Origin: Cyanophora paradoxa CCMP329
Lineage: Eukaryota > Plantae > Glaucophyta
Direction of reading: 5' to 3'
Assembly: GCA_004431415.1 (NCBI GenBank)
Contig: QPMI01000643.1
Location: 62,001-126,000, forward strand
DNA length: 64,000 nucleotides
Position 1 is the first letter of the stretch. Each line of letters opens with the position of its first letter. A program made the translations under genes and the position numbers. Positions 1 through 64,000 of the stretch are shown piece after piece. The notes beneath the pieces are model-generated. The model worked only from the letters and a program-made list of their open reading frames with translations. It ran no database searches and was not told the origin of the DNA.

Positions 1-3000
1 AATTACTACCCTGACGACATCCCAATGACAGCAACATTACCACCTATACCATCTCTTCCAGCCGATCCAATTAATTATGTAGACAAAGATGCGACCCTTC
101 AAATTAACGTAACTGATGTTAGCGCTTTTGATGGATCAAGACCAAAGTTAATATTTAGCCGAGAACGACTCTTACCTGATGATTTAGTTGGAGATCGAGA
201 CGATTACAAGCAATGTGAGATAGGGTGGAAAAAAACGAACTATAATGATGTTGATAAGCAAGGTGTTTTAGAAATAAATCAGAGAGCAGCAGCAAAAAAC
301 ATTCACAACGAAAATATATCACGAGTGGTCACAGAGGATTATTTAGAAAATAAGAATTACATAGATGGAACCGAATTAACTACTATACTCAATGATTATG
401 TAACAGAAACTGAATATGCCACAACACTGGCAGCAGCATTAATACCCTATGTGACAGAGACTGAGCTTGATGCTGAACTTGCTAAATATTTACCATTGAC
501 AGGTGGCACCATTACAGGTGATCTTACAGTCAATAGAGAACTGGAGGTAAAGGATAAGATTGTTATAGGGAACAATGAGATTTCAAGAGCCCCTTTAAAC
601 TTCTTAAATTTCGATGTTGGGGGTTTGTCTCATTGCCTTCTAAGATTTAATGCGAGTTTGGATGATGCTTGGGAAAATAATGTACTGGTCTATGAGCTTG
701 TTAATAAAGCAAATGCTAATGTTATTCAAAAACTGATACAGTCAGGAAGTGTAGTATTCAAGAGTTCAGGAGGTCCTAATAACAAACCCTTCTATGATGT
801 AGCAGACACAAATAGCTTCTCTACTTTCCGTTATTCCTTCTTTTCTACAAATTCAGCAGGCTTTGAAACCATTGATTTTAGTGGAGGGATAACCGTCGCA
901 TTTGTGATTAAGTTAAGAAGCGCTGAACCGCTTGAACCTATTTTACAGTTTGATGGGTCTTCTACACTTGGTAGTAATGGGCAAATTTGGAGTATTTCGA
1001 AAGGTCAATGGGTGATGGTTTCGTTTTGAACATCAGCAAATTAGACCAATCTACTTTCAGGGTTCCACTCACAATTGACGAAGTAGATTCTTGGACAATC
1101 TATGACATCACAATCACAAGCACATCCGTAAAAGTGGGCGTTAATGCGAAAGAGAGACAGACCTTTTCGATATCAAATGGTTCTCACCTACCCCGAAATG
1201 ATGTTAAGTATGTATATTTGGGAAGTCAATACTCAAAATTCGACCTGTGCGAATTCTATTGTTTCACAAGAGTCTTAACAGCGGAGGAACTATATAGTTT
1301 ACGATGGTATCTTCATCAATTCTACGGATTTGTGGAAGACCCTTCAAACCCAATACCAAGAGATGATAATAAACTACTCATCAAGACTCAGGAACTACAA
1401 GTAACAGGGATGAACTTAGCAACCACCGATGGTGTAGCAGCATTATTGACAGATCGCACAACATCAAATGTTGTAAAAGGATGGTTAAATGAATACACCA
1501 CTTCAAATGTTGTGAGGGGTTGGATAGCAGATTCAGAAGCGTTGTTAGACAACTACTTACCATTAACAGGTGGAACTATCACAGGAAATCTTAACGTGAG
1601 CAATCAAGGAAACACTGACAGCAAACTAAAAATTTATGAGAACACTTTTAAATTGGATTATTTGGATGTCTCAACATTTGATGTCCTTTCAGTTCTTAAT
1701 GTTTTAATTTGGATTAATGCGAAAGATCACGCTCACTGGAAAGATGGCTCAGTAGTTTCTAACCTGATTAACAAAGCAACATTTAACGACATTGATAATA
1801 ACCCTGAGACGCCCAATTTTGTCAATGGGATTCTTAATGTTGCTGGGAACACCACACAAATCAGAACAAGTGGTGGTCGAAATAACAAACCTTATTATAA
1901 TTCGTATCCTACAATAAACTACCTCTTTTCAACTTCTGTTTCTTATCAGGGGTATGATGCTGAAATGTTCATGAGCCAAACTTCACAGCAACGTTTAACT
2001 GTGTTTTTTGTAGCGAGATTCACGAATACAGTTCCTCCCATTGTAGAGAATGTTTTATCTTTGAGTTATGGTAGCACAAATTGGAGCATCAACAAATGGA
2101 ACAATGGTTCAACTTGTTATATTCAGGTTTCAAATGGGGTTGGAGCAGCAGGATTAGGTGAAAGCACTTCACCAAGCAACGCAAAAGCAGAAATTACATA
2201 CTCCGAAATGACGACATGGACACTCTACGAAGTAACAGTCTCTCCTACCACTGTTACATTTGGGGTGAATGGTAGCAATAGAAGTGTTTCAAATGTGACT
2301 AACATGTTCCCCAATAACCTTGTTACTGAACTTCGCATAGGTTCTTCCACCTCCAAACAGGATTTATCAGAGCTTATTGTGATTATTAAACCAACAACAG
2401 AAATCGTCAAAAATAACGTGCGAAGTTATCTCCTTCAAAAATACGGTTATCCTGAGCCATTAGACAATCCTTTCGCCAGTGACCCTAACAAACTTCTTCT
2501 ACAAACAAACAGCCTGAGAGTTACAGGAAGTCTTATAGCCAACAACCTCCAATATACAGCACCAGCACCAGGAGGTGGTTTTATTATCAAAGATTTCCAA
2601 ACAAGTTCAAGCCTTCAAGAGGCAGAAATAACTGCCATCAATGCCCAGATTACACAGATACAAGAAAGCATAGACAGTATCAATACCAATATAGAACCTT
2701 TAACCACTTCCAATGTAGTTCAGGAATGGGTAGCTCCACTGACTGCTTCCAATGTAGTTCAGGAGTGGATAGCCCCCCTGACTGCTTCTAATGTAGTTCA
2801 ATATTGGATAGCTCCCCTGACTGCTTCTAATGTAGTTCAAGAGTGGATAGCCCCATTGACTGCTTCCAATGTAGTTCAAGAGTGGATAGCCCCCCTGACT
2901 GCTTCTAATGTAGTTCAAGAGTGGATAGCCCCATTGACTGCTTCAAATGTAGTTCAGGAATGGATAGCCCCATTGACTGCTTCCAATGTAGTTCAAGAGT

Positions 3001-6000
3001 GGATAGCCCCATTGACTGCTTCCAATACAGTAAAGGAATGGATAGCCCCATTGACTGCTTCCAATGTGATTCAAGGTTGGATAGCTCCCCTGACTGCTTC
3101 TAATGTAGTTCAAGAGTGGATAGCCCCATTGACTGCTTCCTATGTAGTTCAAGAGTGGATAGCTCCCCTGACTGCTTCAAATGTAGTACAGGAGTGGGTA
3201 GCTCCCCTGACTGCTTCGAATGTAGTACAGGAGTGGATAGCTCCCCTAACAGCTTCTAATGTAGTCCAGGAGTGGATAGCTCCCCTGACTGCTTCTAATG
3301 TAGTACAGGAGTGGATAGCTCCCCTGACTGCTTCCAATGTAGTACAGGAGTGGATAGCTCCCCTGACTGCTTCTAATGTAGTTCGAGATTGGATAGCTCC
3401 CCTGACTGCTTCGAATGTAGTACAGGAGTGGATAGCACCATTAACAGCATCTAATGTGGTTCACAATTGGTTGGCTCCACTGACTGCTTCTAATGTAGTT
3501 CAGGGTTGGCTTGCCCCGAAGGCTGATACCATAGCTATAACAGACCACATTTCTTCAAACTATTTACCACTAACAGGTGGAACAATTACAAGAAATTTGA
3601 GTGTCAATGGAAATCTCACCATTGGTACTGGTTCAAATACATTACAAGAGTTAAACAAAGATTACTTTCGGATAACAGCAAGCAATGACCCTGCTTCTAA
3701 TATTCCAAATTGTCTTTTTGCGTGGAAAGCCTTGGGTATTCAAGGTCAATCAGCAAACAATTCAATCCTCTACAACAGGTCACCTTCGAACACATCAATT
3801 CCAGCAGTCACAGTGACAGGAACAAGCGCCATCTTTACATCGAATGCTATAATCAACAATCAGTTCAGTATCTCAACTCCGAGTGGAACCAACTTTTTAG
3901 CAGTTTTTAATGATTCGACAGGTAAAACAGTGGATTGGACAAATGGCTTAACGTATTTCTTTGTGGGGAGATGTCACGAAACATTTGCTACCACAGATAC
4001 TCATTTACGTATCTTCAAACAAACTACACCAAATAGACAAATGTATTACGGCACAAGGACGGGAACAAGCATTGGAGTAAATACTATGTGGATAAATAAT
4101 TCTGTTATACCAACATCCAGTCTCCCTCTAATCAGCAATATCCCCTCTTTGGTAAATCAATGGTATTACGCAGACCAAACAATTACATCAAACTCCTTAA
4201 CAGCAGGGCTTAATGGAATTGATGTTGGAACTGTGACAACAGAAAGTAGCTATCTACCAGATTTATTGGTAAATCATTTTGGGTTAGGGACAATTGGTGG
4301 TGGGGCAATGAGTGAGTTGCTTGTCTTCAATAGAGCATTGACAATAGCAGAAAAACAAGAAGTAAGATATTACATCCAAATGATGTATGGATTTCAAATC
4401 ACTCAACCTTTGACTATTTACAGAGAGTTGAAGATTACATCACCCGGCACAGTAATAGACAATCTCAGAGTTACAAGCAATGCTAATCTTCCACATCATC
4501 CAACATCAAATGTAGTTCAAGATTGGATTGCTCCATTAACAGCATCGAATGTAGTTCAAGGTTGGATAGCTCCATTTACAGCATCGAATGTGGTTCAAAA
4601 TTGGATAGCACCATTAACAGCATCGAATGTTGTTCAAGGATGGATAGCTCCATTAACAGCATCAAATGTCGTCCAAAATTGGATAGCTCCATTCACGGCA
4701 TCCAATGTGGTCCAAAATTGGATAGCTCCATTAACGACATCAAATGTAGTTCAAGGATGGATAAGCCCTTTGGTGACTTCAAACATTACACAAGGTTGGT
4801 TGAGTGACTATTTGCCCAAATCAGGAGGGACTATCACATCCAATCTTTCTGTTTCGGGCAGCCTTTACACAAATAACATAAGAAGTGGTAGCCAATCCAT
4901 AGACTTGGTTCTAATCCAAAACTTGATACCTCCCCTGGAACGCCTTTCAGCATACACAAATCCACTGTCTACACCAAACTGTGTATTCCACTGGTATCCT
5001 TTAAATGAGCCATCAGGCACAGCAATACCAGAACTTACCAATAGGGCATCTGGGCAACCCAATGCTTTGCCTTCTTGGCTTAAAGTGTCAACTGGGGCCT
5101 TCGTGCTGAGTGCCTCTTTAATCAATGGGAATAAACTATTTGGGGTTACAGGGGTAACAACCTATTTGGCGCAACCAAGTCCCTACATAGCAAACCCATT
5201 CAGCAATGGGATGACAATGTTCTCTGTGAGAAGGAACTATTCAACCTCTGCCAGTCCTTCAGCTCATCTAACCATTTACAGTGACCCTACATCAAGTAGA
5301 AATATAAGATTCGGAACCACAGGAGAAACATCTATTGGAATAACGAGTTATCAAACAAATGGAGTGTATCAAGCAACTTCCACAGCATCCACAGCCACGA
5401 GCTTTTACAACAATTGGACTTTGTTTGACTATCATGTCACTTCAACCGTAACCACAGTAGGCATCAATAGTGTTGATTTATCCCCCACATTATCTGGCAA
5501 CTACAATTTAAGTGAAGTGGCAAATCTCACAATCCAAAAGATTGGGATAGAAAGCTTCCAAGGACAAATGGCAGAAATAATCATTTACAATCGGGCTCTA
5601 TCAGCTGATGAGAAGGGCTTTATCCGCTACTATCTATCACAAAAGTATGGTCTGAGCAACCCAATTCCCCAAATCAGCCCAGCCTACTCCTCAAATGAGT
5701 TCCTACAGGTGTCCACCCCCAATCTTATACTTAATAAGCTGACTGTGAATAGCAATGTAGCCTTGCCAAATATCCCCACATCAAACATTGTTCAAAACTG
5801 GCTTCAACCTTACACCACTTCAAATGTCGTTCAAGCATTTATAGCTGAAAACATTAATCCACAACTTGTTACTTCAAATGTTACAAGGGACTGGCTCAGC
5901 AGCTATCTGCCCCGAACGGGAGGTACAATAACATCAAACCTTGTAGTTTCAAGCAACCTTTACACTCCTTCAATCATAAATGGTGACCAGTCCATCAAGT

Positions 6001-7199
6001 TCTATCCAATTTCTACATCGCCACCAATCGACCAGCTCCTTTCATATACTAATCCACTTTTCACATCCAATTGTGTGTTCCACTGGTACCCAAATTCAAC
6101 TGATGTCAATGGCTCGTTGTTAGAAACAATGGTCAACAGAGCAGAAGGGCTCCCACTTGCCTTACCAAACATGAGCCCTGGGTTCACTTTATCCAAGAAC
6201 TCAATAAGCAGTGGGACAGCATTGAATGGAAATAAATACATGGTCAGCACAAGTAGTTCTTCTGGATATCGGCATCAGTACACCACAGCATTATCAAACA
6301 TTTTTGCCAGTGGCATGACTGTATTTTCAGTGAGAAAGCACACTGCCACAGGTAACCAATCACATTTTGTGGTTACCAATGATGACACAAGTGACCCTAC
6401 ATACGGGAGATATATCACACTGGGAGCAGTTAATGGAAATTCCCTTGGTATTATCACTTCCACATTAACACAAGTCTCAACAACAAGCTTCTTGAATTCT
6501 TGGGGGTTGTTCGACTTTCAATTAACCCCTACAACACTAACTATGGGGTTGAATGGCGCAGATGTATCTCCCTCAATTACTGGAAGCTTCCTGTGGTCAA
6601 ACACGCCAACCATAAAAATAAAGGAACTCTCATTCACTTCCTATGTAGGAGAGATAGCCGAAGTTGTAATTTTTAATCGGGCTTTATCTCCAACTGAAAA
6701 GAGTTTCATGAGATATTACTTTAAGCTCAAATTTGGGCTTGACTTTCCATACACGTATCCCGAAGCATATACTCAGCTCTCAGCAAATCTTTTGGTAGAC
6801 AAGCTCAGTGTGAACACCAACATTTATGCGAGGTCTTTCTATGAGGTGGCCACTGGTACTACAAATAGTCTAAGTAAAATCCCGACATGGAATGAAATCA
6901 GGCAAAGCTTTCTATCTGGGACTTTCCAGATGAGTATAGGACCCCTCAATGCCAATAGCCGTGGAGAAGCCACTTATATCTTAAATTGGAACCCAGCATT
7001 CAACACAAAACCTCCTGTCATTACTTTAATAATGGAGGGAGCCCCTGTGACATCTCAAGCGCTTGACTATAAACTGGGATTATCGAATTCAAGTTCAACC
7101 ATGTCCACAGTGTATGTTACCTTGCTTACTGGTGCGACTGCTACAGCAAATACGACATATACATTTACAATTCACTGGACAGCATATGGAATTCCGTGA
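1..7199 (+). CDS. Large modular fibre/receptor-binding-like protein (~2400 aa) with five LamG/ConA-like domains, YLPxxGGTIT motifs and 13-aa repeats; split by a frameshift near 1002
   Basis: ORFs 25-1029 and 987-7199 join across TCGAAAGGTCA to complete a domain homologous to the later ones (WSISK/WSINK). Five YLP(L/K/R)(T/S)GGTIT motifs each precede a domain ending E..(F/Y)NRAL...E...Y...YG or similar. The frame is open from base 1, so the start may lie upstream. Confidence 0.7.
2697..3515 (+). repeat. Coding tandem array, 21 x 39 bp (PLTASNVVQEWIA)
   Basis: Visible directly in DNA and protein; variation is mostly at third codon positions. Confidence 0.95.
4497..4806 (+). repeat. Second coding array, about 8 x 39 bp (PLTASNVVQ(G/N)WIA)
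   Basis: Same peptide unit with different codon usage (ACAGCATCGAAT vs ACTGCTTCTAAT). Confidence 0.9.
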
Positions 7200-7238
7200 T
7201 AATGCTTTATTTTTCTATCCTTCTTAATAAAAGAGGTA

Positions 7239-8083
7239 ATGGGCGAATATAATCGAGTCCAATTACCAGTTTACGCATTGGGGAGTCCAGCAATTCATTT
7301 TAGACAACACGAAGTGTCTGATGAAATTCGTGGACTTGAATCCACAGAACGAGCCAATTCTGGTAATGCTTTTGATAAAAACAGCATGATTCGTGTAAAA
7401 GAACTACGCGCGGATAAAAATTCGGGTGTGGTAAAAACAACTCAGCTCCTTGTAACGAATGCGAATTTTCAATCAGCAAATGGACAACCTGATGCGTACG
7501 GTGTAGATATCAAAGCATTTGAATTTGACAATACAAGGCTGCTGCTGTTATAAGATCAGGAGGAGCAATAATTGGTGGTGGCTGTAGAGTATCGGGAATG
7601 CTTGGCTCTTCTGCTGCCTTTAATGATTTTCCGGACACTTTACCTGAACATGCTGATAATCCCCAAAGAATTCGCATGTTTCTTCCATGCGGGGATTCCC
7701 CGTATGCTTTTGGTATCATTAGAGCTAATGTAAATACGCAAAATGCCACACAACCCCAAGGTATTGCTGGACCTTGGAAATTGGCTAATCAGCTTCTACC
7801 AAAGGCAATGTATTCTATGTGTCGCTCTCAGAATGGAGGATTAGAAGGTTATACTTTCTTTGTTCAAGCAGTAGGCCATGGTGGGCGTGGATGGATCACA
7901 AGAAATCCTGCCACACAACCAAACAGTTTCGATTTTTGGGCATCAGAGGTAGGGGGTTATGATATTTTAATTTTTGGATATCGTAATGATGAAGCAGCAT
8001 GGGCTGTTGCCAACTGTATAAATCCTGATTCGCAGGTCTCGAATTTCTACAATGAACCATTTCCGAATGATCCCATTCCGTAA
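7239..8083 (+). CDS. Hypothetical viral protein, paralogue A; frameshift near 7536
   Basis: 7239-7553 plus the frame of 7598-8083 aligns end to end with 8103-8947 (GLESTE, KELRxDKNxGVVKTTxLLVTNANF, RSGGAxIGxGxRVxG, RIR, RNDExA, DP(I/L)P-stop). Confidence 0.75.
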
Positions 8084-8102
8084 TTATGTTTCAGTATATT
8101 AA

Positions 8103-8947
8103 ATGGCAGCACCAGCACCACCAGAGCGCATTTTAACAGCGCAACTATCATTAGCTGCTCCAGCTAACCACGTCTTACAGCATGCTATTATTGATAATAT
8201 TGATGGTCTCGAATCCACAGAGATAGCCCCAACTCTGAATACTTTTGGTGACACTCACATGCTAAGACTAAAAGAGTTAAGATGTGACAAAAATAATGGG
8301 GTCGTTAAAACTACTAAACTTCTTGTAACAAATGCGAATTTCAACGCATTTCATGGGGATCCTGACAGCTACAATGATGATAACAAGGTAACCAATTTTG
8401 CCTACGAAGCAAGAAGGGGAGCAATTAAATGTAGGTCAGGAGGTGCCTATATTGGAGATGGTTTAAGGGTTGGTGGAATTATTGGAGCGCCTTTATTAGT
8501 AAATGATCAACCCAATCCAGATGATCTGAATACAAGAATCAGGACATATGTCCGGGAATGAATGAGCCTTACATTATCAAAATCAACACAATCATTATCA
8601 ACCTTCAGACTGCTGTTCTTGATGTTTTAGAGCCTTTGGGAAATCATTATAGATATACTGAGACGTTGCCTGCTGATATTTACGCATTATGTAGAAGAAC
8701 AGATGGAGCAAGACCCCGTATTACTGTCCAAGTAGTCCCAGTAGATAATTTCGGACTTGCTTTCCATTCACTGCCACTTCTTGACACACAAGATGACCAA
8801 TATATTATAAGAGCTACCCAGCAAGGGACTTACACAGTGATAATGTATGCTGAAAGAAATGATGAAATAGCCAGAGGAAATAGATATGGTCAATATCTAA
8901 CCACAAATTTATACAATCCCATTGGAGGAAGTGACCCTTTGCCATAA
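8103..8947 (+). CDS. Hypothetical viral protein, paralogue B; frameshift near 8553
   Basis: 8103-8561 and 8558-8947 join as RIRTYV(PG)MNEPY, matching RIRMFLPCGDSPY of paralogue A. Confidence 0.75.
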
Positions 8948-9057
8948 ATGTTGAGGGCGTTGGAAATTCTTTCTAAACCCCTACTGGTGCCAAAAAGACA
9001 TGAATAATACCCTAAGACCTGAAATAAATGCTTACTACCCTAGTACCTGAAACGCGC

Positions 9058-9132
9058 ACACATAGGGATACCCCTGATCCAAGCCTGTAGGCCGAAGGCC
9101 GGAGGGCTTGGATCAGGGGTATCCCTATGTGT
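9058..9132. repeat. Terminal hairpin 1: perfect 28-bp inverted repeat with inner GGCC-GAA-GGCC
   Basis: ACACATAGGGATACCCCTGATCCAAGCC (9058-9085) is the exact reverse complement of 9105-9132, with a 19-nt interior. Confidence 0.97.
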
Positions 9133-9133
9133 A

Positions 9134-12100
9134 TACTTTAGAGACACTGGGCTGACGGCCGGCACTTTATACGAATACACTGTCTTCTACACCACCCCAG
9201 GTGACCAGGAATCGAGAACCAGCAGCGCCATGCTGGAATGGACTGCGCCCTCAGCGCCAGTGCTGTTCCTAACTTCTGACAAACCTGCTACAGTCAGTAG
9301 CGCATTCATTACGATCCTGTCCTCGGATGATTCGGACTATGCAGTAAATTACACTGACGTATACCGCGACGACCGCCCACGGAACTTCCCGATTTGCCGG
9401 GGTAAAGGGGTGATATCTTTTTGTGAGGATAGGAACGTGGTTCCGGGAGCTTCATACACGTATACCGCCCTGTTCGTTGGAGTGAAGCCCACAGAGCATC
9501 ACAAATACCGGACAAGTTTGATTTCCAACAACATGACGCTGACGATCCCTGTGCCGATTCCACCGTCTTTATCCATAGCAGACATTACGGACACGACCAG
9601 CGTCATCAACGCGGCCCTGCCGACGGACGGTAGCGCCTCCACGATTCTCAAGGTCGTCGTGACGCGCTTCTTCGAGGGCGCCAGCACCACGTGGGAGCTT
9701 GACAAGGGCGCCCCCCTCTCGCAAACCGAGCGGCCGCCCGGGTCGACGGCGACCTACACTGCGTACTTCACGACCAACGGGGCGAGCTCGGCGACCTGTG
9801 CGCCGTACACTGTGACGCAGCTGCCGCCGGCGACGCCGACAATCACGACACTGCTGCCGCCGGACACGTCCTCGACCTCCCTCACTGCAACGGTGGTGTT
9901 CGCGAGTGACCTGCCACGCTTCGTCACAGCGATCAGGATCTGGCGCGATAGCACGGAGCTGGAGTCGATTGCGATCACACCGTCCGGCACAGGACCGCTC
10001 TCGTACAGCCTGTTCGACACGCTGCTTGCCCCGGGCAAGCAGTACACGTACACGGCGCGGCTCGTGACGCAGTACGCGGACTCGGCAGAAGCGTCCGCCT
10101 CGAAGACGACAGAACAGGCGCTGGCGCCAACTGTGGATCCCACGCCGCAGTCGGCGACGGCGGTCAACGTGGCAGTGAGCCGCGGAGGAGCCGACGCCGG
10201 CCGCATCGACGCTGCGAGCTTGACCATCACCCGGAGCGGAGAGAACGCTGGGGACAGCGCGACCAAGCATTTGTCGGGGGCGGGCCCCTGGACGTGGAGC
10301 GACGTTGGTCTCGTGGCGGGCCGCCTGTACACGTACACGGCAACGTACGCGACCCGTGGGCAGAGGCTGCATGACGACGGGGCGGACTCGCTGACGAGCA
10401 CGGCCATCAGCGTGCGAACGGCGCCGTCGGCGCCGTCGCTGAGCCTCTGCGCGAGCAGCGCGGCGGTGAACGTGACGGTGGGGTACCCAAGCGACGCGAC
10501 GAGCGACGTCTCTTACGTGTTGGTGTACCGCTCGCCTCAGTGGGGCGGCTTGGGGTCCAAGGCGTGCTGCAACAACGGCGGCACGCTGTTCGCGGACTCG
10601 GAGGTCTCGCCAGGGGCGACGTATTCGTACACGGCAAAGCTGGTGACGAGCACAAGCAGCGCGTCGGAGGGCGTGGAGTCGGCGCTCTCGGCCCGGCGGT
10701 CAACATTACGACAGCGCCCAAGAGGCCGTCTGTGCAGTCGGGAGACAAGACGAAGCTGAAGGAGAAGAGCGTCGAGATCGAGATCCATCCGGCGGAGGGC
10801 TGGGAGGGCGCGGAGCGCATCAATGTGTACCGGAGCGATGGAGCCGTGTACCACATCTCGATCGGCAGCCTCGCGCGCAAGGTGAAGAGCGGCAAGACCG
10901 TCTACACATGGGAGGACAGGGACGAGTCGCTGAAGCCGGGCTCGAAGTACACGTACCGAGTGGAGCTGGAGACACCAGCGTACCCGGGCAGCTGCAGCGT
11001 GAAGTCGGGCGAGTCGGGCGAGGGCGAGGTGTGGACGGCGGTGCCTGCCCCGCAGCCTGTCGTGCAGGGGACGTCAGCGAGCCCGTCGGCGACGGTCAGC
11101 GTGCCGCTGCCGACCGACGGGAACGCATCCGCCGTGGAGGTCACGAAGTGCAGGCGGGCGCCGAGCACGGACTACTTTGTGGTGACGGACCAGCAGTTCT
11201 CGCAGGCGTCGGCTGATGGCATCGACCACGCGACGACGTACACGTACTACTGCATCTTCGAGGGAAAGGCGGCACGGTGAGCGAGGAGGGCCTGGTGACG
11301 GTCACGACGCCGCCTGACAGGCCGGTGCTAAACCTGGTGCCGCTCAACTCGACAAGCATGGAAATCAAGATCAGCATCCCCGACGGGCCCAGCGCCGCCG
11401 TCACGAACGGGACGCTGGTGACATGCAACGGGACCACGTACGGCATGACGGCGGGCCAGCGATCGCTGGTCGTGACGGGCCTGCTGCCGGGCTCGCTCTA
11501 CACGTGCGAGGCGGTGCTGGACTCGCCGGCGGGCAGGTCGGAGCCGTCGGACTCGGAGCCTGCGGCGGGGAGACCTGGGTCGCAGCCGACACCGGTGCAG
11601 CTGCCGAAGGCGAGCCAGCCGTCGGTGACAGTGAAGGACGTCAACAGCACGGCGGTCGTGATGCGGGTGATGGTGCCAGTAGTTGGCGGGGTGCAGCCGA
11701 AGACGATTCGCGTGTACCGGGCGTCCAGTGGAGGCGCCGAGGAGCTGGTTGCGGAGGTCGCCGCAGCAACGGAGACGCAACTGGCCGACGCAGGACGCAC
11801 GCCGGGCACTCTCTACACGTACTCTGCGGAGTACACGACGCAGGGCGAGCCGTCGAGCAGGAGCGACTGGGTGGCGGGCCGCACGGCGCCATCAGCACCG
11901 GCCCTGACACCGACGGTTCAGTCGGCGACGAATGTGACGTTCGCGATTGCGTCGCCGGATGCGACGTCGCCACCGCTGTCGATCGAGCACGTCCAGGCAA
12001 CAGCCGTGCTCCGGAACGGCACGGCGGTCGGGGCCTGCTCGCGGTCGGGAGCTGTGACCGAGTGCACGGACACGGGGGTGTATCCCGGCTTGGTGTACGT

Positions 12101-15100
12101 GTACACGGTGCAGTACAAGGGGCTCGGCGTGGGCGGGACGGTCCTGGAGAGCACAGGCGACGAGCACTCGCTGTCGGGCGTCTCGCAGCTGACGGTGAAG
12201 ACCGACGTGCCGCCAGCGCCGGAGCTGCACGCGACGGGCATCACGGACACGACCAGCGTCATCAACGCGGCCCTGCCGACGGACGGTAGCGCCTCCACGA
12301 TTCTCAAGGTCGTCGTGGCGCGCTTCTTTGAGGGCGCCAGCACCACGTGGGAGCTTGACAAGGGCGCCCCCCTCTCGCAAACCGAGCGGCCGCCCGGGTC
12401 GACGGCGACCTACACTGCGTACTTCACGACCAACGGGGCGAGCTCGGCGACCTGTGCGCCGTACACTGTGACGCAGCTGCCGCCGGCGACGCCGACAATC
12501 ACGACACTGCTGCCGCCGGACACGTCCTCGACCTCCCTCACTGCAACGGTGGTGTTCGCGAGTGACCTGCCACGCTTCGTCACAGCGATCAGGATCTGGC
12601 GCGATAGCACGGAGCTGGAGTCGATTGCGATCACACCGTCCGGCACAGGACCGCTCTCGTACAGCCTGTTCGACACGCTGCTTGCCCCGGGCAAGCAGTA
12701 CACGTACACGGCGCGGCTCGTGACGCAGTACGCGGACTCGGCAGAAGCGTCCGCCTCGAAGGCGACAGCGCAGGCGCTGGCGCCAACTGTGGATCCCACG
12801 CCGCAGTCGGCGACGGCGGTCAACGTGGCAGTGAGCCGCGGAGGAGCCGACGCCGGCCGCATCGACGCTGCGAGCTTGACCATCACCCGGAGCGGAGAGA
12901 ACGCTGGGGACAGCGCGACCGAGCATTTGTCGGGGGCGGGCCCCTGGACGTGGAGCGACGTCGGTCTCGTGGCGGGCCGCCTGTACACGTACACGGCAAC
13001 GTACGCGACCCGTGGGCAGAGGCTGCACGACGACGGGGCGGACTCGCTGACGAGCACGGCCATCAGCGTGCGAACGGCGCCGTCGGCGCCGTCGCTGAGC
13101 CTCTGCGCGAGCAGCGCGGCGGTGAACGTGACGGTGGGGTACCCAAGCGACGCGACGAGCGACGTCTCTTACGTGTTGGTGTACCGCTCGCCTCAGTGGG
13201 GCGGCTTGGGGTCCAAGGCGTGCTGCAACAACGGCGGCACGCTGTTCGCGGACTCGGAGGTCTCGCCAGGGGCGACGTATTCGTACACGGCAAAGCTGGT
13301 GACGAGCACAAGCAGCGCGTCGGAGGGCGTGGATTCCGCGCTCTCGAGCCCGGCGGTCAACATTACGACAGCGCCCAAGAGGCCGTCTGTGCAGTCGGGA
13401 GACAAGACGAAGCTGAAGGAGAAGAGCGTCGAGATCGAGATCCATCCGGCGGAGGGCTGGGAGGGCGCGGAGCGCATCAACGTGTACCGGAGCGATGGAG
13501 CCGTGTACCACATCTCGATCGGCAGCCTCGCGCGCAAGGTGAAGAGCGGCAAGACCGTCTACACATGGGAGGACAGGGACGAGTCGCTGAAGCCGGGCTC
13601 GAAGTACACGTACCGAGTGGAGCTGGAGACACCAGCGTACCCGGGCAGCTGCAGCGTGAAGTCGGGCGAGTCGGGCGAGGGCGAGGTGTGGACGGCGGTG
13701 CCTGCCCCGCAGCCTGTCGTGCAGGGGACGTCAGCGAGCCCGTCGGCGACGGTCAGCGTGCCGCTGCCGACCGACGGGAACTCATCCGCCGTGGAGGTCA
13801 CGAAGTGCAGGCGGGCGCCGAGCACGGACTACTTTGTGGTGACGGACCAGCAGTTCTCGCAGGCGTCGGCTGATGGCATCGACCACGCGACGACGTACAC
13901 GTACTACTGCATCTTCGAGGGAAAGGGCGGCACGGTGAGCGAGGAGGGCCTGGTGACGGTCACGACGCCGCCTGACAGGCCGGTGCTAAACCTGGTGCCG
14001 CTCAACTCGACAAGCATGGAAATCAAGATCAGCATCCCCGACGGGCCCAGCGCCGCCGTCACGAACGGGATGCTGGTGACATGCAACGGGACCACGTACG
14101 GCATGACGGCGGGCCAGCGATCGCTGGTCGTGACGGGCCTGCTGCCGGGCTCGCTCCACACGTGCGAGGCGGTGCTGGACTCGCCGGCGGGCAGGTCGGA
14201 GCCGTCGGACTCGGAGCCTGCGGCGGGGAGACCTGGGTCGCAGCCGACACCGGTGCAGCTGCCGAAGGCGAGCCAGCCGTCGGTGACAGTGAAGAACGTC
14301 AACAGCACGGCGGTCGTGATGCGGGTGATGGTGCCAGTAGTTGGCGGGGTGCAGCCGAAGACGATTCGCGTGTACCGGGCGTCCAGTGGAGGCGCCGAGG
14401 AGCTGGTTGCGGAGGTCGCCGCAGCAACGGAGACGCAACTGGCCGACGCAGGACGCACGCCGGGCACTCTCTACACGTACTCTGCGGAGTACACGACGCA
14501 GGGCGAGCCGTCGAGCAGGAGCGACTGGGTGGCGGGCCGCACGGCGCCATCAGCACCGGCCCTGACACCGACGGTTCAGTCGGCGACGAATGTGACGTTC
14601 GCGATTGCGTCGCCGGATGCGACGTCGCCACCGCTGTCGATCGAGCACGTCCAGGCAACAGCCGTGCTCCGGAACGGCACGGCGGTCGGGCCTGCTCGCG
14701 GTCGGGAGCTGTGACCGAGTGCACGGACACGGGGGTGTATCCCGGCTTGGTGTACGTGTACACGGTGCAGTACAAGGGGCTCGGCGTGGGCGGGACGGTC
14801 CTGGAGAGCACAGGCGACGAGCACTCGCTGTCGGGCGTCTCGCAGCTGACGGTGAAGACCGACGTGCCGCCAGCGCCGGAGCTGCACGCGACGGGCATCA
14901 CGGACACGACCAGCGTCATCAACGCGGCCCTGCCGACGGACGGTAGCGCCTCCACGATTCTCAAGGTCGTCGTGGCGCGCTTCTTCGAGGGCGCCAGCAC
15001 CACGTGGGAGCTTGACAAGGGCGCCCCCCTCTCGCAAACCGAGCGGCCGCCCGGGTCGACGGCGACCTACACTGCGTACTTCACGACCAACGGGGCGAGC

Positions 15101-18100
15101 TCGGCGACCTGTGCGCCGTACACTGTGACGCAGCTGCCGCCGGCGACGCCGACAATCACGACACTGCTGCCGCCGGACACGTCCTCGACCTCCCTCACTG
15201 CAACGGTGGTGTTCGCGAGTGACCTGCCACGCTTCGTCACAGCGATCAGGATCTGGCGCGATAGCACGGAGCTGGAGTCGATTGCGATCACACCGTCCGG
15301 CACAGGACCGCTCTCGTACAGCCTGTTCGACACGCTGCTTGCCCCGGGCAAGCAGTACACGTACACGGCGCGGCTCGTGACGCAGTACGCGGACTCGGCA
15401 GAAGCGTCGGCCTCGAAGGCGACAGCGCAGGCGCTGGCGCCAACTGTGGATCCCACGCCGCAGTCGGCGACGGCGGTCAACGTGGCAGTGAGCCGCGGAG
15501 GAGCCGACGCCGGCCGCATCGACGCTGCGAGCTTGACCATCACCCGGAGCGGAGAGAACGCTGGGGACAGCGCGACCAAGCATTTGTCGGGGGCGGGCCC
15601 CTGGACGTGGAGCGACGTTGGTCTCGTGGCGGGCCGCCTGTACACGTACACGGCAACGTACGCGACCCGTGGGCAGAGGCTGCATGACGACGGGGCGGAC
15701 TCGCTGACGAGCACGGCCATCAGCGTGCGAACGGCGCCGTCGGCGCCGTCGCTGAGCCTCTGCATGAGCAGCGCGGCGGTGAACGTGACGGTAGGGTACC
15801 CAAGCGACGCGACGAGCGACGTCTCTTACGTGTTGGTGTACCGCTCGCCTCAGTGGGGCGGCTTGGGGTCCAAGGCGTGCTGCAACAACGGCGGCACGCT
15901 GTTCGCGGACTCGGAGGTCTCGCCAGGGGCGACGTATTCGTACACGGCAAAGCTGGTGACGAGCACAAGCAGCGCGTCGGAGGGCGTGGAGTCGGCGCTC
16001 TCGGGCCCGGCGGTCAACATTACAACAGCGCCCAAGAGGCCGTCTGTGCAGTCGGGAGACAAGACGAAGCTGAAGGAGAAGAGCGTCGAGATCGAGATCC
16101 ATCCGGCGGAGGGCTGGGAGGGCGCGGAGCTTATCAATGTGTACCGGAGCGATGGAGCCGTGTACCACATCTCGATCGGCAGCCTCGCGCGCAAGGTGAA
16201 GAGCGGCAAGACCGTCTACACATGGGAGGACAGGGACGAGTCGCTGAAGCCGGGCTCGAAGTACACGTACCGAGTGGAGCTGGAGACGCCACCGTACCCG
16301 GGCAGCTGCAGCGTGAAGTCGGGCGAGTCGGGCGAGGGCGAGGTGTGGACGGCGGTGCCTGCCCCGCAGCCTGTCGTGCAGGGGACGTCAGCGAGCCCGT
16401 TGGCGACGGTCAGCGTGCCGCTGCCGACCGACGGGAACTCATCCGCCGTGGAGGTCACGAAGTGCAGGCGGGCGCCGAGCACGGACTACTTTGTGGTGAC
16501 GGACCAGCAGTTCTCGCAGGCGTCAGCTGATGGCATCGACCACGCGACGACGTACACGTACTACTGCATTTTCGAGGGAAAGGGCGGCACGGTGAGCGAG
16601 GAGGGCCTGGTGACAGTCACGACGCCTCCAATGCGTCCAGAGATTGCAATTGATTTTGCAGAGGAAACCGCTTTTCGCGCCACCATCTCTGTTGCTCAGC
16701 TTGCAAGTTGGGCTGTCTCCAACGGCACCATTGTGGTTTGTAATGGCACTGCATCCGTTGTGCTCCCTCTCGGCGAAAGCGAGGCTGTCATCGTGGGACT
16801 GAAACCTGGAACGCTTTACGTTTGTACTGCGACCCTGGATTCACCTTTCGGGCGCTCAGTCGCCTCCCTTCCGGTTTCGGATAGCACTCGGATTCCAGCT
16901 GCACCGATTATTATAGTGCAGGGAGTCACGAACTCGACTGTCAATCTCCGGCTTGTTGTGGCGCCCCCTGCTACTGTCACTGTGTCGAGTGTCCGCATTT
17001 TCCGCAATAATGTTCTGGTCCAGACCCTTCCAGCAACGCAGCTGACTTACATTGACGCTGATCGCGCACCGCAAACGATTTACGAGTACACACTCGATTA
17101 CACGACGCAGGGGTCACCGTCTGCAAGGAGCGCTGTAGCATTTGCCCGGACGTCGCCGTCTCCTCCGATCATCACTCTTCGCAGTATCTCATTCGCTAGT
17201 ATTGGGGTACGGATCGAGAGTCCCGATACACCGATTTCTGCCTCCGTGGAGCGGCTGGTTCTGCTTCGGGACGGGTCTTCGAGCCCTGTCCTAGATCGCA
17301 GCTGCGATGTCAATGCCTTCGACTGCAAGGTTGTGGACTGGGAAATCCTGAACCTCTGTCCCGGGACAACGTATTCGGTGCGAGCGTACTACGTCGGCAC
17401 CGGCCCTTCTCCTGGGGCGACATCGAACAGCCTTGACTCGAACGTGCTTGTCGCGTCGACACGCGTTACTGAAAGGCCTGCACTTGGGCTGCTTGGGCAA
17501 GGCCCAGCAACGCGAAATGCCATATCTGTTCAATATTCTGTGAACGGCAGCAGTTCATCGGTTGCAGGCGTGCTCATCTGGCGGGATGCGGATCTCATTC
17601 TGTCCTGGAGGGACGGGGAGCCGAATCCTCTGAGCATGTGGTACCTCTTCTCTCGGGTCATGTGGTTCGAAGACGCGAACCGGGCGCCGGGATCCACGGC
17701 AAGCTACACAGCGCTCCTGCTGACCTGCGGCGCCAATTCGTCTGTTTCGCTGCCGCTGGTAGTCACTCAGCCAGCTCCCGCGGCACCCGTGTTGACAGTC
17801 TCCAAGGTGGCGGGCCTCTGGTGGAGCTACACCCAGCTTACCGTCTCAATCACAGCCCCCCCTGCTACTCTGAGCGGTTACTACGACGCCGAACTTCCGT
17901 TCCTTGTCAATATCCACGTTTTCCGAAACGGCACCTACCTGCGCAGCATCCCTGTCGGCGGCTCCAATGCAGTATACACTTTTACGGACACCTTTCTGCT
18001 GCCCGGGATTCGTTACTCTTACGCTGCATTGGCCGCCACGACCCTCATCAATTCCTCAATGTCTGCCGCGGCGGCTCAGACAACCAGTTTAGCGCAGGCT

Positions 18101-21100
18101 CCAGCAGTCGCAGCCAGGGGACTCAACTCGTCCGCCATCTCCTTGACAATAACGTCGATCCCGAACCCCGCGAACGTGAATATCACTGCAGGCCGTGTGC
18201 ACGTCTATCGTGGCAGCTCGAAGATCGCGGATGTACCAGCTTCTTCAGCCATCAATCTCATCGACAGCGATTGCATGCCAGGGCGCAGCTACAACTACAC
18301 TGCAAAGTACACGACGGAGAACGCGCTTGGGGTGGCAGGCGCAGACTCTGCGCTCAGCCTGACTTCAAGCGCTTGGACGGCGCCTTCCCCTCCGCTTCTC
18401 AGCCTGTCAGCTGTCTCGCCGACTTCAATCCACGTGTCTCTCATTCCGCCTGGCGATGGCTCCGCCCGCGCCATCACAGGCACGGTGGTAACACGAGCGG
18501 CAAGTCCATTGGACGTCACAGTCTGCAGCTCCGGCCCTGGTGGCGTTGCGCAACTTCCATCGTGCACGTCGAGTGCACTCGTTGCGGGGACCTTGTACAA
18601 GCTCTCCGCTTACTATTCGGGCCAAGGTAATACCGAGAGTGCCACAGCCGTACTGGAGGCAGCAACCGCTCCACTCGCTCCCTTCGTACTCAGAGGCGGT
18701 GAAGCGACGAGTTCTTCGGTCAGCCTTTCATTCTTGTACGATGTGCCAAGCTCGACCTTCGCGAATGCAACGGAGCTCTGGCGCAACGGGACTCGCGTCC
18801 GCGTTTTCCCAAATACGGGTTCCTTGGTAGCTGCCTGGAATGACACAGGCCTCGCTCCCGTGTCTCCGTACGCATACCACGTCGTCTTGACCACGTCCGA
18901 GACGCGTCTTCGCGTGGAGTCTCCGGCCTCCTCGGTTGCCGTTCTTTGGACCGCTCCAAATCCGCCGCAGCTCTTGCTCATAAGCAACACGGTCCATCCC
19001 TCCGTCACCGTGCAAGTTCCTCTGCCGTCGGATGGGACAGCTCGCTTCATCGTGGAGACGAAGTGCCAGAGGACCACTGGGGAAGATTTGGTCCTGGACG
19101 GCGAAACGCGCCAGTTTACGGACTCGAGCGTCGAGTTCTCGACCACGTATTCGTACACCTGTTTCTTTTACGGCCAAAGTGGCACACGCAGCATCGACTC
19201 TGCCCCGCTGGTCGTCGCGACACTGCCATCGCCACCTTCGCTCTCCGCTGCTCCAATCAACTGCACCTCCCTAGAACTGACCTTGACGATCCTCGGAGTT
19301 TCGACCAGGAGGGTGATGACGGGCACGCAAATCACTTGCTCCGGGCCCAATAACTTTGCCCTCGGCCCGGTCGCTGTTCCCGCGGGCCAGATGCAGTACA
19401 CGCTCTCTGGATTGTCGCCTGGCTTGACGTACCTCTGCTCCGCGATCGTGCAGTCACTCGCGGGAGACTCGTCGCCTTCCGACTCTGTTCCCGAGACTGC
19501 CACAAAAGACCCCACACCCGCAACGACCTTCTCGGCCCCGCGGCCCTCTGTCACTTGGGATCGGTCCCTGTCCACCGTATCAACTATCGGGCTCTACATC
19601 ACGGTGCCGCCCACAGCGGGCGTGACTGTCGGGGCCGTTCGTCTCTACCGGCAAAATGAGGACGGGTCTTGGCCTTCGACAGCTACGATGGTTCTCAATG
19701 CGCCGCCATACAAATGGACGGACGAGTCCCGAACACCGTACACAAGGTACACGTACCGTGCGGATTACACAACGCAGGGCGCCCCATCTGCCCTGAGCAT
19801 CTCGGCAAACGCCTGGACTGCGCCATCGCCGCCAACGCTCTCGGCTCCGGATGCCGACGTCGGCCCGACTTCCGTGAGGTTTGTAATCACTGATGGAGAC
19901 GCCTCGGCCAGCGGCGCGTATGCTCGACTGTACAACCCCGCCAACGCAACGTTTGAGCTGCAACTCGACGCCAGTGTCCGCGAGTACGTCCAGCATGGCC
20001 TCAACCCCGGCGACACCGTCAGCATGGAGTCGCGCCTCGCGCAGCACCCCGACGGCTCGGCCCTGCTCAGTTCCTTATCTAACCGGGTGACGAAGACCAC
20101 CAAGGTCCCGGGCCCGCCGACGGTGAACATCACCGGCACGACCTACCAGAGCGCGACGTTCTCGGTGACCCTCGCCAAGGATGGCACGGAGTCGGCCGTC
20201 ACCGCCGTCGAGGTTCGGCGCGACGGAAAGCTGATTGTAACATTGTTTCAATTCAACTTGTCTCATTCACACGTTGACTCTGGTGCGGACGTCTCCCCAA
20301 TCGGGCTGCTCTCCAGCCGCACGTACTCTTACGTGGCGACGGCTCTCACGACCGGCCTGCCATCGGAGCCTTCCGCCCCGGCACTTGCTCTAATTCCGTT
20401 ACCTCCCGCTCCGGAGGTGCGGCCGACAGCTGCGAACTCGTCCGCAATCTGGCTTGCATTCCAGTCCAGTGTTCCATCGGGTATTCTGTCGCGCTTCGAT
20501 GTCTACCAGAACGGTTCCTTGATCCTATCTTCTGCGAATATACCTGCGAGATGGATCGCTGCTGGGCTAAACCCGGGAACCGTTTACACGTTCAGCGCGA
20601 AGCTTGCCACCATTGCAGCCGAGTCGCCTTCGTCTTCCTTGCGGAGCGCGGCTACTGACCTGGCTACCGCGCCCATCATCGACTATGTTGGGGCAAACGA
20701 AACTTCAATCGACATTGCCATTCTGCTTCCCAGCAACGATGATGCCCTTCTGGCTAGAAAGCTCCGCGTCTATGTCGATGGCGCGCTGTATTCCTACCTG
20801 GATCCGTCGACCACATCATACTGGGTGCCGTCACTCGCGAACAACCGCGCATACAGCCTCACCGTGGACTATACTACCGATGGAGCGGCCTCGCGGCGCT
20901 CTAATGCAATCGCTCCGCGCACAGTTCCTTGGCCGCCGGTCCTGGCTTCTGCATCCGTGTCGACTTCGGCTGCCAGTATTACAGCAATGCCCGATTCACG
21001 GATGCAGGCTGGCGGTATTACGTCCGTTGTTTTGTCGAGAGTCGTAACCTCTGGCGCTACAGCTGCTTTGTCCTCCTCCTGGATTTCCAGCCAGCAGCCG

Positions 21101-24100
21101 CCGGTACTCTTTGCACATGGAGTGACCACGGGTCTCTCGTACGCCTACAGCAGCCAGGCCACGGTCATTTACACCTACGACCCTGCCGGCGTCAAGCAGG
21201 TCACTCTCACGAGCGGGCTGTCCAATTCGCTCAACGTCACTGTTCCGGTGACGCCACCGGTCATTTCGTTCGTCTCATCCACACCGACAACGTTGACTTT
21301 GAGGGTTGAGAATCCCGATCCGCTTCAGCGAGTATCCGAAGCTTGCATCCTTCGAGATGGGATCTTGGTGTTCTGCGTCCGTCTGGATGGCTCTTTCGTT
21401 CTCGCGACGGATTCGGGCCTGGAGCCAAGCCGTGGCTACACGTACCAGGCATATTTCACGACGGCTGGCGCCAGCTCTGGTCCCTCCAATACCCTCGAGG
21501 GCAAGGAGACGGACGATTGCGACGAGCCAGGCTACGAGGAGACTCCCACAGTAGCAACGACTTGGACGACAGCGGTGCTCAACTTCACTTACCCCAAGGA
21601 GAACCGCGGTCGCGGCAGCGTGATCGCCTGTGATGTTATTATCAGTGCTAATGGAGAGATGGTTCGCACTGTTTCCGTGGCGGCCTTCCAGACAGGCTCC
21701 GTTTTCCGAGGCCTTGCGGCATCCACAACCTACAGATTCGAGTTGGCGTTCCGCACCCGTAGGCGGCTCTCGACGAAGACGAGTACAGTGTTTGCGACGA
21801 CGTGGGCTCTGCCAGTGCTTGCTCTCAGTGGAAAGACCGCGACCAAAGCAACTTTGACTGCATCTGCAGGCTCTCTCGGCCGGACCGATGTCACGGGCTG
21901 GAAGCTCTTCCGTGTTGGCCGGGGCCTCGTAGGCGCCTTTGCGAGCACGCAGACGCAGCTGACACAGACCGACGCTTACCTTCTTCCGAAGACGGACTAC
22001 CAGTACTACGCGTTGGCCCTGTCCTCGGCGGCCCTCGAGCCTACCAGCCCGCGGTCGAACTTGGTCTCTGTCACGACCGACAATCTGGACCCGCCGAGCA
22101 ATTTTGTTGCACAAGCCGCCGTGGTTTCCGGCGTTGTAGTCGACACGTCGTCCTACGGCACATTTTCGTACATGCTGGACGACTCGGACCGCGCCGCGGT
22201 TGCATACACGCTCATATACCGCACCACCTGCTCGTCGTGCTCCGCGCAGGCAACCTGGGAGGGCTTCCAGGCATGCACATCGACCTCGGCATGTGGTCGT
22301 GCGCTCACCGCGAACCTGACCAAGTTTACAGTCGAGTTTGTCGAGAGCAATTTGCCTCGCGGCTTCAACTACACCTACAGGTACGTCTTGCTTCTCCTGC
22401 TCTCTGCATGCATCCCAATCCGAGCGCAGGGCTTTCTTTGTGGCGGCCAACGGTGTCGCCTCCGGCTTATCTGTGCCGGCGACTGTGGTCGTGCCCAACC
22501 TGCCGCCGACTCCGTCGCCCTCACCCAGCCCGTCGCCCTCGCCAAGCCCGTCGCCTTCGCCCAGCCCGTCCCCGTCCCGCGCACCTTCGCCGAGTCCCTC
22601 GCCGTCGCCGACACCCCAGTTCGGAACCTGCCAGAAGTACTACGATACAGTAAGCACAACGTTGCAGGTCCGTCGACGTCGGCTGTATTACGATCATGAT
22701 GAGCATGCATATGCTCGCTCTTTTGCCGAAATTGCGTAGTGCTGAAGATTGCGATTGCGCAGAACCAGTGCAAAACGATGTCGGCAGGACAGAAGCCGCT
22801 TTCCTTCGAATACGCCAGCATTCGGGGCAGCAGTGCGCATGCGCTACTTCCTTGGCTCTCATATTTTCCCAACATGCTGACTCCACTCTTTCCAGTACGT
22901 GTCACGACACCTTCCTTACTTCGAGCCATCGGTCTCACTGGGCGCGGAAATCTGAAATGCCTTATTCGTGCGCAAAGCTGCTTAATTTCAGTCGCGCATT
23001 GTTTTCCTAACCTTCCCTGCGGTGCGGTGCAGCCGCAACTTACAACTTCACTGCGCACTCGATTAATCCCAACGAGGAGTACTGCCTGACGGAGTTCGAG
23101 ATCGACAATTGTCCCTATAATGACGCTTTTGGAACCAATCTGAATCAACCCGACAAATCGTTCTCGCATTTTGGATTGAGCCTGAACGGCACCGCCATCA
23201 ACTTTCCGAATGTTACCCTCGTCTGTGCGAACATTTCGGGTGCGTCCATGTGCGACATGACACATACGCAACATCCGCCTTGTGACCCGTTTTCTTACAG
23301 CTGGGCCGGCGACTGTTCCAGTCTTGGTGGAGCCCATTCCCATCATCGCGGTGCTGCCAGATGCCAGCCCTGCCGTCGTGCCCACCGCAACACCCGTCGC
23401 TGCATCCTCGAGAACGCCCAGTCCGACGCCGTCCGCGTCCGCGCCTCCAGCAGACCCGTCCAGATTCATCTGCTCAATCACCCTCTCCAGCGTCAACGTC
23501 ACCACCAGAAACAGGCGGTTCACTTTTGCGATCAATAAGACGGCGCCCAGTGGATACATGGACTTAATCAAATACGTCCGCGTCTACCGCTACGACTGTG
23601 AGTTTAAGAGCCATGCAACTGGCCGCTACCCGAGGGCGTCCGTGAACTGTCAGTCGGACAACCGGAACGAGGGCTGCGGACTTGGCGCGTGCGGCCCAAG
23701 CGGGCGCAAGTCCTGCTTCTCACAGAGCAAGTGCAAGGGCCGATCTTACCTCGTAGATGCCCGCAATGGAGTCTGGGAGTACACCACCAATGACAAGGAT
23801 GTGTCGCCCAACGACGTCGTTCATTGGAGGTGCGCCGGCAAAGTTCGTCGCTCTGTTTGTCCGAATTTAACGCACGTGCAGTGCGAAATGCGTCCTCGAG
23901 GACGGCCGGGAGGGCTCCGACACGGACTTTGTCGGGTGTCGCGCGGGAGGCAGCGACGACCCGAGGAAGCCCTGCGGGAGCAACGGGCCGACTGCGGCAG
24001 CGATCGTTCCGCCCTCGCCCTTCCTGCGACTCTGGAAGCGCAAAAGCGACTCTTCCTCCAAGGGCAACAAACAAGTGCTTCAGCAAGGCCTTCAGTTCAA

Positions 24101-27100
24101 CATCCCGCAGAGCTACTCGAGCTCGCTCTCCCAGATCATCGTGAAGCGAGTCGAATGCGACGACTGCAACAGCGATAACGACGAGGAAACTTGCGAATGT
24201 GATCCGAGCAGCACCGTGACTATCACGTTCTCCGCGTCGCGAACGCAATCCATATGCGACAAGACGTCATGTCTCCTCCCTCTAAACAGCAATGTTTTCA
24301 ATGGCGAAGTCATTAGCGTACCGCCTGATGGGATGGACAACCCGGAGTTGAACAAGAACAAGCTGTACCAGTACATGCGCGTGCAGTACCGCTCACCTGT
24401 ATCAATTTGAGCACATGCATGCTGACATCCCCAAGCAGATCGACGTACAAGCTGGTCGACAACACGCTCACGACCTCGGATGCGACGTACTGCGTCATCG
24501 GCAATTCGCCAGGCTGGACATACACGCCGTGCACGTCGGATCCCGGTCGTGTGTTCAGCGGCGCGGGTGACGACGATTATGACGACGATTATGACGACGA
24601 CGATGACGATGACGACGACGACCGGCGCAGAAAGTTACACTTCAGCGAACCGACAGCGCTTGCACGCCTTCAGCGGCTGCGGATCCGTGAGCTCCTGCAG
24701 TCAGACTCGGCATCCGTCTCGACATCAGTCATTCGACTCTCCATTAGACCGTCCGGGGTTAACTGGACCGCTTCCGCAAACCCAATTGTCGCGCTGACGC
24801 TCTATCGCCGCGTCGGGTCCTGCGCGTCCGGCTTGCGGCCAGCAACTGTGTACGCGAAACCGTCATTTACAACCGGCCAGCTCGCCGGCACGGTCCTCTA
24901 CAATGACACAAGCATCAACGTCGGTCAGACGTACTGCTACATGTCCGTCTCCATTCTTAACGATATCGATAGCTTTCCTTTGTCGTTCGCTTCCTAATCT
25001 CCCATGCAGGGCCCAGTACACGGTGAATGCAACTTCAGCGGACGGGCAGGTCTACCAAGTGCAGCCATCCAACTCTTCGACTGTCGACGCGTTGGTCCCG
25101 GCGCCAGCACCAAGGCCAGCTTCTCCCACTCCCACTGTGGCACCAATGCCTTCACCGAACCCTGCGAGCTTCAACTGCTCTATCAAACTGGCGCTCGTTA
25201 ACATTACCGCTACGCTCCGGAGATTTCGCTTCAACGTCACCAAGTCTGCGCCAAGTGCACATCTCAGCAAGATCAAATACGTCCGCGTCTACCGCTACGA
25301 CTGCGAGTTCAAGAACCATGCAACTGGCCGCTACCCGAGGGCGTCCGTGAACTGTCAGTCGGACAACCGGAACGAAGGCTGCGGACTTGGCGCGTGCGGC
25401 CCAAGCGTGCGCAAGTCCTGCTTCTCACAGAGCAAGTGCATGCTGCGCACGTTCCTGGTGGATGCAACCAGGACAACGTGGGACTTCGCTGCAGACGAAA
25501 AAGATGTCGATTTTGGATCGGTCGTCCACTGGGGGTGCGTCTTTCGTGATTGAGCCATCGATGGGTAGTGCACTGAAAAGCGGCGCGTCCGCAGCGCGAA
25601 ATGCGTCCTCGAGGACGGCCGGGAGGGCTCCGACACGGACTTTGTCGGGTGTCGCGCGGGAGGCAGCGACGACCCGAGGAAGCCCTGCGGGAGCAATGCG
25701 CCGGAAGCCACTGCGCCGATTCCGGTTTTGCCGTTCCTCCGCGTGTACAAGAAGAAGGCGTCCAACGGATCCCCCGCGAAGCACGGCCTGCAGTTCCAGG
25801 TACCCGCGAACTACAAGTCCCTCATCGACCGCATCGACGTCGAGCGAGTCTCGTGCACGTGCCCAAGCGATTACGACGGCGGCGAGTGTGCAGAGTACAC
25901 GGCCCGACGGAGCTGGAAGGCGTGCTCGCGCGCTGTAACGTGGTCGTACTCCTCCGCGAGCTCGAGCTCCACGTGGGCGTCGCTGCTCGCGAGCGCCACG
26001 ATCGAGAAGTCGGACAATCTTTCTCCGAGTAAACTTTACTTCTACAACTCGACCTACGTGTTTAAGGACGGCAGCGTCAGCCTCGAGGACTTCACGTTCT
26101 GCGATGGAGACGCGAGTGGCTCCGGATACTCGTCTACGGCCTGGTCGGAATGCACGAACAACCCCAACAGGCCCCCCGAGGGCGCCGGCGATGGCAGCAG
26201 CGACCAGCCGGACAGCGACTACACGGATGAAGGGGACTTGCACGACGACGACGACGACGAGCGCGGCTTCGACGGCCACGACGACGAGGAGCACCACCGC
26301 GGCATCTGGTCCGGCTCAAGCGGCCGCTCCCGCCGCCTGCTCGCCATCGGCGACGGCAGCGACAACGGCTCTGAGCAGCCACACGCGGCGTCGGCTGTCG
26401 CGCCCCCGGAGGTTGCTTCCCGCGCCGAGAACGTGGCGGCGGCCATGCGCCGCCTGCAGGGCTCCGCGCCACCGCTCGTCCAGGTGACTTCCCTGCGGTG
26501 GTACGGCAATCAGCCGCTGCGGCGCGTCTCGGTGGACGCCGGGCAGGTCGTGAAGACGGAGCCGCTCGACGACCGCGTCCTGCGCACGGTCATCTACACC
26601 GTCACGGGCCTCGACCGCACGGTCGTCAACGAGGGCGAGGCCGTCGAGATCGTCTGCTGGTTCGTTCCTCTCCTTTTCGCGTTATCCCGGATTCGAGTAC
26701 TATGTTCGATGACGCCGCCCTCGCAGGCAGCAGGCCGCGAGTGTGGCGCTGGACGCGAATTCCGCGCGGGTGCAGGCCTCGATCCGCCTGCTGACCGAGT
26801 ACTCGGAGAGCAGCACCTTCTTCAGGCTGCAGAGCATCGGACGCGAGATGAGTGCCGCCAACGGCTATTCGCGCGGATTCACGCTCGTCCTGAGCTGCGC
26901 GCCCGGCTCGAACTGCCCGTCTCCAACCTGCGTCGCTCCTTCCGGTACGCCCGTTGTGCGCTGTCCCACGCGCCTCGCCAAAGGGACGCCCGCGCAGTAC
27001 TGGCCTGCGGCTACTACAGCGCCGACCTGAGGGACTACACGACGGAGGGCTGCACGACGTCGTACGTCTGCACGGGCGAGGAGTGCGCCACAGAGGACGG

Positions 27101-27922
27101 AACGAAGGGCCCAAACACTGTCGGCGTCATTGCCGAAGCGTACAAGACGGAATCACCGCGCGCGGGGGGCCCGACGCTCGATTTCAACACGCTCGGCTGG
27201 ACGCCGGCATCGTGCACGTGCGCCGGCTTGCGAGCCGTCTCCTTCCTGCGCGTCCTCCCCGAGATCGTCCGCGCCCCGCGGTCGCCCGACCGGAAGGCCC
27301 CCGTCATCGCGGAGACGCCCGCGCCGGCGGCGGCGGCGTCCGGGCCCAACGTGGCGGCGATCGTTGGCGGAGTCGTGGGAGGCGTCGCGTGCGCCGTCCT
27401 GGCGGCCGTCGCGGCGTTCGCTGTCCGCTTCGTGCACCAGCGGCGCGGTCCGCCTTGTCTTTTCGTGCGCGGCGCGATGCGTTCTCACCCCCTGTTGCAG
27501 CGGTTCTGCGCGGCGCGCGCAGGGCGCGGAGGGCGCTCGCGGCGGAGGAGGTCGCGATCGGACCCGTCGCCATCGACGTCGGAGACGGGGACGTGCCGGG
27601 CGACCTGGTGCACCTGACGGAGAGCCTCGGCGCGACGCGGCCCGCCTCGACGGCGGTCTCCACTCTCCACTCGGCCCGCTCCTCTTTCAGCATCGACATT
27701 CCGGCGCTCGTCGGAGGGCAGGCGGCCCCGACTGTCGCGTCGGCCTCCGGTGCGCGGGGAGCCTCTCCTGTCCACACCGTCAGCACGCCGCCACCGTCCG
27801 CGGGCGACGGTCTCGCTACTCGAGGGCACAGCCCCGCTGGCGGCCGGCGCAGCGGCGCGCCGAGCCGCGATGGCAGCGACACGGACGAGATACTCGCCCG
27901 CATCCCTTCCATCCAACTGTAA
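9134..27922 (+). CDS. Giant type I membrane protein: dozens of FN3-like repeats, (SP)n linker, duplicated Cys-rich domain, GPS-like motif, single TM; 5' part cut off by the insertion (possibly now a pseudogene)
   Basis: Recurrent FN3 motifs (D.GL.PG..Y.Y). One intron-free reading frame 9134-22380 apart from three 1-nt losses (~10690, ~11268, ~14690), then introns (first 22381-22429). C-GYY...GC...CTC.GL motif at ~27005-27250, TM NVAAIVGGVVGGVACAVLAAVAAFAV at ~27348-27426, stop at 27922. 3' exon boundaries are approximate. Confidence 0.8.
9587..16628 (+). repeat. Tandem triplication of a ~2658-bp (886-codon) FN3 block, about 2.65 copies
   Basis: ACGGACACGACCAGCGTCATC recurs at 9587, 12243 and 14900; the copies differ only by scattered SNPs and single-base losses. 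Confidence 0.95.
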
Positions 27923-28737
27923 GAGTCTGCGATCGCATTGCGATCCCCGAGTCCAAGCCATCGATATCTTTGGCCAGATCTAGATTTTCGATTTTCGTTT
28001 AGATCTAGAGTTGGACCTTTGTGTCTACATGAAATCTGCAGCTAGATCCAGAATAGAATAGAACAGATCAGGACTAGAAGAAGAGAGCTATGCTATGCTA
28101 TGCTATCTGCTCGCGCGTCATATATATTTCCTAAATTATTGGATGGCCAGTCCATGGCCGCTTTATCGTCTTATTGCCGCAACTGTCTTTTTATTGTCTC
28201 GTCTTATTGTCTTATTGTGCTCGGAATAGAGCTCTCGCCCAGAGTGCTTTCTGGTGATTTCGCTCGTGATCGTGATCGTGAGGCCTGCGTCCCCCCACAG
28301 CACGAGGGGTGGCCGTGGTCGGCGTGCCACGTCGGGGAAATTGGCGAGGCGCCGGCTCGCCTGCCCTGGGCGGGGAGCCCTTTGATTTGGATCCCTTCGA
28401 ATGCCCCGCACCAACCTCCGATGGGGCCACGTCGCGCGCTCGCGATAGATCCCCCATATATTTAGTGCAAGTAATCATCAGCATCCGTAAATTCTTGATC
28501 ACCTAGGCCTGCACTGCACTTTTTTTTGCAAAAGTGGACGTCGCATTGATACACCACGGCACATGTATCAATCTAGGCCTGCACTGCACGCTCCAAGACC
28601 ACATGTACGTCGATCGAATGATCACCTGATCATAGCTAGTACTGATATCGATCATGAACGCTCGAGCTCCAAGACCACTAGTACTGGGCCACGTGATCAA
28701 CTGATCATGATCATTATACCCTAGGCCCGGACACAAT

Positions 28738-28937
28738 ACGCTCGGCTGGACGCCGGCATCGTGCACGTGCGCCGGCTTGCGAGCCGTCTCCTTCCTGCGC
28801 GTCCTCCCCGAGATCGTCCGCGCCCCGCGGTCGCCCGACCGGAAGGCCCCCGTCATCGATATCGCGGAGACGCCCGCGCCGGCGGCGGCGGCGTCCGGGC
28901 CCAACGTGGCGGCGATCGTTGGCGGAGTCGTGCGGAG
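28738..28937 (+). pseudogene. Duplicated ~200-bp exon fragment of the FN3 gene (copy of ~27189-27383)
   Basis: Near-identical sequence with a 6-bp GATATC insertion at ~28858; flanks are non-coding. Confidence 0.9.
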
Positions 28938-29504
28938 GCCGCCCCTCCGCATGCCATGATGCACGCCCCAAGACCGTACCACACCGTCAAAGGATCACCT
29001 GTAGCTAGGCCTGCACGTTTCAAATACACAATGCACATGTAAAGGGTCACGATCGCCTCTACTTCTGTCATAGTGCGTCAGGGCTTAGTTGTAACTCAGG
29101 CGCCCCCCGATCGGCAATTTGCAAGTTGGACGGGCGGCTAGCGCTAGCGCTGCGCATGTTGTTGTATATTAATACGGCCGGTATCCTAGGCCTTGCCCCG
29201 TCGGGCCCGTGAGTCATGCTAACTCGAGATCCGGATTCGAAAATGAGACGCGTCTAGATCTCCTCTAAAACTAGATCCAATGATCTGCAGCTGCCGGCCT
29301 GCAGCTGGTTATCGATGTGAATTGTGTGCATGGATTACAACAGGATAGTAGATTGCATTGAATTTTCGCTGTGCTCCTACATAGTTAACCTATTCTTGGG
29401 ACTCCGATCGGGGAAGCAGCTCTGATCCAGCAGCGCGTTAATCGCTAACTTCGGAACTATTATTCGACTCCAGAAATTTGAAGCGGGGGGTGGGTGGCCG
29501 GGGC

Positions 29505-32500
29505 TCAGCTCGACGCCTCCGCGTCCGCGGGAGGCGCCGCTGCAGCCGAATCCGGGGCCGGAGCCGGATCCGAGGCCGGGGCCGGGGGCGCGGGGGCCTC
29601 GGCGGCGGGCGCGGGGGCCTCGGCGGGGGCGAGGGCCCTGCCGACGGACATGCCGACCTGCGCGGGGCGTCAGCGGGTCCGGGTGCGGGGCCGGGGGCCG
29701 GGGCGGGCCTGGAGGAGGGTCTCGAGGGGCTGCGCGCTGTGCTCGAGGAGGTCGGCGTCGAACTGGATGCGCCCCTTCTGCCACACGCAGATCACCGTCG
29801 AGCCCCCGAACCTGCCCCGCGCCGGAGATAAGGATCCATCGGGGCGGGGCGGGGCGGGGCGGGGCGGACGCGAAGTAGCCGATCTCGTCGCCGCGCTTGA
29901 CCGCCTCGCCCACCGTCTTCGTCAGCACGATCTGCGCGGCCCGGCCCGCCCGGCCGTCGGGGGGAGCCGCGCCCTCTAGATCTCCCGCGCGCCGCCACCG
30001 CACCGAGCCGACGCAGGTCGCCCCGATGATCACGTACGCCACCTTGCCTGCGCCGGGCCCCGCCTCGGCGCGCGCCCAAGGCGGGGCGGGGCGGGGCGGG
30101 GGGGCGGACCGAAGGCGGGGGACTCGAAGAGCGCGATGTTGCGGCGGTTCTCCGTGTACACGTTCACGTCCTGCGCGGGGCCCCGCGGTCGGCCCGGGCC
30201 GGCCCCTCCGCGCGGCGCCCGGGCGGACCTGGCGGACAGCGATGGGGTTGACGGTGAAGTAGGCCCCCGGCAGCTCCTTGCACGACGCGAACTGCGCGGG
30301 GGGCTCGGGCCGGCCCCGGGGCGCCGCGGGGCGGGGCGGAGGGCCGGAGGGAGAGGGCGCACGGTGCCGTCGACGGGGCAGTGGTAGCGGTGGTAGTCCT
30401 GCGCGGCGGGGCGTCAGCGGGCGCGGCGGAGGAGAGGCGCTGCCCCGGGCGGGGGCGGGCCTGCGGGGCGAGGCGGAAGATGGCGAGGGAGCCGCCCTCG
30501 AACTCGGCGGCGAGGCCGGCGTCCCCCAGCAGCGCCCCCACCGAGAACTCCTTCCCCTGCGGGGCGTGAGCCGCCTGGGCGGCCTTGGAGCGGGGCGGGG
30601 GGGGGCGGGGCGGGGCGGGCCTTGATCCAGAGGCGTGTGGCGTCGTCGACGGTGGGGAAGGCCATCACACGCGAGTCCGCCGGCGAGACGCACGTCGCGG
30701 CGTCCTCCGGGTCCTGCCCCCGCGCACCGCGTCAAATAGGATGGGCCGGGTCGGGACGGGATGGGCGGGGGTCGCCCACCTTGACGGGGCGGACGCCGGG
30801 GCGGAGCTTGCGGTAGAAGAACTCGTTGAAGGTCGCGTACTGCGCCCCCGCCCGCCCCCGCCCGCTCAGCTCCGAGCGCCGGGGCGGCGGGCGCGCGCTG
30901 GGATCTCACCTCGGCGGGGGGCCGGTCCATCTCGTTGACGTTGAGGTCGTGGAACTTGATGAAGTCCTCGATGTACTTCACCGACCCCGCGTCGTTGTAC
31001 TTCGGCCCTGCGCCCAGCGAAAGAGAGTCAGGGGAGGTGGCGGGGCTTCGGCGGGGCCGCGGGGCGGGGCGGGCGCGCCGTAGTCGATGGTCATCTTCTG
31101 CAGCGTCTCCCGCACCTTCGTCCCCTCCACCGCTGGGGCCGCCGGGCGTCAGGCGGGGCGGCGGGGCGGGGCGGCGGGGCCGGCACCGGAGCGGCCGAGC
31201 TTGGAGTGGTACATGGTGAGGAGGGGGATGCGGACGTAGGCGGGGATCTTCTCCTCCAGCAGCTGGCCCGTCTGCGCCCGCCCGCCCGCCCGCCCGCCTC
31301 GGCCCCGGGCGAGGAGAGGTGCAGCGCGGGGGCGGCTGGGGGCACCTTGCGCTCGAGGACCATGATGTTGCCCGCCTCGTTCATCTTCGCCCCGTACATC
31401 ATCTTCCCGAACAGCTGCGGGGGCGGGTACGGTAAGCGGAGTGGGAGGAGGAGGGCGGGGGCGGGGGGGTGACCTTGGAGGCGAAGCCCTTGGAGGCCTG
31501 CGTCTCCGTCACGAACTGCTTCATCGCTGCGCGGCCCCCGCCGCGGCGCGTCAGACGAGGGGAGGGGAGGGTGGAGGGGGCGGGTGCGGGCACCGAAGAG
31601 GTCCTTGGCGGCGCCCTCGCCCTCCACGAAGCAGACGCCGACGTGGCACACCATCTTCGTGTCACTCGCGTCCCCAAGCTTCGCCCCTGCGCCCGCCCCG
31701 CCCCGCCCCGCCTCGCCGCCCGCCCCCTGCGCCGGGGCGGGGGGGCGGGGGCGGGGGGCGGCGGACCGCAGATGGGGCACTCGGTGAAGCGGATGAGGGC
31801 GCCGTGCTGCGAGGCGCGCCGCAGCTCCAGCAGCTCCTGCACCGAGAGCGTCGCGTCCTGGTTCTTGTCGACCTTCGAGAACTGCGGGGCGGCTCGCGTG
31901 CGAGGCGAGGCGGGGCGGGGGCGGGGGCGCGGGGTGCGCGGACCAGCACGTCGAGCTCCTCGTCGGAGAGGTCTACCCCCATCGTCGCGAACATCGCACC
32001 CAGCTCCGCGCGGTCCAGCTGAGTACGCGGTCAGCTACGGGGTCCGGCCTGGGGTCCTGTGTCCCGCACCTGCTTGTCCCCGCTCTTGTCGTACATGCTG
32101 ACGAGGGTCTCCCAGAAGTACCCCTCCACGCCTGCGTACCCCGGACGTGAGCCAGTACCCCCCGCGCCGAGCGGGGTACGCCGCACCGGCGGCGTCGAGG
32201 TACTTGAAGGCCAGGTGGAGCTGGGCGACCGGCTTGTCGCTCGGCTGCGGCTGCCCCGGGGCGTCGGGCCGGCGCCTGGGGTGGAGCGGGGCGGGGCGGG
32301 GCGGGCGGGGCTGGGGTACGGCGCACGTTGCGGGAGGCGTACATGGGGACCCAGAGGTCGGCGTGTCCGGGAAGGTCGCCGAGGACACGCTGCAGGGGCA
32401 GCAGCACCGTCCCGATGAAGTCGTTCTCTGCCCCGCCGCAGCCGCCGCCGCCCCCCCCCCGTGAGCCCCGCCGCCCGCGCCGGCCCCGCCCGAGGGGGCC

Positions 32501-33119
32501 CGCGCGGCGCACCGGAGACAAAGTCCTTGTCGAAGATTGAGAAGACGACCGAGTACTCCCGCTGCTTCTTCAGCACGGGGCTGCCCCGCCCCGCCAGCCC
32601 CGAGTGAGCCCGCGCGCCGGGGCTGGGACCGCTGCCCGGCGCGGCGCGGCCAGGCGCGGGGCGGCGAGGCGCGGCGCGGCGCACAATTTGAAGGACTGGT
32701 TCCACTCCGGGTTGACGGTGGAGGACTTGGACTTGGTCTTGAAAGTCGCCGTGCCGAAGGCGGCGGTAACGTAGGGGTCGACCTTGCCCACCATATCCGA
32801 CGCCGCAATCTCCTTCGCCCCGATGACTGCGCCCCGCCCGCGTGAGGCCCCGCCCGGTCCGAGCCCCGCGGAGTCGCGCGCAGCGGGGTTCGGGGGCCGC
32901 GGAAAGGCGGCGCTCACTCGTCACTGTCACCAGCCCCTCAAGCGCATCGCCATCTCCGTCCGACGCTGCGGGGACTGACTGGGGCGCCGCGGGCGCCGCG
33001 GGCTTGCCCTGCGCCGGGCTCGGCGCTTGAGCTGTCGAGGCCGGTTTAGCCGGTGCGGCCTGAGCCGCCGAAGGCGCCTGAGGCTTCGCGTCTGCCTGGC
33101 TGCTAGCTCCACAGCCCAT
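29505..33119 (-). CDS. PSD2: Phosphatidylserine decarboxylase proenzyme, PSD2 type (C2 + EF-hands + PSD), about 23 introns
   Basis: Spliced exons give MGCGASS (acylation-type N-terminus), C2 (DPYV..FKTK..TVNPEWNQ), EF-hands (DKSGDKQL, DKNQDATL), TFNEFFYRKL, IFRLAPQDYHRYHCPVDG, YFTVNPIAVR, VYTENRR, IGATCVGS and GDEIGYFA-FGGST (autocleavage motif). Confidence 0.9.
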
Positions 33120-33562
33120 GGCGGTTTTCTATTTGCGTTTGGGGTACAGCCGAGTTTGGGGCGTGGAATTCCTTCGTTCGCGAATTTGAGCGGTCGGAGC
33201 GGACCAATCGGGCCAGACGACGTCAGCGTCGGATCAGGCGCGTTTGCAGCAGCAAGGCGGGAGAGCATCAGTCTTCGTCCCAGAAGGCAGCAGCGTGCTT
33301 ATCTCGAGGGCGAGGGAACCGCGTCCAGCTAGCTGCAGGCGAGTCAACCGCGACGTCTGCTCGGCAGCACGAGGCGGCGTCGTATCTGGAAACCGCACTT
33401 GCTTACAGTCGCGCTGCATCTGAGCCTGCCTGGGCCCAGGGAGCCGTCAAAGCCGGCCGCATGGCCAGCTAGCTATAGATCGCCATCCACGTATCCGCCT
33501 CCGAGCCAGCTGCAGCCCCCACAGGGGCAGCGCCTTCTGCGCATGCCATATTAGCGTTGGGA
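33120..33562. promoter_or_regulatory. Short intergenic region between divergent genes (candidate bidirectional promoter)
   Basis: Positional only: ~440 bp between the PSD start (-) and the cyclase start (+). Confidence 0.4.
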
Positions 33563-36500
33563 ATGGTCGTCCTCAACTCGGCGCCGGCGGCGCTGACGGT
33601 GGATACCCCCGAGCCCGAGCGGGCCCGCAGGAGCAGCGGGGAGCTGGACTCGCCGGACCCCGCCTCGGGCGCCTCCTCGGCTGCGGAGCTGAGCCCGGCT
33701 GCGGCGAGGCTCAACCCGCTGATCACCCGCGTCGCACGCTCCCCCTCCACGGGCCTGAGCGCCCGCTCGACCCCGGCGGCGCCCTCCTCCATCGGCTCCA
33801 ACCTCGGCCAGGACGAGAAGGAGAAGGGCGCCGCGAACGGCGGCTCGCCCGCCAATGGCTCCCCGGCCGTGCGCTCCTCGACGCCGAGCGCGCTGCCGCG
33901 CTCGGGGAGCCGCTCCCAGTCGGTGGAGCGGCCGGGCTCGGCCTCCGCCTCCAAGCAGGCCTTCGCCGCGTCGCGCACGGGGAGCCGCCTGCGGTGCGCG
34001 CCCCCGCGCTCCCCCGCCCCCGCGCGCGCCCGACGCGGCCGCGCAGCTCCTCGTCGATCGCCGTCGGGGCGGCGAGCATGCTCCACCACGTCCAGCAGGC
34101 GGAGGCGGCGGCCGCCGCCGCTTCCGCCGCCGGAGGGGAGCGCCCGGGGCGGCCGGCCTCCTTCTCGAGGGTGCGCTCGGGGTCGATCGTGGCGATGGGG
34201 CGCGACGGCTCGCCCTCGCGCGAGGGCGCCGAGGGGGGCGAGGGGCCCCAGCTCGTCCGCAAGACCATCTCCTCCTCCAGGCGCGCCCCGCCCCGGGCCC
34301 GCCCGTGTGCCTGAGCTCGCCGCGCCTGAGCTCGCTGCGCGGGGCAGCTCGTACATGCTGGGGGCGGCCAAGACCATCGTCACCCTCGAGGGCGTCGGCG
34401 ACCCCGCCCTGTCCGCACCCCCTCCACTCCCCCCCCCCTCCGCCCCCCTCCCCCTCACCCCCCCCTCAGGATCACGACGCTCTCGCTGGTCGAGTCGGGC
34501 CTGGCGGCGTGCCCGGCGCTGGAGGGGTACGTGAACCTGACGGAGCTGGACCTCTCGGGCAACCGCATCACCGCCCTCCACCAGTCCCTCTTCAAGCTCG
34601 CCTCCCTCACCAGCTTCAAGGTACCCCAGCCCTCCCCCCGCCCCCTCCCCCCCTCCCCCCCCGGCCCCGGCCCACGCGCCGTGTCGCGCTCTGCCCCGCC
34701 GACTCTCCCCCGCTTCCCGCAGATCAAGAAGAATGAGCTGATAGAGCTGCCGACGAGTGCGCCGGCCCGCCGGCCCCGCACCGCCGCCGCCGCGGCCGCC
34801 CTCGCTGACGCGTATCCCTTGCCGGGGCGCAGCGATCGGGCGGCTGACGGGCCTGCAGCACATCGACGCGAGCGAGAACCGCATCCAGAACCTCCCCTCC
34901 GCCCTCGGCTGGCTCTCCGACCTCGCCGTCCGCCCCCCCCCTCCCCCCTCCCCCCCCGCCCCCCCGCCCCCCCGACGGGGCCGGGGCAGAGCCTGCGGCT
35001 GCGGAACAACAACTTCGGGGCGCTGCCGGCGGAGCTGGCGAAGTGCTCGAAGCTGCGGCTGCTGGAGGCCGGGGGCAACCCGCAGCTGATGGGCCTCCCC
35101 ACCTTCGTCCTCCGCAACGCCCTCGCCATGGCCCGCCCCCGCCCCGCCCCGCCCCCTCGGGTCCAGGCGGCGGGCCCTGAGGCGGGGGCGGCAGGACTTC
35201 CTCGAGGAGACGCTCCCCCTGGAGACGATGGAGGGCTTCCGGGCCTCCCACAGGGCGCTCAACGGGCAGCTGCGCGGCGAGAAGGCGCGCGCCGCCTCCC
35301 TCGAGGAGCGCCTCAAGCAGCAGCAGGCCGAGCAGCGCGAGCTGCACGCCCGCCACGAGCGCCTCCAGGCCGAGTACAACGACCGCCTCGCCGCGCTGAG
35401 GAAGGCCGAGGAGTCGTTCGCGAAGCTGCTGGCGCAGATGCGCCCGCCCGAGTCGAACAACGGGGCGGAGGACGCGCTGCAGGGCGTCGCGTCGCTCTCC
35501 GAGAACATCGCGCGGCTGCAGGGCGCCCTGCAGGCCGAGCGGGAGCGGGGGCGGGACCTCTCGCACCACATCGAGGAGCTCGAGCGGCAGATGAAGCAGG
35601 CGGCGCGCGTGGCGGCGATGCAGGCCGAGGAGGGCGCCCCCGCCCCCGAGGGCACGGTCACCCTCGTCTTCACCGGTGCCCGCGAGCCCGCCCATCAGCC
35701 GCCTCGCGCGGGCGGCGCGCGCGGGGGGTGACGAGGGGCGGGGGCAGACATCCAGGGGTCGACGGCGCAGTGGGAGGCGAACGCCGACGTGATGGCCCGC
35801 GGCCTCAAGCAGCACAACCAGGCCCGCCCCGCCCCGCCCCGCCCCGTCCGCCTGGCCGCGTGTGCGCCCGCCTCGACCTGATGGGGCGGGGCGGGTGCAG
35901 CTGATGCGGAACTACATCAAGAACATGCGCGGCTTCGAGGTCAAGACGGGTGCGGCGGCCGCGCCCCGCCGGCCCCTCCCCGCCCCCCGGCCTCACCTTC
36001 CCCCGCAGAGGGGGACGCGTTCATGATCGCGTTCGCGACGACGCTCGAGGCCGTCAAGTTCACCCTCGCCGTCCAGGTGCGCGGCTCGCCCCCCGGCTTG
36101 TCTACCTATCTGTAGACACGCCGGGGCGCGCCGCGCGGGGCCACGGCGGCTTAGCGCTCCCTGCGGGTCAGATGGCGCTGGTGGAGGAGGGGTGGGAGGA
36201 GGCGCTGCTGGCGAACCCCGACAGCGCCATCGTCCGCGACGAGGCCGGCCAGGCCCGCCCCCGCCCCGCCCCGCCCCGTGCCGCCACTTGTCTCTCTCGG
36301 ACGCCGCCGACGGGGCGGCCGGGGCGGGGGCAGATGCTGTTCCGGGGGATGCGGGTGCGCATGGGGATCCACACGGGCGAGCCGAGCTGCGAGCGCGACC
36401 CGACGACGAGGCGCATGGACTACTTCGGTGCGCGGGGCCCCGGAGGCGGCGGGGGGGCGGGTCTGAGGGCCGGCGGGTCGGGGCCAGGCCCGATGGTGAA

Positions 36501-39500
36501 CCGGGCGGCGCGGGTGGAGGGGATCTGCCACGGCGGGCAGATCACCGTCTCCGGCTCCGCCATGAAGGTGTGCAAGGCCCCGTGCGCCCGCCCCGCCCCC
36601 GCAGCGCCTGAGGGGGCGGGGGCGGCAGCACCTGGAGGGGCACGTGAAGGAGCTGGGCGAGGAGGCCGTCTTCGAGTTCCTGGGGCCAGTCCAGCTCAAG
36701 GCGCGGCCGCCCCCTCACGCCCCACGCCCTCCTCGCTGCCCGCGCGGTCCCTGAAGCTCCTCGGGCGGCAGGGCCTGGACACGCCGGAGGACATCTACCA
36801 GATGCTGCCCAAGCCGCTCGCGAAGCGGGCCTTCCCGCCGATCAAGGGCGCGGCGAGCGTGGCGGACAGCGTCTCCCAGCAGTTCGAGGCCCTCAAGGAG
36901 AAGAACGCCGTCCTCATGTCCAAGCTCCACGACATGGAATCGTGCGCTGCGGCCCCCGCTGGACCGCCTGCGAGGGCGCGCCGTGCGACCGGGCGGCGCC
37001 GCCGCGCAGGTACACGACGGGGATGCGGGGCCAGGCGGACACGCTGGCGAGCACGCTGCGGGCGCTGGGCGCGGGGGCCGGCGGCGAGCGCGGCGCCGTG
37101 GAGATCGTGGAGGCGATGGAGCGCATGGAGGGGCTCTTCTCCCAGATCCACACGAGTGCGCCCCGCCCGGCCCAGAGGACTTTGATGCCGGCGCCGGCCG
37201 AGGCGGGGCGGGGCGGGGCGCAGTCCAGAAGGACATCGAGGAGGACCGGAAGAAGAGCCGGGCGCTGAAGGAGGACCTCTCGGCGACCGAGTCGACGGCC
37301 TTCCGCGCCCTCCGCGACGAGAACTCCCGCCTCCTCACCGAGCTCTCCACCAGGAACGCCCAGGTCCGCGCGGCCGGCCCCGGCAGGCCCCCGCCGGGGT
37401 CGATTCTGAGCGAGCGTGGGGGCGCCCGGTCGGCAGATCGAGCGGCTGAAGGAGGCGGCGGCGGATGGCCGCAAGCGCGAGGCGGCCGCCGAGGCAAAGA
37501 CCTCCGCCGTCAAGCGCGAGCTCCTCAGCATGGCCCGCCGCCCCCGCTCGCCTCTCCCGCCCCGCCTCGCCTCGCCTCGTTTGAAACGGGGCGGGGCGGG
37601 CAGACGATCGACCGGGACAAGTGGAGCGCGGAGGTGGGGACCCTCGTCGACCGCCTCCGCGAGCAGAGCGAGAAGGCGCGTCCGCGTCCCCCGCGCCGGC
37701 TCGTCGGCCCGCCCGCGCTGACGGCGGCGTCGTCCAGGTCTCGGAGCTGGGGCGGCACTTCACGGAGGCCTCCACGACCGCCGCCGGCGCCTCCGCCGCC
37801 CAGCGCAAGCTGGCCCGCCCCGTCCCCCCTGTCTTCCCCGTCCTTTCCTTCGGCCCTCTGACCGCGCGGGGCGCAGGCGGAGGAGGCGGAGGCGGCGAAG
37901 CGGGCGGAGGCGCAGGCGACGAAGCAGCTGGACTACGCGAACAAGCAGCTGCGGGCGGAGACGGCCCGCGCCAACACCCTCCAGTTCCGCCTCGACGAGA
38001 TCACGCGGGCGCGCCCCGCCCCGCCGCCCTCGCGCGCCCCCCCGCCTCCCGGGCTCGAGCTGAGGCCGCGTGGCGGGGGCAGAGCATGGAGCCGGCGCAG
38101 CAGCGGCTGGAGGCGGAGGTGCGGCGCCTCCACGAGGAGCTGCGCGCCCTCAGAGAGGCCCGCGAGGAGGAGACCGCCGCCCTCAAGCAGGCCCGCCCGC
38201 CCCGCCCGCCCTCGAGGCCTCCGACCCGCCTTGTCTGACTGGCGGCGCCCCGGCGTCTACTGCGAGCAGGAGGTGTCGGCGCGGGGCGAGCAGATCGTGG
38301 AGCAGCGGAAGCAGCTCGCCGACTCGTACGAGTCGAACCGCATGCTCCAGCTCCAGCAGTCCACCGCCGCCACCGTCCGCCCCGCCCGCCCGCCCGCCCG
38401 CCCCGAGACGGCGCCTGAGGCGGCGGGGCGGGGCGGGGCGCAGGAGGCGGCGCTGTGGAAGGAGCGGCACGACCAGCTCTACGCCGAGTACTCCCGCATC
38501 TCCGCCCTCGGCGCCCAGGCCGAGAGCATGCGAGCCAAGGTGCCCCCGCCCGCCGCGTCGCCGAGGGCAGGGCGTGGCGGGCGGGCGCTGAGGGCGGGGC
38601 GGGGGCGCAGCTGCAGAGCGAGCGGGGCCAGCTCACCGACGCGCTCGACCACACCCGCCAGGTGCCCCCCCCCCCCCCCTCTCTCCTTTCTTCCTCTCCC
38701 CTCCGCGTTGAGCCGGGGCGCAGGCGGTGCGGGCGGCGGTGCTGGAGCGGGAGGCGGGGCGGGTCAAGCTCGAGGGCGTCTCCTCCGAGATGCGCGCCCT
38801 CGCCGACCGCCTCCAGGCCCGCCCGCCCGCCCCCGCCCTGCCTCCTCCTCTCCCTTATGCTCTTGCAGGGGGCGATGGACGAGCGGGACAAGTGGCTGGG
38901 GGCGACGGAGCGGGCGCAGGCGGAGCTCGTCGACGCGCACGAGCGGCTGCGGCGCGAGGCCGCCCGCGCCGACGAGGAGCGCGCCCGCGCCGACCGCCTC
39001 CAGACCGACCTCGCCGCCTCCGCCGTCCGCACCCTCCCCCCCCCCCCCCCCCCCCCCCCCCGCCTCGAATCGAAGTGCGCCCTCGGAAGCTCACTCTCTC
39101 TCCTCCACGCCGCAGGCGCTCGCGAACTGGGAGTACGGGAAGACCCCCGCGAAGGCTCGCGCACGCGCCATCCCCTCCCTCTGTGGTTCGATAACCGTGC
39201 ATGCGCAGGAGGCGGTGTCGGCGAAGCTCGCGCTCATCGGGGAGCTGAAGACGGCGCTCATGGCCGCCTTCAAGGCCCCCACCCCGCCCCCCTACGTCTC
39301 CGCCCCGGGCGCACCCGGTCCGCACCCCATCCCCCCCCTCACCCGGCTCAGCTGAGCGGGGGGGGTATGCAGCGCTCTTCGCGGAGCTGATGACGATCCT
39401 GGGGCGCTACCTCACCGCCTCGGAGCGCATGGTGCGCCCCGCGGCTCCGGCTCCGGGCGCTTCGAGGGGCTCAGGCGCCCGCAGCACATGGGCATCCCGC

Positions 39501-39727
39501 GGGTCTTCTACAACGGGCCGGGCTCCGGCGCGGACACCAGCGTCGGCTCCGCAGGCGGCGGCGAGGCCGGCGCGGGAGGGGCGCCCCACGGGCAGCTCGC
39601 CCGCTCGGGCTCTCTCGCCCGCTCTGGGTCGACCGTCGGCGCCGGCGCCGGCGGGGCGGGCCAGCGGCAGGCGTCGCCCCTGCGCAAGTCCTCCTCCATC
39701 ATCGCCCGCCGCCCCTCCATCTCTTAG
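33563..39727 (+). CDS. Class III adenylate cyclase with N-terminal LRRs and long coiled coils, about 31 introns
   Basis: Spliced exons give LRRs (LTELDLSGNRI, LQHIDASENRI, LRLRNNNF) and cyclase motifs VFTDIQGST, EVKTEGDAFMIAF, MRVRMGIHTG and RMDYFGPMVNRAARVEG. K and D specificity residues indicate ATP as substrate. Confidence 0.9.
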
Positions 39728-42003
39728 CCCCCGTGCAGGCGCGCCTCTTTGTAGTTAGCGCCTCAATATGTCTTAGCCCCCGTGCCGTGCGCCCCCTTTG
39801 TACATGTCGGCGTTCTTTAGGTAGTCACGCGACGTCGACCCTGAAGCTGCTACTCTTGTCAACTATTGTCGCGTACGTGCGTCGCTGGTAATTATTATTC
39901 TCTGTGGTCGTAATCAGATGTACAAGTCTAGATCTGAGGGTCCCGCCTGAACTTCGGAAACAAATTGCTCGGATAGGTCCGGACAGGCAGCAAGGGGGTC
40001 CGCGTGCCACATGCACGCGCATGTACATGTGTTTTCTCTGTCCAGTTTTCCATGTACGCGTGCACGTGCGGAGGGTCCGGACGTCGACAGCGAAAAATAT
40101 GTTTGATCATGATGGCACATGACGTCGACCAATTACGTATACGTATACTGATCATGACTCAGTCCCGCGCAATGCATGTCTCGTAAGCTTGTTCAACGGT
40201 TATAATTACCTCCCTGGAAAAGAAATGTCGCAAGAAATGGCGAGGCATCCAGACGTATTAATTATAATTAATTAACAGTGTCTTGCATTAAATCTGCCTG
40301 TAGCTCTGGGCTTATGATCACCCGGTGACCCTGCATGCGCACAACTTGGCAAACTCAAGCGACGCTGACAGTATAAGGCATTCAGTATTAATTATCAGTT
40401 CGCGATCGATCAGTCATACATACGTATATATACCGGAATGTGATCGTAAAGGGGCACTGTTGAAACACCCCCCCCCCCCCCTATCTCACCGCCCTCGGCC
40501 TCCGGTCCACGCCGTGTGACGTGCACTCCACCGAAATTGACATGATGATGTGTTCGGTCAGTCGACGCCTTGATTTATTCGAATTCAACGATCCGCAACG
40601 TGCACGTGCGAGCTGCGGCAATTGCAAGCGTACACTCCGATTCTACTTCCTCCTCCGATCCGCCCTCCCTTCCCCCCTCGAGCTCCTCGGTCTCTGCCCC
40701 GCTTCAGAGTGTCGGCGAGACTGTCCTCTTTTCCGTTTCCCCATCATTAATATTCCGGCTCCCTGAAGGGCCCCGGCGGCGAATCCCACGAGCGCCAGGA
40801 AGCGAGACAGGACCCGCAGGTGGGGTATCTAATATATTATGGAGGAGGTACTGTAGGTGAAAGGGGTCCGCAGTGTCGTCGCGCCCGTCGTCACCGCCGC
40901 CGTCACCACCACAGGGGCGCAGACCTGCGCCCCCCCTCCCCCCCCCCCCCCCCCCCCCCCCCCCGGACCGCCTCGCTAGCCTTTGTAAAGCGAGTCCCTG
41001 CGGAGCAGGAGTGGCCTTGGGTCTTGGGGTTTCTCAAGGGGTGAGGGTGGCCGCTCTTTGTTTTAAAACGGGGCCCGCAACCGCGCGCGGTTACTGTTGA
41101 GAGGACTACGTATACGCCGCCTAGTAGCTTCTAGCTTGGTCTAGCAAGCGCCAGCGACACGTATACGCGTACGTATACGCCGATAGCTAGGCTTCGTCGT
41201 ATAGCAACGCCGGCGCATGCTGGCGCGGCCGCGGCGCCGGCGTCGATATCGATCGATATCGCGACGTCGATCGCGACGTCGGCGCCCGGCGCCGGCGCTG
41301 CGCATGCTAGCTAAAGCGCTGGCGCTCGATCGTTAACGTTGATCGCGATCGTTTGCGAAGCGACGCGCGGCGATTCCGCCGGCGAAGCGCCTAGTGACTC
41401 CAGCCTTCCAGCCGGGTACAGAGGCTCTTTGCAATTTCCATCGGCGAAGGGGAAGCAAGCTGGAACCAATGACAATCGCGCTTGTCCGTGAATGGGTGAA
41501 TTGACTTTTTGTGCCAATGGCGATCGGGCTTGACGCGAACAATTTCGTTCGTACGTCCTGTTAGTGCCCATTAGAGGCCTCTCATTGAAAAACCGCCTCG
41601 GCCATCGTGTTCCCTAGGGTCGAAAATGGGTACCTAGGTCCAAAAATTTTCACCTGAATCGCATTTTGAATCCACGGACAGGACAGGCACAGACCTAAGG
41701 GCCTCTCCTTTCCCCAAGGCCGATTTCAGCTCGCGATCAGGATGCCGTGCCCCGAGGGGTCGACATGGAGAAAGTGATATGTGGCTATGAAATCGCGATA
41801 TATGAGAAATTGAGGCAATAGAATCATCGATGCTTCAAATATCAAAGCTCCTGAAACCTCAAGAAAAGCCTCTGTTATAATTATTCGAAGCCTCTGGATC
41901 CTATGGCTCTCTGAATCGAAGCCTGCAGCTGCGGCTTTCACAACAACACATGCGTGGCTGCAATTTATTCTAGATCTGAGCTGTTCGGCCGGAGCTAATT
42001 AAT

Positions 42004-45000
42004 TTACAGGTATACCACTCCAGCTTTGCGTTTGTTGTCCTTCTCGTAGAGGTCCTGCATGCGCATGCTCGCTTGCGGCCTGGCGCCCCGGCGGTCGCGG
42101 GCGTAACGGGCTCTCGATCGCGAACCTGGAAGAGCTGCTGCTTGATGAGGTCCAGGCGCCCCGTGTTCTGGAACGCCTCCGCCTGCTCCTCGGACAGAAG
42201 CTGCAAGCGGAGACCAACCGGGACCGCATTTAGTGCGAAACCAGGAGAAATGGGATTTGGGGAAACTAAAAATTGAAGCCCAAGAGCGATCCGCGCACCA
42301 TAGGGCCGTGGCCCGTGTAGAGAATGATACCAACGTTGCGCATGCGACGCCAGACAATCTGGCGATGCATATGGTGATACGGGTGTCGGAAATAGCAATC
42401 ACGCCGACATAAACGTGCGTGGCGGCGTGCGCATGCGTGGCGTGACGTAAATTTGGAGCGCACGTAGATCGAGTGGCGCTCGGCGCGGATCGTGTTGAGG
42501 AAGAGCAGGCAGGTGATGACGAGGTTGATGAGGCTCGCCGCCTCCGCCATCACCGGCGCGGCCGACTGCGTCGCGAGGGCTTGACCCGGCCGCGATCTGC
42601 TTTAGATCGGTAATAGCTATAGCGCACCTGCGCTGGGTCGTGCTCGATGGCGAGGAGAAGGGAGAGCACAGTCACGTGAGACGCGCAGCTCAGCGCCTGC
42701 GAGAGAGCACGATTAGTGGGCGGCGACCGCGAGAAGCTTGTACTCACCTGGACGAAGTTCTCGAGCAGCTCGACGTGGGGAAGCCAGACGAGCAGGAGCA
42801 CCACCTCGAGCGCGTCGACCCCGATGAGCACGCCAAGCTGCGCCTGCGCCAGTACGTGAATGCGCATGCATGCTGTGCACGTGGATTCAACCGTCTTCCA
42901 GTTCAAAGGTATTAAGCCGTTCAAGCGAGATCTACTAACCTTCATGATTCCGTCCAGCGGATCGCTAAGCAATCCGATGGCGAGCCCCGATACCAGCTTT
43001 CGCAGCAGGCCCCACCTGCACGTCGTGAGCCCGAAATTGGCAGCACTAGCGTCTACGAAATGGCGGCCAAACGAACTGTCCGAACAAAACCCCGCAAACG
43101 GAGTGCTTGAAGCCAGCATACCTACAGCGGATTTAACGTTAGTGCGAACGCATAACAATTTGGATAGATCGGAATAGCGCACAGGGGTGAGTACGTCTGG
43201 CCCCAGTTGGCAATTGGCCAGAAGACCTTGCCTCCACGGCCCAGCTCTTCAGTTTGCCTTTCCGCGTTCAGCCTCCAGAAACCATCTGCACATATGCATG
43301 AACAGAAAACAGAACCCGAGGTAAATAACAATAAGATGCGTATACCTCTAAATTCAAGCATCCGGAGGAGTCTTGAGGAAATGTTGCGTGCTCTCTCTCC
43401 TTTGGAAGCCTTCGCGCTCGCTGGAGGCCTAGGGCGTATTCCCGCGATGGCGTGGGATGCTTCAAGCTCAGCATCCAGGTTTTCGAATCGCGTGTACAGA
43501 ACCTGTACAAGTAGGCACTCGCAGCTTAATATTTTATCAGTCGAGCATTCATAATTTTTCATGTTTATACTACTAGAAAGCACGTCGGGCATTTAGATCC
43601 CATTTGTATCCGGAGCATCGACAAAACCCGAACCTCTTTCTTCTCAAGCAGCCGCTTCGCGACGAGGACCACGGACGCGACGAGCAGGCCGCCCGACACG
43701 GCCGCGAGCATTACGGCGCCGACCAGGCGCCACGCTTGCGAGGAGCCCATGAGGTCCCGCGCAGCGAAGGCAGCGGCAATCGCGAAACCTGATCATGAGC
43801 CCGGCGTCTCAAACGGGCGATATCGATGAAAGCGACTGAATACTTCGTGGGGGCACCCTCGTAGTTGTACATAAGCACCAAGAACTGGGGCTTGAGGAAC
43901 CTGATCACGCGTATGCGTTAGAGTCGCTTAAGCTTGCGGCCGAAGACTCTTAAATAAAGTGCGCCACTCGCCAGAGTATGGTGGGCATGTGAACAAGCCC
44001 GAGGGCTTTCTTGCAGAACTGCACGCACAGGAGCTGCAGGAGCGTAATCTGCGCGAATGTCAGCGCAAAGTGGATGTAGCTATATAATGAAAGGGGGACC
44101 CCGATCATCCAGACTGCGAGGTAGAAGAGGGACTGCTGGAGGAGAGTCCCGCACTTGCGGACGTCCGCGTCGCAGCCGGTGCTCCACGGCAAAGGGAAGA
44201 AGCCCAGCATCCACCCGAGGCCGTCCACCGAGTCTGCAATAATTGATTTTTACGTCCATTCAATATTCGAATTCAACGATTTGTGGGGCGTGTTCTAGAT
44301 CTGCGCATGCAGCAGCGCGCACCCCGGTACTCGCGCGGCATGGTCGCGTTCGAGTTCAGGTTTAATCCGAGGTACGCAGTCATCGCCATGAACTGGGCCT
44401 GTGAGAGAATTCGATTGTAAATTGTAAATGGCAATTCGCAATGAATTTTCTGACTGACATGGTCGACGATGCCCTGCAGATTTGAAGGGCTTGTGACGAT
44501 CAGGGCGCCCACGGCTGAGGCCGCCGAAGAGAGCACGCCTGATGCTGTCGCGACTCCGGATGCCACTCTGCAAGCCCTCGTCGCTTTAGAATTCGAATCG
44601 CTATATATATGCACACGCATAGCTATTAAAGTGTGGCACACCCGATTGGAGAGCCAATTGTTGCAGCAGTGCCAGCGAGCACTCCCGTGCCGACAGTGGC
44701 CGCGGCAGTCCCAGCGGACGTTGCGGCCGATGCGCTGAATGTGCGTGAGAATGCCGATTGCAAGGGCGGCAAAACAGAGTACAGAGCGCACGCAGCAGCC
44801 GACGTCATAGCCCCCGCAACGCTTGCGGCTGCAGATCTGTGGGTACCGGTGGGGCATACGCATGCATGAGCTCGAGTGTCAATAAAACCTCATCGTACGC
44901 ACGCTGCGACGCTTGAACCTCTGTGCCGCAGTACATGCGCGAGCAATCGCGACTGTTAGTCAGGCCGAGTACACCGTGGCACTGGTGCTACGGTACCGCA

Positions 45001-48000
45001 GGCGTGCGGCTGAAAAGCAGCATACATGCATGTACTCACACGGCGGCGGCAGATACTCCTGTGTAGCTTTTGCTGACATCGGGAGCCGTCGCAACGAATG
45101 ACGAGCTCACAGTGGTGCTAGTCACTGCAGCTGGAGCTGGTACCGGAGCTGGGGCCGGCGCCTGCCATTGAAATGCCTGCGAGTGTAAATTGAAGAATGC
45201 TCTAGATTAGATACGAAGTGCAAAAGACATATTCCAAAGCCGAAGTAAAAATAGATATCGAGATTAGGGTCAACTGCAATGCTTTCGCGCACATTTCGGA
45301 GGACGAGAGTTGAAAAAGCTCCATTCGGACTTGCAATTTGCAGGTCGTATGGGGTGTTCGATGCAAACCGTGCTCTCGTCTGGAGAACAACACGACGGTT
45401 CGCCGCCGTTTGAACGGCTATCGGTGGAGCAACTGCATTAAATGGAATGCGACGTGAGAACAAATCCATACTCGGTTTTCTCTTGAATCTCTTCAACGTC
45501 GACGTCGCGCGCACCAAATTCTATGACCTCGCTCGATACTATTTTCGGATTCGTTGCCTCCAAACGCTCGCCAGATGAAGAAGAGCTAATATACAATTCG
45601 ATTGGCTCTCCGACCTGACTCAAGATCGTTCAATGATTTAAATTCAAAGCAGCTCGTGATGTCGCATGCGCACTGGGAAGGACGACCCCCGAATAGTGAC
45701 AGTCCCTCCAGCCTGCGCAGGCAGTCCTCCTCGAACCCACGAATCGAAGGCATTATAACTAAATATACAATTCGAATTCGCGCTTACGTCTGACACTGTC
45801 TCTGGAGACTGCAAACTGGCCGCAACGCTCCCCTCTTTTGACTTGACAACCGCAAGGACATCAGCAGAGCCGACGCGGAATACAGACAACCGAGGCTGCC
45901 GTCAGGTCGACGTCCGCATGCAGTTATAAATTAGCTATGCGCACTCGAAATCGACTTTACTTTATTTCTAAGTCGCACCAGGACAGGTGGATCGCAAGGT
46001 TCTTTGTAGGAGTTCCAGCATCTCGACAGGTTGGCCCATACGAAGGTCAGCAGCCGCACATGACCGATCCGTCCCGCTCCATCAGGTTTCTCCGGAGAGC
46101 CGTCCGCAAGTAAAATGTACGCCGTGAGATTAAAGGCGTCCTGATGCACGCGTACGTTTGCAGATTAGGCCGGGGCCTAGACCTACACGGCGTGCTCATA
46201 TGCATACCTTATTACTGGCCATAGGCTTCTTGACAAGAGAAACCGACACCGGGTACTCCCCCGCGAGGGGGTTCGTGTTTAGGTTGGGTCGAAGCGGAAG
46301 GCGAGGCATGCTCTTCGAATCCAAGTTGATCGGAAGCGCGTCCCCGACCCTCCAGAAGTAACTGCTCGTGTACGGATAGTATACATCCTCGTCTCCAATG
46401 CGTCCTCGCATGTGTGTCGCGTTGAAGTCGCTCTCGTAGTCTCGCACACTAAACAGGCGCCAGTCATAGGCGTTGTCATATATGTTGGTTCTGCCAGCAT
46501 AACCGAATCCAGCCGTAACGAACGACACCCCTGCGAGTGCACGAAAAGAGTCGAGGGGTAGCTCTTCGACGTCTCCGGATCCGTAGCGGTTGTACGTCAT
46601 CCGGTAACAGTGGCGCAGCTCGTCTGTGTACGGCACTCCGAAGAACACAGGAAAATTAACGATAGAGCTGTAAAATATATTGTCGACGTCGACGTCCAAA
46701 GAGATGTTGAACACCTCTTTTACGGTGCGGCTTCTTCGTCCATACCCGCCGATACCGGCGCCCCACCACGGGTTTTGGACGTATTCGCTCTGTCCAAAAA
46801 CAATGTCGAGAGTTGCGACGTCGACGGTGAGGATTGCGGATTGAGTCGAGGTCAAGAACCGGGTTGAGTTGTAAGGCTCCGTGATTGGGAAGAAGACGTG
46901 AATGTACGACGTCTGGAAACCCGAATCCCATCCTCGGCCGAAATGAAATGAGTACCACCGCGTGGTCTCAGGTCGCTCAGAGTAAGCAAGCATAACTGAT
47001 TAGAGATCATGATTGCGTCATCGAGAAAAATGGAACATTCAAATGCACAGGGCGCACCGTTGGAGCATTGCTCAATATAAGGTCGAACGCGATATCCTGA
47101 CCCGTCACTGTTCACGGGCACGGTATTAAAGACGGTCGTCACATTGCCTCCAAAATGAATTGATTGCGTGGCGTTCGTGTACAAGCCGCGTTCAGGATTC
47201 TGGACTCCATAAGCCCGGAACCAGTTCAGTGGCTTCGACAATGGATCTATATACGAAGCCGGCGTCCGCCTCAGTCTGACGCTCAACGCAGTAAACCTTG
47301 AAAAGGAGAAGTTTGCGAGCTCGAGTTCCAGCAAATAGGCGATGGAATGCGAGTCCGCGGTATTCACAACCAGCCCCACCCCTCCAGACACAACCGTGTA
47401 CGTTGTCGAAGTATGTCCGGCGGGCACGACCTGCTCGAAATTCACGATATATATTAGATGCGTATATAGCAGCACAATTGCAACAATCTGAATTATAATG
47501 CATACACGCACCTGTGTTACGAAGAACGCAGTCCCCTCCAGTTCAGCGAGAATGCCGTAAGGCGACAGCAGGTGCGAGGGCAGTGTCTCATCCCGCTGTA
47601 GCAAGTACTCCTCGAGAGCCTCTGTGCTCGACACGTTTGCTGGAACCAGCTTTGCGATTACGTCCCAGACGAACGCGACGCGCGTGATGGACAGCGAAGA
47701 GAGGTCCACGAGGACGGCGCCGTCCGTGCGCTGCATTGCTGACGGGGGAACACTCGTTCGGATGACTAAACGCAGAATGTCATGATCAGTCATCCGAAGA
47801 TCTAGCTATATATATAGCTATGAGAAATAAGTATGATATAATATTAATATTACGGCCCCTACCTTCTGCAGACACGTTCAAAGAGCGACCGATCTCCGTG
47901 CCAAAGACAGCAGCGCCGCGTGTTGACACGATTGCGGCGCACCCACCCCCAGGGACGTTCGTATAATAGATGGGGTTCCCGGGCACGATCTTTGTCCCAG

Positions 48001-49116
48001 CCAAGCCGAAACCAGTCTCTGATTGCGGCCGAGGACCGAAGCCAAACGCGACCGACGTCCGGTTTCCAGCGGTAGCAATGGGGGCATGGGACACGTTAAA
48101 CCCGCGGTAGTTGGAATTCGAAGTTGTGTTCTGCAGACTGCTGTTCGCGCTGCTGAGGGCTGCAGGGTAGAGGCGGAGGGAGCCGTTGCCTGCGTGGTTG
48201 CCGTAGCCAACGACGATTGCACCACCGGGAATGCCGCACGACTCCGGGGCCGGCGCGAGAAACTGGACGAAGGTGCCCGGGTCGCAGCCAGCAAGAATGT
48301 CAAACGAGTAGTCGGGGTCAACGAGGAGCCGCTGTGACACGCCCGTAGGAAGTGGAAACCGGCGCAGGAAGAGATGGCCACTCGACTGATTCGAGGCGTC
48401 GTAGCTCGCGAAGTAGCCTGGTTCGTTCATGACCATGAGCTGCTCAATGTACCAGCCGCTCATGGTATAATTATATATAATTATAATGATCGTACCGAAA
48501 TCGCTAGACGCAGTAAACAGTTGCGATTTGTCGGCGCCCTGTGCAAGTAGAGCATCATAATAATCAGTCGGATCTCCAATGAGCTCGGCCGCCCCGGCGC
48601 CCGACTCGGACGGCCGCCGGGCGCGGACCGCACCTCGGAAGGAAACGTGCCGTTGGGGGTGAAACCTGTGGGCTGGTAGAGAAGGTCTGACAAGAGAGGA
48701 TCGCCGTCCGCGGAGGAGTTCGTGACGAGTGTGTTCTTCCGGAAGTACACGTATGTTCCTTTCAAAATTGCACGCATCACGCATTGCAATACTGTCAGTT
48801 GAGTTTGGGCGGGGTGTGGCGCGGCTGCGAAATCATCACTGAGTCAAGATCATCACCTTCCAAGCGGCTGCCGTCGTCGCTGAAGACAATCTGACCTAGG
48901 CACACGTATTCAGCCGCATTGCCGTATTAACATTGTCAACGTTGACGTTGTCTGACCATTTCCGATTTCCAATTGCGATAGTGCGCACGGGAGAAGAGCC
49001 ATCGCCAGAATGCATAAACTGATCTTGAGGCCTATTAGGTGCGCGCGCGGGGTTGACATTGCGAGCGCGACCGGCCGCGACCGGCCGGGGCAGCTTTCTG
49101 GATCCATCATGTGCAT
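42004..49116 (-). CDS. Large intron-containing membrane protein: signal-like N-terminus, long extracellular region, C-terminal multi-TM domain resembling TRP/FLC-like proteins
   Basis: Hydrophobic LKISLCILAMALLPCALS near the start and long exons at 46196-48784. Serial TM segments in 42450-44800 (QAQFMAMTAYL, LGWMLGFFPLPW, LVGAVMLAAVSGGLLVASVVLV, LLRKLVSGLAIGLL, QLGVLIGVDALEVVLLLVWLP). Exon structure and ends are not fully resolved. Confidence 0.55.
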
Positions 49117-49375
49117 GTTGACGATTGCAACTTGGCAAGCTGCAATTGCGATTGACGTTCCCGCGCTCCAGCCGCAGGAGGAAGTACTAGTACAAGTGCG
49201 CGCGCGTGCACACGTGCGCGCGCGCGTTTTCGAGAGCTAGCGCTAGCTATATAGCTAGCTGCAGTCTAGCGCTAGCGCTGCAGCTGTGAACCTATAGCTA
49301 GCTATAGGCTGCTATCCGGCCAGGGGCTAGCTAGCGTTACTACTCGGCGCGCGGACGCCGGCCTGGAAGGCTGGA

Positions 49376-49870
49376 ACTGCCAGTGCGCACTGCGCCAGTG
49401 CGCACTGCACTAGTACTGCCACAGTGCCACTGCCTGCAGTGCAGCCTGCAGGCTGCAGCCTCAGCCTGGCACTGCTGGGCCAGTGCTGGCAGCTGCGCAT
49501 GCCAGTCTGCGCATATGCATGCACTGCGATGCAGCCTGATGCAGGCTCACTGGCTCACTGAGTCAGAGCCTCTAACTTGCTCTGCCAGTCTGGCAAGCAA
49601 GACAGCAGCGCAGACTGCGCAGTGCGCACTGCAGTGGGAGCATCTGCTGCCACTGCAGTCTGCACTGACTCTGCAGACTCAGTGCAGAGTCGACGCGTAC
49701 GTCTGCTGCGGTCTGCAGTCTCAGAGTCTGCAGCAGTGCAGGCCACTGCAGTGCAGTCTGCAGGGCACTGCAGGCTCACTGAGTCAGCGGCTGTGCAGGC
49801 CGGCGCCCCCGTAGTAGGGGCCCGTACTACTGGGCCCGTAGTGCCGCAGTGCATGCGCAGCTGCGCCGCC
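49376..49870. repeat. Low-complexity tract built from TGCA/CTGCAG/CAGTG/CACTG words
   Basis: Dense, aperiodic recurrence of self-complementary words over ~500 bp. Confidence 0.8.
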
Positions 49871-50198
49871 TGCGCGCGCGAAGCGATTCCAAGACTAAAT
49901 CCAAGTTCATGAATCATGGCCATGGTCAAGCGAATTCGAAGCGGCTGGCCGATCCGCCGGACCGGGGTACAGCGCGCGCATACCAGAATAGCCAATCAGA
50001 ATAATCGGTCACCTGATCCCCAGAATAATAATTAAAGATGTGTGTACCCCGTGTACGTATATGTGTGCGGGCCGCACGGCCCGCTCCGGGGCCCGGGCCA
50101 GGCCGGCGGCGGCCCCGGGCCCCAGTACCGTACACCGGTGCAGTACTAGTGTTGGGTAAAGTTTATTCCCCCAAAATTGCCCTGAAAACTTTCTGCAA

Positions 50199-53100
50199 TT
50201 TTTTTTTTGGTGAATTACCGGCCACAGTCTCTAGACACCAGCACTGCGGGGGCTGCCCAGGGGGCATAAAGACAAAAAAGCAAAATAACTAAGACAAGAG
50301 CACGAAGAAAGATAAGACAAAGAGCCAAAATCGACAATAAAAAAGGAAAGACACAGAGCTCGAGACAGATCGATTGCGAGAAGAGACGATAAATCGAGCA
50401 GATCTAGGGACAGAGGATAACTTTTTTTTGAGTTTTCCGTAGTTTATTAGGGGACAGAGCCCCTGGTACACAAAAAACATCGTTTTCTGTCTACCCTAGG
50501 CCTAGGTCTACCCTAGGCCAACTAATATACTTTAGCCTAGTCTACTCCCCACTATTGGGTCTCCGACTAGGCGCCCCAAGGGCTATACCCTATTGCGAGC
50601 CCCGCCCCCTCTACCCTTGAGGCGGCTCTCTCGGAGCCTCCCCCCCGCGACGGGCCAGGGCCGGTCACGATGGGGTGGGGTAGAGAGGTGGCAGGGGGCT
50701 GGGGCCGGGGAGATTGTTGGGCTGGCAGGCTCAGGGTTTAAAGCCAAGCGGCGAGATCCCAAAGATGAGAAGAGAGAGGAGGAGATCTCCGCGGTGGTAC
50801 CTCACGTGTTCCCGTGCAGGACAGAGGAGCGGGCGTGGAAGGCGGTGGAGGTGGCGGTGTCGGTGGAGCGACAGGGAACAGATGGGACAGGTTGCTGGAG
50901 GGGCGAGATGGGGAGGGTGGAGCTGGAGAGCCCGTTTCGAGAAGAGGAAGGGTGGAGGAGGGGAGGGTGCGGGGAGGAGGCTGGGGTGAGGGCCGGGCCT
51001 CTTCGGTGGGGAGGGCGGGGCGGCGGCCGGTCTTGTGGGGAGGCCGGTCTTGAGGTTCGGGAAGAGGCTCGGGCACAGCTGATGCGGCTGCGGACGACGC
51101 TCCATCCCGCCGCTGGGCGTGACCATGAGCAGCAGCAGGGGTGACGGAAGCTGCTGCAGCTGTTCTAGATCTGCGGGGGCGAGGTCCGGGTCCGGAATTA
51201 TTGCCTCGGGCTGCACGGAATCCCGCCGACTCTTGAATTTCTCGAAGGAGGCGCGGGCGTCGCGTCCGCACTGTTGCCGTGCCGTCGGCTTGTGCCACTG
51301 GTGTGTCAGGCGGGGGCACTTGCGTTGGCGGGCTGTCCTTTGGACTCTGGGGCCTAGCTATAGAGGTGTCGCTGACGGCCGACGGGCGCGGGCGGGGTTG
51401 GAAGAAGGTGCGGATGTCTGCTCGCGAGTTCCGGGCCGCAGGCCTTGGGGTAGGCTGCGCGCTCAGCGGGGGCCGGTATTGGGGTTCCGGTGCGGGCGTG
51501 ACTATTTTGGGCCTGGATGGGCCTGCAATGGCTTCATCTTGGGGGGCGCGGTCTGTCTCGCTGGTTTTGGGGGGCGACACTGGAGCGGTACATTTTCCTT
51601 TGCGTTTGTGCTGCGCCAGGGCTTCGGGGGAGGCAGCAGCGTAACCGCACCGGCAGCTGAGGGGGGCATCCCGTGGCAGTTCTCCCGGGGCCAGCGCAGC
51701 CACCGGTATTGCCCGGGGCTGCTCGGGCTGGGAGGCGGTGCTCGTGGGCGCCTCCGTATCCAAGGCCTGCGAGCCTAGAATCCGAGAAAGAATGAGGCCG
51801 CGCCAGGTGGCGCAGTTAGACACAGTGCCCGTGAAGGAGGGTGTGTAGGCCGTGGGGTCATGTTCCAGAGCACGGACAAGTATTTCGGCGAAGGCACAGA
51901 CGAAAATCCCGCAGTTGAAGCGATCGTTTTGGGCCGGGATGGGGAATCGGGTGGCTGAGGGGAGGGGCCAGGTGAGAGCGTCGTCGGCGCCGGTCGAGGA
52001 GCCTAGGGCTGCGCATTCGCGCTCCATGTTGAGCCATTTTAGGAGGGGCAGGAGTTGACGGCGGGCCTCTTCGGGGCCCGGGAGATTGTATCCATCGTAT
52101 AGTTCAGCACGGCGAGCACGGAGATGGAGGGCTGCAAGGATCCAGTGGCCCGGGGTGTGGATAGGGAAGAGTAATAGGTCATAGTCAAAGACATTAATTC
52201 CGCGCCCAGCGGTGCGACGGCGCAGGCGGGCGCTGCCCGCCGGCGTTATTGTCTGGGGAATAGCGGCGTAGAAAGTGTGCGGGAAAAGTAAGACGCGTCG
52301 GCGAGGGTTAATTTCTCCGCTCGCAAGAAGGTTTAGTCGGGCAAGGTAGTAGTTGATGACGTCGGCGTTCACCCAGGACGAGCCGTTCAGCGTGGCTAGG
52401 TCATGGAGCGATACGGAGGCACTGCCAAACAGTGCAGCGGGGCCGCTGCGGGCTGCCGGGAGCTCTCGGACTGCGCTGTTGGGTAGAGCGCGGGTAGGGG
52501 AGCGGCGTACTTGGGCCCAGGCGGCACGTAATGCAGGTGGGGACGGCGGAGCCGGCCACCCTGCATTACTGGCATTAATATTGGTGATGCTGTTAGCAGC
52601 TGCCGGCCTAGCTACAGGTCTAGGTCTCGGGCTCGAGCTCGGGGCGGCGGTAGGGGGCACCGGCGTTGCGGGTATCGCTGTTGTAGGGGGGGCCGTGGCC
52701 GGCCACGGTGCTGGGGGAGCAGCGCGGGTTCGAGAGCGGCGCGACTGGCTGACTAATTGTAGGTCTGATGAGAGGGTGAGCTGGCCGTTGGGTATCCGTC
52801 GACGCGGGGCCGGGGCCACCACGGTCGAGGGGCTCGTGGGCTCATCCCTAATCCTGGCTGGCATCGACCTCGCCGGTGAGGGCTCAGCAGGGCGCGAGGG
52901 TCGAGGTGCATGAGTTTGGCGGCGAGTAATCCCGTGTCGGCGTTGCCAGGACTGGACTTCGCTATTGCGAGCCTTCCAGATTGCTTGGGTGTAGTCTATG
53001 ATGGTGGCCATAATTGCGTTGGCGCATTTAAGCGCCGCCGGTCTACGTACATCTAAGTAAATCAGGGCAGGGATGAGGCTACGAGGAAGGAGGAGCCTGA

Positions 53101-56100
53101 CGGTGTGGCGGGGAGAATCGCAGGCAAGGTCGGCGAAGAGTTTGCTGCCGAGGCTTTGCCACTGATCGGGCAGGCCATAGAGTGGCTGCGTGAGGTGCGA
53201 AGGAAGGGGGCCCGGCCGTTGGCGCTGACGCTCTGACCATCCCCAGTTTGCATCGTCAGCCAGTGCAAAGGCCGGGAACAGTTGGCGCAGCAACAGTCCG
53301 TCCTGGCGCAGGGCCGGGGGCAGCTTGTAGGCTGGGTCGCCAGCTGCAGCCGCATCGACTGCAGTTTTTAGGCGTTGAGACGATATGGTTTCGTACAATA
53401 GGTTGAATATCTTAGTTTGGGCTTCGATACGGAGGGTGCGTGTTGCTGGCAGAGACCAAAGGCGTGGTCGTGGGTTTCAGGCGTCCCGCTAACGATAGGG
53501 GGGGCCGCGGTGCCTGGCGTGCGTCTCGTGCGGCCGGGTCGCCGTTGGGGCCGTTCCGGATCCCACCGTCTTCCTCGGGGTCGGACGCAGGCGGCTGCCA
53601 TGGCGGGGCTGGGGTGGGCCGGCCGTCTGGGCCTAGCACGGACGCGCAGCCTGCGCGAACACAGAGTCCATTTGGATTTATTGCACTATAGAGATGGGGA
53701 GCGTCCCGGGCACGTTCACCCATGAGGGGTGCGAGTCCGGAGCTGAATTTCGTGATTTGAGCAAGCCTCGCATTCAGGGGGTGCGATGCATCGCGGGAGA
53801 GCCCTTTCTTGCGGTATTCGCGGGCGAGGCGCGCACGGTCGACCGGACTGCCCAAATGGCATTTTTCGGTTGCAAGGAGACGGGAGAAGTTCCGAAATTC
53901 GCACGTATTTTTTACGTGTGCTCGCGGGTCAGACTCAACTCTGTAAACTCTACGAGTGTCGTAGTTCTCGTTCCAGCAGCGCGGGGGCGAAAAGAGTAGG
54001 ACCATGTCAAATCCGCCAGGGGAAAGACCGGCTCCCGGCGGGCGTGCCACGCGCGTTTTGATGCAACTGTTGCGGCCGGGGACGGGTCTTCGGGGTCAGA
54101 TTGCCAGGCTGCTTCCTCAGGGTCAGCCCAGGAAGAAAGTTCCCGGCCGTCGAGTGCCTGCCGGGAGAGGTCTGCGCTGGGGTGCAGAGCCAGTGCCGCA
54201 GCGGCGAGGCGGTCGGCTCGTGCGTTGTCCCGATCAAATGCACGGTTTGGAACCCGTTCTTCTTCCACCAGCAGGGGCAGGCTTGGTAGTCCTGGTGTAT
54301 GCTGACCTAGCGCAGCCCGGGCTTCGCGCCGCCTCTGTCGTTCTGCTCGCCTGGAGGCACGAGACGCTTGCTGCATTTGGTGGACGGCTCGGCGGGCGTT
54401 CCGACGGTGGATGTGGGCAGTGCCCGCGCGAAGGTGCTCGGAGATATAGTTGTAGGCGCCGGTTAGCGGGTTCGCGCGCCCTTCGTATACTCCCGTGCCG
54501 GGGCCATATTGAGCTATCAGTTCCGCCTCCGTAGGTTCGGGAGCGACCGGGTCTCGGTCAGAGAGGTAGGATTCGTATGAGTCTGCGTCTGATTCCGAGT
54601 CGTGGTCGGCCACTTCAGCGGGGCGGCAGCCGGGCGCGGGCGGCGCCGAGTTATATATTCTTTCTGGTGGGCTTTGACTTTGACAAGACGTTCTTCGTAT
54701 AGCATTCTGTCGGGTGCCACGGCCCTTGCTAGTGCAAGCCGGATGCACTGCACCTCAGCATACGCTTTAAGGTGATGGGAGTACGAGGCTCGAATGCAGC
54801 TGCGAAGGGTGGCGGTGGCGCGATGCGAGACGTACTTGGAATAGTCCGCCATTGCAGTGAAGCTGTCAGTTTTCACTGTGCAGCCTTCGGGAGAGAGCAG
54901 CAGGGCGGACAGGACGGCGAGGAGCTCGCCTTTGTTATTGTTCACTGTGCCAGGACACGGGGCCACGAAAAAGTCGCTGCCGTCGGTCGGGATGGCGTCT
55001 GCAAGGCCGCGAAGTTTCGCCACCTGGTCAGTATCGACGCCGGTTGTGCCCAGCCGGTCAGCTAGTGCGTGAATTTGTTGACGGAGGGCTATCCCTCGCT
55101 GCGTGCGGGCAGCTTCGTCAGCTAGTGAGGCCGGGTTGCTCTCACGGGGCCAGACGCCAGCGTAGGCCGTGAGTGCAGCTTCTGAGGCGGCGTCCATGGT
55201 ACTGGCATCCGTGGCTGCGAGTCGGCGCTCGCGGTCGAGCGGGAGGGAGGTGCGGCCGAGCTCCGCGGCAATCAGGTTCCAAAATGGGTCAGCATACTCT
55301 GACGATGGGATGCAGAAGTCGCTCAACTGTCGGCGTTGGGGGTAGGCCCGAGGCGCTGTCGGCGGGGGGACGGTCCCAGGGTCGCGAGCGGCGACTCCAT
55401 CTGGCCGCTGGGGCGCCGCGTGATCATCTGGATCATAATTCCAGTCCTGTTCCCACGGGGGAGGAAATGAGTGTCGCGGAACTCGGGCCACCACGTTATT
55501 TTATCTTCAAGGAAAATGCGAGCATGCTCGGCGACACGGCCTGACCGCGACTCGGGGACCAGGCTCTGAAGTCGGGCGGGGTAGATGTAGGCTGTGTCTT
55601 CGGTCCAGCGGCACCGTTGGGAGGCCGGGTCTGAGTGGTCACATGCGCGGCGGAGAGCCTCTGCTTCCGGCGTTTTCGCTGTGAAGCGGCTGTCGCATTC
55701 TTTGGGATCCATTATGCAGCGGAAGAAGGAGACGGGTTCGCCGGTGGTGTCATATATGTGGTCCTCTCGGTCGTCCTGGCCTTTGTCTCGGCGGACCCAG
55801 TGTTCGAGCTCAACTAGGACGCGTTCTCTGCCGTCGTCAGCGTCAGTTGTCCGCCGGATATTGCAGATGCGTCCTAGATACGCTTCCGTTGTCCAAACGA
55901 AGCCGCCGACTTTGTACTGGGGCGAGAGCAGGCCGGCTTCAAGAAGGGTACGTTGGGCTGCAGCCGGATTTTGCGCAGGCTGCAGGTGCATGGGGAAGCG
56001 GAGACGACGGGGGATGGCGCGCGGGCCGACGGGCTGACATATTGCTCGGGTGAACGACGGGAACCAGGAGGGAGGTCTATTGAGTCGCTGTTTAATTTTC

Positions 56101-56380
56101 CCGCTGCCCCATAAGCTAATCCAGTCGAGCACACTGACGCCGTCGGGCCCCGTGACGTCAGCAGCTGTGAGGATATCGTGGCGCCAAAGGAATGGTGCAG
56201 CCTCACGCAGGAGGCGCGGGGGGAGCAGTGTTGTGAGCACAAAGCGGCGTTCGAGCTGCGGGTGAGGCAGGGCCGGAACGAGATAGTCCTTGCCTGAGTC
56301 GAGTTTGTAGCCGGCGCGGGTCAGATTTCGCGCTACAGCTAGTGCAAAATTGTCTCTGTAGGCTGCGGGGCCCAGCTGTA
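50199..56380 (-). mobile_element. 3' half of a non-LTR-type retrotransposon, interrupted at 56380 by the Polinton-like element
   Basis: One long frameshifted minus-strand ORF followed by a U-rich 3' region and a possible A10 tail (T run 50199-50208). The RT domain is not in the window, so the class and 3' end are inferred. Confidence 0.65.
50738..56380 (-). pseudogene. Retroelement polyprotein fragment: post-RT region, RNase H, zinc-binding motif, IWxxRN, Ulp1/C48 protease, C-terminal Zn finger; several frameshifts
   Basis: RNase H residues AATDAS / NNKGELLAV / VKTDS / VKVKAH / NARADRLA; C..C...ETHDHAFGLC; AIWKARN; Ulp1 motifs WVNADVINYY, PIHTPGHWIL, LYDG, QNDRFNCGIFV. Confidence 0.8.
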
Positions 56381-56475
56381 ACACATATGTATAAACTTAT
56401 TTAAATCCCTCGTTCATCTCGATCGCTTCGCGATCTCGATTCACTCAGGATTTAAATAAGTTTATACATATGTGT
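56381..56475. repeat. Terminal hairpin 2: perfect 28-bp inverted repeat with inner GATCGC-TTC-GCGATC
   Basis: ACACATATGTATAAACTTATTTAAATCC (56381-56408) is the reverse complement of 56448-56475, with a 39-nt interior. Confidence 0.97.
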
Positions 56476-56784
56476 CAAAATTAATACTAAAATACGTATT
56501 TATCGATTAAATTCTTTAACTTTTTTATGCAAACTTTGTATAAATTAATGCAAACTTTGTATTAAAAATGAAAAACGCGTTTAACTTTATGCATATTAAC
56601 GATTGAATCAATTGATCTTATATCGATTGATTATGTTCTTTGTCGATTACATATATAACTGCGATTAATTTGCATTAAACTACTTAAAGAACGAAATAAT
56701 CGCGATTAAATTGCATAAATTCGCATAAACTCGATATATCTCTCTGGTATTGAAGTAGACCACCGCCCATTCTGTATCGAAAAA

Positions 56785-57052
56785 CGCAAAAAGTGTCACA
56801 GAGTTGCATTGTGTCCAATTAAACAATCGATGAGATTGCTGATTTGCATTTGTGCACCCAAAAACTGTCACAGAGTTGCATTATCTCCAATTAAACAATC
56901 GATTATAATGGGATGGGCACTTTTGCACCCAAAAAGTGTCACATAGTTGCATGGTCTCCAATTAAACAATCGATGGGATTGCGGATTTACATTTTTGCAC
57001 CGAAAAAGTGTCACAGAGTTGCATGGTCTCCAATTGAACAATCGATTAGATT
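56785..57052. repeat. About 4 tandem ~71-bp repeats (AAAAGTGTCACAGAGTTGCAT...CCAATTAAACAATCGAT)
   Basis: Units start near 56790, 56860, 56931 and 57003. Confidence 0.85.
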
Positions 57053-57164
57053 GCATATGTTCTATAAAACAGAATAAATGAATTCAAGTGTGACAGGTAG
57101 TATTCAAATGATATTCAGTAAGAGATAGTTTTGTTTTTGAGAAAGTCAGTAAGAGGGGTGGAAT

Positions 57165-57640
57165 GTCTGTGACGCCTGTGACGGCTGTGACGCCTGTTTT
57201 CAGAAGTCTGTCATTTTTGAAAATTTTAAAAAGTTTGAAAGTAGGTGTCACAGGCGTCACAGGCGTCACACTCAATTAAATTAGGTGTCACAGCGAAATT
57301 GCAGACCATTTCCAGTAAGACAACTTCGCATTTTCAAAAAGGTTGATTAATGGATAGTGTTTTGTAGGTGTCAGAGGTGTCACAAGACGGATTTCAGTAA
57401 GACAAGAATATATTTTCGAAAATCTCAGTAAGAGAAAGAGATTCCATTGTTAATTGGGTGTGACGCCTGTGACGGCTGTGACGGCTGTTTTCAGAAGTCT
57501 GTAATTTTTGAAAATTTTAAAAAAAAGTTTGAAAGTAGGCGTCACAGGCGTCACAGGCGTCACAGTCAATTAAAGAGGCGTCACAGTCAATTAAATAGGT
57601 GTCACACCCGATTATCTGACCATTTTCAGTAAGACCATCT
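57165..57640. repeat. Two ~290-bp-spaced copies of a module of 9-bp TGTGAC/GTCACA repeats in inverted arrangement around an AT-rich core
   Basis: (TGTGACGCC/GGC)x3 - AT core - (GTCACAGGC)x3 at ~57169-57270 and ~57460-57565. Confidence 0.85.
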
Positions 57641-57808
57641 GAAATTCTGAATTTCTCAGTGTCAACTAACTCGGAAATCGCAATACTCTATGTTTCTCCG
57701 ATTTCTCCAACCCTGAAAACACACCTGTTATTCTCTCATCTATCTCATGAGATACTCTCGTTTCGCCAAAAATTGACAAACGATTTCCCATCATGCTGTA
57801 AAGGAAAC

Positions 57809-58075
57809 ATGCCGATTAACCAGCAATATCACAATTTCCATGGGACTTACATCTTGATTGTGAATAGAATGCAAGATCATTATGAGATCTTTCAAGAGAT
57901 GGGATTGCGAATTACAAGGAGATCAACTCTTTGTAGATTCTTGAAAAAGAATGGTGCTAAATGGGATAAGACAATTCGCCGATGGTATACAGAGGATGCT
58001 AAGAGTCCCCTTCTTAATATTTTCGAGACAGATGGGGAGTTTTTCTATCAGGATCGGTTTAATCATTACCAATAG
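57809..58075 (+). CDS. Small hypothetical protein with a DUF5710-like motif
   Basis: First ATG at 57809 in ORF 57659-58075; LKKNGAKWDKTIRRWY resembles the K..GA.WD...K.W motif of DUF5710. Confidence 0.5.
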   Translation: MPINQQYHNFHGTYILIVNRMQDHYEIFQEMGLRITRRSTLCRFLKKNGAKWDKTIRRWYTEDAKSPLLNIFETDGEFFYQDRFNHYQ

Positions 58076-58116
58076 CCAAGAACTCCAACTGGAATGAGTT
58101 GTCTATTCCATTCATA

Positions 58117-58399
58117 ACACATAGTAAAATGCGGAGTTTTAACCCTCGGCTTATCTTAATTGATTTTGTTGATATATCTCGTATATTCTATTTCAATCAA
58201 TCGATAATCTGTGTGTATCTTATCGAATATTCAATTATTTCGATTATTTTGTATTCTTTTCGATATTTTATCGTAAATTTCTCTTATTTTCCGATTAGTC
58301 TTACTGAGTCTATCGATAATCTCTATATATTTCCGAATAATATAACTGAATCTCAATTAGATCTTGCCTCTGGTTAAAACTCCGCATTTTACTATGTGT
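58117..58399. repeat. Hairpin 3: perfect 28-bp inverted repeat enclosing a 227-nt imperfect foldback
   Basis: ACACATAGTAAAATGCGGAGTTTTAACC (58117-58144) is the reverse complement of 58372-58399. The interior pairs imperfectly (GGC/GCC, ATCTTAATTGA/TCAATTAGAT, ATCGATA/TATCGAT). Confidence 0.95.
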
Positions 58400-58651
58400 G
58401 ATTGGTCTAAAAGTTAATTGATTTAATCGATATTATATTCATGTACTTTCTCGATTAAATTTATTTAAATTTAATTCATTTAATCGGAAACATATCGCTT
58501 AACTCGATTAAGATCCATAAATGATTCATTTGTTTATATTAACAAATAGATCTCTTATTGAATCCAATCGTAATTATACATGAAACTTATATGTTATTAT
58601 CATGTTTTAATGAGTCTAAGGGGGGACCCTTAGGAATTTAATGAATAATTG

Positions 58652-58950
58652 GGTGTCACAGGTGTCACAGGTCCATCCCAAACTTTTGAAAATTCACTCT
58701 TTATAGGAGAAACTTTGGGATAAACCTGTGACACCTGTGACACATACCATATTCAGTAAGGACCTCTTTTATAATGAAAAACTCAGTCATAATCTTATCT
58801 ATGTATTTCTAATTAAATGAATAAATGATTTAATCGAGTGTCACAGGTGTCACAGGTCCATCCCAAACTTTTGGAAATTTACTCTTTATAGGAGAAACTT
58901 TGGGATAAACCTGTGACACCTGTGACACATACCATATTCAGTAAGGACCT
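58652..58950. repeat. Two direct copies (186-bp spacing) of a (GTGTCACAG)2...(CCTGTGACA)2 inverted module
   Basis: 58653-58765 and 58839-58951 are nearly identical. Confidence 0.85.
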
Positions 58951-59467
58951 CATATATTGTTAAAATCTCAGTGTTAGTTGGTGTAGTTGATTCAAAAAAT
59001 GCATTTATACTCTGATTCATTGTTATTTCCTGTGAAATTTGAGTCAACTCAACCCACTTAGTCAACCCTTGCATTGAATTCGTAACAAAATCCATATACT
59101 ATTACTACTTTTACGATTAATATGAGTCAACCTTGAGTCCACTTAAATATAAATATAATATAATAGGGGGAATCTAGGGGAGATGCTTAGAAACATATGA
59201 ATTATTGAGCCTATGAGACTTACATCGTCACGCTAGCCTCGTTGAGAGGATTCCGAATCTGTTTTTATCTTTGTGAGATGATGAGTTGGTGAAGAGATAC
59301 ATGCTTTTTAGTGTTTTGTATGGGAGTTTTCGATATGACGTCATCATGACGTTGCATATGTATATGATATATATGACACACGGGCGGACTCGGGAGATTA
59401 TGACGATCACGGCGATGTGTTAATTGTCATATTGTTTATGTATATATATTTGGCGCAATCTGATTGG

Positions 59468-60000
59468 TGTGCTTGAAACCACATAATTCGTGCTTTAAAC
59501 CACATAATTCGTGCTTTAAACCACATAATTCGTGCTTGAAATCACTTATTAAAAACTAATTCGTGCTTGAAATCACTAATTAAAAGATAATTCGTGCTTG
59601 AAATCACTTATTAAAAGATAATTCGTGCTTGAAATACTAATTGAAAGATAATTCGTGCTTGAAATCACTAATTAAAAGATAATTCGTGCTTGAAATCACT
59701 TATTGAAAGATAATTCGTGCTTGAAATCACTAATTAAGAGATAATTCGTGCTTGAAATCACTAATTGAAAGATAATTCGTGCTTGAAATCACTTATTAAG
59801 AGATAATTCGTGCTTGAAACCACTGATTAAAAGATAATTCGTGCCTAAAACCACTTATTAAAAGATAATTCGTGCTTGAAATCACTTATTGAAAGATAAT
59901 TCGTGCTTGAAATCACTAATTGATAGATAATTCGTGCTTGAAACCACTGATTAAAAGATAATTCGTGCCTGAAACCACTAATTAAAAAATAATTCGTGCT
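59468..60000. repeat. Tandem array: about 3 x 21-bp units then about 15 x 30-31-bp units (AAAGATAATTCGTGCTTGAAATCACT(T/A)ATT)
   Basis: Head-to-tail repeats with no unique spacers. Confidence 0.92.
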
Positions 60001-60002
60001 AA

Positions 60003-60147
60003 ATGAAATCGATTACATGATATCGATTACATGAAATCGATTACGTACATGAAATCGATTGCATGAAATCGATTACATGAAATCGATTACATGAAATCGA
60101 TTTCCATAAAGAATAAAACATTTCGCCGAAGTTTCGCCGAAGTTTCG
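60003..60147. repeat. 14-bp ATGAAATCGATTAC tandem repeats (about 7) followed by 11-bp TTTCGCCGAAG repeats
   Basis: Visible directly. Confidence 0.85.
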
Positions 60148-60326
60148 GTGTTTCGTTTCTCCGCATCTTCAAACGCTTGTATCTCATCACCAGATAGTCA
60201 ACTTGCAGCGTTCTGCATAGCGTTGTGAAGCGCTTGAGAAGATCTACACGTTGATGTGTATATCATATGCATATATGTATATCACACATACATATATTTG
60301 GAAAAAACGAGTTTTCGGCTATGAAA

Positions 60327-61712
60327 CTAGCTAGTTTTGGTCCTTTCTCTTAGTGTTCTTTGAGGTTTAGGGGCTGTATATGACTCCTTAGTAGTCTGAA
60401 AGTCATTATACCATCTCTGGCTATTCACTTCTGAAAGTTTCTGTGTCCCTGCTATAGTGAGCTTTTTGAGTTCCCTGCTAACTTTTCCAGCCTTCTCCTT
60501 CCTAGCCTCTATCAAAGGCTTATCTGGGACTTCATTAGCAGCTTCTATGCCTTCTCTCCTTATAGCAGCATCAACCCTAGCTTCCTCTTTAGCTTGCTCC
60601 AAGGCATCCACTGTAGGTGTTTCCAGATACTCAACTGCATTCACAGGCAACAGCTCATGGAATGCAAACCTGTTATCTATGATCTCTCCAGTGGGACTCC
60701 TTAGCTTAAACTTAAAGCCTTCCCTACTATCAACTGTGTAAACCATCCTAGACCAATTGTTACCCTGTTTAGCAAAGGGGTTTTTCTCAACTTTCACTCT
60801 AACAAACATGCCAGGCTGCATGGTATCAAGGTAAGCTATTGATTTCTTGAATCTTTCATCTTCTAATCCCACTATATACCTATAATGCTCCTCTGTAGTT
60901 TCGCCTGGCTTCATCTTAGTAGCTGAGTGAACTGTATTATTGTAATTATACTCAATATCACCTAACACATCAAAGAATCTAGCTGTGTTATTAGCTATGC
61001 AGTAGTTTGTGATCAGTCTCTTAATCTGCTTGTTAAAGGCTTCAATTCGACCTTGGCTTCTATGGTCAGCAGTTCCACTCACTTGGTGTTCTATGAATTT
61101 ACTAGATAAATACTCCTGGAATATTCGATTTTGGAATTCACTCCCAGCATCTGATTGAACTTTTACTATGGGTCTTGCCACTCTCATTTCAAGCTGTTTA
61201 AATGCAGCTAATGTAGTGAGAGCTGATTTATCCCTTATAGGTATAATATACCCAGTTCTCAGTGTGGATTCCATTGCAGTCATAAAGGTATCATAGCCAT
61301 TGTTTTGTTTCTTATAAGCTGGGAAAAAGAGCAAATCAATCACATAGGTATCAAGGGGCTGCCTAATTGGAACCATGGGATCTCTCTTCCTAGATATAGC
61401 TGGTGCATTGATCTGAACTACCTCTTGTTTTTTATAGAACTCTTGCAATTGCTTATAGGATTCATCAGGTAACTCAGCCCTCATAGCTTGAAGCCCTTTG
61501 TAACCAGTTCTCACATCATAGAATCTCTTTGCAATCTTGCTGGTTTCTTTCACTGCAATAGCAACTGGGATCTCTACTGGGACAAGCTCTTTCATCTCTG
61601 ATTTTTTGACAATTCGAGATTCCCCCTTTTCCTCCTTTGGAATTGTGATAGGCAGTAGGTTACCTTGCAGTTGCTCAGTGGTTCTCCTAACTATTCTTCC
61701 AGTTGCTGGCAT
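60327..61712 (-). CDS. Retroviral-like (rve/DDE) integrase, Polinton type
   Basis: Intact 461-aa ORF with YVIDL (D), QSDAGSEF (D), GRIEAFNKQIK (E), YNNTVHSATKMKP and the SH3-like VRVK..K.PFAK..NWS..VY tail. Confidence 0.92.
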   Translation of the reverse strand: MPATGRIVRRTTEQLQGNLLPITIPKEEKGESRIVKKSEMKELVPVEIPVAIAVKETSKIAKRFYDVRTGYKGLQAMRAELPDESYKQLQEFYKKQEVVQINAPAISRKRDPMVPIRQPLDTYVIDLLFFPAYKKQNNGYDTFMTAMESTLRTGYIIPIRDKSALTTLAAFKQLEMRVARPIVKVQSDAGSEFQNRIFQEYLSSKFIEHQVSGTADHRSQGRIEAFNKQIKRLITNYCIANNTARFFDVLGDIEYNYNNTVHSATKMKPGETTEEHYRYIVGLEDERFKKSIAYLDTMQPGMFVRVKVEKNPFAKQGNNWSRMVYTVDSREGFKFKLRSPTGEIIDNRFAFHELLPVNAVEYLETPTVDALEQAKEEARVDAAIRREGIEAANEVPDKPLIEARKEKAGKVSRELKKLTIAGTQKLSEVNSQRWYNDFQTTKESYTAPKPQRTLRERTKTS

Positions 61713-61715
61713 CTC

Positions 61716-64000
61716 TTAATTAAAAGGAACAGAATTAATACCATCTGGTAAGATGTATCTCTTTGCATCAAAGCAGTTTAGGGCAACCCTTCTACTCACA
61801 GTGTCTATTATTGTGTGATCTGCCCTTCTTTTCTGCTTTGCAGTCACAGTCTTGCTGATACCTGCAAATAAACACTGCTTAAAATCATTAAATTGGAGTT
61901 CCTCAGTTGAAGTCCCAGAGAGCTTACTCCTCTCAATCTCAGCAGTTCTGAAACTGTAAACTTTGGCTCTCAGACCCACATACTCCAATATAGCAGAACC
62001 TGGCATTTCATTTTTGTATTTACCTGGGGTCATTCTTGAATCACCTCCAAGGTCCAAAGAATAAGCAATATTCTCTATATCTTTTGCAATGGTCTTAGAT
62101 TCAATATATAGACAGAAGGAGTCAGTATCATGGAATAGTAACTTTGCTTTTGTCCATTGGGACCTTACAGTATCATAGAAGAACTGGTAATTATGCAGTT
62201 TGGCTGCATCCAAAACATAAGCCCCAATTGCAACAGGCTTATCTAGTTTCACATGCTTTGTGTAAAACTCAAAGGCAACTGCTTTTTCGTTTATGGGGCT
62301 TGTTGATTTCACCAATGGGGAGGCTGCATATTTCATAAATAGTTTCTCACTGTTTGCAATCTTAACCACAGATCTACCTCTGCAAGATTCAATGCATTTC
62401 CCATAGATTGAATTATTCATGAGCTTGTAGAAATCAGCCTCGAATTTATTCACTGCTTTCCTTCTCATGTCAGTATTCAGCTCAATATAGGGTTTCATTA
62501 CAGGAGCCACAGTAAATGATAGGACCCTGTGAACTTTCTTTAATTTCACCCCTTTGTCCAACAGATATTGCAGAAGAGGCTCAGAAATCACATAGTTTGT
62601 CACAGAACCAAAGGTTGCAGTTAGCTTAGGGGTCTTATCAAGCTCTTCTCCTGAAAGATCTAATAGGCTCTTTTGATATTGTGATAATTCGGCATAATCT
62701 ATTATTTTCTTGTTAATAATTAGGGGAAATCACTGTGATCTAGAAACAGCCTAATTGGGTAATCCAGATCAACTTCTAGGAAACTGGATCTGTTATCTTG
62801 TGGGTTGAATTCGGTCTCCCATCTAAAATCACCAACTGGAATTGGCTGACTCAAACAGTAGCCATACAAGTTGTTAGCATCAAACAGCATAATGTGGGAG
62901 TTTTCACCATCAGCCTCAGCATACCTACAAGGCATTGTTGCAAAGCCACCCCTGATTCCCCTCTCAACAAATTCGTATTGCTCTACATCACTTATAAGCT
63001 CTATTTTTGCCTTGGTGGTCCTTAACATAGCATCCCAAGATAACCCAGGGGCAGATACATAATGAACTGGGTCAAGTCCATATACTGAGTGTGAAAGCCT
63101 TCTAAAAGCCTGGAATTTGTTCATTAACTCATCTACATCAGCAGCTCCAAAATCCATGAAATTGCTTGCATCAATGAACTTGTAAAGACCCCATTGCAAT
63201 GACAGGTATTGATCAAAGTTTTTCGAAAGGATTTCGATTCGCTTTTTATCACCCATGCCTGCTATTTTTCTGAAAATGAATGTCCCACAGTCATCCATTT
63301 GGTCAACAACCACTGCTACTTTTGTTTGCTTTGAGATTCTCCTATGGAGATTGCAGTTTCTGCATGCAGGTGCAATGTAATTACCTGTGTGGTGATCATG
63401 ATCCCTGCATTTGAAGTTCTCCTTAGTGAACCTCTCACTGCAAAGGTAACATTGTTTGGTAGCTCTGTAAATTGCTTTCTGCTCATCTGTGAGTTCATTC
63501 ATAGGAATATTGGTGAACAGGAAATCGATCAGCTCTCTTGCTTTGATTTCCAAGCATTCAAACAGACCTCCCATTGGATCCTGACCCTCAAATCGAAAAT
63601 CTTGAACATCTTCCCCAGTGACTACTCTAAGGTTCACTGCTGAGACTTCCCGCTTGGATTTCGATGCATCAATGGGGATGCTTCTATGTTCAATCTTGCA
63701 GTAAACCACAACAGGAAGCCACACAGTTTTCCTGAGGTTTTTCAGTCCAAACTCTATGGTGGTCTCAGGTTTAGGGGTGATTCCCTTTGAGAGTCTCCAA
63801 TCAATGCATCTGTTTGAGTCCACATGAGCAGTGAGTTTAGCCTCAGACCTGAATCGAGATAAGCATGTATCACAGTAGTGTAACTTTTGATCCTTGGTTT
63901 TATCAAGGGCAACTCTGAGAAGTCTTGAAAGGGACATGATTGTAATATAGTGACCATTCCCTTCATCATCATGAATGAGCATGAGATTAATCTTTTGCTT
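61716..64000 (-). CDS. Protein-primed family B DNA polymerase (Polinton type); 5' end beyond the window, frameshift near 62722
   Basis: Motifs FVERGIRGG, LFDANNLYG, YKLMNNSIYGK, FHDTDSF, GLRAKVYS and an endonuclease VII-like CYLC..RDHDHHTG..ACRNCN insert. Adding one C at TTCCCC joins the two ORFs (DFPLIINKKII...KLTATFGSVTNYV). Confidence 0.92.

Follow-up and report, generated by a model that had tools for sequence, protein, structure and literature searches.

Long, perfectly paired foldbacks stand in and at the borders of AT-rich DNA in the 64,000-nt stretch analysed here (hereafter the window), and they raise the question of whether these structures are the ends of Polinton-like elements and, if so, how such ends might work. 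There are three of them (H1, H2 and H3; Table 1), each with a stem of exactly 28 bp that begins with ACACATA and ends with CC. Below we consider their stems, the inserts beside them, the fold of their loops and the models that could account for them.

Stem geometry and surrounding features

Among all perfect stems in the window with loops of up to 1000 nt, H1, H2 and H3 are the top three by length, followed by a 22-bp stem inside a GC-rich low-complexity repeat, and when the two AT-rich parts were shuffled 200 times, blockwise and with dinucleotides preserved, the longest perfect stem to arise had 17 bp. We thus confirm the first-pass annotation in its description of the three foldbacks, including their positions and interiors of 19, 39 and 227 nt, and likewise in its proposal that structure is conserved while the sequence covaries. 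The middle 19 stem positions agree at only 9, 6 and 7 of 19 in pairwise comparisons between the hairpins, yet all 57 of these positions are perfectly paired within their own stem. A variant of the inner arm of H2 in the X3 sequencing run, known from that arm alone, keeps the anchors 11 nt apart with five of the 11 letters in between changed. To judge from these letters, the data support that structure and not sequence is what is conserved in the three foldbacks.

Table 1. Features of the window and their assignments
Feature	Position	Strand	Details
Element A, right part	1..9132	+	AT-rich
LamG-domain protein, 2063 aa, 13-aa repeats	1008-7199		element A; related frame upstream
Four small ORFs, no known family	7239-8947		element A
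H1	9058..9132	+	arms 9058-9085 / 9105-9132; loop 19; very probable right tip of element A
Host repeat-protein frame, fibronectin type III-like	9134..10759	+	cut in mid-repeat by element A
Ulp1/C48 peptidase frame	50741-53476		~2 kb from stop-free frame 55326..56380
GC-rich stop-free frame, 352 codons	55326..56380	-	reaches H2 junction; putative host gene
Element B, left part	56381..58116	.	AT-rich
H2	56381..56475	-	arms 56381-56408 / 56448-56475; loop 39; very probable left tip of element B
72-nt array	56787-57054		element B
GTCACA-motif inverted repeats	57164-57279, 57450-57573		element B
Small ORF	57809-58075		element B
H3	58117..58399	-	arms 58117-58144 / 58372-58399; loop 227; very probable left tip of element C
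Element C subterminal region	58400..60110	.	
GTCACA-motif inverted repeats	58653-58743, 58838-58928		element C
31-nt array	59525-60000		element C
14-nt array	60003-60102		element C
rve (retroviral-type) integrase, 461 aa	60327..61712	-	element C; starts 1.9 kb inward of H3
Polinton-type protein-primed B-family DNA polymerase (pPolB)	61716..64000	-	3.3 kb inward of H3; runs off window

A search of viral contigs for the pattern with loops of 10 to 40 nt returned eight loci, seven of them with 12 to 17 mismatches; the eighth, L008, is an unrelated contig that forms one long palindrome and carries phage-like genes. A relaxed pattern with a GAA cap gave a single locus without a stem, and loops of about 39 to 69 nt with a CTC mark gave none. 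Prokaryote genomes yielded 29 pattern loci, of which two have perfect stems, longer than 28 bp by 1 and 3 bp, that come with neither the loop bubble described below nor viral genes, and Rfam produced no match.

Junctions, inserts and their genes

GC content over 2 kb changes from 0.40 on the left to 0.64 on the right of H1 and from 0.62 to 0.34 at H2, and measures 0.39 and 0.33 on the two sides of H3. The first-pass annotation had placed two of the hairpins at AT/GC junctions that cut host reading frames, and both junctions hold up. So does the cut frame at H1, where a host repeat protein with a weak fibronectin type III match opens mid-repeat at 9134 and is followed by nine related stretches downstream, whereas the 352-codon frame at H2 has no match in Pfam or to any family. 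Two other readings of this region were discarded: the flank of H2 is not a LINE, as it has no reverse transcriptase match and only the Ulp1 peptidase, and the GC-rich 47 kb are not an element spanning H1 to H2, as the stems differ and GC-rich DNA runs on without H2 in other contigs.

Public contigs show that host DNA without the insert parts from the window exactly at H2, within one base. In three of four runs (X1, X3 and X6), an 869-nt contig at flank depth matches 56221-56381 and then departs from the window, while in the fourth (X16) the listed piece of the host contig stops before 56381. This empty-site contig misses the entire AT-rich tract and not the hairpin alone. Summed contig depth goes up at both of the closely spaced hairpins, roughly 8- to 20-fold for H2 and 2- to 7-fold for H3. 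A contig of run X16 begins exactly at 58117, the outer edge of H3; depth and contig evidence covers these two hairpins, and H1 is placed by the cut host frame. We are therefore highly confident that H1 to H3 each form the tip of an AT-rich insert, with elements B and C present in multiple copies and element A presumably so, and these inserts are likely endogenous Polinton-like viruses, a viral nature that for element A we infer. The earlier view of the hairpins as Polinton-like ends thus stands as to their location at insert tips, one of them beside an rve integrase and a pPolB, but elements A and B show no viral hallmark gene within the window, and their replication genes would lie outside it.

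The small ORFs of element A have only weak, unnamed matches in the Atlas; that at 8103-8561 found no locus in viral contigs and that at 8558-8947 no homologue. In element B, contigs branch at 57761 in three of four runs, which fits the inner edge of a repeat, and its terminal inverted repeat likely extends to about there (ca. 1.4 kb). Element B is likely interrupted by element C, whose hairpin H3 also exists in a form about 114 nt shorter in one run (joint 58215 to 58330).

The integrase of element C matches the rve family below the cut-off, but its acidic triad (D126, D188 and E224) is invariant in all four aligned sequences and its profile matches foamy-virus integrase with an E-value of 5e-16. 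A single-protein search of viral contigs found no relatives of it, whereas an alignment search found 13 loci at 23-35% identity, two of them viral and 11 from metagenomes; none of these has an ACACATA stem, though the contigs may stop short of the element ends. The polymerase matches PF03175 below the curated cut-off and, at an E-value of 0.001 or better, finds 632 relatives, the best of them 46% identical over the whole query, but no locus in viral contigs; its frame is broken into two near 62720, possibly by an assembly error. It contains an endonuclease VII-like insert that is present in most of the 120 polymerase relatives listed, many of them from animal genomes. No gene for a major or minor capsid protein, packaging ATPase or viral protease was found among the frames scanned in the window, which holds one end of each element, the remainder being cut off by the window edge or by nesting, and no Rep/NS1 initiator or protelomerase among the 11 frames scanned of these incomplete elements.

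Loop fold and strand polarity

The 28 bp of all three hairpins are bounded by a G-rich bubble of three pairs. In H1, this bubble (9086-9088 versus 9102-9104) leads to a C-GAA-G cap with GAA at 9094-9096, and the plus strand is the 3'-terminal one, on which the mismatches are of the G.A type. On the minus strand of H2, which is 3'-terminal there, the loop would form one T.G and three tandem G.A pairs and then a GCGAAGC mini-hairpin with GAA at 56427-56429, so that both loops carry a C-GAA-G cap at their exact centre. Tandem sheared G.A pairs are stable. GCGAAGC is the most stable DNA mini-hairpin, with CC-GG stems accepted too (PMC13037366). In H3 the same bubble is followed by three Watson-Crick pairs, and its 227-nt loop has no GAA cap.

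Every loop mismatch is T.G or G.A on the 3'-terminal strand in H1 (4/4) and H2 (7/7; 11/11 together), and the first five of five in H3 are purine-purine on that strand. When loop letters were shuffled (200,000 trials, either strand allowed), the absence of pyrimidine-type mismatches together with a central C-GNA-G arose by chance in 0.16% of cases for H1 and 0.002% for H2. Because the shared bubble may be inherited, we also counted it once, which leaves 10 independent mismatches and a two-sided p of about 0.002. Five subterminal inverted repeats examined for comparison have no such bias on the 3'-terminal strand. Predicted folding energy is lower for this strand in all three hairpins, though by a small gap of 0.7 to 4.3 kcal/mol. 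As far as these predictions go, a strand-specific DNA fold is probably under selection at the element tips.

The first-pass annotation had pointed to the self-complementary ends of parvoviruses and poxviruses and proposed a search for flip and flop isomers. What we see does not support such isomers: the polarity is identical in all three full hairpins (p = 0.25 by itself), and none of the three joints listed for H2 and H3 changes strand, though contigs drop rare forms. The single polarity and a loop suited to one strand together argue against flip/flop ends.

The annotation had also known of no description of such ends. However, terminal palindromes beside target duplications, with a hairpin-priming model, have already been reported for virophages (subtypes 1, 2, 5 and 6) and a PLV (subtype 4) of Halocafeteria seosinensis, where the preprint associates them with certain RVE integrases and, for the most part, with replicases other than pPolB (bioRxiv 10.64898/2026.07.28.741278). 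Shared with our locus are a palindrome at the tip of an rve-integrase element adjoining host DNA (here within one base at H2 and at the cut host frame at H1), AT-rich nested inserts and a eukaryotic host. The Halocafeteria palindromes differ in that those of subtype 5 measure 52 nt, in having been found under a gap limit of 10 and in lying mostly on non-pPolB elements; here, a fixed 28-bp stem spans three unrelated sequences with bubble, one-strand G.A pairs and loops of up to 227 nt, and element C carries pPolB, so that the preferred non-pPolB link is absent from this element. The main text of the preprint is silent on GAA, on sheared pairs, on flip and on any fixed stem, and the strand-specific fold with its G.A pairs on one strand is what is new beyond the reported palindromes.

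Proposed models for the foldback ends

DDE integrases free and transfer 3' strands. We consider it a tentative but well-conceivable reading, with a prospect slightly short of even, that the integrase cuts the folded 3' end at a distance of 28 bp from the bubble, and that this end then primes copying. Once the provirus is single-stranded (as lagging strand, displaced strand or cruciform), the strand with the tip at its 3' end would fold, and the rve integrase would nick the TATGTGT-3'/host junction, freeing a base-paired 3'-OH that primes copying of the element and leads to a hairpin-capped end. For insertion, the integrase would reopen the cap at the same bond, located by ACACATA and the fixed 28 bp from the bubble, since on a capped end there is no open terminus from which the distance could be taken. 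Host repair that follows strand transfer would copy through the hairpin and leave a palindrome at the junction with polarity unchanged. Some features count against this cycle: retroviral-type integrases mostly cut after CA-3', while the tip here ends in GT-3'; H3, for which alone an integrase is known, has a long, variable loop and lacks a GAA cap, a poor match for a capped end; and element C has a protein-primed polymerase and an ACAC start that would suit protein priming without self-priming.

Such protein priming is itself a possible, if rather unlikely, explanation, in which the fold serves as a local origin. A single strand, once displaced or excised, would fold back at its 3' end and rebuild the 28-bp duplex terminus, and the polymerase-terminal protein complex would bind this end and start at ACAC, with no cut within the hairpin and polarity kept. 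Replication would proceed by strand displacement from ends primed by terminal protein, and the fold would locally take the place of the adenovirus panhandle, much as in the 3' overhangs of Streptomyces. Terminal repeats of the ACAC kind serve slide-back initiation, and the conserved repeat here, the pPolB adjoining H3 and the tolerance of its long loop would all fit. The Streptomyces 3' overhangs, which form sheared-G:A hairpins filled by protein-primed synthesis (PMC4513846), would fit as well. Yet a free 3' end needs no ruler, which leaves the exact 28 bp less well explained, the folded 3'-OH is itself a ready DNA primer, and long terminal repeats such as the likely one of ca. 1.4 kb in element B would already allow a panhandle. 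Nor does protein priming account for the non-pPolB elements of Halocafeteria. As their palindromes mostly accompany other replicases and H3 accompanies pPolB, the integrase would be the common factor, if both are related.

Covalently closed ends, with a resolvase cutting a cruciform or dimer junction into flip and flop in the manner of poxviruses, phage N15 or AAV, are improbable despite the near-symmetric loops of H1 and H2; the endonuclease VII-like domain could be the resolvase, but its presence in most listed relatives makes it unspecific to these ends, and the constant polarity (weak by itself), the one-strand loop and the joints speak against them. Slightly less probable still is a functionless by-product, left at the ends of the elements when repair folds back or switches template, an alternative raised in the Halocafeteria preprint (bioRxiv 10.64898/2026.07.28.741278): self-templated correction would keep the arms perfect while stem middles change quickly, as observed, but would leave the single length of three unrelated stems, the conserved bubble, the GAA caps and the one-strand G.A pairs unexplained. 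That independent MITEs with 28-bp terminal repeats lie here by chance is hardly credible. Lengths of 75 to 283 nt and terminal repeats without a mismatch would suit such elements, and the two perfect stems among 29 prokaryotic matches indicate that such anchors can arise independently, though those stems run past 28 bp without bubble or viral genes. The annotation had named MITEs with their own duplications as the finding that would tell against viral ends, and direct repeats of 2 to 12 nt flank none of the three foldbacks, whose stems moreover differ in sequence; H1 and H2 part host from insert DNA, and the empty site lacks the whole tract, which argues against solo MITEs.

Several known systems share features with these ends. 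Polintons/Mavericks (Polintoviricetes) share with element C a pPolB and rve integrase at one end, low GC and long subterminal repeats, but their single-stranded model pairs two distant terminal repeats (PMC4046053) and does not include local folding of the single tips. Streptomyces telomeres, with end patching by Tap/Tpg, are alike in working, as a 3' strand is folded by sheared G:A on a protein-primed linear replicon (PMC4513846); the sequence pattern fits H1 and H2, with the structure predicted, but Streptomyces has several short palindromes, Tap/Tpg (neither of which we see here) and no integration, whereas here one long stem comes with an integrase. The left (3') hairpin of the autonomous parvoviruses MVM and LuIII works in a similar way, as it primes the second strand and its GA/GAA bubble is a critical spacer to the nick in an asymmetric resolution (PMC1185569), but it is Y-shaped and NS1-nicked in a small ssDNA genome, and such an initiator was not seen among the frames here. 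Poxvirus, phage N15 and phaeovirus telomeres are palindromes able to give a closed end, but have flip/flop isomers or a protelomerase site (PMC13236599), in contrast to one polarity and no such gene in the scanned frames.

More broadly, and with clear reservation, a Polinton-like virus group might maintain genomes capped by hairpins. A retroviral-type integrase would open the cap at a bond 28 bp away from a G.A bubble, whereupon integration would unfold it into the host chromosome and excision would refold it, always in one polarity. If true, the integrase would be an opener of hairpin telomeres, and the elements could exit the chromosome without distant-repeat pairing or a terminal protein. 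For the way in which Polintons and their relatives exit from a chromosome and begin to copy themselves, there is a model and not an observed reaction. H1 and H2 offer defined substrates of 75 and 95 nt with built-in controls (opposite strand, stem length and bubble), so that oligonucleotides and a single natural integrase would suffice to test excision, priming and integration. In the one-strand G.A pattern the sequence also holds evidence that these elements pass through a single-stranded stage, and the pattern provides a criterion directly applicable to the Halocafeteria palindromes.

Three foldbacks at the tips of AT-rich elements

The window is AT-rich at 1-9132 and 56381-64000 and GC-rich between, and a perfect inverted-repeat scan recovered all three foldbacks (H1 to H3) with the positions, stem length, anchors and loops described in the first-pass annotation (see table). 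The longest chance stem in 200 blockwise dinucleotide shuffles of both AT-rich parts was 17 bp, and over their middle 19 positions the three stems agree pairwise at 9/19, 6/19 and 7/19. Direct repeats of 2-12 nt surround none of them (0/3). We conclude that the three foldbacks are real, functional-looking element ends. The tip-adjacent bases (9133-9138, 56375-56380 and 58111-58116) are TA-rich and, in the direction of the element, finish with GTAT, TGTA and CATA, a hint (n = 3) that certain targets are preferred.

Features of the window
Feature	Coordinates	Description
H1	9058-9132	28-bp stem, ACACATA (outer) to CC (inner); loop 19 nt
H2	56381-56475	28-bp stem, ACACATA to CC; loop 39 nt
H3	58117-58399	28-bp stem, ACACATA to CC; loop 227 nt
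Element A	1-9132	LamG-domain repeat protein and small ORFs of unknown family; terminates at H1
LamG protein of A	1008-7199	2063 aa
First small ORF of A	7239-7553	
Second small ORF of A	8103-8561	
Host repeat-protein gene	9583-16500	2,657-bp unit in tandem
Ulp1/C48 frame	50741-53476 (-)	912 codons
Element B	from H2 to 58116	
GTCACA inverted repeats of B	57164-57279; 57450-57573	subterminal
Element C	from H3	rve integrase and Polinton-type polymerase
rve integrase of C	60327-61712	
Polymerase of C		endonuclease VII-like insert; spread over two frames
Frame split in polymerase	62720-62729	short run of identical bases

Directly past H1, the host repeat-protein frame opens in mid-repeat; the unit of this gene is triplicated, with near-identical copies and frame breaks between them. 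The LamG protein of A contains long arrays of a 13-aa repeat and is possibly a fibre or attachment protein. The two small ORFs tabulated for A, close to its end, have a similar segment in common and look like paralogues; neither has a family in Pfam or PHROGs, and the second has only weak, unnamed Atlas matches. The frame with the Ulp1/C48 peptidase domain may belong to a host mobile element into which B inserted. Because hallmark genes show in C only, A and B are Polinton-like solely by inference. Subterminal repeats with a GTCACA motif are common to B and C, and the 557 nt of A that lead up to H1 contain none. Element C appears to have inserted into B at 58117, just past B's first small ORF, nested as reported in Halocafeteria. 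Its polymerase lies in two overlapping frames, a split that is an assembly error or marks a decayed copy.

A predicted fold on the 3'-terminal strand

Read from host to element, the loops all start with CTC (3/3), which gives the hairpins a single polarity. On the strand with its 3' end at the element tip (plus for H1, minus for H2 and H3), the stem of H1 is followed by T.G, G.A, T.G, A.G, four Watson-Crick pairs and, exactly in the middle, a C-GAA-G cap; that of H2 by T.G, three tandem G.A/A.G steps (2, 3 and 6 Watson-Crick pairs separate them) and GCGAAGC in the middle; and that of H3 by A.G, G.A, A.G, three Watson-Crick pairs, A.A, A.A and a long loop without cap. Since a conserved G-rich bubble thus lies past each stem, the "28 bp" is the spacing of tip and bubble. 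On the opposite strand, the same mismatches turn into C.A, C.T and T.T. With the shared bubble counted once, 10/10 mismatches lean the same way (p ~0.002), a bias that none of five subterminal inverted repeats examined as controls displays on that strand. Shuffled loop letters reproduced the one-sided mismatches together with the central cap in 0.16% (H1) and 0.002% (H2) of 200,000 trials, and two of just three C-GNA-G caps with stems of at least 4 in 16.8 kb of AT-rich DNA are the centres of H1 and H2. Folding energy is lower for the 3'-terminal strand in 3/3 (by 0.7, 1.9 and 4.3 kcal/mol). The hairpin fold is predicted to be built for one strand. Tandem sheared G.A pairs are stable. According to one paper, GCGAAGC folds into a DNA structure of exceptional stability that resists nucleases and occurs at replication origins (PMC13037366). 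In the GTCACA inverted repeats of B, 12/12 mismatches listed are C-type on the minus strand and hence G-type on plus, a bias opposite to that of the terminal hairpin.

Public contigs and searches elsewhere

Among 22 sequencing runs listed, 19 contain at least half of the words sampled from 55400-64000, and the window itself may derive from one of these runs. Contigs of four (X1, X3, X6 and X16) were compared over 55900-59300, across H2 and H3. An 869-nt contig in X1, X3 and X6, equal in depth to the flank, matches 56221-56381 and then runs into DNA absent from the window; it is the host site without the insert and places the insert boundary at the first base of H2, give or take one base. Summed depth across contigs, which is not copy number, jumps about 20-, 9-, 11- and 8-fold at H2 and 7.5-, 2-, 7- and 3.6-fold at H3 in the four runs, and one X16 contig starts exactly at 58117, the first base of H3. 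A joint in X3 from 58215 to 58330 corresponds to a shorter H3 loop, and a loose end before 56481 in this run reads as another inner arm (both anchors present, 11 nt apart, 5/11 letters between them changed), with no partner arm among the pieces listed. At 57761 the contigs of X1, X3 and X6 branch, as would be expected where a terminal repeat of ~1.4 kb has its inner edge. Among the joints listed, 0/3 change strand; a further 168 loose ends and 3,680 pieces lie beyond these listings.

Viral-contig, prokaryote-genome and distant-integrase scans found no second host with such ends. Pattern scans of viral contigs gave 8, 1 and 0 loci, none relevant, 13 loci with distant integrases held no ACACATA stem, and of 29 loci in prokaryote genomes two have perfect stems, which lack the bubble and viral genes. 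These two stems, 29 and 31 bp long, share the ACACATA...CC anchors and lie in two bacterial assemblies (L025, 1501-1575; L048, 1501-1599); they are probably unrelated repeats. Public assemblies also contain an integrase and a polymerase with 77% and 46% identity, respectively. One locus (L008, 1-6076) carries phage-like genes and is a perfect palindrome over its entire length, which likely results from assembly through a hairpin telomere. On a viral contig (L010, 283-11008), a distant rve integrase adjoins a 1356-aa ORF, a capsid-like ORF and what is likely the small subunit of a ribonucleotide reductase, all labelled by eye.

How the ends may work and what has been reported

DDE integrases free and transfer the 3' strand. 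Because the favoured strand is the one such an integrase handles, and its folded 3'-OH would be base-paired beside the template and so prime copying, we tentatively lean toward an integrase-cut, self-priming end. At a hairpin-capped end without a free terminus, the integrase would locate its cut by sequence and distance, which would explain ACACATA plus a fixed 28 bp; after integration, repair by the host would convert the cap into a palindrome of unchanged polarity. The parvovirus left end, where a hairpin at the 3' end acts as primer and a GA/GAA bubble is a critical spacer, serves as the working model (PMC1185569). Against self-priming, H3 as the sole hairpin with known enzymes has a long loop and no cap, and the polymerase of C is protein-primed. 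The main rival, a hairpin that serves as local duplex origin for protein priming, is a possible but less probable account, with a parallel in the Streptomyces 3' overhangs that carry sheared G:A hairpins (PMC4513846). Flip/flop resolution of the ends fits worse and seems unlikely, palindromes as a by-product slightly more so, and MITEs, another poorer fit, are very improbable.

The original Polinton paper reportedly contains terminal motifs and a slide-back proposal. That such ends were undescribed was not borne out: a recent preprint reports terminal palindromes in Halocafeteria virophages and PLVs and proposes hairpin priming for them (bioRxiv 10.64898/2026.07.28.741278). The words "sheared", "GAA" and "flip" have zero occurrences in its text, and a search set up as in that study (gap limit 10, four mismatches) would, as we read it, not pick up H2 or H3. 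A fixed-length or one-strand element end is not described in the titles and abstract starts covered, a body of literature outside which most subscription papers fall. Some casposon repeats contain internal palindromes (PMC4046053), and one figure legend carries the label "palindromic repeat" (10.64898/2026.10.13.758929); definitions and background come from PMC12747079, 10.1101/2022.07.28.501842, PMC6431247, PMC11296320 and PMC13236599. The ends in Cyanophora are a variant of a recently reported kind, and what is new is their sharper, testable anatomy.
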